Sequence record: MN871453.1
DNA length: 64,000 bases
Strand: one strand, 5' to 3'
In this document: piece by piece, positions 1 through 64,000 of the stretch
Numbering within the stretch: the stretch's first letter is position 1
How the letters are laid out: each line of letters begins with the position of its first letter
Notes under the pieces: generated by a model
Seen by the model: only the letters and a program-made list of their open reading frames with translations
Database searches by the model: none
Told to the model about the DNA's origin: nothing
Program-made: the position numbers and the translations under genes

Positions 1-5
1 AAAAA

Positions 6-35
6 AAAGAAAGAGGGAATGACCCCTCTTTCTTT
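6..35 (-). terminator. intrinsic terminator
   Basis: GA-rich hairpin + U tract after 44-1360. Confidence 0.7.
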
Positions 36-43
36 TATTAGCC

Positions 44-1360
44 TTAGTTCAGAGAACGCCCTGTCTGAACGACGACTTCGCCTTCTTTCAAGTAGATTTT
101 CTTGCGCGGTTTACGCAGCGCCGTTGCCAGCGGGATATCGCTTTTAGGAACGACATCAAACTTCGGTAAACCCGCAGCAGCGCGGGCTTCAACAGCCTCC
201 ATCGGAGTCAGCATACGGAAGTGTAACGGCTCGCCAAGATAGTGACGGCCATCGCGCATCAGTGCTGGTTCGATTTTTGATTTGTCGGTCAGGTTAGTGG
301 TAATAATGATTTTACGCGTGGTGGCGCTCCCTACACCATCAGTTTCGTTCAGCAGTTCTGACATCATCGTGTTACCGTCAGCACGTGGACGTAAGAGGAT
401 ATCCCCATCTTCCACAATCACGATTGGGAAGGTAGGCTCTTTACGGGTTTTCGCATCGTGGCTGTTTGGCAGCGTCAGCATATTACGGGTATTTTCAAAA
501 TGCGAACGGTCTTTGAAAAGTTCATAACGCGCATTTTCACCACTGGAGATTTCAACCCTTTCCATTTTGTCGTCGCTGAACGCGAAGATCTTAGAGATGA
601 ATTCTGGGTTTTCGAGGACCTCAGTTTTCTTCGCGTAGATCGGGAAGAGGTTCAGCGCCACGCAAGCAGCGGAAATGGCGGTCGATTTCCCGGTGCCCGG
701 TTCGCCCATGAGAATCAGAACCGATTCATCAGACTGAATAAAGTCTTCGATGAGCGCTTCCACACCGCCGTTCAGGAACGGATAGAATTCCTTCTTCGTT
801 TCGCCGCTATGACGCATGACTCTGGGTTCAAGGTGAGTCATTTCACCCATTGGCGTTTTCCGAATAACGACTTCAGAATAATAAAATTCCTCTTTCGTTT
901 CGTCAGTACGGTGATCGATTTTGATATTTTCTTGGATCTGAATCAACAGATCGTCGTAGATATCTTTCGCCATCATACCTTCGATAGAGAGGTTAGACCT
1001 AATGTCGCTTTGAACGCGGATACAGGCGATCGGACGATTGTATTTATCCAGCCCAATGAACTGGTCGTCGTCGTGTTGGAAGAAGCGATGCTTTTCCAGG
1101 AACGCAGTTAACCACTGCGTGGATTCGAAATAGTATTTATTCTGATCGAACATTCGATCAGTATCGATGTTGAAGATCGGGAGTCGATTTGCAGTCAGGA
1201 AATGACGTACCATTTTATTGACACGAATTTCTTCCTCGTTATTACCTACGAAACGTGCGTAGCTCTCGTAAGCTTCGCCGAACGATTCGAAGATATCATT
1301 CAGTGCTTTAGTAGACGCGTTATCAGAGAGAGATCCAGAGAAAAAAGCGTGCTTGTCCAT
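44..1360 (-). CDS. AAA+ ATPase
   Basis: Walker A GEPGTGKST, Walker B VIVEDGD, sensor TTN, ALMRDGR arginine-finger region; own early promoter and terminator. Confidence 0.85.
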   Translation of the reverse strand: MDKHAFFSGSLSDNASTKALNDIFESFGEAYESYARFVGNNEEEIRVNKMVRHFLTANRLPIFNIDTDRMFDQNKYYFESTQWLTAFLEKHRFFQHDDDQFIGLDKYNRPIACIRVQSDIRSNLSIEGMMAKDIYDDLLIQIQENIKIDHRTDETKEEFYYSEVVIRKTPMGEMTHLEPRVMRHSGETKKEFYPFLNGGVEALIEDFIQSDESVLILMGEPGTGKSTAISAACVALNLFPIYAKKTEVLENPEFISKIFAFSDDKMERVEISSGENARYELFKDRSHFENTRNMLTLPNSHDAKTRKEPTFPIVIVEDGDILLRPRADGNTMMSELLNETDGVGSATTRKIIITTNLTDKSKIEPALMRDGRHYLGEPLHFRMLTPMEAVEARAAAGLPKFDVVPKSDIPLATALRKPRKKIYLKEGEVVVQTGRSLN

Positions 1361-1409
1361 TTAAAGTTCCTTAACGTTGTTTGTATCAGGGTGGGTTTAT
1401 TTCAATAAC

Positions 1410-1418
1410 GTGATATAG
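1410..1418 (-). promoter_or_regulatory. early promoter CTATATCAC-N5-TG
   Basis: phiKZ TATATTAC-like; intergenic, 50 nt before ATG. Confidence 0.8.
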
Positions 1419-1443
1419 ATCTTAAAACTTTTAGAAAACAGGA

Positions 1444-1467
1444 GAGAGGAGGCGTTTGCCTCCTCTC
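1444..1467 (-). terminator. hairpin terminator
   Basis: gagaggaggc/gcctcctctc. Confidence 0.65.
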
Positions 1468-1469
1468 GA

Positions 1470-1823
1470 TTAGTGAAACCAGTCGTAGCTGATCAGTCCG
1501 AGATGAACAGAGCAACCCACGATAAAATAAAAGGTCAATAACACCGCCGCTACCAATACTACCGGTTCTTTCGTAAACTGGTAACGTTTAAAAAGATAAC
1601 CCGGATAGAATATTATCCACCAGTAACTGGGTGATTGATCGTTTTTCCCGGTACCTAATTGAAATTTATCCAGGAACATCGAGAAGAACAACCAGACGAT
1701 ATAAAGGAAACTGATTGCCCAAAGGTTATCAAACGGGAACGAATGATTTTCTGACTGGGAAAAGCAAATCGAGTAATAGCCGAAGGTAAGTAGATAACCG
1801 ATTAACCACCACGCTATTTTCAT
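1470..1823 (-). CDS. small inner-membrane protein (paralog of 19697-20101)
   Basis: Several hydrophobic segments; PSYWWIIFYPGYLFKR motif. Confidence 0.6.
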   Translation of the reverse strand: MKIAWWLIGYLLTFGYYSICFSQSENHSFPFDNLWAISFLYIVWLFFSMFLDKFQLGTGKNDQSPSYWWIIFYPGYLFKRYQFTKEPVVLVAAVLLTFYFIVGCSVHLGLISYDWFH

Positions 1824-2287
1824 TGTAGCATATCCGTACTGTAGGTTGAGATTAGAGCCTTGAGCTGTTTAAGGTTATATTTTCCTTTTAATTCCTCCCA
1901 TGGGCCGTCTTTAAAAAACTGCATTTCAATGCTACGACAGTCAACATAACTAGAATAACCTTCTACTTTAATAACTAGTCGTAAACCGACCAACCGGCTA
2001 GGGGGTACTTTGGGTAACTTCAGCGGGATATGAATACTGAAATTATTCTTTCGCATAATCCCTTGGTTATTGGAATCGGGAATACGGTAGACTTTAGCCG
2101 AACTCCACGGATCGACGTAATTGGCTTTGGTAATATCGTTAACGTCGAAAAGAGAATACGCGGTGCGCTCTAGCGCCTGCAAGTAAAGATCAGTCCTTAG
2201 CCAAGGAAGATCTAAATCGTAGATGTCTTTTAAAGACCGACTAAGCGGAGTGTTGAGTTTAAATTCCATTGCGTTTTCTTTTACCAT
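1820..2287 (-). CDS. hypothetical protein
   Basis: ORF in packed minus-strand operon. Confidence 0.65.
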   Translation of the reverse strand: MVKENAMEFKLNTPLSRSLKDIYDLDLPWLRTDLYLQALERTAYSLFDVNDITKANYVDPWSSAKVYRIPDSNNQGIMRKNNFSIHIPLKLPKVPPSRLVGLRLVIKVEGYSSYVDCRSIEMQFFKDGPWEELKGKYNLKQLKALISTYSTDMLQ

Positions 2288-2592
2288 TAAAAGATGAGTC
2301 TGATTTCAAAACGCACAGATATTTTCAAGTGCTTCAATTTTGCTCTTGCTTTTCCTGAACAGGCGACTTCAAGCACCAGTTTCTCTGGTAAGTGGTAATC
2401 GAACTTGTTCAGATACTCGATACGTTTCTTGATAGACTCGATTGCAGTATTAATCAAGAACGGCGACCCTGTCGGTTTCCCGTCTAACGTGAAATAACCT
2501 TTAAGCGGGAGAATACCGAACAAGGAATTAATAGAGGCTGCCCATTCGGGCAGCCCTTCTATCGCGCGATAATACGGAAGTTGTTTCATCAC
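2287..2592 (-). CDS. hypothetical protein
   Basis: Start/stop overlaps with both neighbours. Confidence 0.65.
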   Translation of the reverse strand: MMKQLPYYRAIEGLPEWAASINSLFGILPLKGYFTLDGKPTGSPFLINTAIESIKKRIEYLNKFDYHLPEKLVLEVACSGKARAKLKHLKISVRFEIRLIF

Positions 2593-3917
2593 TTACCTTT
2601 CATCACCAATGTGCACGATTGCCAGATACCGCGTTCCCAAGCCGCAATCTGGGCGTTCTGTAAAAGTACGACCTGATCAGAAAGGTCGCCGTTTTTAGGA
2701 ACGACCTCATTAGCAGGAATAGTCATACGCAGCTCTTCCCCTTCGAAGTAGACCTCTGTAATAGCATCCGCACTGAGATTCTCTTCGATGTTGAGCATAA
2801 TCCATTGATCGGCTCTGCGTGCTTCATTCTCCGCCATGATATCCGCGTATTGAGTAATCAGTTTACGATTACGCACTGTCTCCTCAGAACTCGATACACG
2901 CCCGCTGTGAATGGTCCAGAATTCCCCGCCAAAATGCGCATAGCCGCTCTTCTTAACGTCCCCGTCTTTAAGCCCAGCAGAGCCAAATAAACGGATAGCC
3001 GGAGAGGCCATCAGGCCACGCCAACGTAACGCGTCGCGTACTAGCTCGTTGTGCTCATCGATGGTGTTAGCGCCATTAGTGAAAGTCTCTTTAAAACCGA
3101 GGTTTTTAATTTCATCGGTGCTCGGGGTTTTTAGTGTAACTGATGCCCCGGATGCGGGTAACTCAATATTTACTTTTTTCGCTAATTCACCGCGGATAAA
3201 AGCCTGAAGTTCATCAGACGTTTCAGTGACGGGGATAGCGAAACGATCGTTGACGTCAGGGACTGGTTTCAGGTTAAAACCGAGCAGGTTGTTCCGGCCA
3301 TTACGGAAGGTGATCAACACGGTATTGTTGTCGTTCTGGATGCGGACGTCATTGATAGGGCCGTTATAATCGGAACCGCTTAGAGTTTCATACAGCGCCC
3401 GGATTTCCGTTTCAACATCTTCGCTAAACTGCGCTTTCGGGTAAGGTTTAGTCATCCCCGGTTCCTGAAGTCCAAAATCCCATTCGATTATCTCGTGAAT
3501 CTCCCGCCCGGGTTTATTGGGTTCAATAACCGATTGACGACGAAGCTCAGCCAGCTCTTGCGCCATACGCCGGACTTCGTACATGAATACCGTACAGCCG
3601 TCAGGTTGAGTAGGAAGCGTTTGATAATATTCGATACGGCTCAGGGGGAGTTGATCTTGCTTGTCCATTTCAACCTCGGTCAGTTTGTCTAATAAAGCGA
3701 TTTCGTTGTAAGCGCCAAATACGGTATCTATTCCGTATTTGTACTCATGAATTTGTTCGATGGGTAATTTACCGTAAAAGATATAATCGATATCTTTTTT
3801 AGGTTCGCAAATAACCCCGCCGAGTGCTTCAATACGCTTAGTATACTGTTCACGGCTGAACTGACTAAACTCACCCACTAATGCAATGTGCATTTTATCC
3901 ATGGTATCACCTGACAT
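2589..3917 (-). CDS. BRCT-domain protein with unknown C-terminal region
   Basis: N-terminus IALVGEFSQFSREQYTKRIEALGG...DIDYIFYG follows the BRCT pattern. Confidence 0.6.
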   Translation of the reverse strand: MSGDTMDKMHIALVGEFSQFSREQYTKRIEALGGVICEPKKDIDYIFYGKLPIEQIHEYKYGIDTVFGAYNEIALLDKLTEVEMDKQDQLPLSRIEYYQTLPTQPDGCTVFMYEVRRMAQELAELRRQSVIEPNKPGREIHEIIEWDFGLQEPGMTKPYPKAQFSEDVETEIRALYETLSGSDYNGPINDVRIQNDNNTVLITFRNGRNNLLGFNLKPVPDVNDRFAIPVTETSDELQAFIRGELAKKVNIELPASGASVTLKTPSTDEIKNLGFKETFTNGANTIDEHNELVRDALRWRGLMASPAIRLFGSAGLKDGDVKKSGYAHFGGEFWTIHSGRVSSSEETVRNRKLITQYADIMAENEARRADQWIMLNIEENLSADAITEVYFEGEELRMTIPANEVVPKNGDLSDQVVLLQNAQIAAWERGIWQSCTLVMKGK

Positions 3918-3920
3918 TTA

Positions 3921-5165
3921 CTACCCCTTAACGCAGACAATTTGTTTTAAGGTAAACAGGACTTCGACAAGATCATCCTGAGAACGCATGACATCCTCGA
4001 TGTTCTTGTACGCCTTTGGTGTTTCATCGATGACATCTTTATCTTTACGACATTCAACACCCTCTGTATCACGGATCTGGTCCTCTATCGTGAATAGACG
4101 TTTAGCCTCACCACGCGACATAACGCGGCCTGCGCCATGAGAACAGGAACAGAAAGATTCTTGGTTACCTTTCCCACGCACAACAAAAGTTTTAGCGCCC
4201 ATGGAACCGGGTATAATAGCCAGATCGGATGTCCGAGCCCTTACCGCACCTTTACGAGTCACTAGTACGTTTTCATCGAAGTGGTTTTCTAAAGCAACGT
4301 AATTGTGATGACAATTAATTGCTGTCAGTCGATGGGTAAAGGGCTTTTGTAACGTCTTATGAAGAGCCAGTAAAGTTGCGTTCAACATTATCGCGCGATT
4401 TACCGCAGCAAAGTCTTGCGCCCACTGAACAGCCTCTAAATAGTCTTTATAGTAGACGGAACCTTCTGGCAAATAAGCCAGGTCATCATCGACTAAATGA
4501 ATAAAGAAACGTGCCATCTCTTCTTTCGCTTTCTCAATAAAGAAACGCCCGATAGCATTGCCCATACCGCGAGAACCGGAGTGAATAACAATCCAGACGG
4601 AGTCATTCTGATCGAGAGAGAGTTCAACAAAGTGATTACCGGTACCCAACGTTCCTGCGTGAGAAGCGAAACGATTGGCGTTGCGTAAAAGCGTCGGGTA
4701 TTTATCCGTGATCACCTTCAGTCTCTTCTCTAAAGAAATTAATTCTTCTTTCAACTCAGGAGTGAGGTTTTTAGGATCGTTATTACCCCAAGCGCCTCTA
4801 TCATTGGCACCACCGTTATCGGTTCTTCCGTGCGGAATTAACTGTTCGATAGCGTTCCGTAGCCCGGAGAGGTCAGCAGGGAAGTCCTCGCGTTTTAATG
4901 AGGTCTGTTGACCAATTATGCCACAACCAATATCGACACCCAAAGCCGCAGGGATGATTGCCCCTTTGGTGGCAATGACAGAACCGATAGTGGCACCCAT
5001 TCCGTAATGTACGTCAGGCATTACGGCAAGATGTTTAAAGATAAAAGGTAACGTAGTAATATTCCGGAGTTGTTTAGCCGCCTGCTCTTCTACAGGGACA
5101 AATTTCGTCCAGGATTTAATGTTAACGTTTACACCTTCAGTGATAACAATGTTTGACTCTTTCAT
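3921..5165 (-). CDS. rtcB: RtcB RNA ligase (3'-P/2',3'-cP to 5'-OH)
   Basis: MPDVHYG, GVDIGCG, GTLGTGNHF, HSGSRG, CHHNY, HGAGR, DETPKAYK motifs. Confidence 0.95.
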   Translation of the reverse strand: MKESNIVITEGVNVNIKSWTKFVPVEEQAAKQLRNITTLPFIFKHLAVMPDVHYGMGATIGSVIATKGAIIPAALGVDIGCGIIGQQTSLKREDFPADLSGLRNAIEQLIPHGRTDNGGANDRGAWGNNDPKNLTPELKEELISLEKRLKVITDKYPTLLRNANRFASHAGTLGTGNHFVELSLDQNDSVWIVIHSGSRGMGNAIGRFFIEKAKEEMARFFIHLVDDDLAYLPEGSVYYKDYLEAVQWAQDFAAVNRAIMLNATLLALHKTLQKPFTHRLTAINCHHNYVALENHFDENVLVTRKGAVRARTSDLAIIPGSMGAKTFVVRGKGNQESFCSCSHGAGRVMSRGEAKRLFTIEDQIRDTEGVECRKDKDVIDETPKAYKNIEDVMRSQDDLVEVLFTLKQIVCVKG

Positions 5166-5190
5166 TTTCTTTCCTCTTAACAGTTAGTAA

Positions 5191-5754
5191 TTAAAACCAA
5201 TCTTCAATAGCGCGTTCTAAGTCGTTTACGCTACTGCTCAACCACTGACTCTCGTCTGTCCACTCTACCCAAGGGTGAACGACGTCAAGTAGACTACAGT
5301 CTTTCCTGACTTTGATAACACTGAGATCGTGGTTGGTGACGATTTCGTGTTGGGGTAGGGAGAAATAGATCAGTCCGGTTTGTGACGACTCGTCCCAATA
5401 TGTCCCTGTACTACACGGAAGTTTACAACCTTCCTCATTCAGTCCAGAAATCCCATTCTCCCAGAAGGTTTTCACCCAAGGACCGCTTTCATCTAAGTCC
5501 CGCATTGCCCTATCGGCAAAATCATCAAAAGAAAATTGCCAGCGGTCTAAGCAACGTCCTACTTTCTCGAGAAATACTTTACGGATAAGGGGTTCTTCGG
5601 CAAATGTAGGGCTATTGAAAAGCGGTTCATCTTTCCGATTCATCTGTTCACGGATCGTCCCGGTGAGATCCCAACGTTCTGTGCTGTCAGACAACACGGT
5701 CAAGATCTCGTCTACGAGTTCACGGGTCAATACAACAACTTTATCATTCGGCAT
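5191..5754 (-). CDS. hypothetical protein
   Basis: ORF in operon. Confidence 0.65.
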   Translation of the reverse strand: MPNDKVVVLTRELVDEILTVLSDSTERWDLTGTIREQMNRKDEPLFNSPTFAEEPLIRKVFLEKVGRCLDRWQFSFDDFADRAMRDLDESGPWVKTFWENGISGLNEEGCKLPCSTGTYWDESSQTGLIYFSLPQHEIVTNHDLSVIKVRKDCSLLDVVHPWVEWTDESQWLSSSVNDLERAIEDWF

Positions 5755-6280
5755 TTCGCAATTTCCTTCCTATCGATTCTATTTCATCCAACAAGGGTTT
5801 CAACGTATAAAGACCCTCGATCGCTTCTAGCGGGTTATCCGCCCGTAATCGAGACACGGTTTCGCGGTGACGGTCAAACCACTCAGTGTCGGTCTCAGGA
5901 ACTTCTAGTATCTCCCACCACCTCGCTTCCGATTTCTTTTTCTTCCCGAAACGTTTTCCTTCGTGAAGTTGAACCTCTTGAACAACGAATCGGCCTCTTC
6001 CGGTGGTGATCTCTTCAGGTTCCCCAATAGGGGAATACTCTTCAGTAATACTCCCTACCCATTTCTCTTTGAAGTTTATTTCCCAACGGCATTTACTCCC
6101 CCAGGCAAAATAAATCCCTGTGGTTTCGATCAGTAAGACTTTACCGTTTTCAGAAGCGAACGAGGCCGCTGGGGAGATTCCACGACGGTAAAACGTTCGA
6201 TTACCAACGATTAACATTTTACCGTGTTCACTAGAGACGAAAGAGGCCAGAATCATTATTTCATTTTCCTCAGGTTCCAT
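5744..6280 (-). CDS. hypothetical protein
   Basis: ORF in operon. Confidence 0.65.
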   Translation of the reverse strand: MEPEENEIMILASFVSSEHGKMLIVGNRTFYRRGISPAASFASENGKVLLIETTGIYFAWGSKCRWEINFKEKWVGSITEEYSPIGEPEEITTGRGRFVVQEVQLHEGKRFGKKKKSEARWWEILEVPETDTEWFDRHRETVSRLRADNPLEAIEGLYTLKPLLDEIESIGRKLRNAE

Positions 6281-6501
6281 TGCACGATAATTTCTTCGTA
6301 TTTCTCAATGGCCGTTTCTTGGTCATGAAATACCAACCAACCCATTTTACCCGGGTTAGACGTGTAGAGCAGCCCAATCGAAGGTTTAGCGCCTCCCCAG
6401 TTCGTAATGAGTTTTGAGATAGGTGGAGTAACATGTACCAATTCGTCAAAGTCAATGACGTGGTCGTTGATAATAACACTTTTAATTTCTGCGTCAGTCA
6501 T
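6256..6501 (-). CDS. hypothetical protein
   Basis: First gene after early promoter 6548-6556; AAGGAG RBS. Confidence 0.7.
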   Translation of the reverse strand: MTDAEIKSVIINDHVIDFDELVHVTPPISKLITNWGGAKPSIGLLYTSNPGKMGWLVFHDQETAIEKYEEIIVQWNLRKMK

Positions 6502-6547
6502 GGTAGGAACTCCTTATAAACGATTTTGTTTACGTTCTTTCACTAGG

Positions 6548-6556
6548 GTGATATAG
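6548..6556 (-). promoter_or_regulatory. early promoter CTATATCAC-N5-TG
   Basis: Same motif, heads the operon containing rtcB. Confidence 0.8.
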
Positions 6557-6562
6557 GTGTGA

Positions 6563-6585
6563 AACAGGGTCGAGTTGACCCTGTT
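6563..6585 (-). terminator. hairpin terminator
   Basis: aacagggtc/gaccctgtt. Confidence 0.65.
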
Positions 6586-6597
6586 CCCATAGTACGT

Positions 6598-7977
6598 TTA
6601 ACTTACAGCTTTTAATACGTTATAACTTACTGCCTCGACCGGTTTAGTGACGTCGTACGTCCGTAGCGCATTTTCATAGGCTACTGGGTCATGTTTGTTC
6701 AGCATGAAAAGCGCTTGAACAGATGCACCGGGTAAAGGAGAGAAAGGAAGATTACTGGTAGGTTCCGTATCAGGAAACGCCATACTGAAGAACTGTCGAA
6801 TTTCTTTATCGCCTAGTACCTCTACTTCAGCCCTGACATCTATTCTTCCGTCCCGCAGCAGCGCATCGTCAAGTTTCTCAGGATGATTAGTCGTCAGGAA
6901 AACGATAACATCATTCAACCGCAAGACGCCGTCTAACGCGTTGAGGAAATCTGACAAGCTACCGTTTAGGTACTCGTCCATTGCTTTATCATCAGAACTT
7001 TGTTCTTCAACGACGAAAGGGGTATTTTTGAGTTCTTCTGGGTTTTCCGGTTTGTTTCCCTCTTTTAAGTCAATGATAACCTTTTCTTTACTCCGCGCTT
7101 TCGTGAATGAATACGTGTCAATATCCTCGATAATCACAACCCCGCCCGCTGCCCGTTGGAAAAGCGCCTGGTACTGTAATCCACCGGCGGGTTTGAGGAT
7201 ATGAATATCGCGCCCTAACGCCGCCGCTAATGCCGAAATCAAACTGCTTTTTCCGGTGCCCGGTAAACCGTATAACAACACCGTGAACTTATAAGCCAGT
7301 CCTCGTGATTCGTACCAGTCTTTACTCTTATTAAAATCAAAGATAGGGTCGATTAACTCGCGCTGGACTTTATCCGTAACGACTATGGTTTTAAGGTCTC
7401 TTTTCTTCAGTCGGCACAAATAATTCCAACCGTCGGTGGTATTGACAAATGTCCGTATGTTGTCTTTACCCGTATCTTTCAGCATAAACTCATCCATCAG
7501 GTTTAAGATAGGTTTATGACTGCGACCGAATTTACTGATACTAAGACGGTATTTCGAATTACTCGCAGCGTTAGCGTCGATTTCCGTGATAGAGAAAACA
7601 AACACAGTGCCCTTATGGAGAAAGAAATGTGAGCCTACACCAGGGCCGACGGCAGCGGACTCTCCGTTCACATCGCCATCAATAGTTATCGTCCTACTCC
7701 AATGGAACCAGCTATTCTTAGCAAACCATTTCAGAAATGCCCCGTATTGTTCGGAGTTATAATTACTCCAGTTGGTTCCTGAGGTGTTAAAGACCAAACT
7801 GGTAACAAATTGACGTTTGACCCATTGTACTACCGCCTTGGGCGTTTTGATTAACCCCCAACCAATCGCCCCTGATACCGCGATAGAACTCGCGGCGACA
7901 ATCGCATTCTGTGCCATGGGGTAGTCTTTAAAGTTAGAAAGAATATGGTCGTAAAATGACATTAGTTGTTCGAGCAT
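6598..7977 (-). CDS. BCS1-like membrane-anchored AAA ATPase
   Basis: N-terminal TM, GPGVGSHFF segment, YGLPGTGKSS, IIEDID, FLNALDG, TTNHPEKLDDALLRDGRID. Confidence 0.85.
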   Translation of the reverse strand: MLEQLMSFYDHILSNFKDYPMAQNAIVAASSIAVSGAIGWGLIKTPKAVVQWVKRQFVTSLVFNTSGTNWSNYNSEQYGAFLKWFAKNSWFHWSRTITIDGDVNGESAAVGPGVGSHFFLHKGTVFVFSITEIDANAASNSKYRLSISKFGRSHKPILNLMDEFMLKDTGKDNIRTFVNTTDGWNYLCRLKKRDLKTIVVTDKVQRELIDPIFDFNKSKDWYESRGLAYKFTVLLYGLPGTGKSSLISALAAALGRDIHILKPAGGLQYQALFQRAAGGVVIIEDIDTYSFTKARSKEKVIIDLKEGNKPENPEELKNTPFVVEEQSSDDKAMDEYLNGSLSDFLNALDGVLRLNDVIVFLTTNHPEKLDDALLRDGRIDVRAEVEVLGDKEIRQFFSMAFPDTEPTSNLPFSPLPGASVQALFMLNKHDPVAYENALRTYDVTKPVEAVSYNVLKAVS

Positions 7978-8041
7978 TATTATTCCCCGTTACGGTGATT
8001 ATAGTCGTACCATATTCTTACTCTCTGCCGTAAAAAGAAAA

Positions 8042-8069
8042 AAAAGAGGAGGGATTTCCCTCCTCTTTT
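8042..8069 (-). terminator. intrinsic terminator
   Basis: aaaagaggaggg/ccctcctctttt + long U tract. Confidence 0.75.
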
Positions 8070-8072
8070 AGC

Positions 8073-8237
8073 TTAGTCTAAATCTTTGAGTTCCTGACGT
8101 ACGATCTTTTTACTGATACGACGTTCAGCACGGTGAGTCAAGAGTTTAGAGTATGGACCAGGGATTGTTGGGTTACCTGGCCGGGCGCTCCAGAATTCTT
8201 GACTTTGAGCCTTAGAACCGCGTTTGGTTCTTGCCAT
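8073..8237 (-). CDS. small basic hypothetical protein (MARTKRGSK..., 54 aa)
   Basis: Start reassigned to ATG 8237 with GAGGA RBS; the longer track ORF overlaps the upstream gene. Confidence 0.7.
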   Translation of the reverse strand: MARTKRGSKAQSQEFWSARPGNPTIPGPYSKLLTHRAERRISKKIVRQELKDLD

Positions 8238-8295
8238 GATTTGAGTCCTCGAGTTAAAGTAGGTAATCGAGGACGAACTTGAAAATAATGCATTT

Positions 8296-8679
8296 TTATC
8301 CCGCAGTAAAAATAAACCAGTCTTTATCAAAATCAAATGATTTATTTTTAAGAATTAAAAAGAGTTTTAATCCCTCATAATCGTTCCATCGATCGTCGTT
8401 TTGCTCGTTATTACGCGCAGTAATCTCAGAGATGATTAATGGGATATCATCCTTAGTAATAACCCACGGCCCCAAGTCATCGTTAGAGCAGAGGTTCGCA
8501 GCAGCCATAATTTCGGCTAATGTATGCTGATTCTTCCAGGATGCTATTCTCTTTGGTGAGACAGCATCATTATTAAAGATTTCATCGTATTCAAAGGTTT
8601 TCCCTATACCGCCTTCGCCTGTAACCGGTTCTAATACCGTGTCTTTATCGACCGAATAAAACGTGAGAAAAAATCCCAT
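8296..8679 (-). CDS. hypothetical protein
   Basis: ORF in operon. Confidence 0.65.
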   Translation of the reverse strand: MGFFLTFYSVDKDTVLEPVTGEGGIGKTFEYDEIFNNDAVSPKRIASWKNQHTLAEIMAAANLCSNDDLGPWVITKDDIPLIISEITARNNEQNDDRWNDYEGLKLFLILKNKSFDFDKDWFIFTAG

Positions 8680-9045
8680 CTATTCCCCTCCCCAATAATA
8701 AGTTAAGATTGAATCGAAGTCAGCGATGCACCAGAAGGTATCTAACTCAATCCAAGAATCAATAATGTCGGAAGAACCCTCTACTATCCAAGTATCCAAC
8801 AGTTCCCTGATCTCATCACCCGTTAAAACAAAATGAATTCCGGGTCGAGGGAAATTATACTTGGCCTGTACCAGTTTATGGAAAGACTCCGCGCTTTTTC
8901 CGCTGATTCCACGTACCGCTAACGTCGGACCAAGGTTATGTCCGTAGGTTAAGTATTGTCGTGTTTTCCCTGCTTCTGTTTCGTAGTTGTCTATCTTTTC
9001 GGGTATCACACAGTCACGCTGAAATTCCCTCAGTTCAACAAACAT
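8680..9045 (-). CDS. hypothetical protein
   Basis: ORF in operon. Confidence 0.65.
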   Translation of the reverse strand: MFVELREFQRDCVIPEKIDNYETEAGKTRQYLTYGHNLGPTLAVRGISGKSAESFHKLVQAKYNFPRPGIHFVLTGDEIRELLDTWIVEGSSDIIDSWIELDTFWCIADFDSILTYYWGGE

Positions 9046-9048
9046 AGT

Positions 9049-9522
9049 TTAACCCTCGAACCGATAAACAATGATTTCAAGATTGGTATCCTTAAAAGCC
9101 CGCTCAATATTTTGGCGGACCATTTCCCAATCACCACCGGCCAGCCCGCATCCGATTAAAGGAAAACCCACCTTTAACGGTTTCTCTTCCTTTTTGAGAA
9201 TCGAGGCCATTATTTTCATCGCCAGATACTGTGCGCTATAATGCGTTTTATATCCTGGATCTGAATGGTCGTGGTGAAATTGGCCACAAAGATTGAAACC
9301 CCACTGCCCATCCTTTTTGGCGGCGGTTAATTTCCCCAATCTGTTTTTGACAGGGCGTTTGTCGGCAAAGTAAGGCTCGGCTATCCAGGGAAAGACTTCG
9401 AAGATCTTAACGGCGATACCGCTCTTTGCAATCCCAAAACAGTTTACTTGGTGGGCAATGACGTCGACTTCCTTATTAAAGAAAGCTTCAATCAAATCCC
9501 CTTTAATTTCGGTATAGGTCAT
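9049..9522 (-). CDS. macrodomain protein (T4 Tk.4/Poa1p-like ADP-ribose processing)
   Basis: KGDL, HQVNC.G...GIA, FPLIGCGLAGGDW. Confidence 0.88.
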   Translation of the reverse strand: MTYTEIKGDLIEAFFNKEVDVIAHQVNCFGIAKSGIAVKIFEVFPWIAEPYFADKRPVKNRLGKLTAAKKDGQWGFNLCGQFHHDHSDPGYKTHYSAQYLAMKIMASILKKEEKPLKVGFPLIGCGLAGGDWEMVRQNIERAFKDTNLEIIVYRFEG

Positions 9523-9540
9523 TACCCAAACTCTCCGTAT

Positions 9541-10155
9541 TTAATTGATAATAAACTTGCAATCTTCGAGATGGTATTCTCGCCCGCCAAAACAAAGTTT
9601 CTTAACGTAGTCAGGACGAGGAAGATTAACGTTGTCCATGTAGGCATTATGGGAAACTAACGACTTGTTAATTATTTTCCCTTTGTTGTATTCGACGAGT
9701 TTCCCTGGGTGTTCTTGGGAAAAGCCAAACCCTGAGAATTTCAACTTTACATGAGAATGAAAAGAGAGATTTCGCCAGCCTGGGAATTTCAACCCTTTAA
9801 CGTGCGCGGCGATAAAACGAATCAGAGCGGTATAGATTTTACCCAGTTCGCTCACTGTCAGTCGTTCTTCTTCATCGCCAAAACGGAAAATAATCTTGAC
9901 GTCATGACCGTCCAGATTACGATGCCAGTCGATGATAAAACGAGAATAATAACCGTACAGTCCATTCTCGGCGACAGTGCGGTTGCGATAGGTTTGTGCC
10001 GTCTCAGAGTCGTAACGATAGGCACCTGGCTCCAGAGGCTGCCCGCGTCTGAAACCAATGAACTGTGCGAGCTGTACCGCTTGGACTAAAGTCAGGTGCA
10101 CGGCGGTACCGAACTTGTTAGTAATGATAAAAAGAGGACTTGAAGACGTGTGCAT
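9541..10155 (-). CDS. hypothetical protein
   Basis: ORF in operon. Confidence 0.6.
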   Translation of the reverse strand: MHTSSSPLFIITNKFGTAVHLTLVQAVQLAQFIGFRRGQPLEPGAYRYDSETAQTYRNRTVAENGLYGYYSRFIIDWHRNLDGHDVKIIFRFGDEEERLTVSELGKIYTALIRFIAAHVKGLKFPGWRNLSFHSHVKLKFSGFGFSQEHPGKLVEYNKGKIINKSLVSHNAYMDNVNLPRPDYVKKLCFGGREYHLEDCKFIIN

Positions 10156-10160
10156 TAGTT

Positions 10161-10760
10161 TTACTCCTGCAGTAGTTTGGCTATTTCAGTAACGAATTCG
10201 GAATGATCCTCTATTTTATCGCTACCGATCTCTGAACGTCTTATTTGATCATCGACATATTTAGAGATTAAGGCGTTGATTTTACCAGCTGGGCTGGAGA
10301 GAAATTCTTTTGATTCGGCGTAGTCATTATTCCAATGACGAATATAATACTCTGGAGAAAATCTTTCCGGCGTGTTGAAGTTTTGTAATTCGCCCTTTGC
10401 GAGTAACTTGAGGCTCTCTGAAAACAAAACATCAATACTGCGACCTGGGTAGTCATCCCTATAGCTAAATTGGACGGAAATCGAAAATGTATTAATAGCA
10501 GGGTGATCGCCACATTGTTCGATGACTTCCTTTTTCCAATTGGCTAAAGGCCCATTTTGTAAAGCGAATGTTAATACATCCTCGGAAATAATCTCGTCAC
10601 CATAGTGCTCTCGGTTGAAATTTTCGATTTTATCTGTTAATGACTTGAATAAATATGTTTGATTTGAACGAATAAAAACCGGGTAATAATCATTAGTGAT
10701 AAAGTCCCTTTCTTCCTGATTTAACGGCTCTTTAAGAAAACCGAGTTTTGTTCTGGACAT
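10161..10760 (-). CDS. hypothetical protein
   Basis: ORF in operon, GAGGAG RBS. Confidence 0.65.
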   Translation of the reverse strand: MSRTKLGFLKEPLNQEERDFITNDYYPVFIRSNQTYLFKSLTDKIENFNREHYGDEIISEDVLTFALQNGPLANWKKEVIEQCGDHPAINTFSISVQFSYRDDYPGRSIDVLFSESLKLLAKGELQNFNTPERFSPEYYIRHWNNDYAESKEFLSSPAGKINALISKYVDDQIRRSEIGSDKIEDHSEFVTEIAKLLQE

Positions 10761-10762
10761 TT

Positions 10763-11149
10763 TTACTCCTCATGAAATGGGTTATAATCAAAAGCAATAA
10801 TTGTTTTATGTTCTCCTTGATTCCCTTTCGGATCCCACGCCCTAACAGAAAATTTTATCGTATCCTCTGATGATCCCTCAATAAGTTTCTTCAAATCCGA
10901 AGAAGGTTTTATTTTGACATAAATCCCATCGGTTTGCCTATAAACGTCCATTACTATTCCAGCGTATTTACTTTCATCAATAGTTAACCTCCTCGCGACC
11001 ATGGCTTCATCGCCCATTAACCGAGAAATGTTTGGCGGACTTATTTCACCAATAACTTTTTTCCGCATTTTTTCTAGTTGGTAGATAATTTCTTCTTCAC
11101 TAAATCCATGAGTATCGACTATTTTAACGGTAAACATTTTATTCCTCAA
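10763..11149 (-). CDS. hypothetical protein, possible degenerate prohead-protease fold
   Basis: GEISPP...RRLTIDES...VKIKP...FSVRA pattern. Confidence 0.4.
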   Translation of the reverse strand: MRNKMFTVKIVDTHGFSEEEIIYQLEKMRKKVIGEISPPNISRLMGDEAMVARRLTIDESKYAGIVMDVYRQTDGIYVKIKPSSDLKKLIEGSSEDTIKFSVRAWDPKGNQGEHKTIIAFDYNPFHEE

Positions 11150-11190
11150 ATCAAAATTTTTAGTTTAAGTGCCCTAACTAAACAGTTAAT

Positions 11191-11595
11191 TTAGTTGAAG
11201 TTGAACACCAATCTTTCCACACCGAGTGCTTTTAGCTGCTCCAAACGTTCGAACCACTCCTCTCCAAGATGTTCTCGCCAAGTCGCTGTTGTTCCTTGTC
11301 CCTCAGGTAGAGTATCGTGACCGTCTTGGCGATCTTCCACTAACTGATCGTAATCAAACTCGAACAGATATTTTGTTTCCAGCGTGTAATTATAGTCGCA
11401 GTCGTAATTAATTGGCTCTCCTGCCTTTTCCCACTTGTAAGGTAGCGGAGGGACTCCGGCGTGGTTCCGGACATCAGCAAACCAACCGTAAATGAAATAA
11501 GATTGGAAATCAAACCAATCTACACCGCCAGAGATTCCTTCCCACTTCCCATTTTTATTTTTCTTTTCAAACCGCCCGTAAATGTAAGCGCCCAT
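11191..11595 (-). CDS. conserved phage hypothetical protein
   Basis: MGAYI...W...QSY.IYGWFADVRN pattern common in phage proteins. Confidence 0.65.
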   Translation of the reverse strand: MGAYIYGRFEKKNKNGKWEGISGGVDWFDFQSYFIYGWFADVRNHAGVPPLPYKWEKAGEPINYDCDYNYTLETKYLFEFDYDQLVEDRQDGHDTLPEGQGTTATWREHLGEEWFERLEQLKALGVERLVFNFN

Positions 11596-11596
11596 T

Positions 11597-11920
11597 CTAT
11601 TTTTCCTCTACCTTGTAGTAAAGAGTAAGACCGTATTCGAAAGGATGTATCAAAGAGAGACTGTGCCAGCAATTATCGTTTACAGGGAGCCCTTCTTCTG
11701 AGGCAGTGACTCCTTGTAGACGTTTGAGAAGACTGAAGAGAGTGTCGTTGTCGGTCTCATTCATCCACTCTTTAAGTTGAGACATCAGATTGGCGACACC
11801 GATAGATAGCCTATAGTTAATAGTTGTAACATCCCGATCTTCTGGTGTTACTGTAACCGCCGCGACTTTTCTGTCCGGTAAGTCCATTCGAGTGTAAATA
11901 ACTGCTAAATAAATTTTCAT
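11597..11920 (-). CDS. hypothetical protein
   Basis: Start reassigned to MKIYL with GGGGA RBS. Confidence 0.6.
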   Translation of the reverse strand: MKIYLAVIYTRMDLPDRKVAAVTVTPEDRDVTTINYRLSIGVANLMSQLKEWMNETDNDTLFSLLKRLQGVTASEEGLPVNDNCWHSLSLIHPFEYGLTLYYKVEEK

Positions 11921-11942
11921 TAGTATCCCCCTTATTAAACAC

Positions 11943-11969
11943 AAGGTGAGAGGAAAGACCCCTCACCTT
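11943..11969 (-). terminator. hairpin terminator
   Basis: aaggtgag.gg/cc.ctcacctt. Confidence 0.55.
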
Positions 11970-11974
11970 TTACC

Positions 11975-12289
11975 TTATTTTTGCCTGATACGGAGTTCGA
12001 GTTTAATCGATAAATCGTCACCGCTAGTTTCATCAAATGAGAGACTCCGCCAGATTCCTATTTCTCCGCCGTACGCGTAGAAATAAATCTCCCTTTCGAA
12101 AATAACGAAGAGCTTCTCGATAATCGCCGTTTCTTCATTCGTAAACGCAAAGGACGGAGAAAGCGACTCCGAACGATGTTTAGGTAGCCCCTGTAACAAT
12201 TCTACGGAATCATTAAACTCCGTTGAAGTAACACCGGAGTGACGAGCGTGACCAACCACAAGACACGTTTCTAAAACGCACGTTGTCAT
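11975..12289 (-). CDS. hypothetical protein
   Basis: Overlaps thyA stop. Confidence 0.6.
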   Translation of the reverse strand: MTTCVLETCLVVGHARHSGVTSTEFNDSVELLQGLPKHRSESLSPSFAFTNEETAIIEKLFVIFEREIYFYAYGGEIGIWRSLSFDETSGDDLSIKLELRIRQK

Positions 12290-13665
12290 ACCGACACCTG
12301 TAATTTAATGGCCGGGTGATGTTTGTACTCAGTGAAGACGAAATCTTCATAGGTGAGTTCAAACAACCCTTTCTTCGGCACCTCTGAGTTATAGTAGTGC
12401 TCAGAGCGAACGTAGCACTCAACCGGTTTGTAAGGCTCGCGAGTTAATTGTAACTTCGCTTCCTCTAACTGATTGTTGTAGATATGGACGTTAGTCAAAT
12501 TACCAACCAGCTTATTGGGCGCCATACCGAGCTCATGAGCAAATGACAGCAACATGAAGGCGTAGAAAGCCTGGTTAAAGGGCTCACCGGTCATTGTGTC
12601 ACAGCTCCGCATACTGTATTTCAAACTCAGCCACTGCGTCGGTACATGGTTCTCCGTCAACCATTCCGCTTTACGCTCAGGGGACATTTTCGGCTGGTCA
12701 CAATGTTCTTCGCTGTAGTAGTCAGACATGTGGTCTTCCCAGAGATCCTGGAAGTACGGGTTAGCGTTGTTCCTGCACCATTTTAACCGCTCGTTCAACG
12801 TCATCTCTTCTACGTAGAACTCTACCAGGAAATGACACGGGGTAAGGCATGGTTTACCCTCCACAATATTTTCCTGCGGCGTAACCTTAACGGTCTTAGT
12901 GCGTGGTACACCATGACTTGCTAAGAACTCTTCGCAGTTATCGGTCTTACCATGATATTCCAGGCGCGGCCAGAAAATAGCATAAAGGTCCGGACTGTGG
13001 GTTTTTAAATGTTCCCACATCTCGTCACTACTGAGAGTAACTTCTTTCGTTTCTTCCGGCATCCAAAGCGGGTTCCACGCCGAGATCAGGATACGACGCG
13101 ATTCCGGATTGTTCCGTAGGAGATCGAGCGCATACGCGATTTGGTCAACGCCCTTCTTCTCCAATGGATTCTCAGAGAAATTTCGCCATGCTGACCCGTA
13201 AGGGGCATTAAGATCACCCGCTTTGTTCACGGTGACCTGGCGAGTACGTGGTACGCCTTTTTCATCTAACCAACGATGACCGTCTTCAACAGGCCGGATG
13301 GAGATCCCTTTGCTGTAAAACTCGATGTGAGCTTCTTTGTTGTTCTCTTCAAGCCACTTCAGACGTTCGTAGTTTTCCAGAGGTACTTCTTTCACTACGT
13401 CAGCTTCTAAACGCCACGGATCCCAGAACTTGACATTATTCTCCACCATGGTATCGAGGTGGAGTTCCCCGTTTAACATTGCTTTGTACTCAAACCACGC
13501 AGATTTACGCGGAACGAACTTCGTTGTGAGCAGAGGGAATTCCCCGGTCGAAAGGTCGTACTTCAGTTTCGCATCGAAAATAGAAATCGTCCCCGTTCCC
13601 GTCCTGTCTCCTCGCTGACGACCGGTTTCGATAATTTCACGTAGTAAATCGAGATACTGTTTCAC
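12286..13665 (-). CDS. thyA: thymidylate synthase with three large inserts
   Basis: DRTGTGT, FPLLTTK, WDPW, PYG..WR, SRR...SAWNP, PCH (Cys277), RSCD...PFN (Asn364), HIYNNQ. Confidence 0.95.
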   Translation of the reverse strand: MKQYLDLLREIIETGRQRGDRTGTGTISIFDAKLKYDLSTGEFPLLTTKFVPRKSAWFEYKAMLNGELHLDTMVENNVKFWDPWRLEADVVKEVPLENYERLKWLEENNKEAHIEFYSKGISIRPVEDGHRWLDEKGVPRTRQVTVNKAGDLNAPYGSAWRNFSENPLEKKGVDQIAYALDLLRNNPESRRILISAWNPLWMPEETKEVTLSSDEMWEHLKTHSPDLYAIFWPRLEYHGKTDNCEEFLASHGVPRTKTVKVTPQENIVEGKPCLTPCHFLVEFYVEEMTLNERLKWCRNNANPYFQDLWEDHMSDYYSEEHCDQPKMSPERKAEWLTENHVPTQWLSLKYSMRSCDTMTGEPFNQAFYAFMLLSFAHELGMAPNKLVGNLTNVHIYNNQLEEAKLQLTREPYKPVECYVRSEHYYNSEVPKKGLFELTYEDFVFTEYKHHPAIKLQVSV

Positions 13666-14057
13666 TATTCTTTTTCCTCTTTAGCGATTTTATAGTGTTT
13701 AGGGGCTTTATTGACACTTACAAATTCCCCGGTAAACCAACCTTCCGATTGTTCAATGATACGGTAATAGAACATCCGGTTATACCTCGTTCCGCTCCGG
13801 GAAGTAATCAGCCGGGTTAATTCGGCCGGAAGCGAAAACGCACCAGAGAGCACTTTATACGGGTAATCTTTCCCTACCCGAAAACGAAACTCTAACGTGA
13901 TAGGGTCGTATTCGAATTCGAGCGACGAATAAGGTTCAGGCTGTAAGTCCCTGAACCCTGCGGAGAGGTAACAACTCCCGCCTGGCGCAATACGGAGATA
14001 AACCGGTTTTAGGTTAGGAAGTTTATTGGTCTTCGGAACAAACTTTTCAAAGGCCAT
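13665..14057 (-). CDS. hypothetical protein (paralog of 15244-15657)
   Basis: Shared FEYD...FRF.VG...G.F.LP...GW..GEF. Confidence 0.65.
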   Translation of the reverse strand: MAFEKFVPKTNKLPNLKPVYLRIAPGGSCYLSAGFRDLQPEPYSSLEFEYDPITLEFRFRVGKDYPYKVLSGAFSLPAELTRLITSRSGTRYNRMFYYRIIEQSEGWFTGEFVSVNKAPKHYKIAKEEKE

Positions 14058-14103
14058 TTAGTTCTCTCTTATTTATTTAATCAAATAAAATCAAGACGGA
14101 ATA

Positions 14104-14133
14104 AAAAGAGAGAGGACATCCCCTCTCTCTTTA
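14104..14133 (-). terminator. intrinsic terminator
   Basis: aaagagagagg/cctctctcttt. Confidence 0.7.
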
Positions 14134-14134
14134 T

Positions 14135-14731
14135 TTATCTACCTGTACGCTTATTTGTCCAAGAAGACAATCGTTTCAAATTATCTCGATGAACCAATAA
14201 ATCACCCCAATTTTTCTCGGGAGAGTTATCACCAGATATAGCTCTCTGGTAGGCATACATAATTTGCTCGTAAGAAACCTCTACAGGCATCCCACCTGTC
14301 GCTGTACAGAATAATGGCATAACGACGTTTTTTATCGCCCGATCTGGAGAAATACGGTTGAAATATTTTATCTGGCAAAAAGCAGCCAACGCCGCGTGAT
14401 ATGCAATATCTTTACTTTTTGTCGGGCTAGGGAATCGCATCGTCGGTGCATAGCACAATTGAACTGCTTCACTCAGTGAAACGGTGATAGCCTGCCCCAC
14501 TGGCATTTCTTTACCCCAGAATTGTTTGATGACCGTTTGGACAGTTTCTTGGGAGCGAGGAAACTTGTCCCTTACTACTTTGTCAAAACCACCGTCCATA
14601 ATACCAAACGAGTTACCGGGTGTAATAATGCAGTCGTAATCTTTACCCGGGACCATCGTTCTGAAATCCCGTTTTTCAAAATTTGGCCAGCTATCAAAGC
14701 CAGATAAATCAACTATCTTCAGATTAAACAT
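14135..14731 (-). CDS. macrodomain protein (second family)
   Basis: DCIITPGNSFGIMDGGFD, APTMRFP, MPLFCTATGG. Confidence 0.88.
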   Translation of the reverse strand: MFNLKIVDLSGFDSWPNFEKRDFRTMVPGKDYDCIITPGNSFGIMDGGFDKVVRDKFPRSQETVQTVIKQFWGKEMPVGQAITVSLSEAVQLCYAPTMRFPSPTKSKDIAYHAALAAFCQIKYFNRISPDRAIKNVVMPLFCTATGGMPVEVSYEQIMYAYQRAISGDNSPEKNWGDLLVHRDNLKRLSSWTNKRTGR

Positions 14732-14746
14732 TTTTTGGTTACCTCT

Positions 14747-15226
14747 TTAATAAAAGAAGAAATTAGGGAATGGAAGCATTGACTTTTTCTTGTAGTCGCG
14801 ATAGACGATTTCAATCGTTAACTTAGCCCCTGCTTTTGAGGTGAGAAGAAGCACGTCAGAAATGTAATGCGTATTTGTTATCTTCTTTTTCCGGTAAAGA
14901 CCAAGAACTTTTTCGGACTTCTCGTTAATCACGTAATCGCTTTCCAGCCTTACTCGGATTTCTCCTTCGGAATTAGTTCGAATGGCCAGTTGGAAGTCGA
15001 TAGAAAGTAGTGGTGTAGTAACCTTAACTTCCCCTTTCTCTCCGATACCCTTCTTCAGTTTTTCTTGGAAAGTGGTACTTTCTGCGTTGCTTCGTAAATA
15101 CTCAGTAACCTCATCGATTACTTTTGAGATTACTAAAATCAATTCCCCTTCCGAAAAAACCTTTTCTTCTTGTTTCGGTTCTTCAAGTGCCTGAAATAGT
15201 TTAGCGAGCGGGTCACTGGATGCCAT
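14747..15226 (-). CDS. hypothetical protein
   Basis: ORF in operon. Confidence 0.6.
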   Translation of the reverse strand: MASSDPLAKLFQALEEPKQEEKVFSEGELILVISKVIDEVTEYLRSNAESTTFQEKLKKGIGEKGEVKVTTPLLSIDFQLAIRTNSEGEIRVRLESDYVINEKSEKVLGLYRKKKITNTHYISDVLLLTSKAGAKLTIEIVYRDYKKKSMLPFPNFFFY

Positions 15227-15243
15227 ATATTTTCCCTAGTTAC

Positions 15244-15657
15244 TTATTTAACCCAAGTGTCAATCGGGCGAATAAAACTTTTGAATTCGCCGTACCACCA
15301 TCCGTCTTCTTTTAAGACGGGTTTAAAGTACGCCGATCGTCTGGCGAAACCTTTTGCGTGTTGACCTTCTGTCAAGAGTTGTTTATTCCAGATTGTACGT
15401 AATACTGTTGTTGGGAGAAGAAACGTACCACTCCCTGACAGCGGACGATCGAAATAAGGGCCAACCTGAAAACGAAAATGACCTGTTTCAGTATCGTATT
15501 CAAAATCAATCGTATCGTCGCCAATGTCAAATTGATTCAAAAATGTTTTCGATAAAGAACAATCGGAATCCCGAGAGAGGCGTACGTACTTTACGTGATA
15601 ACTGCGTTCCCGGTGAATATCTTTCACTTGTGAATAAGGGACTTTGATAAAGGGCAT
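15244..15657 (-). CDS. hypothetical protein (paralog of 13665-14057)
   Basis: Shared motifs as above; AAGGAG RBS. Confidence 0.65.
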   Translation of the reverse strand: MPFIKVPYSQVKDIHRERSYHVKYVRLSRDSDCSLSKTFLNQFDIGDDTIDFEYDTETGHFRFQVGPYFDRPLSGSGTFLLPTTVLRTIWNKQLLTEGQHAKGFARRSAYFKPVLKEDGWWYGEFKSFIRPIDTWVK

Positions 15658-15680
15658 TCACTACTCCTTGAAAAATAAAA

Positions 15681-15700
15681 AGACGGAGGAAATCCTCCGT
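15681..15700 (-). terminator. intrinsic terminator
   Basis: gacggagg/cctccgtc + U tract. Confidence 0.7.
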
Positions 15701-15708
15701 CTGATAAA

Positions 15709-16071
15709 TTAACAAATGACCGCGTCTACAAACAGCGCCGACATCGAACGGACTGGCGTAAGCGACTCTTTTAACGTAGGGAAGAATTTACCTTCCGAAC
15801 TGATGAATAAACACGCGCAGTCTACCTGACCACGATTTATTCGCTGCGCCATTGCTAAGGTGTTCGGTAACGGAATGACCTTGATCGAAGCGATCAATTT
15901 CGGTCCGAGGTAGTCAGCAATGACCTCTTTGAATTTCGCGCGGGTACGAGGATCACCGTATACCTTTACGGTCTTACCCTTCATCAGGTTATTCGCAATG
16001 AAAGCGGAATAATGCAACATCGCGGATTCGTTGAAGGTTCCTAACACTTTAATGGACTGGATTCGTTTCAT
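15709..16071 (-). CDS. hypothetical protein
   Basis: Start MKRIQ overlaps upstream stop (ATGA). Confidence 0.6.
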   Translation of the reverse strand: MKRIQSIKVLGTFNESAMLHYSAFIANNLMKGKTVKVYGDPRTRAKFKEVIADYLGPKLIASIKVIPLPNTLAMAQRINRGQVDCACLFISSEGKFFPTLKESLTPVRSMSALFVDAVIC

Positions 16072-16613
16072 TTTGTAAAAACCCAATAAACGTCGTAAAA
16101 TGAAATAGCATGAATTCCCGAGGGGAGATTGTCGATCTCTTCGATATCTTTCATATCGAGTAAATTGACAACTAACCCGGTGGATAATAATCGCTTGAGG
16201 CTATACGCCACCGCACCAAGCGGAATTTCGAAGGTAATCGCCTTTTGACATCTGAAATGGCTGACCAGTTTGCGCGGTTTATCCGCTAACCGTTCGAGAT
16301 AATCTTTATACGTTTCCCCGTCGTGACCACGCAGCGGCCACTGCCAGATAATTCCGTCTGCGGCTACTATCGCCTCCCCTCGAAAACGATAAGGATTTTG
16401 ATATTGCTCCCATTTGAGATACCCCGGTTGGTACATAGAGCCGTGATCAAGGATCTCCAATTCTTTCCCTGCTATGGCTTCATGAATCATTTCTGCAAGG
16501 GCCGGTATGAGAACAGTTTCCCCTGCGGCATTTTTACCAAGAGCGACCTTCTCTCCTTCCACTAAACCGTAGACGTCAGCCGCGTAAGCGCCCCGTTCAA
16601 ACTTAAATTTCAT
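16068..16613 (-). CDS. hypothetical protein
   Basis: Start MKFKF overlaps the kptA stop (ATGA). Confidence 0.65.
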   Translation of the reverse strand: MKFKFERGAYAADVYGLVEGEKVALGKNAAGETVLIPALAEMIHEAIAGKELEILDHGSMYQPGYLKWEQYQNPYRFRGEAIVAADGIIWQWPLRGHDGETYKDYLERLADKPRKLVSHFRCQKAITFEIPLGAVAYSLKRLLSTGLVVNLLDMKDIEEIDNLPSGIHAISFYDVYWVFTK

Positions 16614-17185
16614 TCTTTTTTCTCCTCTATTTTGAAACAACCTACCGGAACATGTTCGACCAGCCAAACCCCGTTCAACGCTTTGTAGAACACGTAGCCG
16701 CGTTCCAATAGTTTCTGGGTATCAATACTCAAGACTACGAGCGACCCTTTCTTAGCGTACCGTATACCCACTAAACGCGCGGTCTCAATGTGGTCAGTTA
16801 AATGAACGAACTGACGCGACCCCGGCGTTAACCCTTCCTGAAAAATGCTCTCTAAATTCCCCGATGCAGTGCCGTGGTAAAGTACCTCAGGCGGTACCTC
16901 TTCATTGAAGGCCATTTCACTTACTGGGAATGAATGTCCCTGTACAGCACGGATAGAAGAAAGATCATCGGATAACCCAAATCGTTTCTTATCGTCCGTC
17001 TCTACAACGCGCATAATTTCCTGTAACGTAACTGACTTATTCTGTTCAGAGAATGCTGCAATCAGGTCGTCGAGTCTGACATAGCCAAGTTCATCAGGCG
17101 TTAATTTCAAAGCTTGAGGACGATGACGTAGAATGAAACACAACGTTTTAGAAAGTTTAATCGGATTATTCACTGACATGAACAC
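16610..17185 (-). CDS. kptA: RNA 2'-phosphotransferase (Tpt1/KptA)
   Basis: ILRH, DDKKRF, IRAVQGHS, LYHGT, RQFVHLT, NGVWLVEHVP. Confidence 0.95.
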   Translation of the reverse strand: MFMSVNNPIKLSKTLCFILRHRPQALKLTPDELGYVRLDDLIAAFSEQNKSVTLQEIMRVVETDDKKRFGLSDDLSSIRAVQGHSFPVSEMAFNEEVPPEVLYHGTASGNLESIFQEGLTPGSRQFVHLTDHIETARLVGIRYAKKGSLVVLSIDTQKLLERGYVFYKALNGVWLVEHVPVGCFKIEEKKE

Positions 17186-17690
17186 TCTTGTTGATGTAAA
17201 TATTCCATGCAGGGCTCACCCAAACCGGTACTTTAAAACCGAGATGTTCTTCTTCTCGATAACCCCAGCCCTCTTTCTCGGTAAATGAAAAGAAACGATC
17301 CCTGCTCTTTTTTAGGTCGTCGTAGTACCCAAACATTTTATGGTCAGTCGCTTCAGCTTTGTATTTCGCATAAAGCATACTACGATAATCGGACTCGAGC
17401 TCGTTGTACTCAACCGGCTCATAACCGGTAAGAATTGTCACCCCGCCTGTTTCATTTTCGGGATAATATTTCAGCCCTTCCCATACGGCAGGAAGAGGAA
17501 CGAAGTCCCCCAATTCCCAGATGTCAAACATTGGTGTCAAGACAGAGCGCGGTTCATCCGGGCAGCAACTGTAAGTCGCATTTCTCATTGCAACGTCTTT
17601 GTCCGGCGCCATGATTAAAAGAACAGTTGCTTCCTGAGAATCGGGAACATCGTAAAACTTCTCACTGGCCAGAAACAGTTTCATGTTCAT
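17166..17690 (-). CDS. hypothetical protein
   Basis: ORF in operon. Confidence 0.6.
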   Translation of the reverse strand: MNMKLFLASEKFYDVPDSQEATVLLIMAPDKDVAMRNATYSCCPDEPRSVLTPMFDIWELGDFVPLPAVWEGLKYYPENETGGVTILTGYEPVEYNELESDYRSMLYAKYKAEATDHKMFGYYDDLKKSRDRFFSFTEKEGWGYREEEHLGFKVPVWVSPAWNIYINKSVHVSE

Positions 17691-18390
17691 CCCCCTGTTT
17701 ATTCAAAAGAAATTGTTGACACTTATTGATAGCCGTCTCTTTATACTTTTCTGCGTGCTCAGCACCGACTGCCGTATAAAAGTTAAGACCTTTAATGTAT
17801 CGAACGTTTCGCACTGTAAACTCTTCTCTGGTCTGTCCGAAACGAACCCCGATTTCCTGATAGAGTCCATCGAAAATCTCTTCGTCCAAATAGGTCATTG
17901 CGTACAGTTGGTCAGCATCACGGATGATGCCAAACAAATAGCGCAATACGGACCCGCCAGGGTACTGTGGGAATGGGTCATCGAAGTCGTAATGCGTGAA
18001 CCCGATCAAAAGCGTGACTAACGTTTTGTCTACTGTCGGAAATTGACGCCAGAACCCGAGTTGCTCAAGGCGTTGAAACGCGTGTTCAATATTCTTCCAG
18101 TCGTTCTTTTCTCCTTGATGACAGAAGTCATGAAGAAGTCCAGCAATAACAGCTGATTCACGATCCTTCTCAGTGAGCCTATAATAGGTCAAGCTGACAT
18201 TTGAAAGTAAGTGACTCACCAGTACCCCTACGCCAATTAAATGGCGTGTAGAGTGGTACGGACGGCTAATATTCTGCTCCTCTACCCATTGCATGATTTT
18301 ACCGTACTGGTTAAAGAATTGACGTCCCCAGATCGGGCTGAAATCCTCTAACGCATACGTGACCCAGAAGCTTGAAAAGTCAGTGTGCAT
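17662..18390 (-). CDS. HD-domain phosphohydrolase
   Basis: PYHSTRH...AGLLHDFCH...IIRDAD. Confidence 0.85.
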   Translation of the reverse strand: MHTDFSSFWVTYALEDFSPIWGRQFFNQYGKIMQWVEEQNISRPYHSTRHLIGVGVLVSHLLSNVSLTYYRLTEKDRESAVIAGLLHDFCHQGEKNDWKNIEHAFQRLEQLGFWRQFPTVDKTLVTLLIGFTHYDFDDPFPQYPGGSVLRYLFGIIRDADQLYAMTYLDEEIFDGLYQEIGVRFGQTREEFTVRNVRYIKGLNFYTAVGAEHAEKYKETAINKCQQFLLNKQGDEHETVSGQ

Positions 18391-19096
18391 TTTTAACCTC
18401 GTTATACGCGTTGTTTACCGCCACCAACGTTTTGCTTACCGCTTCATTGTCTCGGAGGGTAAGCGGCCAGCTAGGATGCATGTTGATGTAATATTCGTTC
18501 TCGCCAGGAGCGAAGTCAATAAAGAATTTATGATCAACGTTCACTTCCGCAGAAAGCCGATTAATGGCGATATTGTAATGAACCCGACACCCTGCTTTCT
18601 CCCCAATTGATTTTAGTTTGTCTGGGTTGATTAATGGGTTGTTTAAGAAGGACTCAACTGTCCCTTTAAACGGGAGAATATTCATTTCGCCGTTAGAGGA
18701 ATCCGTCGGTCCGCGATACAGTTTAACAGCATCCTGACAATACTCTTCTACCCGATCGCAATACGTCGCAATCAACTCTTCAGGTACTGTCGAGAGTTTG
18801 TCAGTGAGTTTATCAATCAGTACCGCGGTATCGGCTTCATCTGACCGGACCATGACCATCGGAAACCATTTATTCAGTAGACAGAAGAAACGGGGGTCTA
18901 CGCCGTGATTAACGAGGTAAGAAACGAATTCAGTGGTAGCGATCCCCGCTACCCAGCCGTAGGGCTTAAAGGTACCAGGAGGAGCCCATTCTTCATCAGA
19001 CCAAAAGTCACGGAGATGAACCTCATCCCTTTTTAAACGCTGAATAAAGAAAGTGAACTCCGGTTTCTGGTTCAGGAAACGTTCGATGAGTTGCAT
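18380..19096 (-). CDS. hypothetical protein
   Basis: ORF in operon. Confidence 0.65.
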   Translation of the reverse strand: MQLIERFLNQKPEFTFFIQRLKRDEVHLRDFWSDEEWAPPGTFKPYGWVAGIATTEFVSYLVNHGVDPRFFCLLNKWFPMVMVRSDEADTAVLIDKLTDKLSTVPEELIATYCDRVEEYCQDAVKLYRGPTDSSNGEMNILPFKGTVESFLNNPLINPDKLKSIGEKAGCRVHYNIAINRLSAEVNVDHKFFIDFAPGENEYYINMHPSWPLTLRDNEAVSKTLVAVNNAYNEVKNAH

Positions 19097-19578
19097 GGTT
19101 TGTCCTCGAGATGAAAACGCAGTTTAAAGGTAGGGAACGGTGCAGGTTCATCTGAGTGAATGAGCGGTAACGAATCAATGATTTCGATCCTTACTGCTTT
19201 CAGATTAAACCCGATTAACACTTTAAAGTCCACTAAGGCATTAATAAAGGTGGCCGTAAAATCGGTCTTTAATACGGTATTAGAATTGTCAGGGTAAATC
19301 GTATCATTGACCAATATCTCAAATTCTCTTTCGACAGGTTCTTTTTGATCGGATGAATCCACAAGGCGTTTAACTGAGAGCAGATCGACTTTGGTCAACA
19401 CTTTATTTTCGGGGATAAGGTGTTTGAACTTCTTAATTCGATCGTCAGTAATAATCAGATCGAAGAACGGGTAATCGGCTGTTTCAGTTTGTTTTTCGAC
19501 CAGTCGCTGAATCTCTTTGACTTTAACAGTGTCGGAAGCCATACTCCCTAATACGCGTTTGATATCGTCAATTAACAC
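19072..19578 (-). CDS. hypothetical protein
   Basis: GTG start, AAGGAG RBS, follows early promoter 19613-19621. Confidence 0.7.
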   Translation of the reverse strand: MLIDDIKRVLGSMASDTVKVKEIQRLVEKQTETADYPFFDLIITDDRIKKFKHLIPENKVLTKVDLLSVKRLVDSSDQKEPVEREFEILVNDTIYPDNSNTVLKTDFTATFINALVDFKVLIGFNLKAVRIEIIDSLPLIHSDEPAPFPTFKLRFHLEDKPCNSSNVS

Positions 19579-19612
19579 GTTAGTCTCCTTTAGTAATAAT
19601 TGTTACATACTG

Positions 19613-19621
19613 GTGATATAG
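19613..19621 (-). promoter_or_regulatory. early promoter CTATATCAC-N5-TG
   Basis: Same motif, heads the operon with the HD gene and kptA. Confidence 0.8.
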
Positions 19622-19662
19622 ACTTGAAAACAAATCCAAAAGAAAAAAGAGAACATAGAACC

Positions 19663-19688
19663 TTCCTCTCTCCCGAAGGAGAGAGGAA
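19663..19688 (-). terminator. intrinsic terminator, UUCG loop
   Basis: ttcctctctcc/ggagagaggaa. Confidence 0.7.
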
Positions 19689-19696
19689 GCGTCAAA

Positions 19697-20101
19697 CTAT
19701 AGTTGCTGACCCATGGCAGCCGCTACAATCACTGCAACGAAGATCGAAACAACGCCGGAAAGAATATACCAGACAAACCACAGGCGGGAGTTACCGTTGC
19801 GGTTTTGGCGTTTATAGACATAAACCGGAGAGAGCAGCCACCACCAACCCGATGGGACAAAGGCCCCTTCTTTCTTCAGCATTTCACGGTCGGTGATGAA
19901 CCAACCCGTAAACAGCATCAGTGAGATCAGCCAGCCAATGGTTGGTAAGGCGACCTGAATCGCAGTGAAGATCGGCTGTGAGAAAATGATGAAAAGCATG
20001 AAGAACGGCGTCATCAGCTGAGGCTTAGTGCCTTTCTTGAAGAAAGTGTAACCGTTCGCGTTTTGGTATTGGATTTCTGTTTCAATAGTGTTCTGGGACA
20101 T
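19697..20101 (-). CDS. inner-membrane protein, monocistronic
   Basis: About three TM segments; PSGWWWLLSPVYVYKR; own promoter and UUCG terminator. Confidence 0.75.
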   Translation of the reverse strand: MSQNTIETEIQYQNANGYTFFKKGTKPQLMTPFFMLFIIFSQPIFTAIQVALPTIGWLISLMLFTGWFITDREMLKKEGAFVPSGWWWLLSPVYVYKRQNRNGNSRLWFVWYILSGVVSIFVAVIVAAAMGQQL

Positions 20102-20172
20102 TTTATTACTCGCTTAGTTAAAGGTTGTTGTTAAATGATTTTACAAGACTTATCTGTCGTATATGCAATCAA

Positions 20173-20181
20173 GTGATATAG
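20173..20181 (-). promoter_or_regulatory. early promoter CTATATCAC-N5-TG
   Basis: Same motif, upstream of 19697-20101. Confidence 0.8.
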
Positions 20182-20184
20182 ATG

Positions 20185-20736
20185 TTAAATTATTTCGATA
20201 TTGAAAGCGGGTTCTGGAATGCCTTTAAAAGCACATTCGTTACTGACGAGCTCACTCAGACCGCCACCGATATAAACATCTTTAAGTCCGCGTTTGCTGT
20301 AAGTACGTTTGCCGATGGGACTTTCTGCGGAGCAATCGTTCCGGAAAAGAAGATAAATTCTTTGCCCATCAAAATCGGTGTAGATTGAATAATCAGTAAC
20401 ATCTTCTTGTTCGCCAGGTTCAGCAAAACAAAAATCAATAACGTTCGCGGAGAGTAGCCAGAAAAACCGAAGGTATTCCCGTAACAGATCGATTTGAATG
20501 ACAGAGAACTCGCCGCCTTTGTTAATTTTTTCTATCATCTCTTTAACCGGAACTTCAGAAGAGGGCGAACCAACACCGTGAAGATCTCCTAGGATTTCCC
20601 ACGCTGGATCGTTATCCCGTTGAACAAAAAGAAACTCTCCGCTTTTCTCGTCATACATCACCGACGCCAACTCGGATTCGAGAAGTTTTAACCCTGCACG
20701 GTAATTCTCAATTAAAGAAGTTTCTGTGTTTTCCAT
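20185..20736 (-). CDS. hypothetical protein
   Basis: ORF in operon. Confidence 0.65.
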   Translation of the reverse strand: MENTETSLIENYRAGLKLLESELASVMYDEKSGEFLFVQRDNDPAWEILGDLHGVGSPSSEVPVKEMIEKINKGGEFSVIQIDLLREYLRFFWLLSANVIDFCFAEPGEQEDVTDYSIYTDFDGQRIYLLFRNDCSAESPIGKRTYSKRGLKDVYIGGGLSELVSNECAFKGIPEPAFNIEII

Positions 20737-21165
20737 TTAAAATACCTCTATTTGCAAAAAGTTTTGATGGGGATTGACTTCTAGTTCAAACTGAACATCG
20801 TCATCTGAGATGTAACTTCCAAGATCAATTTTCTCAAAGAAAAATCGATAGATCGTTGGCCACCCACAATAAACATCGATATGTTGAGAAAACTTCTCAA
20901 AGACCTCGTATAACCTTTCGCCTTCATCAGGCCCTATTTTCTTAGTTTCATCATCGAAATAAGACGGTTCGATAAATTGATGATAGGCTTGCTCTGAAAA
21001 CGCCTGATGTAAAATTTTCCCCGCATACTTTGAATCTGCGTTTTCAGCGGTGCAAATGACAGCCCAGAAAAGGGCTGTCATGACGTAAATGCGGTCATCA
21101 GGATCTTTGATCTTCCGCAGACCCATCGAGAGTCTCTCCGGAATCCCCAAAATGAACGTTCCCAT
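20737..21165 (-). CDS. hypothetical protein
   Basis: ORF in operon. Confidence 0.65.
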   Translation of the reverse strand: MGTFILGIPERLSMGLRKIKDPDDRIYVMTALFWAVICTAENADSKYAGKILHQAFSEQAYHQFIEPSYFDDETKKIGPDEGERLYEVFEKFSQHIDVYCGWPTIYRFFFEKIDLGSYISDDDVQFELEVNPHQNFLQIEVF

Positions 21166-22303
21166 CTTTTTCCTTTATCCTCATGATAAACGAGTAGCAA
21201 TAACTGATCTTTCTGCCAAATCTCCGGAGATGATCACGGTCTAAAGAGTCAGTCACGTTAGGAATCAAACCCGTGGACAAGAAACTTTCGTCAAAAATTT
21301 CTACGTCTTTACCGTAATCAGAAAAGAAACCACGGAGATTGACTTCGAGACGCTCGATCAAACGAGTTATGTCTAGTTCAACTTCCGGTATCGTTAATCT
21401 AAGGTTGAGAACAAAGTCATTTTTGTCCAGCGTTAAAGAAGCATCGAGTACAAAAGATTGATCCATTGTTAAATCGATAATCGATTGACCTTTTAATTCC
21501 ATAACGGAAATGTTCTGTAACGTTGTCTCAGAAAGGTAGTCCGAGATTTTCCGCGAGAAAAAGCCGATGCTATCGACGTACTCTTTTTCCAACTTCCTCT
21601 TCATTTCGTTGGTGAATGACAAAAGTTGATGATAAACCTCTACCGGTTTTCCTTTTGCCGAGAATTTATTTACGTCAGCATCAGGTAAACAAAAGATGAT
21701 TTCCTCGGACTTTTCATCTCTGCTGGAAAAAATGTCCCAGGGGGAATTAAGGGTAACATACCCAAGATCGTTGGACAGCGTATCTGTTATCCACTTTTTC
21801 CAATGCCATTCAATGGCAGAGCTATTCTGATCGTTAATAGACGATCGAATAATGGTTCGGATATCCGAACCATTCAGACCCGGGAAAGACTGAGTAACCT
21901 GAATCCTAATCGCATCTTCCCATTCCCATCCAAACATAGGGATTTCTACCGTAATACGCCACAGACCCATGAAATCCCGCGTCAATGAAAACTTTACACT
22001 GTTTTCTGGGAAAATTGAGTCCGCTTCATTTCTCAGTAAGATTCCCTCCTTCGTCGTTTGAACAAGCATATTTTGACTACCCGATAATAGCTCACGTAAC
22101 AAAGTTAAAGACTCTTCGCCGGGATAAAGTTGTTTTGCCATTTCTTCTTGGATTTCGTTTACTTTCTCCTTGACCAAATTGTCATCGATCACCGAGTAAG
22201 AATGGGAAGACTTTCCTTTATTTTTTACTAAAACAAAATAGATCGAAGTCACGCCAGCGCCAATTAATACCAAGACCCCTAACGCAAAAAGAATATCAGT
22301 CAT
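21098..22303 (-). CDS. membrane-anchored hypothetical protein
   Basis: Start reassigned to MTDILFALGVL; N-terminal TM. Confidence 0.65.
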   Translation of the reverse strand: MTDILFALGVLVLIGAGVTSIYFVLVKNKGKSSHSYSVIDDNLVKEKVNEIQEEMAKQLYPGEESLTLLRELLSGSQNMLVQTTKEGILLRNEADSIFPENSVKFSLTRDFMGLWRITVEIPMFGWEWEDAIRIQVTQSFPGLNGSDIRTIIRSSINDQNSSAIEWHWKKWITDTLSNDLGYVTLNSPWDIFSSRDEKSEEIIFCLPDADVNKFSAKGKPVEVYHQLLSFTNEMKRKLEKEYVDSIGFFSRKISDYLSETTLQNISVMELKGQSIIDLTMDQSFVLDASLTLDKNDFVLNLRLTIPEVELDITRLIERLEVNLRGFFSDYGKDVEIFDESFLSTGLIPNVTDSLDRDHLRRFGRKISYCYSFIMRIKEKDGNVHFGDSGETLDGSAEDQRS

Positions 22304-22487
22304 TTGCTTTACCTTTTGAGAATTCAACGAATTCACCCGCGAACTGAATCAGCTCAGCACCGTTCGGTTGAGTATCGGTATTTAACATACCGGCTGCGAC
22401 GAGGACATCGTATAATGCCTCGGCTAATAACTGACGCTGATGAAAAACATCAGCAGGATCATTATCGGGCAGATAGACTTTAGACAT
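22296..22487 (-). CDS. hypothetical protein
   Basis: GGAGAAG RBS. Confidence 0.65.
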   Translation of the reverse strand: MSKVYLPDNDPADVFHQRQLLAEALYDVLVAAGMLNTDTQPNGAELIQFAGEFVEFSKGKAND

Positions 22488-22507
22488 GTTAAACTTCTCC
22501 AGTATTG

Positions 22508-22912
22508 TTAGTGTTTATTGTTCACTACCACCGAGGCTTTCTCGGGGTCTGTGTCGTGCGCCAAAGAAATGTTTCCCAGCTCTTCACGGAAGGCGTAGTT
22601 CAGGATTGTCGTTGTTGCGTCATTTTGGGTGATATCTACCACACCGCTTTTCTCGTTCTGACTTTGGATCGTTAAATCAATACTTTCCCATTCAACGATA
22701 TCCAATTCACGATTAGACGACAAGAACCAAACGTTATCGCCTACAGCCTCTTCATTGTCCATGAAAACGGCCAGGTAACGTTCACCGGGAACTAAGTGAG
22801 TGAAACGATCGCTGGCAATCCAGAAGGGGATGAGCACATTACCAAATTTCAAGACAAGATTGGCCTGCTCGCCTTTGTCATTGAGGGGGACTTCGTTAGG
22901 GTTCAGTTCCAT
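22508..22912 (-). CDS. hypothetical protein
   Basis: Start reassigned to MELNPNE. Confidence 0.6.
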   Translation of the reverse strand: MELNPNEVPLNDKGEQANLVLKFGNVLIPFWIASDRFTHLVPGERYLAVFMDNEEAVGDNVWFLSSNRELDIVEWESIDLTIQSQNEKSGVVDITQNDATTTILNYAFREELGNISLAHDTDPEKASVVVNNKH

Positions 22913-22913
22913 T

Positions 22914-23831
22914 TTATTCTCCCCCAAAAGATTGTTGTATGGCAGTACGAACATCAATAGTTGGGAGAGGAATGATTACATCCCAATTTAAATCGGGTCG
23001 TACGGCAATGAACGCACTACGGCGTTTCTGTAGCTCTACTTTTAAAAGATCGTCATCTTTAAAAAGGTATCCCTTCTCTAAGAGATCAAAGACTTCTATT
23101 TCACCTACGCCGAATTCATCGACCAAAGCCCAGAATACCTCATAGCCTTTTACAGATAACCATCCGCCCGCTGACCCGCCATGTTCCTCCCAATCTAAAT
23201 TACCAAGCTGATAAGCCACCCAAAAATAAACCGGCTGAGGTAATCTCGCCCAGATCACCCCTCGTTTTTCATAAAGGTCTGTTGTATCCGTTTTAGTAGG
23301 GGAGACAGCACGTTTACGTAAAGCGAGATGGGTCATGAATTTGAATAAGAACCACTTACTATTACGTTTAGCGGCATCTGGGATACTGAGAGTTGAGGTG
23401 AAATCCCCGGGGACTTCGTCGTCGCCGTCCGGACAGATCTCAATATGTTTTTCGACAAAAAGTATCGTGAGTTTACCCAAATTTGTTAAGTTCCCTTCGG
23501 GGGTAATAATACCCTGACGAATCGCTGTTTCCGTGAAAAACTCCACGCCACCAGGGTACCCCATGTAATCCTTTTTTGTCCCTGACACAACAGCATTAAT
23601 CTGAGCTAACCAAAATACTTGTGCCTCGAAAGGCATACCGCAACCGCAAAAGCCGAGAACGTCGTAAAGGAAGTACTGCTTAGCATCGTCTAAAACTGTT
23701 TCCACTCCGTTAAGAATAATGGGGGAATTATCTCCCCAATCCTCTTTTAGTTCGAAAGTTGGCGTTTCCAGCAATGGAATAATTGGATTTTTGCCACGGA
23801 TATTGCCATATTTAATTTCAATACTTTCCAT
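22914..23831 (-). CDS. hypothetical protein
   Basis: GFCGCG and EHGGSAGGWLSVKG motifs seen in phage hypotheticals. Confidence 0.65.
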   Translation of the reverse strand: MESIEIKYGNIRGKNPIIPLLETPTFELKEDWGDNSPIILNGVETVLDDAKQYFLYDVLGFCGCGMPFEAQVFWLAQINAVVSGTKKDYMGYPGGVEFFTETAIRQGIITPEGNLTNLGKLTILFVEKHIEICPDGDDEVPGDFTSTLSIPDAAKRNSKWFLFKFMTHLALRKRAVSPTKTDTTDLYEKRGVIWARLPQPVYFWVAYQLGNLDWEEHGGSAGGWLSVKGYEVFWALVDEFGVGEIEVFDLLEKGYLFKDDDLLKVELQKRRSAFIAVRPDLNWDVIIPLPTIDVRTAIQQSFGGE

Positions 23832-23841
23832 CTTTTTTTCC

Positions 23842-24198
23842 TCAGTGCAGTTTTCTTTTATCTTCTTCGGTCAACCTATACCGCATCTTGATAGGTGGGT
23901 CATTATTGAATAAGGCGTCTAGCGTCACCGTTGTTTCGTCTTTATCCGTGACCCGAACCCATGTGAAAATATATTCCGAATCAGACTCGTTGATATATTT
24001 TAACACTCGCGCCATAAAGGGCATTTCAAGGTCTTCGTCACAAAACATCGGATTGATGTAAACTCCTATCGAAAGAGGGTCCTTTAAACGGGATAACAGG
24101 TAAACTTTCCCTATTTCCATTCCGGACGGACCGCCTTCCACGGGGTAAAAGTTGACATCGCCAACGTTGGATTTTAACACCATAATTGCTTCGCGCAT
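23842..24198 (-). CDS. hypothetical protein
   Basis: GGAGGG RBS. Confidence 0.65.
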   Translation of the reverse strand: MREAIMVLKSNVGDVNFYPVEGGPSGMEIGKVYLLSRLKDPLSIGVYINPMFCDEDLEMPFMARVLKYINESDSEYIFTWVRVTDKDETTVTLDALFNNDPPIKMRYRLTEEDKRKLH

Positions 24199-24245
24199 AA
24201 ATTAAACCCTCCTTTCATTCAGAGCAATTGACGAGAAAATAAAAA

Positions 24246-24267
24246 AGGAGAGGCAAAAGCCTCTCCT
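24246..24267 (-). terminator. intrinsic terminator
   Basis: aggagaggc/gcctctcct + U tract. Confidence 0.7.
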
Positions 24268-24272
24268 CTCAT

Positions 24273-24560
24273 TTAATGTCTTTTTTGCCGTATCCAAAGA
24301 TTCTTAGTTGGAATCCAGATAGCAACAATTTCCCCATGAACATGTTTAACGCGCGCCCCTTCTGGCCATCTGGGAATTACTTTTGTAATCTCTTCAACTT
24401 CATGATACCAAAGACGATCAGGCAAAGTAAAAGCCAAAACACGCAAGTAACCGTACTTCATGGAACTTTCTTTACCGTCTATGACCATTTCGATCCACTT
24501 CCCGGAATGTTCATAACTTTCAAGAATTCCTATTTTTTCTACGGAATCAGAATCGCTCAT
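24273..24560 (-). CDS. hypothetical protein
   Basis: GAGGTG RBS. Confidence 0.65.
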   Translation of the reverse strand: MSDSDSVEKIGILESYEHSGKWIEMVIDGKESSMKYGYLRVLAFTLPDRLWYHEVEEITKVIPRWPEGARVKHVHGEIVAIWIPTKNLWIRQKRH

Positions 24561-24572
24561 TTACACCTCTGG

Positions 24573-25013
24573 CTATTTTTCAGGCGGTAGGCCGTTATTA
24601 AAACGGTTCGCTTCCATCACCGGGAGATTCGCTTCTGTCGGGACGTAAATCACTTGGTTCTTAGTTTGCTGTAAGCTATCTACCCAAAGGTAACGGAGAT
24701 ACGCTTCGTTGTTCTTCAAGCTGTCACCAATGATCTTGTTCGCCTTGGCGACACCGCCTGCACGAATAACCTCTGCCTCCGCCAAACTTTTAGCGGACTC
24801 TTTCTTAGCCTCTGCTTCCTGTACGGCGATCTGACGATCCTGCGTGGCTTTCATCAGAGCGGCTTTCCCTGCCATCCCCTGCTGCCAAACATTGTAGTAC
24901 GGGCACCCCGCCATCAGCAGCACTATAAACGCAACAATGCCGATGGCCGCCCATTTACCCACCTTCTTTAATAACGACTTTACGTCGAAATCATTATCAG
25001 CGTAACGATTCAT
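24573..25013 (-). CDS. membrane-anchored coiled-coil protein (SPFH/prohibitin C-terminal-like)
   Basis: TM, then AEAKKESAKSLAEAEVIRA.G.A.AN..I..SL...YLRY...IYVPTEANLP. Confidence 0.65.
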   Translation of the reverse strand: MNRYADNDFDVKSLLKKVGKWAAIGIVAFIVLLMAGCPYYNVWQQGMAGKAALMKATQDRQIAVQEAEAKKESAKSLAEAEVIRAGGVAKANKIIGDSLKNNEAYLRYLWVDSLQQTKNQVIYVPTEANLPVMEANRFNNGLPPEK

Positions 25014-25044
25014 TTCTATTTCCTATTTTTTTAAACCAGTAAAC

Positions 25045-25734
25045 TTATTTGTTGGTTTTGGTGATATACCACTTCCAAAGGCCGTAGAAAGCATTCATCA
25101 AGAATACTGCCCACTGTGCCACCTGCGCCCATGAACCCGGTTGATTAAGCGCTGGGATCACCCACAGATAAATCGTGACGCAGTTGATAATTATCCAGAG
25201 AATCCATTGCTCTGGCTGCTGTTTAATCATCATCCACATGGCGATGAGCGATGCGACTAAGCAGAATGCGTCTAAAGCAGGAAACGGATCCTGTGTCGTT
25301 TTCAGGTATTCGGTCAGACCATACCAGAAGATAACCCCAACAACCAGATAAGTTATCACGTCACGTAAAGTGATCGTTTTAACCGCTACGTCAGCTTTGG
25401 CTGGAGTTTTGCCCAGGTCTTTCGTCCAGTAATAAATACCGATAAACTGCATGGGAAGGTAAATAGCGTTCAACGCCGCATTGGCATAAAGGCCGGTATT
25501 GTACGAAACAATACCGTAGGTAATTACGCCAATCGTCCCCCAGTAATAATTAGAGACGCGACCCTTCGCCACCAGAATCACGCAGACAACGTTGGTTAGC
25601 GCTGCCGTGAATTCTAACGGACTGGCTTGCCAGCTCCCCAATCCGACGACGATTAACGCTACGATCAGCCAAAAGTATTCGACTTTCTTCCAGTGCGCAA
25701 AGTCAGTGAAAGTTTTCATTACCAATGAGTTCAT
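25045..25734 (-). CDS. pnuC: nicotinamide riboside transporter PnuC
   Basis: LVAKGRVSNYYWG, G...W, PALDAF...SLIAMW.M.K...EQW..W, multi-TM. Confidence 0.92.
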   Translation of the reverse strand: MNSLVMKTFTDFAHWKKVEYFWLIVALIVVGLGSWQASPLEFTAALTNVVCVILVAKGRVSNYYWGTIGVITYGIVSYNTGLYANAALNAIYLPMQFIGIYYWTKDLGKTPAKADVAVKTITLRDVITYLVVGVIFWYGLTEYLKTTQDPFPALDAFCLVASLIAMWMMIKQQPEQWILWIIINCVTIYLWVIPALNQPGSWAQVAQWAVFLMNAFYGLWKWYITKTNK

Positions 25735-25874
25735 CTATTAAATCCTTCGAGAAAAGTTGAGATGTAACTTGCGGATCTCAGATTAAGTTTGTCGCCAAAT
25801 ACAGCGTGGTAAAAGCGATAATTATCGCCTAATATCCGCTTTATTTTGCGTTGCGTACGACGTTGTTGAGTCAT
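25731..25874 (-). CDS. 47-aa basic protein between nadR and pnuC (absent from ORF track)
   Basis: Hand-translated MTQQRRTQRKIKRILGDNYRFYHAVFGDKLNLRSASYISTFLEGFNR; fills the gap exactly; ATGA overlap with pnuC start. Confidence 0.65.
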   Translation of the reverse strand: MTQQRRTQRKIKRILGDNYRFYHAVFGDKLNLRSASYISTFLEGFNR

Positions 25875-25877
25875 GAA

Positions 25878-27089
25878 TCATCCACCCCAATCAGCGGGGT
25901 TCTGATGAGAACCAGCCTCGATGCTTTCTACCATACTCCAATCTTTATCAAAGTTACTACCGCTTACAGCAGGAGGGAACTTATTTGGAATTTCCGGAGC
26001 GCTCTGGCCGGCAGTGCCGTTACCGGATAACAAGTTATCAACCGCTTCACGTGATTGATCTAAACGACCTTTGTAAGAGTCCCCTTTAATGAATACAGTG
26101 CGTCCCCATGGTGTTTGGTTTTTAAATTCCCAAAGCATTTGTTGGAAGAGACCGTCTGTTTTCTCGCGGTCAGGATTCAGCCGAAGACCGTCATCGACCC
26201 ATGGTACTTCCGGCGAAAGAATCAACACGAGATCGTAATGTTCTTCAGCCGCGATAGCAGAAACAATAGGGTTAGGTTTACCCTCGTACAGCCGATGGTA
26301 ATATTCCGTAATGAAGGCGTTCGTATCGATGAAACAGAGTCGATTAGAAGTACGTAATGCTTCCTCCTCCAGCTCTTTGTGACGATACGCAATCAACGGG
26401 TAGTCAGAACTACGGAGAGTCGCTTCCGAACCCGCTAAGACCGTTTCACAGTACGTACGACCGTACTCTTCAACCCAGCTGGTATTGTAGAGTTTGGCAA
26501 GGTTCTTGACGAGGGAACTTTTCCCAGAACTCTCAACACCTAATACGACCACCCGCAAACAATAATCTTTACGGACAATACTCGGGAGATATTCCCAATG
26601 GTCGTAAAGGTTTTCACGGATCATGGTCGCAGAGATGGGGACGCGGGTACGATTGCTGTCAACGATAACGTGTTCTACAAAACCAAGGTGCGTTTTGTAT
26701 TTTTCATCGTAATCCAGCTCGCTACTGAAAATAGCAATGCTCTGCGCCTGACTGTGGTTAGCTGCCAATCTACCCGCCTCGTTGAAAATCTTAGCGCCGA
26801 GCAGAGCAGCATATTCTTTCCAACCGTTAGGGTATTCCGGTACAGAAGCCTCGTCAATGAAATCGATCGTGACGTGTTCTGTATCCGCGTAAGTTTGTTG
26901 CAGCCAGCGCAGACGATTTTTGAAGTTGAGTACCTTTTGGTCTCGTGGCGATTGTTTATCCAGCCAACGTTGGTCGTGGGAAAGAATGACGAGGACATGC
27001 TTAGACTGCACAGCAGCCTCTGTGATTAAGTTGATGTGCCCCAACGTAAGGGGCGCGAATTTACCGATTACTACGCCTAAGTCAAACAT
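25878..27089 (-). CDS. nadR: NadR-type NMN adenylyltransferase / nicotinamide riboside kinase, no HTH
   Basis: GKFAPLTLGH, SATMIR, GVESSGKS, EYGRTY, WVDDGLR. Confidence 0.93.
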   Translation of the reverse strand: MFDLGVVIGKFAPLTLGHINLITEAAVQSKHVLVILSHDQRWLDKQSPRDQKVLNFKNRLRWLQQTYADTEHVTIDFIDEASVPEYPNGWKEYAALLGAKIFNEAGRLAANHSQAQSIAIFSSELDYDEKYKTHLGFVEHVIVDSNRTRVPISATMIRENLYDHWEYLPSIVRKDYCLRVVVLGVESSGKSSLVKNLAKLYNTSWVEEYGRTYCETVLAGSEATLRSSDYPLIAYRHKELEEEALRTSNRLCFIDTNAFITEYYHRLYEGKPNPIVSAIAAEEHYDLVLILSPEVPWVDDGLRLNPDREKTDGLFQQMLWEFKNQTPWGRTVFIKGDSYKGRLDQSREAVDNLLSGNGTAGQSAPEIPNKFPPAVSGSNFDKDWSMVESIEAGSHQNPADWGG

Positions 27090-27107
27090 CTGATATACCC
27101 TTCCTTA

Positions 27108-27422
27108 TTAGCCTACGAAATGGTGATAAAGACGATGCAAGTCCCAGCCCTTATGATTCATCGCATTGAAGCCCTGTTCATTCTTGACCACCACCTTGAC
27201 GGCGTAGTCTTCCATCAGAAGGAAATCCCGTCCTGACTTAGAATGAATATCGCCATCGTAGACCGGACCATCTACAATCAGCTGGTTCATCGTGCCGATA
27301 ACATGGCCAACGTCGTTCCGCTCGAGTAACATCGTCACGGTTTTCTCTAACTCGGCAGCGTACGCCATATCTGCTTCTTCATCGGCATCTAAACCACAAA
27401 TCTCAATAATTTGATTCAACAT
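27108..27422 (-). CDS. hypothetical protein
   Basis: ORF in operon. Confidence 0.65.
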   Translation of the reverse strand: MLNQIIEICGLDADEEADMAYAAELEKTVTMLLERNDVGHVIGTMNQLIVDGPVYDGDIHSKSGRDFLLMEDYAVKVVVKNEQGFNAMNHKGWDLHRLYHHFVG

Positions 27423-27435
27423 GCTTTAGTTTCCT

Positions 27436-27828
27436 TTATTCGGTCCAGGGACGGAAAGTCCATGTACGGACTTTGTATTTACGGTTATCAAAACGACGGC
27501 TACGGATATAAACCTCTACAGTTAAACTCGTTGCCGTTGGGGTGAGAAAAACAACCAGGTGTGCGGGTTCGTACTGGTACACCTCCGCTAAAGAAACAAA
27601 CGCCGAGAACGGCAGACTTTTCTTTTCAGCGGAACGGAGATTCCGATAGAGCAGTTTCACTGCGCGTTTAGCGAACACCTGGTCGTGGTAACTGGCGTGA
27701 CGGAGACTTTTCCGATTAGCATTTAGCTTCATCAGAAACAAACGCTTCTCCGCCCATGGGAGGTAATAGCTCAAACTGATCCCTGCCCCAGAAAACAATA
27801 TTACTGATAGTGTTTTCATTAACGCCAT
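27436..27828 (-). CDS. membrane-anchored hypothetical protein
   Basis: N-terminal hydrophobic segment. Confidence 0.6.
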   Translation of the reverse strand: MALMKTLSVILFSGAGISLSYYLPWAEKRLFLMKLNANRKSLRHASYHDQVFAKRAVKLLYRNLRSAEKKSLPFSAFVSLAEVYQYEPAHLVVFLTPTATSLTVEVYIRSRRFDNRKYKVRTWTFRPWTE

Positions 27829-27841
27829 TAATTTTCTTCTC

Positions 27842-28084
27842 CTATCGTATATCGTTGTTGTCTTTCTTGAACGGGTTATAGATGTTCAGGTACCAAACCA
27901 ACCCGACGAATATTCCGATGCAGATAAAAGGCCATGCAATACCAATTGTCAAGACCTTCCAGATCTCCATACGGAGGACGACTCGGCGATACTTGGGGTT
28001 AACAATTGGTTTCCACACGATCATCAGAAACACAACCGCCCAGAGCGCCCCGCCGGCAGATACTAACATTCCCGCTGTACTCAT
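27842..28084 (-). CDS. small two-TM membrane protein
   Basis: Two hydrophobic segments; WP motif. Confidence 0.65.
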   Translation of the reverse strand: MSTAGMLVSAGGALWAVVFLMIVWKPIVNPKYRRVVLRMEIWKVLTIGIAWPFICIGIFVGLVWYLNIYNPFKKDNNDIR

Positions 28085-28395
28085 GACTTCACACCTACCG
28101 TTAAAAGGAGGGTTCGTAGGTAATCCGCATCCGGGTTGAGTACAACGCTGAACCGATTGTTGTCGTGAACCAGAATCAAATCACCGGGATAAAGAACTGC
28201 GGTGTGATTTCCGTCGTACACGAAATTCAAGGTCGCGTAATCTAACGCGTCTTGCTCAGGAAGCCGTGGCGTGACGGGTGGTTCATTCAGGATATCGGCG
28301 GCGGGGTCGCCTGCCAGGATACGTAAGAACCCGTTGTACTCGGTCGGGACAATAGGGAGTTCCACATATTTCAATTCAATCACGTGCGTTAACAT
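28081..28395 (-). CDS. hypothetical protein
   Basis: ORF in operon. Confidence 0.65.
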   Translation of the reverse strand: MLTHVIELKYVELPIVPTEYNGFLRILAGDPAADILNEPPVTPRLPEQDALDYATLNFVYDGNHTAVLYPGDLILVHDNNRFSVVLNPDADYLRTLLLTVGVKS

Positions 28396-28409
28396 GATTC
28401 ACCTGCCTT

Positions 28410-28964
28410 TTAGTATTTGAATTTAGTCCAGTCTTTATCGTTTGATTCATTGGGAATAACCGAAGTCAATACCTCCGATATCAATGCTGGCATAATTTTA
28501 AGAAGATCGGGTTCCATCGAAGACCATCTACAACAATGAATTGAAATAAGTTTTTTATACGTGGCCTCGGCCCTTATTGACGAGATTAAACCCATTTCGG
28601 TTTGAAGTTTATCAATCGCACAAATACTAAAGAACCCGAATTTGGCGCAACGGTCAAAATCTAAAATAGCTTTCCGAAAGACGGTTATTTTAAAAGGATC
28701 GTCTCCTGGATTTGGCCAATTAATCGACTTGGTGATAGGATGTAGGTTAGAAAAAGGATTGGTGACTTTATCGAATAAAGTCTGGAGCCGAAACTCTTCT
28801 GCCTCTTCAGGTTTCATGACGACAACCAATTCCTTACCCGTTATTGTTTCTTCGACAACCGCTGGTGTTTGAGATACTACGGCAGCAGGTGCATTAGTCA
28901 CAGGACTAAGGAGTTTTTTATCTGCGCCAGTGGCAATGACTATACCGAATATTTTAATAAGCAT
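28410..28964 (-). CDS. hypothetical protein
   Basis: ORF in operon. Confidence 0.6.
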   Translation of the reverse strand: MLIKIFGIVIATGADKKLLSPVTNAPAAVVSQTPAVVEETITGKELVVVMKPEEAEEFRLQTLFDKVTNPFSNLHPITKSINWPNPGDDPFKITVFRKAILDFDRCAKFGFFSICAIDKLQTEMGLISSIRAEATYKKLISIHCCRWSSMEPDLLKIMPALISEVLTSVIPNESNDKDWTKFKY

Positions 28965-29224
28965 CAGAGATCCTTTGTAGAAAACATTTTTAACCCGTGC
29001 CGATAGTGAACGCGGTTTTTCAATAGATGACCCATCTCAGCACAATTTTTCAGCCTGGTCGCAAGTAACGTTTTTCCCATCTGACGAGGAGCTGAAATCG
29101 TGAGATTACTGTCTAAACCATCAAAATAGGGTTTGGATACTTTAATGAGGAAAATATGGTTGGCGGTGACGGAACTTCTTTTCAGCTTTCCTCTCTGTAT
29201 TTTCAAACATTTTTTCAAGGCCAT
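28964..29224 (-). CDS. hypothetical protein
   Basis: AAGGAG RBS. Confidence 0.6.
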   Translation of the reverse strand: MALKKCLKIQRGKLKRSSVTANHIFLIKVSKPYFDGLDSNLTISAPRQMGKTLLATRLKNCAEMGHLLKNRVHYRHGLKMFSTKDL

Positions 29225-29233
29225 AGCGTCTCC

Positions 29234-29359
29234 TTATTCTAGTGAATCATAGAGCTTCTTACCAATAGCAAACAGTATCTTAAGTATCGCACCGGAGATG
29301 TACCAAGCACCACCGTAACAGAAGATTACGAAAATAACGATTTTCCATTCTACTGGCAT
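29234..29359 (-). CDS. 41-aa single-TM protein (absent from ORF track)
   Basis: Hand-translated MPVEWKIVIFVIFCYGGAWYISGAILKILFAIGKKLYDSLE; GGAGG RBS. Confidence 0.7.
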   Translation of the reverse strand: MPVEWKIVIFVIFCYGGAWYISGAILKILFAIGKKLYDSLE

Positions 29360-29388
29360 AGTACACCTCCGGTATTTAAGAAATAATA

Positions 29389-29418
29389 ACTGAGAGAGGG
29401 CATCACCCCTCTCTCAGT
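29389..29418 (-). terminator. hairpin terminator
   Basis: actgagagaggg/ccctctctcagt. Confidence 0.7.
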
Positions 29419-29421
29419 CGG

Positions 29422-30048
29422 TCAATATAAGTTTTCGGAATAAAGTTCGTTGTTAATAATGATAACGTTGGGACGTGTGGCGTTAATTTGTCCGGCGTGT
29501 TTCGCAATGACAAACGCGTCTTCTCGATTCCAATAACGATCCCATTGATCGATAAACCCTTGTCCGCTACCGTGCGGGAAACTGACAGATTCTTCACCTG
29601 CCTTTGCTCGGAGGCGTTTGATCTCATCGCCGAGGATATGCTGTAGAAGCGAACCGTGGCGCGAAGAAGGAATGACCAAAGGCTCTTCTTCTTTTAGCCC
29701 CAGCGCTTCTCCGAGTCTTTCGTTCGGTTTCACTGTTCCCCAGATATTTGCCGCTGAAACGATACGAACCTGAACAAAGATACCTGGTGACGGCTCGTGT
29801 ACGCAAATAGCCGGGAGGGCCGCCCTTTGTTCTTCAGTGAGTACTTCGTCATCGGCGTAGCCTTCCTCTTTACGGAAATGAGATTCGGCTAATTGACACG
29901 ACGCGAGGATATCCATGGCCAATTTGCGGGCAGAGTCGATATCAAACTCGTACTGCCCGCTCTTTAACAGAATAACCTTATCATCGCGAATGTCGTAATC
30001 GCGGATATCTACTCGACTGTAGTCACCTTCATGAATCATTTTAGCCAT
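29422..30048 (-). CDS. conserved phage hypothetical protein
   Basis: C-terminal IVSAAN...RH...QGFIDQ...Y.NRE.A..IA..AGQ...LYSENLY pattern. Confidence 0.7.
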   Translation of the reverse strand: MAKMIHEGDYSRVDIRDYDIRDDKVILLKSGQYEFDIDSARKLAMDILASCQLAESHFRKEEGYADDEVLTEEQRAALPAICVHEPSPGIFVQVRIVSAANIWGTVKPNERLGEALGLKEEEPLVIPSSRHGSLLQHILGDEIKRLRAKAGEESVSFPHGSGQGFIDQWDRYWNREDAFVIAKHAGQINATRPNVIIINNELYSENLY

Positions 30049-30331
30049 TAAGATTCTTCCTCAAGGAAAGTTTCTGACCCAGTTTGAGGGTGCGGATCGG
30101 AAGTTTGATTGACCCACACGCATTGGCGATAATGGTTCCTGTCGGTGTTCCGACGACCGCAGTGAATTCATCGGGATGTTTCTCAATCAACCCGATGCTG
30201 GCGGAGAACAGATCTTCATCGCGCGCGAGCAGATGTAAATCAGCTTCACTTACGATGTCGCCGATGTAAGGGTAATTTGGATTGCGGACATAAGCGACAG
30301 TTGGGCGCTGCTTGACTTTCTTTGCCGACAT
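30041..30331 (-). CDS. hypothetical protein
   Basis: Overlaps sspB stop. Confidence 0.65.
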   Translation of the reverse strand: MSAKKVKQRPTVAYVRNPNYPYIGDIVSEADLHLLARDEDLFSASIGLIEKHPDEFTAVVGTPTGTIIANACGSIKLPIRTLKLGQKLSLRKNLNG

Positions 30332-30759
30332 TATTCCTTCCCTCCGGAGATAACCGAAAATGGGTTTGGTTTCTTAGTTTCTTTTACCGGCTCAGCGGGT
30401 TCATCAGAACGCCCGTCAGCAGTGATGAGTTTTTGCGGGAGTTGAATCATCTGCTCCGGGTTATCGGGGTTAAACATCTGAATGACGGACCCCCACGGGA
30501 AAGTGTCTGAGGCGAGTTTACCCCCGAAACGCCCTTCGAAGAACAACCCTTCATCCAGTGAAGAAAGCTGACAGGAATGCGGAGAAATATTCAGTGTCAA
30601 TACGTGATAGCCCTGCATGTTAGGGACCGGTTTGACGTATTGACGAAGAACGGGATTCACGGTGATTTCGGTACCAAAGACCGTGATGTAAATACGGCTG
30701 CCATTATCGATAAGCCAGCTATAACCTGCATCAAACAACGCTTTATTTAAAGAAGACAT
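30331..30759 (-). CDS. sspB: SspB-like ClpXP adaptor
   Basis: A.YSWLIDNG...LTLNISP...L...LFFEGRFGG......W..V...F..DN aligns by eye to E. coli SspB. Confidence 0.8.
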   Translation of the reverse strand: MSSLNKALFDAGYSWLIDNGSRIYITVFGTEITVNPVLRQYVKPVPNMQGYHVLTLNISPHSCQLSSLDEGLFFEGRFGGKLASDTFPWGSVIQMFNPDNPEQMIQLPQKLITADGRSDEPAEPVKETKKPNPFSVISGGKE

Positions 30760-30789
30760 GTGTTACTCCCGATTGTTATTTAATTACCT

Positions 30790-31284
30790 TCACTCAGGTG
30801 ATATAGATTTTAAAAGCCGTCGAGTTTCTTCCCAAAACTCCACTAACCATTCTCCGCTTTTAGGCGTAACAACTTTAACGTCGTCTTCCCAGACACGCGC
30901 CCCTTTCTCCATTCGCCAGTTACCGAAGACGTAGTAATGGGTAAAAGGTAGGGTTGAATTGACCAACGCTTGGTATTGGTGTTTGTAAGTATTCAGTTTC
31001 GCCAGATTAGCAGCTTTGATAATCGAGAGGAAATCAGGATGATGAACCACTTCCAATTTCTTCCCAAATGCTTTCGCCTCGTTACCGTACAAGCCTCTGA
31101 GGTATTGGTGTTTAAAACCGGTTTTTGCGTAATACCAAAACCCTTCCATACTTTCAAAGTTTCCGTACTCAGGGTGAATGAAAGGTGTCTTTGGAAAGTG
31201 AGAGAGAAAGAACCCGAGACGGTTCTTGGACTTAGAGTAAATGTTGATGTGGTCAATACCATCATTGTTTGGGTTCAAAGTCAT
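30790..31284 (-). CDS. NADAR-like (YbiA/T4 gp30.3-like) protein
   Basis: HINIYSKS...LG.FLS.F...PF.....G.FESMEGFWYY.K, ALVNST.LPFTHYY. Confidence 0.55.
   Translation of the reverse strand: MTLNPNNDGIDHINIYSKSKNRLGFFLSHFPKTPFIHPEYGNFESMEGFWYYAKTGFKHQYLRGLYGNEAKAFGKKLEVVHHPDFLSIIKAANLAKLNTYKHQYQALVNSTLPFTHYYVFGNWRMEKGARVWEDDVKVVTPKSGEWLVEFWEETRRLLKSISPE
30798..30806 (-). promoter_or_regulatory. early promoter CTATATCAC-N5-TG
   Basis: Same motif, upstream of sspB (inside the 3' end of the upstream CDS). Confidence 0.75.
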
Positions 31285-31540
31285 CAGGCGCTACCTTCCT
31301 GTACGCGTAAGTTTTTCGGAGAATATGTTTTTTCATCGGGCCCCAATAATTATTTTTGATACGATAGATTAAATGAAGTTGTTTAATCGTATAGTTGAAC
31401 CGTCTTTCCGCTGTATCGAGGAATAATAACACAGGGGTCATCAATTTACGGGCTTTAACGATTTTTCTTTTATTTGTCCATATGACTTTAATCAGAACTT
31501 GATTCAACAAGTTATTCAAATCGCTGTTATCTATCGCCAT
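31262..31540 (-). CDS. hypothetical protein
   Basis: ORF in operon. Confidence 0.55.
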   Translation of the reverse strand: MAIDNSDLNNLLNQVLIKVIWTNKRKIVKARKLMTPVLLFLDTAERRFNYTIKQLHLIYRIKNNYWGPMKKHILRKTYAYRKVAPDDFEPKQ

Positions 31541-31541
31541 T

Positions 31542-31769
31542 TTAGAACCCCGGTGTAGTTATCCAAAACCAAACTTCTTCGTAGATACGAAAAAATGTCG
31601 GCCACAAGAGTAGACCTGTTACTGCTACGGATACTAAATTGATCATTTTCTTCTTTAGGGTTAATGGTCGAAATAAATCAACGATAGAGAACATTACCAT
31701 AAGAGCGAAGATTATCGCGACAAAAAGTAAAATCCACTCCCCGACAACATTGGTTGGATAAAGGTTCAT
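31542..31769 (-). CDS. small two-TM membrane protein
   Basis: Hydrophobic segments; GGAGAAG RBS. Confidence 0.65.
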   Translation of the reverse strand: MNLYPTNVVGEWILLFVAIIFALMVMFSIVDLFRPLTLKKKMINLVSVAVTGLLLWPTFFRIYEEVWFWITTPGF

Positions 31770-31779
31770 TTTCTTCTCC

Positions 31780-32184
31780 CTAGCACCAGTAAAGGATGGG
31801 TCCCAATATCACCAATGCAGTAATAATGAAGGTTAATATCCATTTATCGTGTAGAAAATTTCCTTTTGTTTTTCCCGCTGAAAAGGGTGACTTCCCATCA
31901 TTGAGTCGCCTTACGATCGTCTCTACTTCGTAATAGTAATTTTCATATCGGTCAGAAATACCCTTCTCATCGTAAAGTGAACCGTCCATTTTATATCTTA
32001 ATGGTAGGAGGTTACGTGATAGAATATAACCGTCACTGTTTTTTATCACTGCCCATTTCGGTTCAATGGAAGGACTAATACGCGGAAACAGTTTAATATC
32101 GGGACTTCGTTTTGCTTCGAGAACAAAAAACTTAGGTTCCTTACTCTCTTCTATCTTTATATCCCCGCCTATTATTTCCACCAT
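31780..32184 (-). CDS. C-terminally anchored protein (paralog of 32172-32600)
   Basis: Start reassigned to MVEIIGG; W.V...G..LS.N.LPL.Y...RLN + TM. Confidence 0.6.
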   Translation of the reverse strand: MVEIIGGDIKIEESKEPKFFVLEAKRSPDIKLFPRISPSIEPKWAVIKNSDGYILSRNLLPLRYKMDGSLYDEKGISDRYENYYYEVETIVRRLNDGKSPFSAGKTKGNFLHDKWILTFIITALVILGPILYWC

Positions 32185-32600
32185 ACCGTTATCCCCTGAT
32201 GAATGAGAAAACCGACAGAAAAAAGAAATCCTGCTAATATCATCCCCGCCGCGACTTGTAATACCGGACTTTGATTGAAAACGGCTTTTGCTTGGTTCCA
32301 TCGAGTGTTACCAAAGCCTATTTCAAAACCCGTAATAACACGATTATTTAAACGCTCTGCTTCTTTTTCTGCACCTTCTTTAAAACGATAAGCGAATAAT
32401 TCCTGACAACCTAATGCATCGGCTAGGTTTCCGTTTGGCCCTGGGTAACACAACGGAAGTTCATTAGAAGAAATGACCGCGCCGTTGATATTCACGACAA
32501 CCCAACTCCCCTTTGCGTCAGGGTGTTCAATCGCTCGAAAGAATTTTCTTTCGATGTAATAAAATTGAGGGCCCGAAGGCCCTCTTTTATTTTTTTCCAA
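32172..32600 (-). CDS. C-terminally anchored protein (paralog of 31780-32184)
   Basis: TTG start; same motif + C-terminal TM. Confidence 0.6.
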   Translation of the reverse strand: MEKNKRGPSGPQFYYIERKFFRAIEHPDAKGSWVVVNINGAVISSNELPLCYPGPNGNLADALGCQELFAYRFKEGAEKEAERLNNRVITGFEIGFGNTRWNQAKAVFNQSPVLQVAAGMILAGFLFSVGFLIHQGITVWWK

Positions 32601-32621
32601 AAGGAATGTCCTCTTTAGAAC

Positions 32622-33209
32622 TTATTTAACGCCGGAGGAACCAAAGCCGTTAGTTCCGCGTTCTGACGATGCGCTGAATGCGCTCACCTCTTTCAAGTCC
32701 AGGTGCCAGATCGGTACCACGATCAGTTGCGCGATACGGTCACCGGGGTTGATAGTGAACGGAACGTCAGAACGGTTCCAGGCGGGAATACCGATGATAT
32801 TTTGGTAGTCGCTGTCGATAATGCCTGTCAGGTTACCCAAAACAATTCCGTTCTTGTACCCTAACCCGGAGCGCGGATGGGTATTCAACATGAAGTTCGG
32901 GTTATTCAGGTGAATAGCAACACCGGAGGAAATCATCTTGCATTCTCCCGGATTCAGTACAAGAGGCTCATCGATTGCCGCTCGCAGATCAACCGCAGCA
33001 GAACCCGGGGTCGCATAGCCCAGTTTACCCCATTCGGTCTCGTAGCGCGAGTCATGGTAGATAATTTCTGCCGGGATGAACTGACGAGGATCCGGGTCCG
33101 CGATACGAAAACGCTGAACGGTATCAACGGTAGATCCCAGCTGGGAGTGGTGTACGATAGCCCCTGTTTCGGTCTTAAAATAATTCAGGATTTCTTTTGG
33201 CTCAGACAT
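32622..33209 (-). CDS. dut: trimeric dUTPase with N-terminal extension
   Basis: AVDLRA, PRSGLG, GIIDSDY, GDRIAQL, RGTNGFGSSG. Confidence 0.95.
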   Translation of the reverse strand: MSEPKEILNYFKTETGAIVHHSQLGSTVDTVQRFRIADPDPRQFIPAEIIYHDSRYETEWGKLGYATPGSAAVDLRAAIDEPLVLNPGECKMISSGVAIHLNNPNFMLNTHPRSGLGYKNGIVLGNLTGIIDSDYQNIIGIPAWNRSDVPFTINPGDRIAQLIVVPIWHLDLKEVSAFSASSERGTNGFGSSGVK

Positions 33210-33278
33210 TTTTAAACTCTCTTAGGTTGTTACGGTGATTAATCAAACAAAGTCGGTGTGCCGTTGAAAAATATAGCC

Positions 33279-33302
33279 GGGAGAGAGCCGTAGCCCTCTC
33301 CC
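33279..33302 (-). terminator. hairpin terminator (imperfect)
   Basis: gggagag.gc/gc.ctctccc after 33310 gene. Confidence 0.55.
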
Positions 33303-33309
33303 TAAACTA

Positions 33310-35379
33310 TTAAGCGGTTTCGTAATCAGTAATCTGACGACTGGTGTAAATGAACCGGTAAGGGTTAGGTTTGCTGTACTGTGCTACCGCACCGATCGGC
33401 GTATTGTAGAGATGAATCTCGCCGCTTCCATACGTTTGGAAGCTTGACTTCACGCCGTTGTCGTAACTACAGCTGTAGAAGTAAGACGCCCCTCTACCGT
33501 AAACGTTAGAACCTACCGTGTCTTTCCCGACGACATACAATGCACCTTTAATGCTGTCGGTGCTTTGGTTGCCGCTGGCGATCGTTTCGAGGTGAGCCAC
33601 GAAGGTATTCAGTCCGTACTCTTCGATAGGGTAACCGTCTACATTTCGGTAAGTCGATTTGAATCGAATCCCGGTTACACCCGGTCCCACTATTGACCCG
33701 CGTTTTTGTCCATTACCCGAACCGAAGTGATTCTCAGATACGCAACTGACTTCGAGGAACGTACCTTGCACCCCCAACGGAATTGTCTGACGGTCACTGC
33801 CGTGATAGGTACCGTAAGTCCCGCCGTTACTGAAATGGCAATCTTGAGAGAAGACCTCAGCCCCGTAGTTGTTCAGACACGCCGTTGAACAGGTTCCGGT
33901 AACCTCCACGCCCTTCAACCATAAAGACGGTTTCGCGTTGATCGCCACAGACTCAGCGCCCAAACCAATGTCGGTGTCAGAGACTTTTACATTGGAGACG
34001 TAAATCGTACTGTTCCCAGTGAAATTCAGCCCCGTGTTCTTCACGACAACTTTAACGTTACTGTCTGGCTTACGACTGTTCGACGTCTGGACAATGATCG
34101 CGGTGGACGTCACGCAGTAGCTTCCTACTGTGGCCACTACCGCAGCAGGGCCGTCTACCTCCACTAAGCGTTTAGGTAACCCGTTACTGTCTAACGTACC
34201 GTAGTCAAAGACACCGGCGATGTTTAGACCCGTTGCTAAATATTGATAGACAACATTAGAGTCGGAATAAAGCGACCAGTTAGTGATCCCCAGATCCCCT
34301 GTAAAGGTCGGTGCGGTGTCACCGGTGCCATAGATACCGATCTTACGGTCATTCACTGTACGTTGAACGAAGAACGGTTTAGAGCCCTTCACGACGATAC
34401 TGGTGGCAATGGGCGATTTATCAATTGCAGCGTTAATCGTTTTCAGGGGTTTAGCTTCACTCCCGTCATTCCCGTCTGCACCGTTATCAGAGTCAACGTA
34501 GTAGACCACCCCATACGGGAAGTACCATTCGCTCAGATCAAAATCGGTTGAGAATCGCATCAGTCCCTGTGCTAACGCGCCCTCGTAAGGGAAGACCGCA
34601 GCGAGTGGATCAAAGACCGCAGGAAGTTTAGGAACCACCGGCAAACAGTTATTTGCACTGTCGTAACTGGTCTCGTAAGAAGGTCCGGTCAGTTCCAGTA
34701 ATTGCCCAGCACGGAAACGCGACACCGTATTACCTGATTGTAGCGAACTTTGAGTCAACGACAACGATCCGTCATTCCCTAAAATAATCCCAGTATTCGC
34801 GGCAGTCGGTAAGAAACTCCCTTGTTTCCCAACCACAAAGTTTTCGCCGTTAATTCGGCTCTTCCCAGAGAGCGTAAAGGTTTTACCGTCTGACTGATAA
34901 AGTTGATACGGGGTGCGGAGCCAATCGCGAATCGTGGTTTCTTGACCGAAATAAACTTCGAGTGTCCCGATGTACATCAATGAAGTAGCAACGGTTTTCA
35001 GTGTAAAGACACCGATTGTGGTCGTCAACGCAGTGGGAATGAAGACTTCCTGTTTGATATCGGTCATGTCCAGCTGTAGGCCGTACAGCGTATTCAGACG
35101 GGTAACGATATCTTCGGTCGTGAATATTCCGGCAGTAGACATGAACACCACGGGGTCGGTCAGGACTTTATTGAGATTGACCCGGTTATAATCAAAGACT
35201 GCTGAATCACGGTAGTCACCTGCATCGGTCGCTACCGCGGTGATACGCGTGTTAAAATTCCCGGTCGTCAGGGCAGTGAGGTTGATGAAATCCAAATCGC
35301 TTTCTTTAAAAAAGGCGTCGTACTGCGTGTTCAGCTGACGAACCAGAAGCGCTTTACTTTTTAACGAGAAATCTGTCAT
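33310..35379 (-). CDS. virion protein: phiKZ-type N-terminal domain + right-handed beta-helix (putative depolymerase)
   Basis: YNRVNL...LNTLYGLQLDMTD N-domain; YYVDSDNGADGNDGSEAKPLKTINAAI. Confidence 0.7.
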   Translation of the reverse strand: MTDFSLKSKALLVRQLNTQYDAFFKESDLDFINLTALTTGNFNTRITAVATDAGDYRDSAVFDYNRVNLNKVLTDPVVFMSTAGIFTTEDIVTRLNTLYGLQLDMTDIKQEVFIPTALTTTIGVFTLKTVATSLMYIGTLEVYFGQETTIRDWLRTPYQLYQSDGKTFTLSGKSRINGENFVVGKQGSFLPTAANTGIILGNDGSLSLTQSSLQSGNTVSRFRAGQLLELTGPSYETSYDSANNCLPVVPKLPAVFDPLAAVFPYEGALAQGLMRFSTDFDLSEWYFPYGVVYYVDSDNGADGNDGSEAKPLKTINAAIDKSPIATSIVVKGSKPFFVQRTVNDRKIGIYGTGDTAPTFTGDLGITNWSLYSDSNVVYQYLATGLNIAGVFDYGTLDSNGLPKRLVEVDGPAAVVATVGSYCVTSTAIIVQTSNSRKPDSNVKVVVKNTGLNFTGNSTIYVSNVKVSDTDIGLGAESVAINAKPSLWLKGVEVTGTCSTACLNNYGAEVFSQDCHFSNGGTYGTYHGSDRQTIPLGVQGTFLEVSCVSENHFGSGNGQKRGSIVGPGVTGIRFKSTYRNVDGYPIEEYGLNTFVAHLETIASGNQSTDSIKGALYVVGKDTVGSNVYGRGASYFYSCSYDNGVKSSFQTYGSGEIHLYNTPIGAVAQYSKPNPYRFIYTSRQITDYETA

Positions 35380-35395
35380 TTTAAATTCGCCCCAG

Positions 35396-37438
35396 TTAAG
35401 CGGTATAAATGAATTGATACGGGGTCAGAAGCTGCGTGGCCGGTTTAGTGCCAATGTCGGTATCGAACAGGGCGATTTTCCCTACTCCGTTTGGAATGAA
35501 CGAGAACGCCGAGTTATCCCCTTTACAACTCCAGTACTGAGCCGATGCAGCGGTCGTCGCATTCGCACCGGTGGTAAAGTGCGCCAGATTACTCAACGTG
35601 TTCGTCACGTTATTGGACTGGCAAGCGATATTCACCGAGAACGTTCCTTCACCGGAGTCTTTGACGTGAGAACCGTCACAATGGTTGTATACGGAGTTCA
35701 GACGCAGGATTGTCCCGTACGCAGAAAGACCGGAGGCCGCAGAGGTATGGTTACTATCAAAACCGCAGTAGCTGACCGTTGCTCTATTCTCCACGATCCA
35801 ATACTTACTGTTCATCGCAGGTAATACACGGTCACTGTTGTAACTGAATCCGCCACTGAAACCAAATTGTGCAACACAGTCTTGATGTGCAACGTTATAA
35901 CCGTAGCTTCCGAAGGATGGACCCTTGAACGTCCACCCGAACCGACAGGCGTTCATGTACAGATATCCGTAGGTTCTCGGTGTGGTCATGTCCGCGATAA
36001 AGCCGTTGTAGGAGAGATCAAAATTACATTTCTCCATGAACACGTTACCCGCATCGGCGACTGACCCTGAGAGCGTTTTTGCAATCAGGTAAACATTACT
36101 GTCTGGTTTGCGGCTATCGGTTAATCGAACGTAGACCCGATTATTGGTGTTGTCGATGTAATAAGAGTGCGGGGTGTTCGCACAGTCAGCAATCGAGGTC
36201 TTAGCAGTCATTCTCCCGTACCCGGCATCACTGTATACCGTTTTGTCTACCACGGCAGCAATGTCACTGATTTTACTGTACCAAGTGTTGGCATCGTACC
36301 CTGACCAATCGGTACTTTGACGGGTGGAGGTAAAGATAGGGTTAACGTCCCCGTAACCAATAATGTCAACTGTACGTTGGCGGATAGTCTGTGTCCAGCC
36401 AGAATCGGCGTCGTAGTAAAGATCCGCGTAACCTTTTACGCGAATAACTCTGGCAGCAGGTAATCTGTTTATCGCACGACGGAAGGTTTTGAACGCGGTC
36501 GCTGCGGTCGAACCGTCATTGGTATCGGAACCGTCTTTAATATCAACGAAGACCACTGTACCTGTACCGGCACGTTTACTGGTGACGTCGAAGCCCAAAG
36601 AGTAGGTCAACGTCCCTTCATTCAAGGACGCTGTCAATCCTAACGTTTCAGGGATCACTGCAAGTTGAGACGGTAACATCGGCACTTTAGGAAGCAAGTT
36701 ACCCGTGGCGTCGTAAGACGTTTCACCGTTGACTCCTAAGGTCTCCAGTAGACGACCATTGCGGAAGCGTCCTATCAACGTGTTCTTGCTGTTTGGGTGA
36801 TAGTCGATTGCCGGGATAATATTCCCAGTAGGAGAAAGATAAAGCGCAGTTAACCCGGAACGTTGCGAAATAGTACGGCTGACGTCAACGATGTCTTTCC
36901 CAGCCAGTTTCCAGTGACCGCCTAAAAAGCTGAGGGTGTTATAGTCACTTCCCACGGTAAACTGTAGCGCATTGAAATATTGGTAAACCGCCTCTTGTTT
37001 GCCGAGATAGATAGTTACGCTACCGGTGTACACGAGGTGATTATCTGCCACGCTGACTGTGATCTTTCTGACGCCAGTGGCAATGTCATCTGGGCGATAC
37101 GGGCCGTCTACGAGATCAGTGGTAGTTAGGGCGAGTTGGTATTTCTCGTTCAGGTACGGAATTAAATCAACGATACGAGAAAGGGTATAGTCTTCCAGTT
37201 GACAGTAGGGTCGGGCCAATAGCGTTTTAAAGCTCAGGCGATTATACTGTAATGTTACACCGAGCGATTGCAGGGACGAGCCGTTAGTGACGTTAATCGT
37301 CGTATTCAAACCGTTAACAACGGTAGTGTTAACAGCGGGTGTACCTAACGAGATTGACGAAGTCGTGTACATTGTCCCGTTTGCTTCGTTAATCAGGTCA
37401 ACGGCAATCTGTTTTGGGGTCTGTTTTAAATCAACCAT
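35396..37438 (-). CDS. virion protein, paralog of 33310-35379
   Basis: Start MVDLKQTP; YNRLSF...LNEKYQLALTTTD; VFVDIKDGSDTNDGSTAATAFKTFRRAI. Confidence 0.7.
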   Translation of the reverse strand: MVDLKQTPKQIAVDLINEANGTMYTTSSISLGTPAVNTTVVNGLNTTINVTNGSSLQSLGVTLQYNRLSFKTLLARPYCQLEDYTLSRIVDLIPYLNEKYQLALTTTDLVDGPYRPDDIATGVRKITVSVADNHLVYTGSVTIYLGKQEAVYQYFNALQFTVGSDYNTLSFLGGHWKLAGKDIVDVSRTISQRSGLTALYLSPTGNIIPAIDYHPNSKNTLIGRFRNGRLLETLGVNGETSYDATGNLLPKVPMLPSQLAVIPETLGLTASLNEGTLTYSLGFDVTSKRAGTGTVVFVDIKDGSDTNDGSTAATAFKTFRRAINRLPAARVIRVKGYADLYYDADSGWTQTIRQRTVDIIGYGDVNPIFTSTRQSTDWSGYDANTWYSKISDIAAVVDKTVYSDAGYGRMTAKTSIADCANTPHSYYIDNTNNRVYVRLTDSRKPDSNVYLIAKTLSGSVADAGNVFMEKCNFDLSYNGFIADMTTPRTYGYLYMNACRFGWTFKGPSFGSYGYNVAHQDCVAQFGFSGGFSYNSDRVLPAMNSKYWIVENRATVSYCGFDSNHTSAASGLSAYGTILRLNSVYNHCDGSHVKDSGEGTFSVNIACQSNNVTNTLSNLAHFTTGANATTAASAQYWSCKGDNSAFSFIPNGVGKIALFDTDIGTKPATQLLTPYQFIYTA

Positions 37439-37479
37439 TTTCAATTCATCCCTCATTATACGGGGCGGTTAAAGTACGA

Positions 37480-37490
37480 GTCATAGAAAG
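37480..37490 (-). promoter_or_regulatory. late promoter (CTTTCTATGAC)
   Basis: TATG core upstream of virion gene. Confidence 0.65.
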
Positions 37491-37528
37491 GTTTTGGGAC
37501 AAAAAAGAAAAGCGCGAGAAGGAGACAA

Positions 37529-37560
37529 CAGGAGAAGAGAGCGTCTGCTCTCTTCTCCTG
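37529..37560 (-). terminator. hairpin terminator
   Basis: 14-bp stem caggagaagagagc/gctctcttctcctg. Confidence 0.7.
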
Positions 37561-37564
37561 GGAA

Positions 37565-37972
37565 TTATTCATCGTCTTCGAAGTCTTCCGGTACAGATTG
37601 GTAATCGTCATCGTCGTAGTCGTCCCAATCCTCTTCCTCGCTGTCGTCAAGTTCATCGATGATCTTGTTGTCAGCTTCTTCCATGAACCAGCCTTTCTCA
37701 GCCAGTGTAGCAGCAAAGACGTTGTTCCCTTCTTCGATCAGCGTTTCGGTCACCGCCCCTGAGTCATTCTCAGTAACGGCAACCACCGTGAGTTCTTCGC
37801 CGTCAGCGGTCTTATCGTTGACATCCGTTTTATAGAGTTCAAACCCTAACTGTTCGTTGACACTTTCTAATGTTTCAGAAAGGTCGAGTGGGTCAACCGG
37901 ACGGCCGTCGTTGTCGATGACTTCGAAAGTCTCTTCGTCGGTACTGAATTTCAGGATAGTGCGATTTGTCAT
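37565..37972 (-). CDS. highly acidic hypothetical protein
   Basis: Asp/Glu-rich, tail DDSEEEDWDDYDDDDY. Confidence 0.7.
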   Translation of the reverse strand: MTNRTILKFSTDEETFEVIDNDGRPVDPLDLSETLESVNEQLGFELYKTDVNDKTADGEELTVVAVTENDSGAVTETLIEEGNNVFAATLAEKGWFMEEADNKIIDELDDSEEEDWDDYDDDDYQSVPEDFEDDE

Positions 37973-38298
37973 TTCCAGTCCTCCTGGGTGCGTTTAATAA
38001 AGAGTGCGTCAACGACAGTCAGATCGACAGGGATCAGCTCAGTCGCCGCATGGGGTTGTATAAAGTAAAGCGTCAGAGTTGTGTCGTTGGTGAGTTTTCC
38101 AACCACGTTGTAAAGAACACCGTTGTACATTCCGGATGTACCGGTTTTCAGATTGAGTGCAACAATGAGTTGTCGTCCCAGTAAATCGCAGTTGTTACCA
38201 GGGTAAGTGTCGCGGATTTTAAAGAGTACTCGACCCACCTTTTCTTGCCATTCTTTCATTAACACATTGAGAATTGTTTCTCTTGTAATAACCTGCAT
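37969..38298 (-). CDS. hypothetical protein (late)
   Basis: Start reassigned to MQVITRE, AAGGAAG RBS, TATG motif at 38323-38326. Confidence 0.7.
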   Translation of the reverse strand: MQVITRETILNVLMKEWQEKVGRVLFKIRDTYPGNNCDLLGRQLIVALNLKTGTSGMYNGVLYNVVGKLTNDTTLTLYFIQPHAATELIPVDLTVVDALFIKRTQEDWK

Positions 38299-38320
38299 CT
38301 TGTCTTCCTTATTGGTCGTT

Positions 38321-38331
38321 ATCATAGAAAG
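38321..38331 (-). promoter_or_regulatory. late promoter (CTTTCTATGAT)
   Basis: TATG core. Confidence 0.6.
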
Positions 38332-38419
38332 TTTACTTAAAAATAGATTTGGGGTAGTCAAGAAAAACAGGCGGTATATTGCTATGTTAACACCTAAAAT
38401 GAACAAGGCATAAGTAGCG

Positions 38420-38632
38420 ATGAACTATTCAATCATTCCCACCACAGCGCAAAAGATTGTTGAGATTACCCGCAGTAAAATTGACCCGAATGCGGTCACG
38501 CTCATTTTCGAAGACGGGGCAAACGAAACATTTCTGGATTGGTTTGTCCAGAAACATAAACCAGCAATCGGTCGTTTTCTGGCCAAAGACACCGACGGTT
38601 TCCTGCACGTAGTAGACACGATCGACGCTTAA
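38420..38632 (+). CDS. hypothetical protein
   Basis: Ends at bidirectional hairpin 38641-38673; WF..KHKP..G...D.DG pattern. Confidence 0.65.
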   Translation: MNYSIIPTTAQKIVEITRSKIDPNAVTLIFEDGANETFLDWFVQKHKPAIGRFLAKDTDGFLHVVDTIDA

Positions 38633-38640
38633 AAGAACAC

Positions 38641-38673
38641 AGAAAGGAAAGGGGTTAGTCCCCTTTCCTTTCT
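38641..38673. terminator. bidirectional terminator
   Basis: 14-bp stem between convergent genes. Confidence 0.75.
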
Positions 38674-38917
38674 AGTCTATATTGTTTTTCAGGATGTCTT
38701 CGGCAGGGTAGAAATGATCTTCTACGATTTTACCGAATTGATGGGCGCCAGTGAGTGCGTTTTCTACGGGGGTGATGTAAGCGGCTTTATTGTCCCACGG
38801 CGGGAGAAGCTCTGAGAGCAACAGTGCGGCTTCGTTTAATAAAGCTAGGTTCTCGTCAGGGACGAATGATATTGTCTCTTGTAGGCTCTCTAAGAGCGCT
38901 ATACGGGGAGTAAACAT
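38672..38917 (-). CDS. hypothetical protein
   Basis: Convergent on the same hairpin; AAGGG RBS. Confidence 0.6.
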   Translation of the reverse strand: MFTPRIALLESLQETISFVPDENLALLNEAALLLSELLPPWDNKAAYITPVENALTGAHQFGKIVEDHFYPAEDILKNNID

Positions 38918-38935
38918 AGTTGACCCTTAAAGGTG

Positions 38936-39053
38936 AAATAAGACAGGGACCGAAGTCCCTGAACTTATAAATTAAAATGAATGTCTCGTTATTAACCGGC
39001 ACTGTGAGAAACGGTTAAATAGGAGTAATCGGAGGGTGTCTTATTTCCTCTTC
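38936..39053 (-). ncRNA. candidate early small RNA or structured leader (~118 nt)
   Basis: Promoter 39060-39068, no ATG ORF, cUUCGg terminator, 11-bp pairing of 5' and 3' ends. Confidence 0.4.
38944..38961 (-). terminator. intrinsic terminator, cUUCGg loop
   Basis: CAGGGAC-UUCG-GUCCCUG-UCUUAUUU. Confidence 0.7.
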
Positions 39054-39059
39054 ACACTT

Positions 39060-39068
39060 GTAATATAG
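39060..39068 (-). promoter_or_regulatory. early promoter CTATATTAC-N5-TG
   Basis: Contains the exact phiKZ early 8-mer TATATTAC. Confidence 0.75.
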
Positions 39069-39087
39069 ATGTGAAAAAGAATCGAGA

Positions 39088-40815
39088 TTAAGTAATTTTC
39101 ATCCACCAAATATCATTAATAAAATTCCCATCGATATCGGTGGTGGTAGTATTAGATCCCGACCCTTTCAAAACAGTACCTGGCATAGTTTTAATCTTTC
39201 TTGCACTTGCAACGGACACTGGTGGTTGAGATGGAATATAACCGATTTTAGGATCGGTAATATTAACATTGGTGCACGTTCCTGCTAATTGCACGGCGGC
39301 AGCGGCGGCTGTAATGTCAGCTGCTGACCATACTTGTGAAAAAGCAACAACGTTAGTTAAAACAGTGGCTGCTTTACTGTAATTGACCGTGTCTGTTATA
39401 GGTTTAAGAATATTTAAACCGTCATTATATCTGGCGTAATAGACCGAGTCCTGAATAACTAATCGAGGAACTTCACCCTGTAACAACGGGAAATTATTAT
39501 TACTAGCGAGATATTTACTGGTTCGAGAAACGGTGTCAATAAAGACGCAGTTCCTGACCACATTGTTGTAATTAATGTTACCAGAACGAATGTTGGTGCA
39601 ATAGTCGTAACCGGAAGAAGGATATGGTAATCGTTGAATACCGTCATTGAAAAAGAACGAAAACTCAACAACATTGTTACCTTGGCCATTCCTTCGATCG
39701 TAGAACCATTGCGCCTGTGTATAAGTGCCGGAATAGGGGGCGTACGCCGCTCGTGCTCCACCTTGTACACTTGTAGAAGAATTGCCCATAAATAGAATCG
39801 AGGCGCCATTGTTGAAGCCAATGATATTTCTTGCCACCGAATCCCACGTACAGTAATCAAAATCAATGATTTCATTATCGGTAACCGAAGGGTGCATACC
39901 ACCGCCGAAAATGTTTTCAATCATGATTCGATTACAACGCCATGTCCAAAACCCCGCATCGGCATATAGCGTTTCAGTGTTCTCTAACGCGTTATCCCAT
40001 CGGTATTTTGAATACGTAATATTCCGCATGACTGACTGATATTTGTCCACAACGTAGGCGGAGTTTAAAGACTCCACGCCAGCAAACTGACAGCCTCCTT
40101 TTGAGATTCCTGTCATCTCAATATTCTCTACTTTGACCCCGCGAGAATAATACGTCCCTTTAGAGTTGTCAGTAATATCATCTGCTTTCCAATGGTTCCC
40201 CACGATGTTAATGGATCTCGCTACATTGAAAAATGAAGAATTTCTGACACCAAAAACATTCGCCCTATTTGTGGCGGCACCATCTAAACGTATATTGACG
40301 GCGGAATCATAGTCTTTATGATTTCCGCTTCTGCCAATCGGATCGCTAATAAATTTACAATTATCAATCCATACGTCGACATCAGTTTCCACAGTTACCG
40401 GTGGCAATTCAAACCAAATAAAACAGCTACTGTTATTATCGACCGAAACAAGATTGTTTCGGGCATAAAACTCTATTCCGCTGACGGTAACGCTTTGTAC
40501 CTTACGTGCGGTCAAATGCATTGCACGATAGCTATACCCATCGAGCGCAGTGGCAGCTTTAAAATAGTCTGTGTTAATCCATTTTGGTTTTGGTCCAGTC
40601 CCATAACTTGTAATATAAGACATGGTCCCCGTTGTGTTGTACAAAGAGGTTAAGCCAAAATTAACGTTCTCATAAATAGTTGTCCCTGCTTTTAGTGCAA
40701 TAGTACAAGGGTGACTGAAACCTTGTGCAATCAATGCAGAAAACGTTTTAAATGGTGAGTCTTTTGTCCCCGTACCGTTCACTGATACGGTAGGATCAAT
40801 GTAATAATAGTTCAT
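39088..40815 (-). CDS. beta-helix protein without an anchor domain (putative depolymerase)
   Basis: Begins YYYIDPTVSVNGTGTKDSPFKTF; Asn-ladder beta-helix repeats. Confidence 0.7.
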   Translation of the reverse strand: MNYYYIDPTVSVNGTGTKDSPFKTFSALIAQGFSHPCTIALKAGTTIYENVNFGLTSLYNTTGTMSYITSYGTGPKPKWINTDYFKAATALDGYSYRAMHLTARKVQSVTVSGIEFYARNNLVSVDNNSSCFIWFELPPVTVETDVDVWIDNCKFISDPIGRSGNHKDYDSAVNIRLDGAATNRANVFGVRNSSFFNVARSINIVGNHWKADDITDNSKGTYYSRGVKVENIEMTGISKGGCQFAGVESLNSAYVVDKYQSVMRNITYSKYRWDNALENTETLYADAGFWTWRCNRIMIENIFGGGMHPSVTDNEIIDFDYCTWDSVARNIIGFNNGASILFMGNSSTSVQGGARAAYAPYSGTYTQAQWFYDRRNGQGNNVVEFSFFFNDGIQRLPYPSSGYDYCTNIRSGNINYNNVVRNCVFIDTVSRTSKYLASNNNFPLLQGEVPRLVIQDSVYYARYNDGLNILKPITDTVNYSKAATVLTNVVAFSQVWSAADITAAAAAVQLAGTCTNVNITDPKIGYIPSQPPVSVASARKIKTMPGTVLKGSGSNTTTTDIDGNFINDIWWMKIT

Positions 40816-40824
40816 CTAAACCTC

Positions 40825-42648
40825 TTAATTTGCGAGTTTTACCAACACGTCTATCCAAACTGCCGGGCCCAGATCTACTGGGGAGCTACTCAACGCTTCT
40901 GTTACCGTGATCGCGTTAGTTGTTGTATTCAGTGTGGCAGTAGTAAGGACTTGCCTAACGCTAAACGCAAATGTATGTGCAGTTGTATCAGTTGCACCAA
41001 TAACGTATCGATAACTGTTAGCATTATTTGGTATCTGAGGTAGCCTTATCTGCCAAGGCATATCTGTCGCAAGATCAGCACCTGTGATCGTGAAATTAAG
41101 ACTCGGTATTGTGCATGTTAATGAATCAACACCACTTTCAAAATTGGTGGCGTAACAAAAAGAAGAAACGAATTTCTTAAAGGGAGCGGCATTGATAACC
41201 GAATCAGCCGGGTGGTTGTAATGACAACGCAATACAGCATAACCCTCTGGTACGTCAAAACTCGAACCATCATTGAGTAACACGCGACGATAGTTTGACC
41301 CTGTATAGGCGGTGTTCGCCCAAATAATCCCTGCAGGGGTCGAACCACTGAGCGACGTCAATTGTGACCCGCCCATGTATTTATTCCAATTCCATGTGAT
41401 CAAGTTTGCATTTCCGGAGTTCACGCAAGTAGAACTCAAATAAGTGGAATGCGCCGGAGTTCTTAGGTAGAAATTCACCGTTCCGGTTGTTGTATCTTGA
41501 ACCAAACCAATAACCGGTTGGAGGGCGTTTTTTACATCGCTATTATCCAACATCTTACCCGAACCAATCCCTGTAAAACGAACGTACTTATTAATGTTGT
41601 ATTGAGTAAACGCGGTAACGACATCTGGTAAATTGACATCGAGAACATATGTCAAAACATTGCTATTTGTCGCGTTCCCAATATTAATTAAGCAGGAGAA
41701 ACGTGCGCCGATAAGATTGGATGGGTTTACAATAGTTGCGAAATTAATGAAGTTAGCATTAGCACTGTCTACGGTGAAGTAGGTGTCGTAAGAATTGGCC
41801 AGACTCCGTCCAATAGAATCAAGCTGAGCTAATTCTCTGACAGCTGTGCCGTTCGCCCAACTCCAACGATAACGCCCAGCGTCAGTGAAAGGGACTAACC
41901 CTGTTTGGAGCGGAGAAACAGTAAAGATTCTTGGGAGATTTGTGGTTTTATCATAACTCCACATGATCGCTGGGGAGGTTTCATCATCCGCTTGGCCGTC
42001 TACAGGGAATCGCGCAATGACGTCTTGATAAGGACCTCTCCAGTAGCCTGTGCCTTCAGCAAAAGGTACATGAATGTTTCTTGCAGTTCGGTGTCCGTCA
42101 ACGGTAGCTGAGGTTTTCAGTCTTCCGCGGTTATCAATGAGAATGGTACCCAGATTTTTCTTTCCGCCGAAGTTAATGCCAGCTACCGCTTGAATATCTT
42201 CAGGGGCCGGGTTGACGTCGTATTGACCTTTTACGCTCATTTGATCTTCAACGGAAATATCGTCAGAAGCAGAGGGCCCGTTTCCGTCAGTTGTTCCTTT
42301 ATTATCAATTTCGCCCTTAAATTCCGCTAACAAATTTTCAACGACGCTCAAAGCCTGATCAATTACCCCAAGATCTCTCCATGGGCCAACGTTAAAACTT
42401 CCTGTTGTCGTTACCAAGTTTAAAGTTCCATCTTGGTTTCTGGTGAAACTTTGCAACGTTCCCGTAGCTGAAACTGTTTCGAAACAGTTGTTTGTATTAA
42501 AATCAAAAAGCACGTTTACATTGGAAAGGTCGACATTTGCCTCGAGTACCGCTATTTGATTTGTTTCTAATCCCAGTAGAGTACAAAGGTTACGAAGAAT
42601 GATCTCTTTTGTTGTACTTCCGTTGGGTTGGACTAAACGATTTAACAT
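40825..42648 (-). CDS. tail fibre/RBP with CBA120 TSP1/TSP3-like N-terminal docking domain
   Basis: MLNRLVQPNGST...L.L......NVDLS....LFD N-terminus; no GA.GDG..DD signature. Confidence 0.7.
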   Translation of the reverse strand: MLNRLVQPNGSTTKEIILRNLCTLLGLETNQIAVLEANVDLSNVNVLFDFNTNNCFETVSATGTLQSFTRNQDGTLNLVTTTGSFNVGPWRDLGVIDQALSVVENLLAEFKGEIDNKGTTDGNGPSASDDISVEDQMSVKGQYDVNPAPEDIQAVAGINFGGKKNLGTILIDNRGRLKTSATVDGHRTARNIHVPFAEGTGYWRGPYQDVIARFPVDGQADDETSPAIMWSYDKTTNLPRIFTVSPLQTGLVPFTDAGRYRWSWANGTAVRELAQLDSIGRSLANSYDTYFTVDSANANFINFATIVNPSNLIGARFSCLINIGNATNSNVLTYVLDVNLPDVVTAFTQYNINKYVRFTGIGSGKMLDNSDVKNALQPVIGLVQDTTTGTVNFYLRTPAHSTYLSSTCVNSGNANLITWNWNKYMGGSQLTSLSGSTPAGIIWANTAYTGSNYRRVLLNDGSSFDVPEGYAVLRCHYNHPADSVINAAPFKKFVSSFCYATNFESGVDSLTCTIPSLNFTITGADLATDMPWQIRLPQIPNNANSYRYVIGATDTTAHTFAFSVRQVLTTATLNTTTNAITVTEALSSSPVDLGPAVWIDVLVKLAN

Positions 42649-42667
42649 GATTATTCCTTGTAGAAAG

Positions 42668-42689
42668 CCAGAGAGGGATTCCTCTCTGG
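42668..42689 (-). terminator. hairpin terminator
   Basis: ccagagagg/cctctctgg after tailspike stop. Confidence 0.6.
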
Positions 42690-42694
42690 TGTTA

Positions 42695-45373
42695 TTATAC
42701 CGTATAACGCCACGTCGAGTTCGTTAGCGTGACTGCGCCGGTGATCGTAATGTTGACCCTTTCTTGGTAATACAGCACCAAGTTCAACGGGTAAGTACCC
42801 GCGGCTGTATAATTGTACAATATTTGGTCGTTCACTTTGATAACGCATGTACCACCAGAAGGGACAGTCAAATCACCGTGGTACTTACCCGCGCGACGAT
42901 AATTATAGACGTAGTCAACGCCTGTTAATGGTAGTGCGGTTGTCGTCAAATCAACATGGGTAGCGTCCCGCATTCCAAAAGATGATTGTGTCCCGTCCCC
43001 ATATCGAATACGTGAGTAGCTTGTTTGTGCGCTCTGGAAATACGCCAGTTGACTTTGTAGCTTAAGGTAAATGACGTAATTAAAATTATTATCGTCCCAT
43101 TTACAGTTCCGAGTACTAAAGAAGAAATTGGGATTAGGACTGTCTACACGGACGATGTACATCTGATCTTCGGTGAGGTTAGTCCACCCAGAATGGGTAT
43201 TATAGAATTCGATATTATCGAGCGTCATTTTCCCGTAAAGAACAGTTGCGTCTACGTAGAACACAGGTTGCGCTGCGTAACCTCCAGCGTAGTAATCGAG
43301 ATTGTAGAAGATCCCTTTCGAAATTGTGACAATACCAGTATCATTAGGTTGACCAATGCGTTGTCCGGTATATTGTAACTTGGTCGTATCGTTAGTGACG
43401 TAGACCACTCTTGACATATACCAGCCCGTAATATCGGCAATGCCAACGTAAGCATTGTAGCCCATGCGAATAAACTCGCCAGGATAATACGCATTAACAA
43501 GGCCGATTGAAACACGGGAGTTACAGATTTCAATACAGTACGCGCCGGGGAGGGTTTGGGCAAGAGTCGGGCCGCCTTGGACACCAAAGATCTTGTTGAT
43601 AGTGATCGCTGGAGTATCCCAAATTCTGACGTGAGGACCGCCGCCTGAACCTACTAACAGACTTCCTATCGTTACTGTTCCGCAAGTATCAATAATCAAT
43701 CCACCTGTCGCCAGCAGCGGTGGGACAAAGTCTTCGTAATGTTCTAGTCCTACATCGTACATTTCTTTCAGAACGGAAGCTTGGGAATTATTCTGCTCCC
43801 AAAGGTATTCAACTTTACCTAAGCCTGAACCAGTGTTTCGAAGATAGAACCCGCGACCCACTGTTTTGTTATTCATCCTTAATGTACCAAGATTCTGAAT
43901 GGACGGTAGGACGACGGTAAGATCTGGCCACTTCGCTGTTACATCGGTATAATTAGACTTCCCTAAGGAGTAAAGTACGGTTCCTGCGTAAGCACCTGCC
44001 GATATCTTAATATCCGGGGCGTTAACCATACTTTCCAGTCGTAACGCGTAGTTAGTGTCCACCAAGCCAGCAATCTGTGCAGTGGTGTAATTATTGACTT
44101 GGAATGTCAGCGAGGTGTTGTCAATCTCAATATCGAACAGCGGACGGTTCGCTTGCACCACAAACCAACCCGCCCCTTGATCTAACGCATAACGCCCCGT
44201 AATACCGAAACGATCGCCGGAATTAGTTGGAAGAATCCACGACAGAGATTCAGGGAATGTTCCACAGCGAATATAATGGCGCTGAGCAAGGTAGACCACG
44301 CCTTTATCTAACCCGGTAATAATCGATTGCGGGTAACCGTTAGAGGAGAGTTGTCCGGCTGCTTTCAATGCATTTTTAAATGCGGTATCTTGGGGTGCGG
44401 TGGTTTGGTCGTAACTCTTAACGCCTGCCCAGGCGAGCTTCACTACGTTCCCATTGATTCGACGTTTCCAAAGTCTGCCTAATTTATCAACAAGATGAAC
44501 GCAGTCATCATCTGTTTTACTACCAGCTACGCTTTGTCGATCGAAAATCCCTTCCCCACCATCACCGGCGGTGCTGTAACCGTAAAGAGACAACGTGCTT
44601 GCATAACCCGTATAGTTGCGAAGATCAGCGTAATTCCCTGTACCGACCAGCCCTGCTCCATAGACGCTACTTAAATCAGCAGTAGCTACCCGCGCGCCTA
44701 TGGCGGCCTCTACGGTGCCGCCTGCTGCCATTCCGATATTTGCAGCACCTGTCGGCCCGCTAAATAGACTGAGCAACGCTTCGTTGACTTTCTCAATGTC
44801 ATCGCTACCAAAACAGATCGCTACTACGGTTTGATTTTCTTTTACCGGTGTAGCGAGTTTAAAGCTCAACATATCGCCAGCAACTAATTCAAAACCTACG
44901 TCTTTAAACTGACGCAAACCATCGACGTACACTTCCTGTACTGCGACATTCCCCGCTAAAGGAACCGTGAAGGTTTGCTCCCCGCCGTTACTTAACCCGC
45001 CATTATAAACCCACTGTACAATCGCCCCTTTATTCTTCAGAGCTTTATTCAACAGCGCGTAAGTACCGTAAGTGATTTGTTCACTATTAGCATTCAATAA
45101 CGGGGTGGCGCCACCGGCACTGTTAACCCAGCCTTGAACATGCTCTTTAGTATCGTCAGTGTAAACAAAGAACACATCGCCAGGAACCGTTGCCGAAACA
45201 CCCGCCGCAGTACTCGAGTAGGCGTTCTCAAACATGATACTTTCACGTAACGCACGGAGTGTTGTTTTATACGTGTCGTTTTCTTCTTTAACTTGGGCAA
45301 TGGGAATAAACCCATTCTCAGAGGCTACCGACAACGCCGGTAATTCAGTAATTTTTAAACTAGACTTATCCAT
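42695..45373 (-). CDS. tailspike with KISEL-type anchor, one XD-like branching domain and beta-helix body
   Basis: KITEL...FENAY...FFVYTD; WVYNGGLSNGGE...DGLRQ; DDDCVHLVDKLGRLWKR. Confidence 0.85.
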   Translation of the reverse strand: MDKSSLKITELPALSVASENGFIPIAQVKEENDTYKTTLRALRESIMFENAYSSTAAGVSATVPGDVFFVYTDDTKEHVQGWVNSAGGATPLLNANSEQITYGTYALLNKALKNKGAIVQWVYNGGLSNGGEQTFTVPLAGNVAVQEVYVDGLRQFKDVGFELVAGDMLSFKLATPVKENQTVVAICFGSDDIEKVNEALLSLFSGPTGAANIGMAAGGTVEAAIGARVATADLSSVYGAGLVGTGNYADLRNYTGYASTLSLYGYSTAGDGGEGIFDRQSVAGSKTDDDCVHLVDKLGRLWKRRINGNVVKLAWAGVKSYDQTTAPQDTAFKNALKAAGQLSSNGYPQSIITGLDKGVVYLAQRHYIRCGTFPESLSWILPTNSGDRFGITGRYALDQGAGWFVVQANRPLFDIEIDNTSLTFQVNNYTTAQIAGLVDTNYALRLESMVNAPDIKISAGAYAGTVLYSLGKSNYTDVTAKWPDLTVVLPSIQNLGTLRMNNKTVGRGFYLRNTGSGLGKVEYLWEQNNSQASVLKEMYDVGLEHYEDFVPPLLATGGLIIDTCGTVTIGSLLVGSGGGPHVRIWDTPAITINKIFGVQGGPTLAQTLPGAYCIEICNSRVSIGLVNAYYPGEFIRMGYNAYVGIADITGWYMSRVVYVTNDTTKLQYTGQRIGQPNDTGIVTISKGIFYNLDYYAGGYAAQPVFYVDATVLYGKMTLDNIEFYNTHSGWTNLTEDQMYIVRVDSPNPNFFFSTRNCKWDDNNFNYVIYLKLQSQLAYFQSAQTSYSRIRYGDGTQSSFGMRDATHVDLTTTALPLTGVDYVYNYRRAGKYHGDLTVPSGGTCVIKVNDQILYNYTAAGTYPLNLVLYYQERVNITITGAVTLTNSTWRYTV

Positions 45374-45417
45374 TTCGGTACCTGTATAGTCTGGGTAAAT
45401 AAGAGGGTATCTAGATC

Positions 45418-45428
45418 GTCATAAAAAC
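45418..45428 (-). promoter_or_regulatory. late promoter (GTTTTTATGAC)
   Basis: TATG core just after terminator. Confidence 0.65.
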
Positions 45429-45432
45429 ACAA

Positions 45433-45456
45433 GAGTAGGGCCGATCGGCCCTACTC
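45433..45456 (-). terminator. hairpin terminator
   Basis: gagtagggcc/ggccctactc. Confidence 0.7.
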
Positions 45457-45480
45457 GCTATGAACAACCTATAAAACAAT

Positions 45481-45675
45481 TCAACTACCGGAATCGTCTT
45501 CGCTAGTCCTGTCTTCTAAAAGAAAAGAACCATCCAGACCCTTTTCCGATAAGAACCCAAGTGCGGCTTCCTGATAGTTTTCTACTTCTTCAAAGAAAAC
45601 GATAGCCTCCCCCAAATCAATTCTGGAAAGAAAATAAACGTTCTCTCGCACAGTATCTTTGTAGATATAAATCAT
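45481..45675 (-). CDS. 64-aa acidic protein coupled to tailspike 45675-47660
   Basis: Start MIYIYKD overlaps upstream stop (TGATG). Confidence 0.55.
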   Translation of the reverse strand: MIYIYKDTVRENVYFLSRIDLGEAIVFFEEVENYQEAALGFLSEKGLDGSFLLEDRTSEDDSGS

Positions 45676-47660
45676 CACAAATACCCTAAAGTCGGATGTT
45701 GATCGGAAAACCAAACCGCAGGCAGCTTAACTTGGATGGTACCAACGAAACCGGTAAAGTTAAGTCCAGCGTAACCGTACTGAGACGTACCGGTATCGCA
45801 TGAAAGCATGTAGGTACCCATGTAATTGTCTGCGGTAAGGGTGATGCCAGTTTTTGTTAGTGAGTTTAAAATATCTTGCTGTGGACCCAAGGCATATCCA
45901 CTATAGTTTTCGCTCATTGACACTACGTTAGTCGTGGCGTTATTAGTAAAAGTCTGAGATGAAACTAAACGACACACACCACGTACGTAAACGTTGCCAG
46001 TAGTTGCAGCACCGGCTTTGACTGAACAGGACACATGAAATTTCTGTTGACTGTTACTGTTATTAATTGGCGTACCCCAGAGAAGGTTAACCGAGTTAGT
46101 TGTACTTGTAGCAGTAATTGTCACTGGGATCAGGCCATCCGAATCTGCATCTGCTGCAGAGCCATAGACGATAGTTGAACCGTTAGCAACTACGTACCAC
46201 TGTCCAATTGCCCTGGCAGTCGGTAAGGCCGCGCCAGCGGTACCATTAAACAGTAGCCCTGTATTATTCAAAATGTAACCGTCAGAGGTATCGTAAGATG
46301 GCAGAAAACGATAGGTTTGTCCGCGTAAAGGGTAACGTATTCTTATTTTGATCTGGTTAGTGGGATCGTACGCCTTGTAACTCCCATAAGCGCTATTAAC
46401 GTGCGGGCCGTAACAGAAAATGTTTACGTTGTCAAGGTCGATAGCGGTGCGTGTAGTGGTCGCAAAACCAATTGTCCTGACTCCACGGTAAGGATCATTA
46501 ACAAACGCGTACATGAAGATATTTCCGCCGATCATTTTAAAATTATTTTCGCCAGCGCCTGTTGTACGAGTTGGGCAATTGGCTAAATAACGGAAGCCTT
46601 CAACGTGACACTCGATCAACGTATCCTGACCTATGTTCACTGGCGAATAAAAAACAACATCGTTTGTATTATAGTCGAAACTACAACCAAAATATTTAAA
46701 CATATGGACAGTATCGTTTCGGTAGACTCCGCCCAAATAGTTGTCACCAATGAGGCAGTTGACGAAGCGCATGTTCTCACCGGAGTTAACGCAGTTCACG
46801 CCTGCATCGGTGACGATACCATATCCGTTTCGATAAAAAGCGCAGTTCTCCACCACATCTAAATACGTATCAGTAGAACCAATCCTGATTCCGCCATAAA
46901 ATTGCGCAACTTTTACGCCAGTTATTTTTACTTCGCGAGTATGGACAAAACCACCAGATGGGTATGTTGTATTTCCTAAAGAAATACCATGGAACGTAGT
47001 TTTGTCGTACCCGGGACCTAAAATGAAAAGTGCGTTAGTGTCCAGTACTTCAGTGTAGCTGGCAGAACTCCCTGCGTTATTAGTGAAGGGGTTTGCTGCA
47101 GATCGAGTAAGTCCAGTAAACTCACCGGTTATTTCTACGCCATTCCCGGTAGTAAAGGCACTAAAATCCCAAGTCTGGTTAGTGTCAACAATAACAGAAA
47201 CAAACGGCGGGATACGCACTGTCGCTGTCATTTTATAAACTGTTTCGCCGGTAGCGTTATCTAATGGCGGTACGCGCAGACGGTAAGTTCCATTTGCGAT
47301 ATAGCCTCTACCGATAACAATTTTGACGATGTCACTGGTTATTTTGTTGATGCACTGGGAGAGGTTATTTAAAGAGACAGAAAAACCAGCCATCCATACG
47401 TTAATAGGTTTTGTTGTATCGAGGAGCCAGTTAGCTCCTTTAGCTGTTTTAAATACACTGTAGTCGTTATCTGCGACTGTTGAACTGGCCCTGTACGTCA
47501 TTATTTCGTTTACGTCAGGTCCGCCCACAACCGCTCGTTTTAATAGAACACGTTGGCCGTCAAACCAAGGCTCTAAAGCCCTTAACTCAGTTACGGACCC
47601 TACGGTCAAAAGAGAATATTCGCCGTTACTCCCTCGTGGCTTATTGAAATCAGTAAGCAT
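45675..47660 (-). CDS. tailspike/depolymerase with short N-terminal docking region
   Basis: MLTDFNKPRGS; GSVTELRALEPWFDGQRVLL; beta-helix; C-terminal lectin-like domain. Confidence 0.85.
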   Translation of the reverse strand: MLTDFNKPRGSNGEYSLLTVGSVTELRALEPWFDGQRVLLKRAVVGGPDVNEIMTYRASSTVADNDYSVFKTAKGANWLLDTTKPINVWMAGFSVSLNNLSQCINKITSDIVKIVIGRGYIANGTYRLRVPPLDNATGETVYKMTATVRIPPFVSVIVDTNQTWDFSAFTTGNGVEITGEFTGLTRSAANPFTNNAGSSASYTEVLDTNALFILGPGYDKTTFHGISLGNTTYPSGGFVHTREVKITGVKVAQFYGGIRIGSTDTYLDVVENCAFYRNGYGIVTDAGVNCVNSGENMRFVNCLIGDNYLGGVYRNDTVHMFKYFGCSFDYNTNDVVFYSPVNIGQDTLIECHVEGFRYLANCPTRTTGAGENNFKMIGGNIFMYAFVNDPYRGVRTIGFATTTRTAIDLDNVNIFCYGPHVNSAYGSYKAYDPTNQIKIRIRYPLRGQTYRFLPSYDTSDGYILNNTGLLFNGTAGAALPTARAIGQWYVVANGSTIVYGSAADADSDGLIPVTITATSTTNSVNLLWGTPINNSNSQQKFHVSCSVKAGAATTGNVYVRGVCRLVSSQTFTNNATTNVVSMSENYSGYALGPQQDILNSLTKTGITLTADNYMGTYMLSCDTGTSQYGYAGLNFTGFVGTIQVKLPAVWFSDQHPTLGYL

Positions 47661-47687
47661 TGTAACACCTCAAAATTGAAAGACGAA

Positions 47688-47698
47688 GTCATAGAAAA
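47688..47698 (-). promoter_or_regulatory. late promoter (TTTTCTATGAC)
   Basis: TATG core just after terminator. Confidence 0.65.
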
Positions 47699-47728
47699 AT
47701 CGGAGGAGACCAAGAGTCTCCTCCGATT
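47698..47728 (-). terminator. hairpin terminator
   Basis: aatcggaggagac/gtctcctccgatt. Confidence 0.7.
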
Positions 47729-47734
47729 AATTTA

Positions 47735-50002
47735 CTACTCGTTAATAAACCAATGTACTGGAGCTTTAACGTAAATAGTTCCTACTAACCCAGTGAAGTT
47801 GATAGATACCGCTATCTGATCAGAATATGCTGCTTTCCTCACTGACATTGGGAATGCAATGTAGCCTACATCAGTTAAACCGGTTAATGTTTTCTTCTTA
47901 TTAAAATGAGAATCTACCCCAACAGACGTACCTTGAGTGTTGGCTAATTGTGAACGAGTCTCTGTGATTGTGGCTACAGCACCGGAAACAGTACCGGTAT
48001 AAGTTGGCGTATCATAGTACTTAATGTAGTTATACAAGTAAAGCCCTGATACATAATCACTCCCTAATCTTACCGAAATTGCGGAGGCGAAAAGAGGGTT
48101 AAAGTTGTTTGCTGAATCAAATCTTTTTAAGCATTCAAGGGTAATAACATTACTTGCTAAAGTAGAAGTAATTTTAATCGTTGCGAGTCCATCTTCATCC
48201 AACGCAGCGAGTTTGGTAATTGTTACTCCGGTTCCAGTAAAACTAAACTTATGCTGAGTTCGACTATCGGTTTGGTTGTTGAAATCAGTATCTGTTGCCA
48301 CTGTATCCCATTTCCAGCGCCACCCCATCAAAGATTGTTGATAATCACTCAAAACAGGGGTAGTGGCGCGAAGGGAGCCGGATGGTGCTAGTGTATTGTA
48401 TCCGCCCTTAACAACGCAAACAAATTGGTCCCCAGTATTATCGCCGTAACCCGCAACAGTTCCCTGGCCTGTGAGGGAATAATAAGGGGCCCAGTAATAA
48501 TCCGATAAAGACCATGCACACTCATTGAAAGTTACCCCGAGGTCTTTCGTTGGGCAAGAAATCATTTGGCGTGCGTGGTTCGCTCTAAAAGTGTCAGAGT
48601 AGTAAGGAGAAGTGTACTGGTTAGGGTAGAGATAGACGCCATTGAACATGAAAATGTTTCGAATGTTCCATGTGTTACCTGGATAGATCTGAGTGAGCTG
48701 AGGTTGGTTTACCAACATATTACCAAAGCCTTCGATCCATCCTCTTTCCATCGTGACACGGGTATTAGACGAATAAAGTGCACACCTAAAAACGTCCCCT
48801 GCTGTGTAATCCAAACTCGTGTCAATGATACTAACAATCGCGCCCTTATCAAACCAGAAATGGGCTGTGTCGTTATTCCCAATAACCCCGTTAATGAATA
48901 CTACCTTTTCACCAGAGTTAACAATTGTTTGGTTAGTTTCGAACCACACTCCGATTTGGTTATTTGCAATATTGAAATCAGAAAAAGTATTGCAATAAAA
49001 GTTAATGTAGTTGATACGCAAGCCATACTTAAATCCTTCCACCCTGAAATTCTTGACGTTAAGATCCCTGACAGACATCGGGAGCGTTCCATAGGTGGCG
49101 ATTCTAATACCCGCGGCGTTACTTGTTGATTTTCCTGGTCCTAAAATAAAGAAAGACCCGCCATTAGCGTTAAAGAAATTCGACCCCTGAGTATCGACGA
49201 AATTACTATCCGGCATCTGGCCAGCTGCAACACCAGTGATACCTTCATTCGTGATAACGATCGCGTCATCGTTTGTTAGAGAAGTGACTAAATAAATATT
49301 CCCATAAGAGACTAAAGAAAAGAACGAGGGGATTTTAACTTGTTTCTCTAGCACGTATTTATCAGAAAACTGAGGAAAGAAAATCTGAGTGCTAACACCG
49401 AAAGTATTCTTGTTAGCGGAAACTTTGGCGGTAGTAAAATCAACAATTTTTTGGATTGCAGCACCTGTACCCGTACCGTCGCTTTTCACTCCGGCCAAAC
49501 GAATATCTACCCCTTTAGAGACATCAACTTTCCAACGGGCACCTTTGGGAGTCACTATAATTGAGAAGTCATTATCAGCGGAAGCAACGTCGCTAGAATC
49601 ATAATTGGCAATAATATTGATTAGCGGACCGCCTTGTACAGCACGCTCTAAAATAATTTTTTGCCCTGCGTACCACGGCTCAAATTTTCGCAGATCGGCG
49701 ATAGTCGCGATAGAAACGGTTGTCAACGCTGCGGGAAACGCCGCTCCCTGGAATACTCCTTTATCAGTCGTTATCGTCGCCACAGTGCCGGTGATATTGA
49801 TCCCTGAAACAATCCCCGTGATAGCACTGACATTGAAGATTTCTTTTGACGCTGGATCAACACCGAAAGAAAAATTGGTTAGGTCTACATTTTTATCGAG
49901 TACGGTAATAGCACTCAATGAGATGTTTAATAACTGAGAGAACACTTCTGCGCTTGACTGAACAGACGTATTCCCGCTTGGCTGAATAAAATTAGTTTGC
50001 AT
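47735..50002 (-). CDS. tailspike/depolymerase with TSP1/TSP3-like docking domain
   Basis: MQTNFIQPSGNT...NVDLT; ATIADLRKFEPWYAGQ; paralogous body to 45675-47660. Confidence 0.85.
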   Translation of the reverse strand: MQTNFIQPSGNTSVQSSAEVFSQLLNISLSAITVLDKNVDLTNFSFGVDPASKEIFNVSAITGIVSGINITGTVATITTDKGVFQGAAFPAALTTVSIATIADLRKFEPWYAGQKIILERAVQGGPLINIIANYDSSDVASADNDFSIIVTPKGARWKVDVSKGVDIRLAGVKSDGTGTGAAIQKIVDFTTAKVSANKNTFGVSTQIFFPQFSDKYVLEKQVKIPSFFSLVSYGNIYLVTSLTNDDAIVITNEGITGVAAGQMPDSNFVDTQGSNFFNANGGSFFILGPGKSTSNAAGIRIATYGTLPMSVRDLNVKNFRVEGFKYGLRINYINFYCNTFSDFNIANNQIGVWFETNQTIVNSGEKVVFINGVIGNNDTAHFWFDKGAIVSIIDTSLDYTAGDVFRCALYSSNTRVTMERGWIEGFGNMLVNQPQLTQIYPGNTWNIRNIFMFNGVYLYPNQYTSPYYSDTFRANHARQMISCPTKDLGVTFNECAWSLSDYYWAPYYSLTGQGTVAGYGDNTGDQFVCVVKGGYNTLAPSGSLRATTPVLSDYQQSLMGWRWKWDTVATDTDFNNQTDSRTQHKFSFTGTGVTITKLAALDEDGLATIKITSTLASNVITLECLKRFDSANNFNPLFASAISVRLGSDYVSGLYLYNYIKYYDTPTYTGTVSGAVATITETRSQLANTQGTSVGVDSHFNKKKTLTGLTDVGYIAFPMSVRKAAYSDQIAVSINFTGLVGTIYVKAPVHWFINE

Positions 50003-50037
50003 TTAATCAGTTTCCTGTAAAACGGCAAATAATAAAT

Positions 50038-50063
50038 TAGGGGAAGAATTTTTTCTTCCCCTA
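50038..50063 (-). terminator. hairpin terminator
   Basis: taggggaagaa/ttcttccccta. Confidence 0.7.
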
Positions 50064-50083
50064 TACCAATATTTTCCTTGCGA

Positions 50084-52939
50084 TTATACAATCTTAAGTA
50101 CGTTACCGTTAGCGGCGTCACACCAAATTTGACCTGTCACCAAACCAGTTGCGGAGGTTGGCACTTCCGTCAATTTTAACGATCCTACTTGTTGAACACC
50201 TAACAAACCAGGAGTTCTTCCCATCGATACTCGGTTACGACTCCAAATGACTTTATTGGGGTAACTGGTGGTATCTTGCGTATTAGGGCCCAGAACAATA
50301 ACATGCGTACTCACGTTCGGAACCAACATAACAGGGAAACAGTATGATGTCCACGCTCCTTTAACTAATTCTACGGGAAACTGCGCATAGACCAACTGAT
50401 TAGCGGTTGTCGCAGAATAGTACAGAACGTAAATTGCCCGATTGAAAGTAGCGTCATCTGCTAACTTTAGTTCGCCTTGAATATACCCTGGCTGAGCAAC
50501 TGCTACTGTTTTAATCGGTTGAAAAATATTACCATACCTCCCGGTGAAAGTGGCGGTGATTGCTTCTTTACCATCTATACTGTCAGTCCCTGCTGTATAA
50601 GTTACTGTACCTGCGTAGGTGATATTCGGCAAAATATTTTTAGTGATGTCGGTTACCCCAGACCCAATCCCGGCGCTATACGGTGAATGTGCTAACGGAT
50701 CCCCCGCACGGACGTCAAGAGAAGGGTCGATCAAGGAGAAGGACACCATAGGGTCATTGGAACAAATCCCCCGCCAAAGTAAATTACTATCACGGAAAGC
50801 CTTGCCACGCGTATAAAAACGGAATGGAGTAGTGCGTGTGACGTTGTCCATGTAGCAGAAATATTTCGATTTGAAATAATCCGCATATTGTAAATTTTCG
50901 TCCTCTAAAGAGAAAGTGGTAGGTAACCACCCACCGACAGATCGCATCCAGTACGCCGGATAAGTACCTGTACCAGTATAGTAGTTTCTTGAGAAAATAA
51001 AGTGCGTGGAACGCAGTGATCCAGAATAGCTACTGTATAACGGGAAACCATCGCTACCTGCATTAGCCATGAGCAATTTCACGTCTCGTGAAGTTTCGTT
51101 CTCGTTTCCAAATTTATTATCGGAAACTAAAAACATCCCTGTAATACCTGTAAAAGTAGGCGTAGTAGTAGGGACCCTGACCCAAATGTTGGCTCTATCA
51201 ACTCCATCGCCTGTGGTGCTGAATTGACCGAAATCATTAGCTTCGATCAATAAGGTACCGGACCCCGGATTAGTCGAGAGATGATATTGGTTTTTGTAGA
51301 ATTTATTCCCGCGGATAATGTTATTATCAGAACCATTATCCCAAAGGCCAATTGTACCAACGTTAGTTGCACCCGCAAACACGCAGTTCTCAATAATCCA
51401 CCATGGGCAATCTATCCTAGGAAGACGTATCGCTGTCCCAGTATAACCTTGCATGTTGAGATTGCGGAAACCTCGGATATCGGTGTAGGTATTCGCAGTA
51501 GCGCCGCGGAAATCAAAATAACTCTCTCCGCCGGTTAAATAAAGGTTTTCGGCGTAGGGACGGTAAATAGTTCCAGTGCAAGTGAATAAGGTCGTTCCAG
51601 GATCTAATGTTATTGTTGAGCCATTACCCTTAATATCAAAGAATCCTTTATCTATTGATGCGCCACTGAACTTATACGTGCCTTGCATTTCAATATAATT
51701 GGAAACTTTTAATGCATTTCTTATTGCGTCGGAAGAATATGTCGAGCCTGACGGATCCGCACCAAACCAATCAATGTTAAGTCGATTCCCCGTAAAAACG
51801 CGTTGCCAATAAAATCCGTTACCGGCGGCGATTGTTCCGCTGTCATCCGTCGCTGTTCCAATGCGACCCACAAATACCCCGGATCCGGAAGTACTCGTAC
51901 TGTAATACCCTTTCAGGTTTACCTTCTCTCCTTCAAAGTTGGGTCTCCTGCTTCGGAGATCATTGAAAGAGTTTACACCGTAGAACCCTTGAGCGACTTG
52001 TTCGAGACTCACGCCGTAACTGGTATTAATTTTCGTGGCGCCGGTAGTCAGCCCAAGTGTGACTAAAACTTCAGCGGGTGTACCCGAAACTTGTGCAGTG
52101 ATAATAGAACGAGACCCGCCCAGTATGACTTCCACGATATCTGTCGCTGAAAGAGGCTTGGCTAAATTTATTTTTGTCCCGGAGCTATCTATTTCGTAAT
52201 GAACATTAATAATCTGTTTCGATCCATTTAAATAAATTGCAGGAACAGATTTAAACGTCCACGGCGGGGTTAATGAAGTCTCTCCGCCGACTGCGCTACC
52301 GTTGTTGTAAAGCCAGGCGACATTAACATAATCGGTTACTCCTGGCTGGATAGGTGTTACGGGGGTACCCGGATAGGGTCTGACATACAGTACCAACGTA
52401 GCGTTCGCCACTAAGGGAGCGGCCAGTTTGACTTTGTTAGTCACCGGGTCAAAAGTGTAGTTAAAGTTCTTAACTTGGTGGGAACCGCCGAGGAACATTT
52501 CGACAACGTCAAAACATTCGAAAGGTAACGCAATTTCCGTCTCGCCACCGATCGCAAAGCCATCATTATAAAGATAAGAAACATATGACGTATAAGACCC
52601 GAAGGATCCGCTTGCCATCAATTTACCGGTACCGTAAACAACGGGATAACCGTCTTTATAAACTGCTGTAGCGGACGCGCCGTTAACGTTAGTGAACGCT
52701 GCGGCATAGAGTTGAGAGTCGTCTGTGTAGACGTAGAAAATCTCGTCTTTAACGGTATTAGAAATACCATTTGCTATTGACGTGTAAGCGTTTTCAAACA
52801 GAAGATTAGCACGGACGTCGTTAAGAGAAACGCGATAGGTTTCGTTTATTTGTCCCGCTAACGCGACGGGTATAACTGCGGATTCAGGGACTTTGCCTGT
52901 ACTGACTAATTCAGAAATCTTTTTGCTGTAATTGCTCAT
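50084..52939 (-). CDS. tailspike hub: KISEL anchor + two XD-like domains + beta-helix
   Basis: Start MSNYSKKISEL (GAGG RBS); YLYNDGFAIGGETEI and WLYNNGSAVGGETSL repeats; NIDWFGADPSG. Confidence 0.88.
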   Translation of the reverse strand: MSNYSKKISELVSTGKVPESAVIPVALAGQINETYRVSLNDVRANLLFENAYTSIANGISNTVKDEIFYVYTDDSQLYAAAFTNVNGASATAVYKDGYPVVYGTGKLMASGSFGSYTSYVSYLYNDGFAIGGETEIALPFECFDVVEMFLGGSHQVKNFNYTFDPVTNKVKLAAPLVANATLVLYVRPYPGTPVTPIQPGVTDYVNVAWLYNNGSAVGGETSLTPPWTFKSVPAIYLNGSKQIINVHYEIDSSGTKINLAKPLSATDIVEVILGGSRSIITAQVSGTPAEVLVTLGLTTGATKINTSYGVSLEQVAQGFYGVNSFNDLRSRRPNFEGEKVNLKGYYSTSTSGSGVFVGRIGTATDDSGTIAAGNGFYWQRVFTGNRLNIDWFGADPSGSTYSSDAIRNALKVSNYIEMQGTYKFSGASIDKGFFDIKGNGSTITLDPGTTLFTCTGTIYRPYAENLYLTGGESYFDFRGATANTYTDIRGFRNLNMQGYTGTAIRLPRIDCPWWIIENCVFAGATNVGTIGLWDNGSDNNIIRGNKFYKNQYHLSTNPGSGTLLIEANDFGQFSTTGDGVDRANIWVRVPTTTPTFTGITGMFLVSDNKFGNENETSRDVKLLMANAGSDGFPLYSSYSGSLRSTHFIFSRNYYTGTGTYPAYWMRSVGGWLPTTFSLEDENLQYADYFKSKYFCYMDNVTRTTPFRFYTRGKAFRDSNLLWRGICSNDPMVSFSLIDPSLDVRAGDPLAHSPYSAGIGSGVTDITKNILPNITYAGTVTYTAGTDSIDGKEAITATFTGRYGNIFQPIKTVAVAQPGYIQGELKLADDATFNRAIYVLYYSATTANQLVYAQFPVELVKGAWTSYCFPVMLVPNVSTHVIVLGPNTQDTTSYPNKVIWSRNRVSMGRTPGLLGVQQVGSLKLTEVPTSATGLVTGQIWCDAANGNVLKIV

Positions 52940-52978
52940 TGCAAGAAACCTCGTCTTAGGCAATGGGGGAGGAAAATA

Positions 52979-52990
52979 GTCATAGGAAAA
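52979..52990 (-). promoter_or_regulatory. late promoter (TTTTCCTATGAC)
   Basis: TATG core just after terminator. Confidence 0.65.
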
Positions 52991-52994
52991 CAAA

Positions 52995-53022
52995 TAGAGA
53001 GGGGCCAAAAGGCCCCTCTCTA
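52995..53022 (-). terminator. hairpin terminator
   Basis: tagagaggggcc/ggcccctctcta. Confidence 0.7.
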
Positions 53023-53047
53023 GAGTTTAAGATCTAGGATGCTATCA

Positions 53048-54772
53048 TTAATTTTGTTCGTACCACTTACCATTAAAATAGTTAAAAGTAACAATTTCAT
53101 TTAAAGTAAGAGTGCGAGCTGCGGATCCTTTCAAAACGATGGTGCTGTTATTGGCTAACGTAACGTTAGTATTCGCTGCATGAACCTTGATCTCTTGGGT
53201 ATTGACGCCCCCAGTAAAGTTAGTTATTGTAGTAGCGGAACTCATGTTAAGGTACAAATAAGAAATACCATCAACGGCTAAAGTGGTGCCCGATGTAAAG
53301 ACCATGGATTTTTTAGACAAGTTAAAAGGGCTTCCTAAATAATCATTGTTCTTATATTTTTGAGTGCCTACTGTGGCCTGTACGTTTGGAGCGATCCAGT
53401 TATTCCATTGACTGTTAGATGAAGTTGTATCGTTAATCCCGTACCTTGGCGTAGTGCCATCTTGAGAATAAACGCCAGCGCCGACAAAAGTATTCAAAAT
53501 ACCGGAGACCGAGAAGCCATCATGAGTGTTAGCAGCGGCGGAACCGATGCCAATTGCAGTAGGGTTACTGAAAGTGTTCGTTGAGCCAGTAACAACGAAA
53601 CCATCACCCATACATCTATCTGCACGCGCCCCTGAAAAACGAGACCGCGTGCCATCGACGTAAATCCCGATTTCACCGAACTCACCAATAGTATCAGTGA
53701 TGAAATGATTACTACCGCCGATCCTGAGAGCAACAGCCAGTTTATTACCAGCTATAGTAGTAAAACCACTTTGTCCATTAGCTTCGATTCTGAATAAGAA
53801 ATGATCTGTCCCTAATATATCAACTGCCCCTTTCAATGTAGTGAAATTTGCTCTGTCATACATTGTGTTTAAAACAATAATGTCCTGGATTACACAAGCT
53901 ATAGAGCTAGAGAGGAGGCGTATACCTTGATTCTTTGTACTGTTAACGCCTACATGACTAATTACACAATTGCCTGAGGCTACTTCTATTCCACAGTCCA
54001 AATTAGCCGAACCAATAATAGTTATATTTCTGATGGCTGAGCTATAACCATTAACTACAATACCGCGACCAGAATGTGTACACTTAATCGCAGAAGGATC
54101 ATTCTGTGAATAATTACGCATTCCGTTGATACCAGAAAGATGGTGTCCAGAAGGAATTATAATTTCTTTGCCGGAGATCCATAACCCTTCAGAAATTTCA
54201 CAATGGGTCGCATCAGAAAGAACTTCATTGATTAAATCACCAAAATCATCGGTACTAACCCTTAACTTAATATTATTGTACTTATTTTTTGTAACTGCGC
54301 GAGCTAGTTCAAATTTAGAACCATTACGCATGTCCGATAAAGTAGGTAAATAAAGTCCACCTACGTAATCCGCAAAACGTAAACTATCAACATCGGATGA
54401 TAAGGTAGTTGGTAACGTTGCAATTGAACGCACTTGTCTACTCGTCGGCAACCTGACTTGTTCATTGTCATAACCCAGAATAGGATTAGCCACACCACTA
54501 TTATTTTGGTATTGCAACACCCACAATTTCGCCGCGCTTTCGTACACGAAGAAAACGTCCCCTGACGTTGTTCCATTCAGGCCCGCATCCACAGACAGGA
54601 AAGCATTCTCGAAACCCAGCGTTTGACGGAGGTCGTTAACTTTAGTGGATTTAGTGAAAGGAACCCCTGCACTGGTTTTGGCGTTAATCGGGACGACGTC
54701 ATTCTCTTTGATGACGCCTGCGTCACCGAGTTCAGAAATTTTGATTCCGATAGAATCTGAAGTCTTAGGCAT
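53048..54772 (-). CDS. tailspike/depolymerase with KISEL anchor
   Basis: KISEL...LGFENAF...FFVYES; beta-helix; C-terminal TLTLNEIVTFNYFNGKWYE domain. Confidence 0.85.
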   Translation of the reverse strand: MPKTSDSIGIKISELGDAGVIKENDVVPINAKTSAGVPFTKSTKVNDLRQTLGFENAFLSVDAGLNGTTSGDVFFVYESAAKLWVLQYQNNSGVANPILGYDNEQVRLPTSRQVRSIATLPTTLSSDVDSLRFADYVGGLYLPTLSDMRNGSKFELARAVTKNKYNNIKLRVSTDDFGDLINEVLSDATHCEISEGLWISGKEIIIPSGHHLSGINGMRNYSQNDPSAIKCTHSGRGIVVNGYSSAIRNITIIGSANLDCGIEVASGNCVISHVGVNSTKNQGIRLLSSSIACVIQDIIVLNTMYDRANFTTLKGAVDILGTDHFLFRIEANGQSGFTTIAGNKLAVALRIGGSNHFITDTIGEFGEIGIYVDGTRSRFSGARADRCMGDGFVVTGSTNTFSNPTAIGIGSAAANTHDGFSVSGILNTFVGAGVYSQDGTTPRYGINDTTSSNSQWNNWIAPNVQATVGTQKYKNNDYLGSPFNLSKKSMVFTSGTTLAVDGISYLYLNMSSATTITNFTGGVNTQEIKVHAANTNVTLANNSTIVLKGSAARTLTLNEIVTFNYFNGKWYEQN

Positions 54773-54803
54773 TTTTACACCCTCAGGGTTAAAAGAAAGT
54801 TAA

Positions 54804-54814
54804 TCATACGAAAC
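54804..54814 (-). promoter_or_regulatory. late promoter (GTTTCGTATGA)
   Basis: TATG core just after terminator. Confidence 0.7.
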
Positions 54815-54842
54815 AAAGAGAGGGCCAAGCGGCCCTCTCTTT
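54815..54842 (-). terminator. hairpin terminator
   Basis: aaagagagggcc/ggccctctcttt. Confidence 0.7.
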
Positions 54843-54850
54843 GTTATCGT

Positions 54851-57037
54851 TTATAAAGGACCGCAATCGAAAATTTTATACAGGTGTATAGTTTCACCTG
54901 CTCCTAATCCACTGAGATCCAAACGTAATTGAACTTTATTCATTTGCTGCCCATTTCGGTGATAAGCCAAATAAGGGGTATCATTAAACTTCGTAGGTGT
55001 TGCTGAATTACTGAGTACTATTGTCGCCCCTAAAACAGAAGCAGACTTACTCGATGTTTTATACATCCCCAAGGAATCTTTACTTTTAAGTATAATGCAC
55101 CCGGTAGAACCTGTAATTGTTCTGGGGTTGGATGAACTCCCTCCTATAATGGAACATTGAATGGAGTTGAGTACACCACTTTGAACCGTCCTATCAGCGT
55201 AAAGTTTAAACTCGCAATATGACCCGATACCATAACCCGATTGTTTGGTAATTGCTATCGAAGGATAAGTTACCCCGTCGACTGTAATTGTAGAAGTTAC
55301 GGCAGATAACCTCGCTGTAGTATGGGGATCAGTGTTAGTCTCGGTATCAAGACCTCTAACCTCGAACTCTACTTGACTATATGGATGCGCTAATCCGCTA
55401 TCCTGGAGATTGTAAATTGTATTAGGGTAGTTTGTGTTATTTATTGCACTAACATTATTAGCCGTGTCTTTGATGATAATACGTGAACGTTCTAGTCCGT
55501 AGTTCGCCCAGGCGTCAATACCCGCTCGGTTAACTACCACTCCGTCAAGTAGAAAAACAGATGTCCCGGTATTATAAAAGAAGACAGGTACCGTCCCATA
55601 ATTTCCGCCGGACATTGGTCTGATTACACCGCCGTTTATTTCTACAATTGTATTTCCGCCGCACCGGAACATATTGTTAACGATAGAACTAGCATTTCCC
55701 CATTCAAAGTGACAATTCGTAAAGAACAGAAGTTGAGTGGTGGACATATCGAAGGGGTAAATTGTCCCTAAGTTACCATAACCGCCAAAGTAATCAAATG
55801 AACATTCTTTGAAGCGAATCTCCCATTGAGAGTCAGTGCCATTGAATTGAAGATTATAGACATTCATGTCAAAAACACAATCTTCAAAACTTAAGTTTTC
55901 GCCTCTATCGGTGAGTGTTGTTCCTGCAACTACCTTTTCATCAGAAACCGCTGCATAACAGTGCAAAAACCTACACTTTCTAAACGTTAACAAGTAACTG
56001 TGACTCGAAAATACGATAGCTGTGTGGAAATGCTTGATCAGTACACTTTCAGCGTCAAAACCGTTTAAAGAAGTATCGGTTTTAAAGTATAAACCATGAA
56101 TCTTAGCAAGCAGGGTACTCCCTATATTACCGTTGAATGCCGGTCCAATTATTTCTACGCCCGACATTTTACCTACACGATAAAATACTTCAGTATTGAC
56201 TCTTCTACTGGTCGTTAACGTAACAGCGTATAAATTAGAACCCGTTGGGATTTGAGAGGCAGTTATTTTACTAAAATCTAGTAGCATGTTCTCGATGTTA
56301 AAGTAGCTGAGATCTACTGTGATCCCCTCACTTAAAACATAGGTTCTTCCCTGGCCATCAATCCGAGAAACACGGCTGTTAGGAAAAGATTTAAAATAGT
56401 TATAAAGGTTTTTAAATGCTTGGGTGTCATCGGTAGTACCGTCACCATATGCTCCAAAGTCATAAAGAGAAAAGTCATTTTTGTTTGCCCTTTCCCAATA
56501 AAACCCAGGACCAACAATAACAATACCTGTATATTCAGTTGCTGTCCCTATTCTTCCAACGAATTCACCACCGCCATAAAGGCTCGGCGCCCTAAACCCA
56601 CGAACTTTTACTTTCTGACCATCGATTAAAACAGGTAATGTTCGTAAATCTTCGATTGAGGGGACTTCCTTTATTAAGGAATACCCATAATAGGTAAACC
56701 ATTGCTGCATGAAGGAAAGTGTGGAATATACTAACTTATTTCCGTTAACGTCAACAATCGCCTCGGCAACGCCGTTACGATTGTAATACGGGTTAACTGA
56801 TAGTTTTTGATTATCTGTATAAACGTAGAAGATTTGATTGGCGGTAGTTGCAGCCAATCCGGCAACGGTAGTACTATATGCATTTTTGAAATTGAGTATA
56901 TCTCTTAAGTCGGAGATACTCATTGCAGCGGAGAGGTTCTCATTATTATTCAACTGGGAAATGAACACTACATCCGAATCATTGACCGGGGTACTGGGTC
57001 TGGAAAGTTCAGAAAGTTTAACGTAAATTTCTGACAT
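54851..57037 (-). CDS. tailspike/depolymerase with KISEL-type anchor
   Basis: KLSEL...FKNAY...FYVYTD; SLYDFGAYGDGTTDDT. Confidence 0.88.
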   Translation of the reverse strand: MSEIYVKLSELSRPSTPVNDSDVVFISQLNNNENLSAAMSISDLRDILNFKNAYSTTVAGLAATTANQIFYVYTDNQKLSVNPYYNRNGVAEAIVDVNGNKLVYSTLSFMQQWFTYYGYSLIKEVPSIEDLRTLPVLIDGQKVKVRGFRAPSLYGGGEFVGRIGTATEYTGIVIVGPGFYWERANKNDFSLYDFGAYGDGTTDDTQAFKNLYNYFKSFPNSRVSRIDGQGRTYVLSEGITVDLSYFNIENMLLDFSKITASQIPTGSNLYAVTLTTSRRVNTEVFYRVGKMSGVEIIGPAFNGNIGSTLLAKIHGLYFKTDTSLNGFDAESVLIKHFHTAIVFSSHSYLLTFRKCRFLHCYAAVSDEKVVAGTTLTDRGENLSFEDCVFDMNVYNLQFNGTDSQWEIRFKECSFDYFGGYGNLGTIYPFDMSTTQLLFFTNCHFEWGNASSIVNNMFRCGGNTIVEINGGVIRPMSGGNYGTVPVFFYNTGTSVFLLDGVVVNRAGIDAWANYGLERSRIIIKDTANNVSAINNTNYPNTIYNLQDSGLAHPYSQVEFEVRGLDTETNTDPHTTARLSAVTSTITVDGVTYPSIAITKQSGYGIGSYCEFKLYADRTVQSGVLNSIQCSIIGGSSSNPRTITGSTGCIILKSKDSLGMYKTSSKSASVLGATIVLSNSATPTKFNDTPYLAYHRNGQQMNKVQLRLDLSGLGAGETIHLYKIFDCGPL

Positions 57038-57068
57038 TGTTGTTCCCTCTAATTAAAGGTAAGTTACT

Positions 57069-57116
57069 CATACATACGAACAGTTTAGAGACAACCTCGG
57101 GAACGTTTCGTATGAC
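57069..57116. promoter_or_regulatory. divergent late promoters
   Basis: GTTCGTATG on minus (core 57073-57076) and GTTTCGTATGAC on plus (core 57111-57114). Confidence 0.7.
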
Positions 57117-57143
57117 CATTTTTGTTTACGCTGGAGTTGTGAA

Positions 57144-59189
57144 ATGACCGATATCATTGCATTGAAAATCTCTGAACTATCACCCAGTTCTAATCCGTCA
57201 GAGAATGCGTTTCTTCCGCTATCAGAAGCGAATGCAAGCGGCTCTGAAAAAGTCAGTATTAGTACCCTCAGAGAAACGTTAGGTTTTGAGAACGCGTATG
57301 GGACGATTGCTGCTGCGCTCACTGCAACCACAGAGGGGAATGTTTTCTTTGTTTACGAAGACAGTACACGGGACTATGTCTTGGGATATGTAAACCAAGG
57401 GAACGGAACCTATTCTGCATTAATGTCAGACAGTACGACACAAGTTCGCTACGCGACGAATGCGCATATTGTCAACTCTTTATTCATGTTACAAGGAGTA
57501 GAAAGTTTCGATGCGTTACGTACCCTCAAACCGTGGTACGAAGGACAACGTGTCACGTTGAAGAGTTACTACAAAGACGGGGTTACGGGTGCTGGTATCT
57601 TCATTGCGCGTTTAGGAGTAAATGCAGATGACAACGGCACGATTGCCGCGGGGAACGGATTCTACTGGCAACGGATTATTACAGATCAGTTGTCTTTTGA
57701 GGACTTTGGTGCAGTCGGGGGCGGCGTACTGGACGATACTAGTAATATTCAAAAAGCGGTCAACTACTGTGCCAAAAATGGCATTGCACTAACGTGTTTA
57801 GGGAAAGTATACGCGGTCAGTACCGTAAATTTCCCAACCGATTTAGTGATCGATATGCGTAATGCAGTACTTTTGTCGCTGCCCTCTGTTACGACGGGTT
57901 ATACCTTAACAATCAGCGGCTATTTGTCACCTGCGGCTAATCCAGGGAAATTTGATAATATTCGCGTTCAGCGTACCTTAATTAATACTCATCAACCCGA
58001 CACTAACAGTGTCGTAGACGGCGTGTCATTTGGTGTCGATGCGCACAATATTTCCTTCTACAATCTTAAGGTCTCTGGGTTTAGGGACGGGGTTTGTTTT
58101 AACGGGAAGAGTGCTTACCTCATTCGTTTATACAGCCCAATCATCGGACAATGTTGGCGCCGAGGGATGGCCTTTTATGCGAATACTGATTCTAATGAGA
58201 ACGTGACTATTTACGGTGGCGTGATTGCAGATTGTTGTAATTTTACTTTCGACGGTACCGGGCTCTACTTATCAGGGAGTGCCTCGAGTATCGATGTCAG
58301 GTTCTTTGGAACCAGTTTTGATTATTGCGACATCTCAGTTGATATTTATCAGTCTAACGTCGAGCTCCACGGTTGTCACTTGGAAAACAATAACAACAAC
58401 CCTCATATTCGACTTTCGTACACCTCAACCAAAAACCAACCCTATCTGATCATGAAAGGGGGAACAATGGGCGGCGGACCGAACGCGAACTCGTGGAGCG
58501 GTATTCCGATAGAAAATAGTACGGGTCGCCCTTACCTCGTCTTCATTACTAACACTGGCGGTGCCCACGTAGATATTGATGGAACTGACACCAGTAAATA
58601 CATGACAGGAGTCAGGAGAACTACCGAGATCGTAGGTGTAGAAGGGGATAACTACCAGTTGATCGGGACCTTAAGGGTGAGGAACAAAATGACCTCTGGA
58701 AACATGGATAACGCCAGCCGCCCCATGCGACCTTGTAGTGCTCTTAACGTGATTCTGATCAACCAGTATCAAACTGCCGCATGGACACCGAGTTACACTA
58801 ACGCAGACCTAACTTATACGATTGATACTACGAATTACTCTAACCCTAATTCACCACACTCACGAAAAATTACACAAGGAAGCGTACGTAACGTCTCTTA
58901 CTGGCAGGACGTGACACTGCGCGGCGGAGATATCTTCCACGCGGAGGCCGAAATCAAAATTACTTCGTTGACGGCTGGTTACGTCGCACTTCGAGTGGAT
59001 TTTTACGACTCTGCCGGGAACGTAATACAATCGTCAATCAAATCTGTATCTGCGGTGACGACCGATTGGAATAACGTGTGGGTCTGGTTACGTGCGCCAA
59101 ACGGTACAGTCAAGGCAAAAGTTCAAGAGTACTTAAACGGCTTTGTTGGAACAGCATATTTCACCAATGAACACGTTTGGATTTCTTAA
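57144..59189 (+). CDS. tailspike/depolymerase with KISEL anchor
   Basis: KISEL...LGFENAY...FFVYED; SFEDFGAVGGGVLDDT; C-terminal CBM-like domain. Confidence 0.88.
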   Translation: MTDIIALKISELSPSSNPSENAFLPLSEANASGSEKVSISTLRETLGFENAYGTIAAALTATTEGNVFFVYEDSTRDYVLGYVNQGNGTYSALMSDSTTQVRYATNAHIVNSLFMLQGVESFDALRTLKPWYEGQRVTLKSYYKDGVTGAGIFIARLGVNADDNGTIAAGNGFYWQRIITDQLSFEDFGAVGGGVLDDTSNIQKAVNYCAKNGIALTCLGKVYAVSTVNFPTDLVIDMRNAVLLSLPSVTTGYTLTISGYLSPAANPGKFDNIRVQRTLINTHQPDTNSVVDGVSFGVDAHNISFYNLKVSGFRDGVCFNGKSAYLIRLYSPIIGQCWRRGMAFYANTDSNENVTIYGGVIADCCNFTFDGTGLYLSGSASSIDVRFFGTSFDYCDISVDIYQSNVELHGCHLENNNNNPHIRLSYTSTKNQPYLIMKGGTMGGGPNANSWSGIPIENSTGRPYLVFITNTGGAHVDIDGTDTSKYMTGVRRTTEIVGVEGDNYQLIGTLRVRNKMTSGNMDNASRPMRPCSALNVILINQYQTAAWTPSYTNADLTYTIDTTNYSNPNSPHSRKITQGSVRNVSYWQDVTLRGGDIFHAEAEIKITSLTAGYVALRVDFYDSAGNVIQSSIKSVSAVTTDWNNVWVWLRAPNGTVKAKVQEYLNGFVGTAYFTNEHVWIS

Positions 59190-59202
59190 GAAGGAACTCA
59201 CT

Positions 59203-59424
59203 ATGTTTCAAGTAGGCGACACCGTTCGCATCCTTTCTTGTCAAACTCGAGAAGACTTAGTTGGGAAAGAAACGACCATCAGTGCACTGGACGCTAAACT
59301 GAAAGATTTGGCTTGGGCAGATATCTACGGAATGGATCAATATATTTCGGTGGTCATCGATACCGATGCACGGTTTATTGCGGCTCAATTGGAACTCGTA
59401 GCCAGTGACATTGAAGGCTCTTAA
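59203..59424 (+). CDS. small KOW/SH3-like protein
   Basis: Start MFQVGDTVRI with AAGGA RBS. Confidence 0.6.
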   Translation: MFQVGDTVRILSCQTREDLVGKETTISALDAKLKDLAWADIYGMDQYISVVIDTDARFIAAQLELVASDIEGS

Positions 59425-59432
59425 GTTATAGG

Positions 59433-59460
59433 CAATGAGGGGACCTAAGTCCCCTCATTG
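59433..59460 (+). terminator. hairpin terminator
   Basis: caatgaggggac/gtcccctcattg. Confidence 0.7.
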
Positions 59461-59464
59461 CCTT

Positions 59465-59476
59465 GTTTCGTATGAC
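59465..59476 (+). promoter_or_regulatory. late promoter (GTTTCGTATGAC)
   Basis: Identical 12-mer to 57105-57116. Confidence 0.7.
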
Positions 59477-59500
59477 AATCCTCTTTCAGGAATAAAAAAC

Positions 59501-61459
59501 ATGTCTAATGAAACACAGAAAATTAGCGAGTTGCTCAATACGTCCATCATTTCAGAGAACACTATTCTTCCCGTAGTTGCTGCTGAAGGTGAGACCAATT
59601 CCATCGATATTATCACTTTACGCTCGGCGTTGTTATTTGATAAAGCGTTTGAGACTAACGCAGCGGGTAATGCAGCGACTAGTAAAAACGATTCTTATTT
59701 TGTTTATACCGATGCCACCAAAACAGCCGTATTGGGCTGGATGAACCAGGGCGGGGATTCTTATTCGCCTCTCCTCGATATTAACGGTGCACAAATCCGT
59801 TTTATTGCGGGTCAAACTATCCGAGGGCTGGATTATTTCACAAATGGGGTTAACTCATTTGCGGATCTGAGAACACTGGCTCCGTTGTATTCTGGGCAGC
59901 GCATTAAATTAAAGGCTTGGGCGGCGGGAGAAAAGACAGGCGGTGGTGAATTTATTGCTGTCTTCGGAACAGCGACCGACGACGGCGGGATAATAGCCGC
60001 GGGAAACGGGTATTACTGGGAAAGAGTGATCAATGGCGGGCTAAATCCAGAGATGTTCGGGGCTATCGGGAACGGTGTAGTTGACGACAGTAATAGTTTA
60101 TCTAAATTTCTACTGGCTTTAGCAAATAGAGCCAGATATTTAACGTCAATAACATTTGTTCCGGCTATAGGTTATCTCAACGGTATCTACAGAATAACAA
60201 AAACTATTACTGTAGATGGCGGTAAAGTAAGATTAACTACCAACACTGTTGGTTGCATCTTTTGTGACCCTACAGGGACTTACGAAAGCACCGGATGTAT
60301 TAAAGTAACCAATAATTACCTTAACTCTGCTTTTGTTGGACAGTACGCAGCACTATTTGAAAATATTTCTTTCGTCAGTACAGGAAGAACACTCACCGCA
60401 ATTTACGCTGTGAGGGGAGATGCTGTGAGCGGTAATAACGGTGCGTGTCTTCATAACGTTTTTAAATGTTCGTTTAAAGGCTTCAGTAAAATTTTTACAC
60501 ATGGACCTGGCGGTTGGGGTTGGAACTGGGTAGGTTGTCAATTTTCCGATAGTACCAATTTGATGGTAATTGAGGATCAAGACGACACTTATGAAAGGCA
60601 TAGTTTTGATGGATGTATTTTCCAAAACGGCGGGGTTGCGTTTACAATAAATAACCCCGATGGGAAAGTCTATTGGAAAAATGGTTCTATGGACTACTGC
60701 ACCGGCGCAGCTACAATTACTGCCGGTTTCATAGAACTTAATGGTCATTTCGAGTGGACAGCTAGAACCGTAGATTTCATTACACTTTTATCGAGTAATG
60801 CGGCTGCTTCTATCTCGGGTGCAATGTTTATTCGTAACAATACTTCTGGTTCTACCTATTACGTCATTAATCAATACCAAGATAAGCAAGTAAAAGTAGA
60901 TAATTTGGTCGTTATATCTGACGGTAATTACATTGCCAATGGAGTACTCTCAAATAGAGAGTTGTTAAAGGGAACGATTTTTGCGCAGAACGACGCGTCT
61001 AAATCTGTGCTCTATCACTCAGCCGATGAAAACTTAATGTCGGGAACGACGTCTTACTCTCAAGTAACCTTGACTAATACTACTCAGTTCTCTTATTCAA
61101 TAACTGACGGTTCTTTGGCGATAGCTTGTTCAGCAGGCGGGCAAAGTGGCTTTCTCTACCTTGACGTCCCAGTGACTAATAAAAAGTTTTATGCTTACAA
61201 ATTGGTTGCGAGTAACACATCTACTGGTTCGGTATTCTTGGAGAAAACCGTACTGAATACAAATAAAGATACGATAAGAACCGACACAAGTTCTGGTACT
61301 ACTAGTTGGGTGGCGGGTTCTAATTCGGTAGCAGGAGGTACAGTGACGTTATTGTCATTACCTCCGGCGGCGGCTTTTATACGAATTAAATTTAATCTTT
61401 CGTCTATGACCACGGGAAGTACGTTCACTATTAGTTCATTGAAAACTTTTACTTTTTAA
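59501..61459 (+). CDS. tailspike/depolymerase with KISEL anchor
   Basis: Start MSNETQKISEL; YFVYTD; NPEMFGAIGNGVVDDS. Confidence 0.88.
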   Translation: MSNETQKISELLNTSIISENTILPVVAAEGETNSIDIITLRSALLFDKAFETNAAGNAATSKNDSYFVYTDATKTAVLGWMNQGGDSYSPLLDINGAQIRFIAGQTIRGLDYFTNGVNSFADLRTLAPLYSGQRIKLKAWAAGEKTGGGEFIAVFGTATDDGGIIAAGNGYYWERVINGGLNPEMFGAIGNGVVDDSNSLSKFLLALANRARYLTSITFVPAIGYLNGIYRITKTITVDGGKVRLTTNTVGCIFCDPTGTYESTGCIKVTNNYLNSAFVGQYAALFENISFVSTGRTLTAIYAVRGDAVSGNNGACLHNVFKCSFKGFSKIFTHGPGGWGWNWVGCQFSDSTNLMVIEDQDDTYERHSFDGCIFQNGGVAFTINNPDGKVYWKNGSMDYCTGAATITAGFIELNGHFEWTARTVDFITLLSSNAAASISGAMFIRNNTSGSTYYVINQYQDKQVKVDNLVVISDGNYIANGVLSNRELLKGTIFAQNDASKSVLYHSADENLMSGTTSYSQVTLTNTTQFSYSITDGSLAIACSAGGQSGFLYLDVPVTNKKFYAYKLVASNTSTGSVFLEKTVLNTNKDTIRTDTSSGTTSWVAGSNSVAGGTVTLLSLPPAAAFIRIKFNLSSMTTGSTFTISSLKTFTF

Positions 61460-61474
61460 ACTATTAACAAACAC

Positions 61475-61506
61475 AGACAGAGAGAGCCGTTTGGCTCTCT
61501 CTGTCT
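61475..61506. terminator. bidirectional terminator
   Basis: 14-bp stem between convergent 59501 and 61513 genes. Confidence 0.75.
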
Positions 61507-61512
61507 CTTCTA

Positions 61513-62079
61513 TTAACTTTCGGTTTGTTCAACCAGAATGAATTTGCTGTCTTCGGTGTTAATCGCTTTACCAGATTCGGTAAGCAGAGAACCACGAGGA
61601 ATCTTACTCCCGCCACTACAAGTGACGTCAAGGTTACCTGACCAGACGTGGCTGTTATAAGTCGTACCGGCTTTGGTCTGGATCGTCACCACTGCGGTTT
61701 CCCCGGACGGAATGAACGGCAGGTAATCGTCCGCATTCGCGACGTCTTCGAGGTCGATATAAAGAGAATATTTCGTTTTGATCAGCGACAACAGATCAGC
61801 TACAGTACTTGCTGTTTCCGGCAGGACTAACGTAGGACCAACCGACGCCATCAATTTGTTCAGTTCGATACGGGTGTAAGTAAAGGTCTTACTCCCGGTT
61901 ACCGGAGAACGACCTGTAACGAGCACGGAGACACGATCTTCTGTACCCGGTACCGTAGAACCAGTGATGTTACCAAAGCTCAGGTAGCTGGCGTTGAGCG
62001 GCGTAGTGAGGTTATTCTGCTGACTGATCAGATCAGCGAGAATCTCGTATTTGGGACGACCGAATAAATCGACGTACAT
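61513..62079 (-). CDS. short virion protein with phiKZ-type N-domain only (candidate fibre adaptor)
   Basis: Same domain as 33310/35396 (YTRIELNKL...IKTKYSLYIDLED); C-terminal LLTESG..INTED. Confidence 0.65.
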   Translation of the reverse strand: MYVDLFGRPKYEILADLISQQNNLTTPLNASYLSFGNITGSTVPGTEDRVSVLVTGRSPVTGSKTFTYTRIELNKLMASVGPTLVLPETASTVADLLSLIKTKYSLYIDLEDVANADDYLPFIPSGETAVVTIQTKAGTTYNSHVWSGNLDVTCSGGSKIPRGSLLTESGKAINTEDSKFILVEQTES

Positions 62080-62128
62080 TGTGTATACTCCATCTTAATT
62101 TTGTAAGCTTACACAGTAATGCGTGCTA

Positions 62129-62515
62129 TCACCAAATCGGCTCGCCACGATCAATAAATCGAATTCTTTCTTTTCTACAGAGTTTTTCTAGGATATCTTT
62201 TAAGAGGTGACGATGACAGAAGCAGTCGTGTTTACAATAGCAGGCTAAACAAATCCGTTCCTGATTAATCAACCACAGCCACGGTTCCGGATTTTTGATA
62301 AATCGTTCACGAGTCAACCGGTAATAGATATCAACGTATTCCGCTTCACTGACAATACCTTGCTTAAATGGCCAGAGTAATTCTGGAGTGGGCGCAAAGT
62401 CTTTTATTCCGCTTTTTAAGGTGGTATCGACAAAGACAATATCCAGTCCTTCCCAAACTCGCCAATCAGGTATTCTGCCTGTCCATACTTCGAGTTGCTT
62501 GAATGAACGAAACAT
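62129..62515 (-). CDS. DUF488-family protein
   Basis: Start MFRSF (GGAGGAG RBS); FAPTPELL, ICLACYC....FCHRHLL. Confidence 0.75.
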   Translation of the reverse strand: MFRSFKQLEVWTGRIPDWRVWEGLDIVFVDTTLKSGIKDFAPTPELLWPFKQGIVSEAEYVDIYYRLTRERFIKNPEPWLWLINQERICLACYCKHDCFCHRHLLKDILEKLCRKERIRFIDRGEPIW

Positions 62516-62565
62516 CTCTCCTCCGTTCAATGAAACCAAAAAAAAAAACAATGAGACGATTAACC

Positions 62566-62589
62566 TGCTTAGGTCAAATGACCTAAGCA
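62566..62589 (-). terminator. hairpin terminator
   Basis: tgcttaggtc/gacctaagca + U tract nearby. Confidence 0.65.
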
Positions 62590-63104
62590 TAGAAGTTTAA
62601 CCATTCCAGAAAACGCCGACTGCGTTTTTCGATGTTCCCTTCAACTGGGTATCTTGATGCGTAATCTTCGTTGAGGGTCAGCGGATAAAACTCTGGGTTT
62701 CTCTCGGTGGCGTACATTAAATGCAATACGTAGTGCCGGGTACCGTAAACGTCCAGGAAAGTCCAGAGTACATAACGTTGAAAGGCGTGCTTAAACGTAT
62801 CCAATCTCAGCTTTTTGAACAGTCGATAAAATTCCGTGATATCAATCTTTAGTGCTTCAAGACTAGTGATCTGAACTGGGACACCGAGCTGAAGTGATAA
62901 CCGGAATCCCCGGCAACGATACTCCCTCGCATTCATTCCCAGATATTCGACGATCAGTTTAGACCCGATGCGTTTATACGTTATATCCGTGGTCGCACGC
63001 GTCGTTTCACCTACACGTCTACCGAAGGTGGTGGTGTCAATTCGATATTTTGCCAGGTCTTCTACGGCTTTCAGAAAGGACAATTTACTGACTTTGAGGC
63101 GCAT
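62583..63104 (-). CDS. hypothetical protein
   Basis: ORF between terminators. Confidence 0.6.
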   Translation of the reverse strand: MRLKVSKLSFLKAVEDLAKYRIDTTTFGRRVGETTRATTDITYKRIGSKLIVEYLGMNAREYRCRGFRLSLQLGVPVQITSLEALKIDITEFYRLFKKLRLDTFKHAFQRYVLWTFLDVYGTRHYVLHLMYATERNPEFYPLTLNEDYASRYPVEGNIEKRSRRFLEWLNFYA

Positions 63105-63130
63105 AGTTTCTCTCTTCGAAAAATAAAAGA

Positions 63131-63152
63131 AAGAGAGGCCAGCGCCTCTCTT
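63131..63152 (-). terminator. intrinsic terminator
   Basis: aagagaggc/gcctctctt + U tract. Confidence 0.7.
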
Positions 63153-63157
63153 GGTAT

Positions 63158-63709
63158 TTACGCTCTGACCTGTTTCAGCCAGGCGTCGTCAAGACCCGCT
63201 TCTTTCGCGGTTTTACGATTCACGTACTCGGTCAGGTCTGGATCGTGACGGGTCACCAGGAAATGCAGGGCACGGAGACCGGCTAACCAGAAATCGGTTT
63301 CGAGGAATTTGTATTCGCACGCCGGATGGAGGACAGTGAATTCCCAGCATTCCGCTTCGTCAGATTCCGTTTCCGCCACGTTGCGGTACTTGATCTGACC
63401 ACTGGTTGATTCCAGATAACGATTAACAGCCTGGATTGACAATGCGTGACCTTTAGGGACATCGAAGCCCAAACCGATGAACAGTGAATGGGTCAGGGAC
63501 ATCTTGGAGATACGATCAACGTACTCTTCGTGTTTGGCGATGATCTCTTCTTTGCTCGGCGGGACTTCGCCGTCTTTGATGATTTCCGGGTAAGAGGAAT
63601 CAACCAGCACGAAGTCTTCGTGTTTGAAATCCTTCAGGACTTCCTGTTTCATTTCGCTGTCAATAGTTGCGGCAGCAGAGATTGCTTCGTTTACAACGGT
63701 GTTTTCCAT
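63158..63709 (-). CDS. hypothetical protein
   Basis: ORF between terminators. Confidence 0.7.
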   Translation of the reverse strand: MENTVVNEAISAAATIDSEMKQEVLKDFKHEDFVLVDSSYPEIIKDGEVPPSKEEIIAKHEEYVDRISKMSLTHSLFIGLGFDVPKGHALSIQAVNRYLESTSGQIKYRNVAETESDEAECWEFTVLHPACEYKFLETDFWLAGLRALHFLVTRHDPDLTEYVNRKTAKEAGLDDAWLKQVRA

Positions 63710-63739
63710 TTGATAATTAACCTAATTGAAAGAAAAGAA

Positions 63740-63762
63740 AAAGCGGGGAAACACCCCGCTTT
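63740..63762 (-). terminator. intrinsic terminator
   Basis: aaagcgggg/ccccgcttt + U tract. Confidence 0.7.
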
Positions 63763-63785
63763 ATTAAACTACCCGGCCGCCGAAA

Positions 63786-64000
63786 TTAATCGGACAGTTC
63801 GGAAGTTTTGGATTCGATCATACGGCGAACTGCGACGTGATCTTCGCGCTCTTTACGGCGATATGCCACGGTCACCGACGGGTCTTTCATGGTGCCGTCA
63901 GCCTTTTTACCGGTCGGCGGAGTATAGTTAACCGCAACGCCTGTTTTACCCGTCTGGATAACACCCCAAACGCGTTTGGTGTCGCGATGAGTTTTCAGGT
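63786..64000 (-). CDS. partial CDS (C-terminus; start outside window)
   Basis: Hand-read open frame ...LKTHRDTKRVWGVIQTGK...SKTSELSD* followed by a terminator. Confidence 0.65.
   Translation of the reverse strand, partial: LKTHRDTKRVWGVIQTGKTGVAVNYTPPTGKKADGTMKDPSVTVAYRRKEREDHVAVRRMIESKTSELSD

What the first reader, a model, noticed from the sequence alone, without database searches (positions are those of the whole stretch)
3921..31284. Dispersed NAD+/ADP-ribose/RNA-repair counter-defence toolkit in the early region
Seen: RtcB, two unrelated macrodomains, Tpt1/KptA, PnuC, NadR and a NADAR-like gene within about 27 kb of otherwise unannotatable early genes. Known: hosts defend by depleting NAD+ (Thoeris, Sir2/TIR), ADP-ribosylating DNA (DarT1 on guanine, reversed by NADAR; DarT2 on thymidine, reversed by the DarG macrodomain) and cutting tRNA (PrrC, RloC, PARIS). 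Inference: these genes form one circuit that imports NR, rebuilds NAD+, spends it on RNA end repair, and clears ADP-ribose products and adducts. Each family is individually known in phages; the full set acting together is the hypothesis.
Basis: partly seen in the sequence, partly recalled or inferred. Interest (0 to 1): 0.72.

Follow-up and report, generated by a model that had tools for sequence, protein, structure and literature searches.

The report
Scattered NAD and RNA-repair phage genes
A giant Klebsiella phage carries seven real genes for NAD+ salvage, ADP-ribose removal and RNA end repair, but they look like separate, mostly known counter-defence tools and not one wired-together circuit.

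Summary
The window is bases 1-64000 of the nucleus-forming jumbo phage KpZh_LPS_45. All seven named genes are present and look intact.

- **RtcB:** 3921-5165.
- **Macrodomain 1:** 9049-9522, TARG1/DarG-like.
- **Macrodomain 2:** 14135-14731, Macro2-type.
- **Tpt1/KptA:** 16610-17185.
- **PnuC:** 25045-25734.
- **NadR-like enzyme:** 25878-27089.
- **NADAR protein:** 30790-31284. It is divergent and recognisable only by fold.

Only PnuC and NadR behave as a module. They are adjacent and co-distributed across about 800 phage records. The NadR-like enzyme matches the crystallised Bas30_86 at E 4.5e-142, so the pair is the published NARP3 pathway.

The other genes sit in different hairpin-bounded units and have unrelated distributions. 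RtcB is a clean 1.27-kb cassette missing from most close relatives, and by established knowledge it uses GTP, not NAD+. Macrodomain 1 lacks the DarG/AdfM catalytic lysine. The true AdfM orthologue, a NadV-Prs pair and a gene annotated as polynucleotide kinase lie elsewhere in the genome.

The general idea of a phage NAD+/ADP-ribose/RNA-repair network was published in 2021-2022. Verdict: observation confirmed, one-circuit reading only partly supported, modest novelty.

The parts
3921..5165 (-). RtcB RNA ligase (414 aa), no intein. It sits inside a 1269-bp accessory cassette (3919-5187).
   Evidence: PF01139, E 7e-120, profile 1-426/426. The metal-binding and GMP-histidine motifs align with solved RtcBs. 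In MJ359 the cassette is replaced by 15 bp. Within the clade it occurs only in the KpZh trio and FBKp24.
9049..9522 (-). Macrodomain 1 (157 aa). It belongs to the ALC1/TARG1/DarG-like clade and is a phage-rich subfamily (phrog_335) that lacks the DarG/AdfM catalytic lysine.
   Evidence: OARD1 1e-6 and DarG 1.6e-4. NCBIfam antitoxin_DarG 8e-11. phrog_335 3e-41. Family columns: invariant H24, N27, N77, Q81 and G124-C125-G126; the lysine position is F/Y/H/L in the residues shown (42 of 43 members). 22% identical to PhiKZ gp104.
14135..14731 (-). Macrodomain 2 (198 aa), Macro2-type, a candidate ADP-ribose-1''-phosphate phosphatase.
   Evidence: Yeast YMR087W (1njr), 5e-6 over residues 31-171. Partial Macro_2 hit at 4e-5, below cut-off. 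phrog_2613 2e-32. Homologues are annotated Appr-1-p processing or macro in 38 phage records. Clade function taken from PMC6397177.
16610..17185 (-). Tpt1/KptA RNA 2'-phosphotransferase (NAD+-dependent ART fold). It lies in a tightly overlapping 7-gene unit, 19578 to 15709.
   Evidence: PF01885, E 2e-43. NCBIfam PRK00819, 2e-58. Solved Tpt1 7kw8, 2e-39, with the LRH, KKRF, QGHS, HGT and VHL motifs conserved. Present in all 13 clade records.
17662..18390 (-). HD-superfamily phosphohydrolase with a class-I cyclic-nucleotide-phosphodiesterase-like metal motif, two genes upstream of Tpt1. It is a candidate only for hydrolysing a cyclic phosphate such as Appr>p or an immune signal.
   Evidence: PDEase_I 2e-4 and HD 5e-3, both below cut-off. 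phrog_16069 'phosphohydrolase' 6e-25. PDE10A alignment over the YH...H and HD..H.G..N motifs, E 0.03.
25045..25734 (-). PnuC nicotinamide riboside transporter (229 aa), the downstream half of the NARP3 pair.
   Evidence: PF04973, 3e-43. TIGR01528, 3e-35, above cut-off. 802 phage records with the same genus profile as NadR.
25878..27089 (-). NadR-like bifunctional NMN adenylyltransferase / ribosylnicotinamide kinase without the HTH domain (403 aa), the upstream half of the NARP3 pair.
   Evidence: PDB 9X6F/9X6H (Bas30_86), E 4.5e-142. K10, H18, E80, P84 and G89 are identical at the same numbering (residues named in PMC13464706). The match to PRK08099 starts at profile position 65 of 411.
30790..31284 (-). 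Divergent NADAR-fold protein (164 aa, phrog_652).
   Evidence: No Pfam or NCBIfam hit. phrog_652 1e-34. The family profile's best PDB hit is NADAR 8bau at E 0.5, spanning the LSNF, S-x-E and AK..G motifs. The AF2 model has pLDDT 96.2. Foldseek top three: YbiA 2b3w (prob 1.0, TM 0.63), then NADAR 8bau and 8bat. Homologues are annotated N-glycosidase, YbiA or DUF1768. One homologue is fused to DUF4326.
8042..8069 (-). Intergenic coding-strand hairpin with a T-run, a putative unit boundary. It is one of seven such hairpins: 8069-8042, 11969-11943, 15702-15681, 19689-19662, 24270-24243, 29419-29388 and 33302-33279.
   Evidence: Terminator-like scan: 9-13 bp stems with 6-7 G-C pairs. All lie in gaps between minus-strand ORFs (with the ORF list).

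Best explanation
The region is part of the accessory, small-gene arm of a nucleus-forming (chimallivirus) Klebsiella jumbo phage. It holds several independent anti-defence or auxiliary modules that happen to share NAD+/ADP-ribose chemistry.

(1) NadR-like plus PnuC form a NARP3 module. PnuC imports nicotinamide riboside, and the NadR-like enzyme phosphorylates and then adenylylates it to NAD+, which offsets host NADases. A NadV-Prs pair elsewhere in the genome adds a nicotinamide route that can use the same adenylyltransferase.

(2) The NADAR-fold protein is most likely an ADP-ribose N-glycosidase of the AdfN kind, acting on guanine-linked ADP-ribose on DNA or RNA, or on a soluble derivative.

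(3) Tpt1 uses NAD+ to remove RNA 2'-phosphates, or to ADP-ribosylate 5'-phosphate ends. The Macro2-type macrodomain probably dephosphorylates the resulting ADP-ribose-1''-phosphate.

(4) RtcB is an optional cassette that directly reseals tRNA or mRNA cut by metal-independent host RNases, using GTP.

(5) Macrodomain 1 is an enzyme of a phage-rich, lysine-less subfamily whose substrate is unknown.

What is shown: family membership, intact motifs, synteny and distribution. What is inferred: the substrates, the defence targets, and any metabolic coupling. NAD+ supply to Tpt1 is chemically plausible, but no genetic linkage supports it.
For: - Identity and context. The window is 100% identical to MN871453.1. 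The relatives encode a nuclear shell protein, PhuZ and a split RNA polymerase (PMC8386662).
- NARP3. Bas30_86 matches at E 4.5e-142 with the key residues conserved. The two genes are adjacent. NadR is found in 789 phage records and PnuC in 802, with near-identical genus counts, and the genes are adjacent in T5-like and other phages.
- NadV and Prs occur in the same genome.
- NADAR fold.
- Tpt1 and RtcB motifs are intact.
- Macro2-type assignment.
- Independence of the modules. RtcB is a cassette indel. Within the clade RtcB occurs only in the KpZh trio and FBKp24, and macrodomain 2 is missing in Centimanus. The genus profiles differ: RtcB has 705 records, mostly Mycobacterium, Bacillus and Listeria phages; Tpt1 has 98, mostly Erwinia; macrodomain 2 has 38, none from Erwinia. 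Ea35-70 shares only RtcB, ThyA, Tpt1 and one hypothetical protein.
- Seven strong intergenic hairpins separate the genes, and only NadR and PnuC share a unit.
- The true AdfM orthologue lies outside the region.
Against: - In this clade six of the seven genes are conserved and syntenic, and FBKp24 keeps all seven in the same order. Some shared selection on the set therefore cannot be excluded.
- The genes are more clustered than an even spread would give: 7 of at least 11 in 9% of the genome.
- The hairpins are consensus matches, and only some carry a T-run. Read-through transcription of the whole same-strand arm remains possible.
- I have no expression or activity data for this phage.
- The distribution counts come from tblastn at E<1e-5, and I compared genus tallies, not per-genome tables.
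Confidence: 0.62

Rival explanations
1. First reader's model. The seven genes are one functional circuit: import NR, rebuild NAD+, spend it on RNA end repair, then clear ADP-ribose by-products and adducts.
For: - All seven families are present and look intact.
- The full set is syntenic in FBKp24 at about 79% nucleotide identity.
- Tpt1 consumes NAD+, and a Macro2-type enzyme acts on its by-product.
- The literature already groups these domains in one NAD+-ADPr network (PMC9503650; PMC7824862).
Against: - By established knowledge RtcB is GTP-dependent and leaves no 2'-phosphate, so it does not connect to NAD+ or to Tpt1.
- RtcB and macrodomain 2 are lost in close relatives that keep the rest.
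- Outside the clade there is no co-occurrence except PnuC-NadR.
- The genes lie in separate hairpin-bounded units.
- No 2H esterase is recognisable near Tpt1, and no 2'-phosphate-leaving ligase is named in the relative's annotation.
- Further members (NadV, Prs, the AdfM orthologue, the annotated polynucleotide kinase) are 20-120 kb away.
Confidence: 0.12
2. The RNA enzymes (RtcB, Tpt1) serve maturation of the phage's own interrupted tRNA-like genes, not repair of host-inflicted cuts.
For: - The same genome, outside the window, has two tRNA-like genes that match the Rfam tRNA model end to end above its gathering score. They carry 23- and 33-nt insertions in the anticodon loop.
- One insertion fits the canonical 37/38 position and forms its own hairpin.
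- The 97-nt gene, insertion included, is about 99% conserved in FBKp24, whose genome is only about 79% identical.
Against: - ARAGORN does not call either gene.
- No splicing endonuclease is named in the relative's annotation.
- MJ359 keeps both genes but lacks RtcB.
- The sequences are too similar for a covariation test.
- They may be tRNA-like decoys or decaying genes.
Confidence: 0.1
3. The NAD+ genes are plain auxiliary metabolism. They raise NAD+ for the phage's own needs during a long, large-burst infection and have no specific counter-defence role.
For: - PnuC-NadR and NadV-Prs are salvage enzymes found widely in medium and large phages (PMC9503650).
- Nothing in the sequence ties them to a particular host defence.
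Against: - A homologous NadR/PnuC pair (NadR about 62% identical in T5-like phages) was shown to restore NAD+ depleted by Sir2-HerA and to permit phage replication (PMC13464706).
- The neighbouring genes are of anti-defence type (NADAR, macrodomains).
Confidence: 0.12

Closest known systems
NARP3 (Bas30_86 NadR-like enzyme plus Bas30_87 PnuC of Escherichia phage TrudiRoth; Sci Adv 2026, PMC13464706)
   Same: A NadR-like enzyme lacking the HTH domain (NMNAT plus RNK) sits directly upstream of a PnuC transporter. It matches the crystal structure sequence at E 4.5e-142, with K10, H18, E80, P84 and G89 conserved. Identity to the NadR of T5-like phages is 62%.
   Different: The host phage is a roughly 300-kb nucleus-forming myovirus, not a T5-like siphovirus. 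A 143-nt spacer separates the genes, and two ORFs are inserted there in MJ359. The protein has a C-terminal extension of about 50 residues. The genome also carries NadV plus Prs.
Phage NADAR anti-DarT1 factors (AdfN of T4; NADAR of Bas32 and Bas60; PMC11257639) and the NADAR/YbiA superfamily
   Same: A stand-alone phage protein with the NADAR fold. The N-terminal LSNF and S-x-E motifs and the AK..G[KR] motif align with 8bau.
   Different: It is not detected by the Pfam or NCBIfam models. It belongs to a separate sequence family, phrog_652. The second catalytic position could not be aligned. No activity data exist.
AdfM (PhiKZ gp104) and the DarG2 macrodomain (PMC13309987)
   Same: Macrodomain 1 falls in the same ALC1/TARG1/DarG clade and keeps the catalytic asparagine.
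   Different: The catalytic lysine is replaced by F/Y/H/L in the residues shown for its family (42 of 43 members, none lysine). Identity to gp104 is only 22%. A different gene of the same genome (MN871453.1 186,343-186,783) is the real orthologue: 34% identical, E 5e-26, with the lysine retained.
Yeast tRNA-splicing by-product pathway: Tpt1, then Appr>p, then Appr-1''-p, then ADP-ribose (YMR087W/Poa1)
   Same: Tpt1 plus a Macro2-type macrodomain related to YMR087W.
   Different: No Trl1-type ligase or 2H cyclic phosphodiesterase was found. The two genes lie in different putative units. No other Tpt1-bearing phage outside the clade has a macrodomain 2 homologue.
Bacterial and phage RtcB RNA repair ligases
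   Same: Full-length family match with all hallmark motifs. It is 72% identical to the RtcB of Erwinia Agricanvirus phages.
   Different: No RtcA, RtcR or archease partner is present. Here it is a dispensable single-gene cassette.
The viral NAD+-ADPr network concept (Iyer, Burroughs, Anantharaman and Aravind 2021 and 2022; PMC7824862, PMC9503650)
   Same: The same domain set (KptA, Macro, NADAR, NadR, NadV, RtcB) and the same proposed roles in jumbo phages.
   Different: Those surveys describe a loose network across viruses. They do not claim an operon-like circuit, and my evidence does not support one here either.

Membership tests
NARP3 (PnuC + NadR-like) | Two adjacent genes: a NadR-like enzyme with NMNAT and RNK domains but no HTH, and a PnuC-type transporter | tested here: met
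   ORFs 25878-27089 and 25045-25734 are on the same strand, 143 nt apart. Domains. The match to PRK08099 starts at profile position 65.
NARP3 (PnuC + NadR-like) | Close homology to Bas30_86, with the catalytic-site residues conserved | tested here: met
   PDB 9X6F, E 4.5e-142. K10, H18, E80, P84 and G89 are identical.
NARP3 (PnuC + NadR-like) | NR uptake and NR-to-NAD+ conversion that restores NAD+ under NADase defence | not testable with these tools
   Shown only for Bas30_86/87 (PMC13464706).
RtcB RNA ligase | Full-length family match with the metal-binding Asp/Cys/His residues and the GMP-accepting His motif | tested here: met
   PF01139, 1-426/426. The MPDVH, DIGCG, GTGNHF, HSGSRG and CSHGAGR motifs align with solved RtcBs. 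The roles of these motifs are from established knowledge.
Tpt1/KptA | Family match plus the Arg-His-Arg-Arg catalytic set | tested here: met
   PF01885, 2e-43. LRH, KKRF and the distal Arg region are identical to solved Tpt1s in the alignment. The identity of the tetrad is from established knowledge.
NADAR (DUF1768/YbiA) | Match to the curated sequence model | tested here: not met
   No Pfam or NCBIfam hit at E<=0.01. The family profile against NADAR 8bau gives only E 0.5.
NADAR (DUF1768/YbiA) | NADAR fold | tested here: met
   The pLDDT-96 model has as its top three PDB hits 2b3w (YbiA), 8bau and 8bat, with probabilities 1.0, 1.0 and 0.77. All other hits have TM of about 0.15.
NADAR (DUF1768/YbiA) | Conserved catalytic acidic residues (E43 and E125 equivalents of the Phytophthora enzyme) | tested here: inconclusive
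   The nearly invariant E47 aligns with the first Glu (residue names from PMC11543638). The second position lies outside the alignable stretch.
DarG2/AdfM-type macrodomain (thymidine-ADP-ribose glycohydrolase) | Catalytic Asn and Lys (N22/K80 in T. aquaticus DarG; N23/K78 in PhiKZ gp104) | tested here: not met
   In macrodomain 1 the Asn is conserved (N27, invariant). The Lys column is Y (29), F (7), H (3) and L (2) in the residues shown (41 of 43 family members), none lysine. The third macrodomain, outside the window, meets both.
Macro2-type Appr-1''-pase (YMR087W) | Sequence membership of the Macro_2 clade | tested here: inconclusive
   The Pfam Macro_2 hit is partial and below cut-off (23.5 vs 27 bits). 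1njr matches at 5e-6 over 141 residues and is the only PDB hit.
Single operon or co-inherited system | Co-transcription and co-occurrence of all members | tested here: not met
   Seven intergenic hairpins separate the genes. RtcB and macrodomain 2 are lost in relatives. The wider distributions are disjoint. Transcription itself was not measured.

The most novel reading that the evidence does not exclude
Two untested possibilities remain open. (a) Macrodomain 1 represents a large, phage-specific, lysine-less macrodomain subfamily (about 2,570 phage records, phrog_335). It would have its own catalytic set (H24, N27, N77, Q81) and act on an ADP-ribose-derived adduct or immune signal different from those handled by DarG or AdfM. 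(b) Tpt1, and RtcB where present, process the phage's own tRNA-like genes that carry 23-33-nt anticodon-loop insertions. That would be protein-dependent tRNA splicing in a bacterial virus.
Probability: 0.15. Interest if true: 0.65.

Novelty: new member of a known kind. Interest (0 to 1): 0.3.

Why it matters
The finding documents that one nucleus-forming Klebsiella jumbo phage lineage stacks several NAD+/ADP-ribose-centred counter-measures:

- two NAD+ salvage routes;
- a NADAR protein;
- three macrodomains of different clades;
- Tpt1;
- optionally, RtcB.

This fits the view that a phage nucleus shields DNA but leaves cytoplasmic RNA and NAD+ exposed.

The practical gains are better annotation. 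phrog_652 is a NADAR fold. phrog_335, currently labelled 'phosphatase', is a lysine-less macrodomain. The 'tail protein' label on macrodomain 2 homologues is wrong.

There is also a caution: shared chemistry and proximity do not make a circuit.

Tried and rejected
- **2H phosphoesterase near Tpt1.** I looked for a cyclic phosphodiesterase acting on Appr>p. No ORF in or beside the Tpt1 unit has the double H-x-T/S motif.
- **The 174-aa gene upstream of Tpt1.** It has only 5 representative homologues. The model is good (pLDDT 87), but no PDB fold match exceeds TM of about 0.2.
- **The 181-aa gene translationally coupled downstream of Tpt1.** Its homologues are restricted to this clade, so I did not model it.
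- **Recurrence of the set in Erwinia phage Ea35-70.** This phage has RtcB and Tpt1 24 kb apart, but in its 44-kb region only RtcB, ThyA, Tpt1 and one hypothetical protein are shared.
- **NADAR-like gene next to NARP3 in a T5-like phage (Stitch).** It is not within 12 kb on either side.
- **Host-type promoters.** Counts equal those of shuffled sequence, so they say nothing about timing.
- **RNA features in the window.** There are no Rfam families and no tRNAs in 1-34000.
- **Supplement of PMC9503650.** It is not held as text.
- **Covariation in the interrupted tRNA-like gene.** The sequences are too similar to test.
- **The 'early region' label.** I could not test it.

Full report
**Identity and setting**

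The window is identical to bases 1-64000 of GenBank MN871453.1, 'Serratia phage KpZh_LPS_45', a 299-kb phage isolated on Klebsiella pneumoniae. Two further isolates are identical over the region. Seven more are 94-98% identical: KpLz-2_45, LPKP23, MJ359, KpLz_1_41, KpXa_1 and KpYy_2_45, with KpLz-2_45 held as two records. FBKp24 (two records) and Centimanus are about 79% identical.

The annotated relative MJ359 encodes a nuclear shell protein, PhuZ tubulin and split multisubunit RNA polymerases. The shell and tubulin of FBKp24 were described in print (PMC8386662). The lineage is therefore a nucleus-forming jumbo phage, a chimallivirus.

All ORFs between 3921 and 31284 are on the minus strand. 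There are 49 of at least 60 aa that tile the region.

**Checking the seven genes**

- **RtcB (3921-5165).** It matches Pfam PF01139 end to end at E 7e-120. It keeps the metal-binding and GMP-histidine motifs in alignment with solved RtcBs.
- **Tpt1/KptA (16610-17185).** It matches PF01885 at 2e-43, NCBIfam RNA 2'-phosphotransferase at 2e-58 and a solved Tpt1 at 2e-39, with the catalytic motifs conserved.
- **PnuC (25045-25734).** It matches PF04973 at 3e-43 and TIGR01528 above its cut-off.
- **NadR-like protein (25878-27089).** It has the adenylyltransferase and AAA_28 kinase domains and lacks the HTH: its match to E. coli-type NadR starts at profile position 65. Its best solved relative, at E 4.5e-142, is 9X6F/9X6H. 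The source paper identifies these entries as Bas30_86. K10, H18, E80, P84 and G89, which that paper names as functionally important, are identical.
- **Macrodomain 1 (9049-9522).** It falls below Pfam's threshold. It does match OARD1/TARG1 (1e-6), DarG macrodomains (1.6e-4 and 0.011), NCBIfam antitoxin_DarG (8e-11, macro part only) and phrog_335. Dozens of its homologues carry PF01661.
- **Macrodomain 2 (14135-14731).** It gives only a partial, sub-threshold Macro_2 hit. Its single PDB match is yeast YMR087W (1njr; 5e-6 over 141 residues). YMR087W is the one studied member of the Macro2-type clade, an ADP-ribose-1''-phosphate phosphatase of the tRNA-splicing by-product pathway (PMC6397177).
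- **NADAR-like gene (30790-31284).** It has no Pfam or NCBIfam hit.
  - I collected 29 homologues and aligned 26.
  - The family profile's best PDB hit was a NADAR (8bau) at an insignificant E of 0.5.
  - An AlphaFold model from that alignment reached pLDDT 96.
  - Its only meaningful structural matches were E. coli YbiA and two NADAR crystal structures.
  - Some phage homologues are already annotated N-glycosidase, YbiA or DUF1768.

**What is known already**

- The PnuC-NadR pair is the NARP3 pathway, shown to import nicotinamide riboside, make NAD+ and overcome Sir2-HerA (PMC13464706).
- Phage NADARs (AdfN and others) neutralise DarTG1 (PMC11257639).
- A chimallivirus macrodomain, AdfM (PhiKZ gp104), neutralises DarTG2 (PMC13309987).
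- The grouping of KptA, 2H, Macro, NADAR, NadR/NadV and RNA ligases into a viral NAD+-ADPr/RNA-repair network was laid out for jumbo phages and viruses at large in 2021 and 2022 (PMC7824862; PMC9503650).

**Are the seven one circuit?**

*Chemistry.* By established knowledge, RtcB joins 2',3'-cyclic-phosphate or 3'-phosphate ends to 5'-OH ends with GTP and Mn2+ and leaves an ordinary phosphodiester. It neither consumes NAD+ nor creates the 2'-phosphate junction that Tpt1 removes. I found no ligase of the kind that would create such a junction and no 2H phosphoesterase. A gene annotated as polynucleotide kinase lies about 60 kb from the window across the record ends; it has no Pfam match.

*Inheritance within the clade.* RtcB is a clean cassette. 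Window 3919-5187 is replaced by 15 bp in MJ359, between otherwise collinear flanks. RtcB occurs only in the three KpZh isolates and FBKp24. Macrodomain 2 is missing from Centimanus. The other five genes are in all 13 records. FBKp24 keeps all seven in the same order over 31 kb.

*Inheritance beyond the clade.*
- NadR (789 records) and PnuC (802) have nearly identical genus tallies and are adjacent wherever I looked.
- RtcB (705 records) is mainly in Mycobacterium, Bacillus and Listeria phages.
- Tpt1 (98 records) is mainly in Erwinia phages.
- Macrodomain 2 (38 records) is never in Erwinia phages.
- Macrodomain 1 is in 2,574 records and the NADAR-like gene in 513.
- Erwinia phage Ea35-70, which has both RtcB and Tpt1, shares nothing else from the region except thymidylate synthase and one hypothetical protein.

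*Transcription.* Seven strong hairpins on the coding strand have 9-13-bp stems with 6-7 G-C pairs. Each lies in a gap between ORFs, and several are followed by T-runs. They divide the region into about seven units. NadR and PnuC share one unit, and each other toolkit gene sits in a unit of its own. This is inference from consensus matches, not measured transcription.

**Outside the finding's coordinates**

In the same genome I located:
- NadV/Nampt (279,101-280,879) and ribose-phosphate pyrophosphokinase (280,879-281,739). Together with the NadR adenylyltransferase they give a second, nicotinamide-based route to NAD+.
- A gene annotated as polynucleotide kinase, a DHH protein and a second HD protein.
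- A third macrodomain at 186,343-186,783.

The third macrodomain is 34% identical to PhiKZ AdfM (E 5e-26). It matches DarG macrodomains at 1e-19 and retains both the catalytic Asn and Lys. It, and not either window macrodomain, is the AdfM orthologue.

To obtain PhiKZ gp104 I searched the phage collection with the 31-nt guide sequence printed in PMC13309987.

In an alignment of 43 members of macrodomain 1's family, the column that holds the DarG/AdfM lysine is Y (29), F (7), H (3) or L (2) in the residues shown, none of them lysine. H24, N27, N77, Q81 and the GCG motif are invariant. Macrodomain 1 is thus a conserved, probably active enzyme of a distinct subfamily with an unknown substrate.

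**Most likely working**

See the Best explanation section for the full statement. In short:
- NARP3, plus NadV-Prs, keeps NAD+ up.
- The NADAR-fold protein and the distant AdfM orthologue remove base-linked ADP-ribose.
- Tpt1 with the Macro2-type enzyme handles RNA 2'-phosphate or 5'-phosphate chemistry and its by-product.
- RtcB, where present, reseals cut RNA.

Metabolic coupling, with NAD+ supply feeding Tpt1, is plausible but inferred.

**A lead noticed late**

The genome's tRNA cluster, outside the window, contains two tRNA-like genes of 97 and 103 nt. They match the Rfam tRNA model end to end above its gathering score but carry 23- and 33-nt insertions in the anticodon loop. ARAGORN does not call them.

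The 97-nt gene, insertion included, is almost invariant in FBKp24 and recognisable in Centimanus. Their presence does not track RtcB. I list this as a rival reading of low probability.

**Dead ends**

These are listed under 'tried and rejected'.

The OARD1 fragment largely repeated the alignment printed.

**Verdict**

The finding is a new member of known kinds and of modest interest.

Noticed in passing
window 3919-5187: RtcB sits in a 1269-bp single-gene cassette that is replaced by 15 bp in MJ359. The same stretch of MJ359 has two small insertions of its own, so this arm is a mosaic of gene-sized indels. RtcB homologues in some Pseudomonas jumbo phages are split over 2.2 kb (intein or intron), and the best NCBIfam model is an intein-containing RtcB.
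   Followed up: partly
window 17662-18390: An HD-superfamily protein keeps the class-I cyclic-nucleotide phosphodiesterase metal motifs (YH..H and HD.xH.G..N) and lies two genes upstream of Tpt1 in an overlapping 7-gene unit. It could hydrolyse a cyclic phosphate or a nucleotide immune signal. The support is weak (E 2e-4 to 0.03).
   Followed up: partly
window 12286-13665: The thymidylate synthase is 459 aa and matches the Pfam model in two stretches, which implies a large internal insertion relative to ordinary ThyA.
   Followed up: no
window 8042-8069, 11943-11969, 15681-15702, 19662-19689, 24243-24270, 29388-29419, 33279-33302: A family of strong hairpins with GAGAGG/CCTCTC-type arms lies on the coding strand, each in an intergenic gap. 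They are probably terminators or processing sites that define units.
   Followed up: partly
MN871453.1 279,101-281,739 (locus L012 17102-19740), outside the window: Adjacent NadV/Nampt and ribose-phosphate pyrophosphokinase genes, downstream of a DHFR gene. They provide a second NAD+ salvage route in the same phage.
   Followed up: yes
MN871453.1 186,343-186,783 (locus L013 21344-21784), outside the window: A third macrodomain, the true orthologue of PhiKZ AdfM/DarG2 (34% identity, catalytic Asn and Lys kept).
   Followed up: yes
MN871453.1 172,403-172,505 and 173,026-173,122 (locus L013 7404-7506 and 8027-8123), outside the window: Two tRNA-like genes carry 33- and 23-nt insertions in the anticodon loop. 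They score above the Rfam tRNA gathering score but are not called by ARAGORN. The 97-nt gene is conserved, insertion included, in FBKp24.
   Followed up: partly
window 17166-17690 and 16068-16613: The two genes that overlap Tpt1 on either side are lineage-restricted orphans. The 174-aa protein folds confidently (pLDDT 87) but has no PDB fold match.
   Followed up: yes
window 44-1360 and 6598-7977: Two AAA+ ATPases flank the RtcB area, one with a BCS1 N-terminal domain. The first has two paralogues elsewhere in the genome (L013 14900-17140).
   Followed up: no
window 14135-14731 and its homologues in other phages: Homologues of macrodomain 2 are widely annotated 'tail protein' or 'tail assembly-like', and macrodomain 1 homologues 'phosphatase'. 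These labels look like inherited misannotation of macrodomains.
   Followed up: partly
window 30331-30759: An SspB-like protein is encoded directly downstream of the NADAR-fold gene. An SspB-like gene also lies in the RtcB neighbourhood of Erwinia phage Ea35-70.
   Followed up: no

Follow-up and report, generated by a model that had tools for sequence, protein, structure and literature searches.

Capsule type limits nearly all Klebsiella phages, and phages with many depolymerases are therefore sought for therapy and for their enzymes. In phiKp24, branched fibres are visible by cryo-EM, and the role of hub has been given to gp306 (PMC9700779); 11 of its 14 predicted enzymes are active, on differing capsule types (PMC13385381). 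The QPxG motif is the published N-terminal motif of TSP1/TSP3-gp526/gp529 (PMC3622015). The protein gp526 has been described as being without a depolymerase beta-helix and as consisting of triangular/beta-sandwich domains, one of them WceF-like (PMC10253068).

The window analysed here, a stretch of 64,000 nucleotides, is 100% identical to MN871453.1, the unannotated 299-kb record of the Klebsiella jumbo phage KpZh_LPS_45 (host K. pneumoniae), and takes in its first 64 kb. It is related to NC_061418 (KpLz-2_45) and NC_061421, and KpZh_LPS_45 belongs in Siatvirus, the sister genus to that of phiKp24. Twelve open reading frames of 574–974 aa lie between 33310 and 61459, ten on the minus strand and two on the plus strand, in agreement with the twelve large receptor-binding protein (RBP)-like genes of a preliminary description; the end of the range, 62079, is set by a 188-aa ORF. 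That description also held that the architecture class was already known, and a comparison with the annotated regions of phiKp24, KpLz-2_45, MJ359 and LPKP23 bears this out: the locus is syntenic with the phiKp24 fibre cluster, sharing the dUTPase gene, two DUF7941-headed proteins, the spike block and the 188-aa DUF7941 virion protein. Two further spike genes lie outside the cluster, at 264008-266242 and 282414-284990 of the record, so that the twelve in the window and these two give 14 RBP genes, the same total as in phiKp24. The locus is a tail-fibre cluster, a close counterpart of the known 14-fibre branched apparatus of phiKp24, and is largely ordinary for that group. The exception is a widely travelling two-gene unit, which encodes proteins of 607 and 575 aa.

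Each of the three anchor types that had been proposed for the array was recovered in the expected number. The KISEL N-domain, of ~100 aa, is shared by six proteins (892, 974, 574, 728, 681 and 674 aa), all matching phrog_27731, and every pair of the six is 28–42% identical (blastp E 1e-7 to 1e-44). The QPxG/TSP1-like type is found in the 607-, 755- and 661-aa proteins. The first two have an 80-aa domain of this type in common (E 5e-5), and the third keeps only its first ~13 residues, with the QPxG motif, and then runs straight into the neck. The N-domain of the 607-aa model matched the CBA120 TSP1/TSP3 head domains 4ojl and 5w6f with a Foldseek probability of 1.0. The two phiKZ-type N-domains correspond to Pfam DUF7941 (PF25613; curated cut-off 27 bits) at residues 1-155 of the 689- and 686-aa proteins. 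The scores were 68.2 and 67.4 bits, with 57.4 bits for the 188-aa protein, and in all three the match reaches only the first ~150 of 276 profile positions. The family is also present in phiKZ itself and at 112-115 kb of MN871453.1. Finally, the one anchor-less beta-helix that had been listed is the 575-aa protein, which folds as a beta-helix from residue 1 in its model (pLDDT 85.9).

The DUF7941-headed genes lie at the left of the locus. The 689-aa protein (33310..35379, minus strand), in which the N-domain (1-146) is followed by a beta-helix-type body and which matches phrog_30606 at full length, is the orthologue of phiKp24 gp294, being 96-98% identical across Siatvirus relatives and 73% identical to phiKp24. 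Its paralogue of 686 aa (35396..37456, minus strand; 27% identity) is the orthologue of phiKp24 gp295 and has a body of hydrolase/tail-fibre type (phrog_16653 hydrolase, phrog_32409 tail fibre). The 188-aa protein (61513..62079, minus strand; phrog_2935), which by synteny is the conserved right border, is DUF7941 alone, and the annotation in relatives is virion structural protein. It is quite possible that the task of the 689- and 686-aa proteins is a constant one, as conserved enzymes of the baseplate or virion attached by a phiKZ-type structural domain, and that they do not serve as capsule-type-specific receptor binders of the branched fibres. Among all Siatvirus-like relatives their identity is 96-99%, whilst the adjoining spikes are swapped, and over their full length they are 73-76% identical to the phiKp24 proteins. 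Moreover, DUF7941 occurs in stand-alone virion structural proteins both here, including at 112-115 kb, and in phiKZ, and neither gp294 nor gp295 is among the listed active phiKp24 enzymes. However, absence from that catalogue may mean just failed expression, the bodies match hydrolase and tail-fibre PHROGs, and the authors of the phiKp24 study modelled gp294 and gp295 as beta-helical depolymerase-like fibres (PMC9700779).

The 607-aa gene (40825..42648, minus strand) and the 575-aa gene (39088..40815, minus strand) form a strictly linked cassette, of which they are the first and second gene respectively. At their junction a span of 12 bases takes in the TAA stop, a ribosome-binding site (GAGG) and the start codon ATG of the 575-aa gene, and no terminator was found between the two genes. 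Among the phage records, 42 had a 575-like gene and 41 a 607-body-like gene; in 41 of 41 the two were neighbours on one strand, with their order unchanged. Six other settings showed the pairing too, among them prophages, a T7-like contig and a P2/Mu-like contig, whereas an IMG/VR scan with the carrier alignment returned only a near-identical phage. In all, the cassette spans at least 10 phage groups and all three tail morphologies, with jumbo phages, Ackermannviridae, Webervirus, Lastavirus-size siphoviruses, T7-like/KP34-like podoviruses and P2/Mu-like myoviruses among its hosts, in addition to prophages. We found no description in the literature of a pair of this type as a recurrent unit. 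Fusion of the two products by stop-codon read-through was considered and rejected, since two in-frame stops (TAA, TAG) lie between them and, of eight related pairs, three have their two genes in different frames.

The naming of the array as tailspike, fibre and beta-helix genes holds for the first cassette gene in the sense of a fibre or spike gene, but its product is predicted to be a fibre without a beta-helix and not an enzyme. The AF2 model of the 607-aa protein (pLDDT 77) has a head at ~10-90, a neck helix at 93-114 and then beta-sandwich domains, with no beta-helix. Foldseek matched it to 6tgf (WceF) at probability 0.96 and returned no beta-helix enzyme. The protein, which matches phrog_20024, resembles RaK2 gp526, although the similarity in sequence is weak and partial (tblastn 36.4% over 99 residues, E 7e-11).

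For the 575-aa protein, the structural comparison with VIA of its AF2 model with the GH136 lacto-N-biosidase fold gave Z values of 26.7-27.4 (27.4 to 5gqc, over 479 residues), with 472-479 residues aligned at an rmsd of 3.3-3.4, against Z values of ~22-23 over ~330 residues for unrelated beta-helices. Foldseek matched the model to the GH136 fold with an E value of 4e-11. Judged from the model, GH136 lacto-N-biosidase is the closest solved fold, as an analogy and not as membership of the family: there was no Pfam match, and a profile of 17 homologues retrieved no GH136 PDB chain. The ESM Atlas neighbours of the protein were generic beta-helix clusters. In the family alignment D313, D318 and D320 are invariant, D313 and D320 being so in 22 family members. 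These two are seven residues apart in the sequence, as is the catalytic Asp pair D568 and D575 of ErLnb136, and may be counterparts of that pair.

We tentatively propose, from the gene arrangement and the predicted folds, that the two proteins make up a split tailspike, in which the fibre would be a lineage-specific anchor and a docking (or folding) platform, and the GH136-like enzyme would ride on it, the whole acting as a plug-in module. Another reading, possible if somewhat doubtful, is that the 575-aa protein is a free diffusible depolymerase released at lysis and the 607-aa protein an independent non-enzymatic receptor binder, with the need for matching specificities as the only reason for their travelling together. 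This is what Latka et al. (2019) suggested for the anchor-less protein of phage 1513. Consistent with a free enzyme, the 575-aa family is without an N-terminal anchor or conserved N-terminal peptide, every member beginning at the beta-helix cap, and the 49 library representatives of the carrier included no fusion of carrier and enzyme. The MS/MS table of the RaK2 virion likewise contains gp526 (15 peptides) and not the 575-like gp525, although absence from one such table is weak negative evidence. Against it, the cassette occupies the single RBP slot of the podovirus K15PH90, where a free enzyme would leave a capsule-dependent first infection to proceed without a virion-borne enzyme. In this phage group, too, the pair takes the place of an anchored depolymerase encoded by a single gene, for in phiKp24 and KluzKp13 the same QPxG slot has such a one-gene depolymerase instead of the cassette. 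The absolute linkage, the intergenic gap of 9-13 bp and the ribosome-binding site in the junction also fit stoichiometric co-production. If the pair is indeed a two-protein spike, this would provide a function for the widespread gp526-like fibres and would explain why they are without a known receptor or activity. The anchor-less enzymes, such as phiKp24 gp313, RaK2 gp525 and the 541-aa protein of phage 1513, may then need co-expression with their partners, which would account for their being uncharacterised, and co-expression would offer a route to the activity of a so far silent enzyme family.

The remaining spikes are carried on KISEL or QPxG anchors. The largest, the hub fibre, has a 974-aa frame running to 53008 on the minus strand, but its true start is most likely the ATG at 52939, 23 codons later, giving 951 aa (50084..52939). 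Similarly, the 674-aa frame, which opens at 59435 on the plus strand, most likely starts at the ATG at 59501, 22 codons later, giving 652 aa (59501..61459); in both cases the earlier start codon falls within the terminator hairpin of the upstream gene. The hub has a tandem pair of domains like T4 gp10 and XD (~131-303), a neck at 344-447 and a body from ~440. Residues 121-303 matched solved gp10/XD-type fibre N-termini in the PDB sequence search, with 9d80 (E 1e-27), 7rfo and 6w4q as hits for CBA120 spike N-termini, and the protein matched 16 PHROG tail families. It sits in the slot of phiKp24 gp306, to which its N-terminal 425 aa are 71% identical, with a different body; that body is 62-67% identical to spikes of KpGz_1 and podoviruses, none of them typed. 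The 892-aa spike (42695..45373, minus strand; phrog_12242) has one gp10-like domain (~113-187) after its KISEL anchor and a body from ~236. It sits in the phiKp24 gp301 slot, again with a conserved N-terminus (234 aa, 78% identical) and a different body, the latter 44-46% identical to spikes of KX1, KPR2 and Bullseye. Only three XD-like docking domains are recognisable for 13 clients, which counts against the docking model given below.

The body of the 574-aa spike (53048..54772, minus strand) has no close relative outside Siatvirus, its matches elsewhere being at most 30% identical and none typed; ESM Atlas groups it with pectate-lyase-like beta-helices (score 0.95). The 728-aa spike (54851..57037, minus strand) consists of the KISEL anchor, a neck that matches WceF and Depo32, and a body found, among the compared relatives in the phage group, only in KpZh_LPS_45 and its two near-identical isolates. 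The nearest body is that of Raoultella phage VB_ZK_P1 (58%, not typed), followed by matches of at most 30%. PDB sequence searches with the 892-, 574- and 686-aa proteins gave no matches. On the plus strand, the 681-aa spike (57144..59189; phrog_4250 EPS depolymerase) is followed by a 73-aa ORF (59204..59425) between the gene and its terminator, a position at which KpLz-2_45 and phiKp24 have annotated 222-bp ORFs. The body of the 652-aa spike is common to KpLz-2_45 and Centimanus. The two remaining QPxG spikes, both on the minus strand, are the 661-aa protein (45675..47660), with the QPxG peptide as its only anchor, and the 755-aa protein (47735..50002; phrog_9823), with the full head domain. 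The stop of the 661-aa gene is overlapped by one base by the ATG of a 64-aa ORF (45481..45675, minus strand), and phiKp24 and relatives have annotated small ORFs in the corresponding place. Terminator hairpins were found 3' of the 689-, 892-, 661- (past its small ORF), 755-, 974-, 574- and 681-aa genes, and a promoter scan gave a count equal to the shuffled expectation.

Three of these spikes are orthologues of typed phiKp24 enzymes. The 661-aa protein is 96.2% identical, over its full length, to gp303 (K64/KL178 in DepoCatalog), the 755-aa protein 94.3% identical to gp304 (K19) and the 681-aa protein 85.6% identical to gp310 (K61), and by orthology these are their probable targets. The preliminary description had considered the case of all the proteins targeting one polysaccharide; experimental typing gave each of the three orthologues a different target, and so the targets are not all one. 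That the array is largely redundant or decayed, its members being paralogues aimed at one polysaccharide or functionless, is very improbable, since beyond weak body paralogy (689/686 27%, 661/755 28%, 728/681 27%) the bodies are mutually unrelated or less than 30% identical, the reading frames of all 12 large ORFs are intact and the three typed targets differ. New specificities, as suggested earlier, are a reasonable expectation for the hub, 728- and 574-aa bodies, whose nearest relatives (67%, 58% and ~30% identical) are not typed, in a comparison that left out other DepoCatalog enzymes, for example KluzKp13 CDS_0178-0191; at least these three bodies are candidate enzymes for capsule types that no known depolymerase covers. 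Two assignments were set aside as mere leads: K61 for the hub body, from podovirus K61PH164C1 (65%), and K48 for the 674-aa body, from podovirus K48PH164C1 (48%). Each phage is named after its isolation host and has two RBPs.

Across seven relatives the anchors are 59-94% identical, and the bodies are either >85% identical or unrelated. This pattern shows a slot-by-slot exchange of bodies on conserved anchors, except in the 689- and 686-aa proteins, which are conserved and not swapped. Very probably, most of the apparatus by which a Klebsiella jumbo myophage of the phiKp24 lineage recognises its host is encoded in this stretch, with virion assembly, enzymatic activities and K-type targets inferred from relatives. 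In the model that we propose, the 951-aa fibre would act as hub, joined to the baseplate and offering docking sites through its KISEL N-domain and its tandem pair of gp10/XD-like domains, and the 892-aa spike would contribute a third such domain. The other spikes would dock by short N-terminal modules, whether a KISEL domain, a TSP1/TSP3-like QPxG head or peptide, or DUF7941. Every docked spike would bear its own polysaccharide-degrading beta-helix body, so that one virion could open several capsule types. The cassette would act as one unit, the 607-aa protein serving as anchor and non-enzymatic fibre body and the translationally coupled 575-aa protein as anchor-less enzyme. Most genes or gene pairs have a terminator hairpin of their own behind them, and host range would evolve via recombination at the anchor/body junction, replacing bodies slot by slot. 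KpZh_LPS_45 gives a second version of the phiKp24 apparatus, loaded in a different way, and the slot-by-slot comparison locates natural anchor-body recombination joints, a basis for understanding fibre modularity.

The locus can be set beside its relatives at several distances. Over the 21.7 kb compared (33310-55000), there is no difference from the unannotated isolates KpSz_1 and KpZh_1. KpLz-2_45 (Siatvirus Lz245, NC_061418) has nine of the 12 proteins in common at ≥96% identity, whereas its hub, 661- and 728-aa bodies are replaced and its 755-aa protein is only 78% identical. In phiKp24 (vB_KpM_FBKp24, Maaswegvirus; gp294-gp313 with gp168 and gp196), the borders, gene order and anchor families are the same, the hub has a long N-terminal region, and two more spikes are encoded away from the cluster. 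However, the cluster has thirteen large genes there and twelve here, and the bodies of the hub and of the 892-, 574-, 728- and 674-aa proteins differ, as do those of both outlying spikes, which occupy the gp168 and gp196 slots. The first QPxG slot of phiKp24 holds the K25 depolymerase gp300, where here there is the two-gene cassette; phiKp24 keeps a distant copy of the cassette, gp312/gp313 (26-28% identity), at the opposite end of the locus and with a KISEL-type anchor. TSP1-4 of Escherichia phage CBA120 (Ackermannviridae) are alike in the gp10/XD-like docking domains of large fibres, in the TSP1/TSP3-type head with QPxG motif in client spikes and in the logic of a hub with docked clients. 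They differ in being four proteins, against fourteen here, and the KISEL and DUF7941 anchors are without a counterpart in the matching CBA120 structures.

For the cassette itself, RaK2 (Alcyoneusvirus) gp526 resembles the 607-aa protein in its TSP1-like head, helix and beta-sandwich domains and in having a gp525-like gene next to it, but the sequence similarity is confined to ~100 residues (36%), and the literature treats gp526 alone, with no mention of gp525. The GH136 enzymes (LnbX of Bifidobacterium longum, 5gqc; ErLnb136) are the best whole-length structural match of the 575-aa protein, and they rely on a partner, from an adjacent gene or as a fused domain. They differ in that the 575-aa protein has no detectable sequence relationship to them, and in that their partner is alpha-helical and has no relationship to the 607-aa protein, which is beta-rich. 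Finally, the ‘group C’ RBP pair of phage 1513 (Latka et al. 2019) has the same two families side by side, as a non-enzymatic anchored RBP and an anchor-less putative depolymerase. There the pair was treated as the peculiarity of one siphovirus, with the enzyme proposed to be soluble, whereas here it is seen as a recurrent mobile unit.

The preliminary description had proposed an array of twelve tailspike or fibre genes on a few shared anchors between 33310 and 62079. Twelve ORFs of 574–974 aa, by whose lengths the proteins are named here, do fill 33310–61459, a 188-aa ORF closes the range, and the proposed anchor classes (KISEL, QPxG/TSP1-like, phiKZ-type and anchor-less) were borne out by blastp, PHROG and Pfam searches and by predicted models. 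The six proteins of the KISEL group (892, 974, 574, 728, 681 and 674 aa) have an N-terminal domain of ∼100 aa in common, significant in all pairs by blastp and carrying the conserved blocks KISEL, FENAY and FxVY, and all six match phrog_27731. The QPxG motif opens three proteins. In two of them, of 607 and 755 aa, it is followed by a common domain of 80 aa; the third, of 661 aa, retains ∼13 anchor residues and then passes directly into the neck. This motif has been published as the N-terminus common to RaK2 gp526/gp529 and TSP1/TSP3 of CBA120-like phages (PMC3622015), and Foldseek pairs the predicted 607-aa model with the head domains of CBA120 TSP1 and TSP3 at a probability of 1.0, so the label ‘TSP1-like’ is right. 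Pfam places DUF7941, a family present in phiKZ too, at the N-termini of the 689- and 686-aa proteins, and the 188-aa protein consists of DUF7941 alone. Three more DUF7941 proteins are clustered outside the window (MN871453.1 112282–115744, minus strand), one of them matching the full-length profile at 266 bits. The predicted model of the 575-aa protein has no anchor and forms a beta-helix from residue 1 on.

Two start sites were corrected. In the longest frame of the hub, the 974-aa protein in the slot of phiKp24 gp306 (50084–52939 after correction, minus strand), the first codon is a TTG that falls within the upstream gene's terminator hairpin. A start at ATG 52939, which has GAGG ahead of it, yields a protein of 951 aa whose beginning lines up with those of relatives. 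The 674-aa frame likewise starts inside a hairpin, and beginning at ATG 59501 shortens it to 652 aa, its first codons then encoding MSNETQKISEL, the same residues as in the expressed phiKp24 gp310 construct. At 53048–52990 and 59430–59470 the terminator hairpins of the upstream spike genes thus hold start codons, and a mechanical ORF call lengthens the next ORF by 22–23 codons. Sequence searches align residues 121–303 of the 974-aa frame with fibre N-termini of solved structure, namely 9d80 (E 1e-27) and, from CBA120 spikes, the N-terminal fragments 7rfo and 6w4q. This segment holds one domain twice in tandem, and the 892-aa spike has it once, giving three XD-like domains. Head domains are present in only two clients, so that a one-to-one fit of three such sites to three head-domain clients is a lead only, and it would leave ten more proteins with nowhere to dock.

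Several smaller features lie among the spike genes. A 73-aa ORF (59204–59425, plus strand) stands between the 681-aa gene and its terminator, where a 222-bp ORF is annotated in KpLz-2_45 and phiKp24. The ATG of a 64-aa ORF (45481–45675, minus strand) overlaps the stop of the 661-aa gene (K64/KL178-type) by one base; a strong terminator follows at 45433–45456, and relatives have small ORFs annotated at this position. In the block of small ORFs that separates the DUF7941-headed genes from the spike genes, a perfect GC-rich hairpin of 14–15 bp (38640–38674) is terminator-like on both strands.

The region 33310–55000 is 100% identical to GenBank MN871453.1, with equal coordinates. This unannotated record of 299,008 bp is titled ‘Serratia phage KpZh_LPS_45’ and flagged UNVERIFIED_ORG, with Klebsiella pneumoniae as the stated host; it and seven sister records all have ‘Serratia phage’ titles, UNVERIFIED or UNVERIFIED_ORG flags and no annotation, yet give K. 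pneumoniae as host. KpSz_1 and KpZh_1 are identical to the window across these 21.7 kb, KpLz-2_45 (NC_061418, genus Siatvirus) covers 73% of them at 97% identity, and for vB_KpM_FBKp24 (phiKp24, Maaswegvirus), a well-studied jumbo phage, the coverage is 30% at 86%.

When the twelve proteins were compared with those of six relatives, the 689- and 686-aa proteins were conserved throughout (96–99% in Siatvirus-like phages, 73–76% against phiKp24). In the remaining slots the anchors are retained (59–94% identity) and the bodies, the parts C-terminal to the anchors, are either nearly identical or unrelated. The 661-, 755- and 681-aa proteins are 96%, 94% and 86% identical to phiKp24 gp303, gp304 and gp310, typed in DepoCatalog as K64/KL178, K19 and K61; from these identities, the three proteins probably share those targets. 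For the remaining bodies there was no typed close relative among the records compared. The 892-, 574- and 674-aa bodies are common only to some Siatvirus isolates among the six relatives, and within this phage group the hub and 728-aa bodies occur only in KpZh_LPS_45, KpSz_1 and KpZh_1. Outside the group, the nearest matches are at 67% (KpGz_1) and 62–65% (podoviruses) for the hub body; 58% (a Raoultella jumbo phage), then ≤30%, for the 728-aa body; 44–46% (K. quasipneumoniae ATCC 700603 phages and one E. coli phage) for the 892-aa body; 94% (Centimanus) and 61% (RCIP0023) for the 674-aa body; and ≤30% for the 574-aa body, which the ESM Atlas places among pectate-lyase-like beta-helices.

Two of the twelve genes are linked. 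The 607-aa carrier fibre gene (40825–42648, minus strand) is separated from the 575-aa enzyme gene (39088–40815, minus strand) by nine bases comprising TAA, GAGG and a second stop, and no terminator was found between them. In a tblastn search of 50,697 phage records, 42 had a member of the 575 family and 41 had the 607 body. Each of these 41 holds the two genes side by side on one strand, with the carrier first; the sole unpaired match is a Serratia phage protein of 24% identity. The pair occurs in Siatvirus, KpGz_1/KpHz_2, phiKp24 (gp312/gp313), Miami, RaK2 (gp526/gp525), Taipeivirus-type phages, KP12/Ro1/05F01, Webervirus (1513, H02, RCIP0095), LASTA/SJM3 and Drulisvirus K15PH90, where it is the only RBP. 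Distant library homologues add six contexts (two prophages in bacterial genomes, an Ackermannviridae-like contig, cp19, a T7-like contig and a P2/Mu-like myovirus contig), all with gaps of 9–13 bp. In each, the downstream protein aligns from residue 1, and upstream homology begins at residues 95–506, behind the host phage's own anchor. The phiKp24 carrier sits on a KISEL-type anchor, and the QPxG slot is occupied in phiKp24 and KluzKp13 by a one-gene depolymerase (K25 and KL124, respectively).

No Pfam match was obtained for the 607-aa protein; its predicted model (pLDDT 77) comprises a head domain, a helix (93–114) and beta-sandwich domains, with no beta-helix. Foldseek matches it to the WceF sandwich domain, a likeness also described for RaK2 gp526, which is a fibre protein of the virion and lacks a depolymerase domain (PMC10253068). 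For the predicted 575-aa model (pLDDT 85.9) the nearest structures are those of GH136 lacto-N-biosidases, with Z 26.7–27.4 over 472–479 residues, against Z 22–23 over ∼330 residues for generic beta-helix enzymes. D313, D318 and D320 are invariant in 22 members of the family, and D313 and D320 lie as far apart as the two residues of the GH136 catalytic pair, to which they may correspond in position. As no sequence-level link to GH136 was found by Pfam, a homologue-profile search of the PDB or the ESM Atlas, we do not file the protein as GH136. GH136 enzymes require a partner, which either comes from the neighbouring gene or is fused to them (PMC7335108). Since this partner is helical and bears no relation to the 607-aa protein, the likeness of the pair to GH136 is an analogy only.

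On the combined evidence, the pair resembles a tailspike divided over two genes, one for the anchor and fibre and one for the enzyme. Other observations speak against stable attachment: the RaK2 virion MS/MS table lists gp526 and lacks gp525, a soluble enzyme has been proposed for phage 1513 (Latka et al.), and no fused carrier–enzyme form was found among 49 library representatives of the carrier. In phiKp24 the three proteins lacking demonstrated activity are gp294, gp295 and gp313, the last being the 575 homologue; this is compatible with a need for the partner, but also with many other explanations. In the papers searched, we found neither such a carrier/enzyme pairing nor a Klebsiella phage enzyme with a lacto-N-biosidase-like fold described.

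The array is real and its interpretation in the preliminary description is sound. To this the present analysis adds a slot map, three probable K types, at least three untyped bodies, two corrected starts and the recognition of two of the twelve genes as a mobile fibre-plus-enzyme cassette. The locus and the phiKp24 cluster gp294–gp313 are syntenic: dUTPase comes first, followed by two DUF7941-headed proteins, small ORFs and the spikes, with the 188-aa DUF7941 protein at the end. Outside the window, a phrog_27731 search of the whole record found a seventh KISEL-headed spike of 744 aa (MN871453.1 264008–266242, plus strand), and an 858-aa spike with a fourth kind of N-terminus (282414–284990, minus strand) matches podovirus-type tail-spike PHROGs. 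These occupy the gp168 and gp196 slots of phiKp24, with only the first ∼210 residues conserved (75% and 53%), and bring the total to 14 genes. phiKp24 has branched fibres by cryo-EM and 14 listed putative fibres, with gp306 named the primary fibre on account of an N-terminus that is long and gp10-like (Ouyang et al., PMC9700779); DepoCatalog gives activity for 11 of the 14 (PMC13385381). The gp526-like carrier gp312, which precedes gp313 (NC_061421 235874–239541), is not counted among those 14; gp313, the anchor-less enzyme homologue, is. The array is a further phiKp24-type apparatus, differently loaded, in an already public but unannotated genome.

Follow-up and report, generated by a model that had tools for sequence, protein, structure and literature searches.

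In a jumbo phage of Klebsiella, a small early transcription unit seems to be nested within the late array of tail-fibre genes. We consider it somewhat better than an even bet that a structured early leader with a leaky terminator gives rise here to an RNA of ~118 nt and to a read-through mRNA for a gene of 81 aa. How would such a unit work? The injected virion RNA polymerase would use a phiKZ-type early promoter, begin near G39053 and transcribe a leader with one hairpin at its 5′ end, another at its centre and an A/U-rich linker, and would then meet an intrinsic terminator at +93 to +110. The majority of transcripts are expected to end at this terminator as the ~118-nt non-coding RNA, while the rest would read through into the 81-aa gene and end at a bidirectional terminator at 38674-38640. 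Late in infection, the intrinsic terminator would also end the tail-spike mRNA, and thus the element would be the 3′ UTR of that mRNA as well. The unit as a whole would be an attenuator-type leader that keeps expression of the 81-aa gene early, low and insulated from late transcription, with the short RNA as its abundant product. It is to be noted that we infer the start and end points, the share of transcripts terminated and any role of the short RNA.

The phage and the layout of the unit

The window, that is, the whole stretch of 64,000 nucleotides analysed, matches the Klebsiella jumbo phage record MN871453 (299 kb) with 100% identity and unchanged coordinates. Its identity to KpLz-2_45, an annotated phage of the genus Siatvirus, is 99.9%. 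MJ359 and LPKP23 are more distant, followed by FBKp24 (Maaswegvirus) and Centimanus at ~70% DNA identity. FBKp24 forms a nucleus and has genes for a nuclear-shell protein and for a tubulin (bioRxiv 10.1101/2021.03.02.433402). The window's own genome contains a homologue of the nuclear-shell gene as well as genes for subunits of a phage RNA polymerase, and from these together with the relationship to FBKp24 the window phage can be regarded as a phiKZ-like, nucleus-forming jumbo phage. Searches of IMG/VR (by pattern and by protein), metagenomes and GTDB genomes for further relatives returned only known phages and chance matches, and the latter were rejected by the covariance model. A tblastn search with the 81-aa protein led to 13 phage records, all of the same known phages. 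Public sequencing runs that hold DNA of the element do so as low-depth, DNA-like contigs. In one of them, a wastewater run (X16), a 464-nt contig from a relative spans window positions 38518-38981 with 11 differences, two of which fall at 38934-38935, the end of the U-rich tract described below.

All features listed in the original prediction were found in place by direct reading of the minus strand, on which the whole unit lies. Upstream is the tail-spike gene (39088..40815; phrog_16942), whose stop codon occupies 39090-39088; the syntenic gene of FBKp24 is annotated as a beta-helix tail fibre. The early-type (virion-RNAP-type) promoter, assigned from its motif family and conservation, follows at 39053..39080. 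It consists of a T-run at 39078-39074 (-25 to -21), the core CTATATTAC at 39068-39060 (-15 to -7), an N5 spacer at 39059-39055, and TG at 39054-39053 with the predicted +1 at G39053. Neither reading nor the terminator scan found a terminator between the tail-spike stop codon and this promoter. Late transcription of the tail-spike gene continues through the element, whose terminator should bring it to an end.

The predicted non-coding early RNA of ~118 nt extends over 38935..39053, both ends being predictions from sequence. The 5′ hairpin SL1 of the RNAalifold consensus (39032..39050) pairs GAGG at 39050-39047 with CCUC at 39035-39032 around an 11-nt loop, and a pyrimidine stretch, CCCUCCGAUUACUCCU, is read at 39036-39021. 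The central hairpin SL2 (38985..39025), seen in single-sequence and consensus folds, has a 7-bp core (39018-39012 / 38998-38992), a 13-nt loop and outer CUC/GAG pairs. The intrinsic terminator hairpin detected by the terminator scan (38944..38961) has 7 bp, five of them G-C, and a UUCG loop. A U-rich tract with 6 U in 9 nt (38935..38943) comes after it, and reading and the terminator scan place the predicted 3′ end at about 38937-38935. This ~118-nt segment also forms the beginning of a longer leader, of 136 nt, that belongs to the 81-aa gene (38672..38917), whose ATG is at 38917 (+137). Finally, a strong bidirectional terminator with stems of 14-15 bp on both strands (38640..38674) closes both the unit and a convergent 70-aa gene at 38420-38632 on the plus strand. 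This 70-aa gene has no family match, ends at the bidirectional terminator and carries a CTATG motif ~35 nt upstream of its start.

The 81-aa gene itself is, by sequence comparison, real and conserved. It has the same length in all relatives, and its protein is 59% identical in the deep comparison with FBKp24 and Centimanus. The protein belongs to no PHROG or Pfam family, and a single-sequence fold gave an all-helical model of low confidence (pLDDT 60). As had been proposed, the gene lacks a promoter motif of its own: the 27 nt that separate its ATG from the terminator contain neither an early-type nor a TATG-type motif. The leader of any mRNA for the 81-aa protein therefore has to include the terminator hairpin, and this obligatory hairpin makes the unit an attenuator-type leader by its architecture.

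An early-type promoter among late-type ones

The promoter had been ascribed to an early class, and the comparison within the genome agrees with this. Sites of the form [C/A]TATATCAC-N5-TG number about 18 in the genome, all on the minus (gene) strand and each with an upstream T-run. The sister genome has 15 copies of CTATATYAC, every one of them on the gene strand. As an exact octamer, TATATTAC shows no enrichment in the window (3 copies, versus 2.2 expected). The T variant in the promoter noted originally is a minority form of the family, and FBKp24 carries C at the site. Judged from this distribution, the promoter family is a real one. Copies lie directly upstream of the nuclear-shell gene and of a gene for an RNA-polymerase beta subunit. 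Both of these proteins are products of early genes in phiKZ. Thus, the temporal class of the promoter would be early, a class that is taken from the function of the genes behind its copies.

The early promoter at the element is kept in FBKp24, Centimanus, MJ359 and LPKP23. Its closest paralogue in the genome according to blastn is the promoter of the nuclear-shell gene, and the similarity continues into the first ~20 transcribed bases. The architecture is also that of phiKZ, whose published early promoters consist of a T-rich element and an extended -10-like box (PMC8244752, PMC7598289), the T-rich element lying upstream of about -19 (PMC8244752). Likewise, the element's promoter has an AT-rich box near -10, repeats on the gene strand and a T-rich upstream element, and TATATTAC is strand-biased in phiKZ, with 33 forward and 9 reverse occurrences. 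No sigma-70 promoter was reported at the site on the minus strand.

The surroundings of the element are of another kind. In both the window phage and FBKp24, the sequence before nearly every tail-fibre gene contains a terminator, then a T-run and then TATGA. These TATGA-type candidate late promoters lie 25-45 nt before start codons, as at window positions 37488, 38329 and 47696 (minus strand), and the same arrangement is seen upstream of FBKp24 gp301-gp312. The motif agrees with the consensus of phiKZ late promoters, TATG (PMC7598289). The early promoter of the element thus sits among tail-fibre genes that bear TATG-type late motifs. The downstream genes of 109 aa and 135 aa have the late-type motif at 38329, and the 81-aa gene is the only gene behind the early promoter.

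Some other arrangements of these motifs were observed in the course of the comparison. A 168-aa gene (19072-19578) is preceded by a tandem of a TATG-type motif and an early-type promoter (window positions 19660 and 19621, minus strand) and may be continuously expressed, which has been described for AR9 and for PHIKZ054. At window positions 6590-6548 (minus strand) and at genome position 100577, the U-run of a terminator doubles as the T-rich element of the next early promoter, forming compact terminator-promoter cassettes. The early promoter at genome position 263945 has a small ORF directly behind it (about 263800-263885, minus strand), ahead of a DprA-like gene; its product starts with MSDLLDLL and ends in an acidic run, and the start is conserved in FBKp24.

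A conserved non-coding leader

Does the transcribed stretch encode anything? No ATG is present between 39053 and 38918, in agreement with the earlier claim that the segment has no ATG ORF, and no plus-strand ORF crosses the stretch. The sole listed ORF begins with a GTG at 39002 and would give 48 aa; it lacks a ribosome-binding site, and in FBKp24 it breaks off after 12 codons. A small peptide was ruled out as a product, as there is no start codon and a 1-nt indel carried by the relatives breaks the frame. By these features of its sequence, the stretch is non-coding.

Nevertheless, its sequence has been kept. The first 75 transcribed nucleotides are identical to FBKp24 at 65 of 75 positions (87%) and to Centimanus at ~92%. 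The linker before the terminator cannot be aligned in the deep comparison (FBKp24, Centimanus), so conservation runs 75 nt beyond the promoter and ends before the terminator. In the 81-aa gene, synonymous sites are saturated against FBKp24 (pS 0.97, with pN 0.28). Within the window phage's own lineage, the 146-nt unit has 2-3 differences, versus ~11 expected from a pS of 0.077. Between FBKp24 and Centimanus, 7 of 127 element positions differ, which is close to the neutral pS of 0.071; with the window as outgroup, five of the seven differences can be placed on the FBKp24 branch, and these leave all predicted pairs intact. On the strength of these comparisons, the element is judged to be under long-term purifying selection. 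It is not uniquely conserved among early leaders. Although four other early leaders in the window, taken as controls, are only 52-67% identical, the nuclear-shell leader reaches 87% between the same two phages, the window phage and FBKp24, and the leaders at genome positions 229748 and 195255 reach 75% and 68%.

Can this conservation be explained without any function of the RNA? It could reflect the needs of the promoter together with a downstream homology arm used in exchange of tail-spike cassettes. MJ359 and LPKP23 have other tail-spike genes, and yet their homology to the window begins at ~39098, at the tail-spike stop codon, so that the element is the first conserved sequence downstream of the swapped cassette. 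The likeness of the first ~20 transcribed bases to those at the nuclear-shell promoter would also fit. However, the conservation reaches too far beyond the promoter for this and stops before the terminator, and the 10 differences from FBKp24 in the 75 nt are scattered and leave no patches of identity. Such scattered differences argue against recent exchange, and thus long-term selection would still be needed. We regard this explanation as very improbable.

If it is the RNA that matters, its structure deserves attention. The minimum-energy fold has a z of -3.55 against shuffled sequences. It includes the 11-nt complementarity between the two ends (39047-39037 with 38945-38935) that was a central point of the original prediction, and the complementarity is exact. 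The chance of finding one of 11 nt in a single RNA of 119 nt is ~0.002-0.01, by a rough estimate that multiplies ~7,000 position pairs by 4^-11. But the end helix is not conserved. Four of its 11 pairs are broken in FBKp24 and Centimanus, leaving six contiguous ones, and one is broken in MJ359, in no case with compensation. The consensus fold comprises a weak SL1, SL2 and an extended terminator, and in it the partner of the U-run is the neighbouring A-rich stretch and not the 5′ end. The internal 7-bp stem, on the other hand, is exact as predicted and forms the core of SL2, in which 100% of the alignment cells are paired. SL2 shows one change from G-C to G-U and no double change, and substitutions specific to FBKp24 keep or extend its helix. 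All four pairs of SL1 are invariant, and SL1 is therefore neither supported nor contradicted. Outside the terminator, covariation support consists of fold-compatible changes only, as assessed over two deep lineages only.

Other early leaders of this phage also open with 5′ hairpins, and these are kept by compensatory changes between the window phage and FBKp24. They are L049:44640-44705 (the nuclear-shell leader), L049:31166-31240, L050:15663-15733 and L047:247-375. Structured 5′ ends thus appear to be a general trait of the phage's early transcripts. In three of these leaders, a hairpin followed by a U-run is found at +8 to +40, and they may be promoter-proximal attenuators. The early leaders of the nuclear-shell gene, of the RNAP beta gene and at genome position 229748 share the promoter family with the element and resemble it in the 5′ hairpin near +1, in some cases again with a hairpin and then a U-run. 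Their length is 26-90 nt, and their hairpin falls within +1 to +40. Among the early leaders, only the element combines a strong terminator, preceded by a conserved domain of ~90 nt, with a position amid late genes.

Is the short RNA, then, a regulator acting in trans? Hfq-type sRNAs with C/U-rich seeds mask Shine-Dalgarno sites, and the original prediction favoured such a function on the basis of tracts resembling an anti-Shine-Dalgarno sequence. The C/U-rich tracts or loops could pair with ribosome-binding sites of the host or the phage, or titrate an RNA-binding protein early in infection. The element is like Hfq-type sRNAs in its size, its 3′ terminator and its C/U-rich single-stranded tracts. 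Its stand-alone layout from promoter to terminator, the A/U-rich stretch beside the terminator hairpin, the invariance of CCCUC and the high conservation of primary sequence in the 5′ 75 nt, as expected for a seed or a protein-binding site, speak for this possibility. The C/U-rich stretch is indeed present, but its likeness to the 16S tail comes down to two short C/U-rich tracts, and both vary among relatives: CCUCC reads CCUCG in FBKp24 and Centimanus, and FBKp24 has ACUCUU in place of ACUCCU. The invariant CCCUC is predicted to be paired with the 5′ GAGG. The target search in the phage genome found a longest complementarity of 12 nt on either strand, versus 11-14 nt for shuffled RNAs, so that no target there stands out from chance. 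In this the element is unlike Hfq-type sRNAs, as it is in its U-tail, which is short and not continuous. Masking of ribosome-binding sites in the phage thus lost its support, and a trans-acting sRNA in general seems to us a quite unlikely reading of the element.

The terminator and the fate of early transcripts

The terminator is the feature for which the evidence of structure is the clearest. The original prediction had pointed to a cUUCGg terminator at 38944-38961; the consensus scan finds this hairpin too, and three of its pairs are changed on both sides in relatives with pairing kept. The homologous site is annotated as a terminator in the FBKp24 record. In the alignment, 92.5% of cells are paired in the terminator helix, and 96% over SL2 and the terminator together. 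FBKp24 and Centimanus have a longer U-rich tract than the window phage, with a higher share of U. Compensatory change of this kind indicates that the hairpin is a real intrinsic terminator.

Which polymerase obeys it? It might be an insulator specific to one polymerase: the virion polymerase would read through and express the 81-aa gene early, and the terminator would act on the late polymerase alone, so that tail-spike transcripts end there and the 81-aa gene is silent late, and no short RNA would accumulate. A terminator is needed at the end of the tail-spike gene in any case, the 81-aa gene has no other promoter, and stopping of the early polymerase at the hairpin is itself only inferred. 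Against this, several other early promoters within early regions have a terminator hairpin immediately before them, which suggests that early transcripts obey such signals. The insulator would also leave the conserved 75 nt unexplained. All in all, we find it a poor candidate.

That transcription can end in this way within a leader is known from phiKZ, in which 17 candidate short RNAs derived from 5′ UTRs by premature termination have been described, two of them confirmed by northern blotting; the examples include RNAs of ~71 nt upstream of PHIKZ221 and of 141 nt upstream of PHIKZ302 (PMC10914365). The layout of the present unit is the same in its sequence, namely a promoter, then a terminator inside the 5′ UTR, and a product of <250 nt. 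Like the element, the phiKZ short RNAs occur in a phage group with two phage-encoded multisubunit polymerases, have a start followed by an intrinsic terminator within 250 nt inside the 5′ UTR, lack an ORF and are conserved in sequence among relatives. In particular, the element contains no ORF of at least 10 codons with a Shine-Dalgarno site, which is a criterion applied to the phiKZ RNAs. There are also differences. Direct reading places the short RNA of PHIKZ221 behind a TATG-type motif, whereas the element lies behind an early-type motif, and the phiKZ RNAs were mapped experimentally while the element is known from sequence alone. The covariance model finds nothing in phiKZ (best E 0.2), and thus the element is not a homologue of the phiKZ short RNAs. 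Nor was a paralogue detected within the genome: blastn finds only another copy of the promoter, and the best genome match of the covariance model (28.5 bits) proved to be the end of a gene with its terminator. Taken together, the unit probably makes a short early RNA of the kind already seen in phiKZ.

In the classical transcription attenuators of bacteria and phages (Merino and Yanofsky 2005, cited in PMC10914365), a terminator separates the promoter from the start codon, and only transcripts that read through it express the gene behind it. The element shares both properties, but it lacks a leader peptide as well as an identified antiterminator or a known effector, and its terminator also ends an upstream late operon. 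An attenuator leader had been offered originally as an alternative to the sRNA. It fits the architecture, the gene at 38672-38917 being without a promoter motif, but no convincing conserved antiterminator came to light. A leaky terminator alone, however, does not explain ~75 nt of kept primary sequence.

Could the 75-nt domain be a sensor? It might respond to a ligand, a protein, or the state of translation or transcription, and switch the terminator in the manner of a riboswitch or of protein-dependent antitermination. The order of parts is riboswitch-like, with a conserved 5′ domain, a fast-evolving linker and terminator, a ribosome-binding site and the gene. When the FBKp24 and Centimanus sequences are folded in truncated form, the second pyrimidine tract is base-paired to the terminator's G-rich 5′ half, although these pairings are of 3-5 bp and are seen in those two phages only. 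On the other hand, an Rfam search at E up to 10 gave only noise, with no match to a family or an aptamer. No conserved, mutually exclusive antiterminator was found, the candidates in the window having only 4 bp, and the two deep lineages provide no covariation for an alternative fold. We hold a conditional switch of this type to be improbable.

More broadly, the 75-nt domain may be a riboregulator produced by the injected virion polymerase in the first minutes, before the nucleus is formed, that acts in trans or as a terminator-switching sensor. We regard this as unlikely, though worth keeping in mind. We know of no nucleus-forming phage for which a riboregulator of either type has been shown. 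The leaky attenuator-type leader remains our preferred reading of the unit.

What does the unit tell us about these phages? To our knowledge, the tuning of early genes in nucleus-forming jumbo phages is poorly known outside phiKZ. Such phages transcribe with their own polymerases, and the unit is a clean, conserved case of promoter, leader and terminator in a Klebsiella phage group that is therapeutically relevant. For this group, two promoter classes can now be defined by sequence, the early [C/A]TATATCAC-N5-TG and the late T-run followed by TATGA. At present, the unit is an addition at the level of annotation and not a new mechanism. If the short RNA is made, it would serve as a probe for whether virion polymerases obey intrinsic terminators, and for whether leader RNAs have functions of their own.
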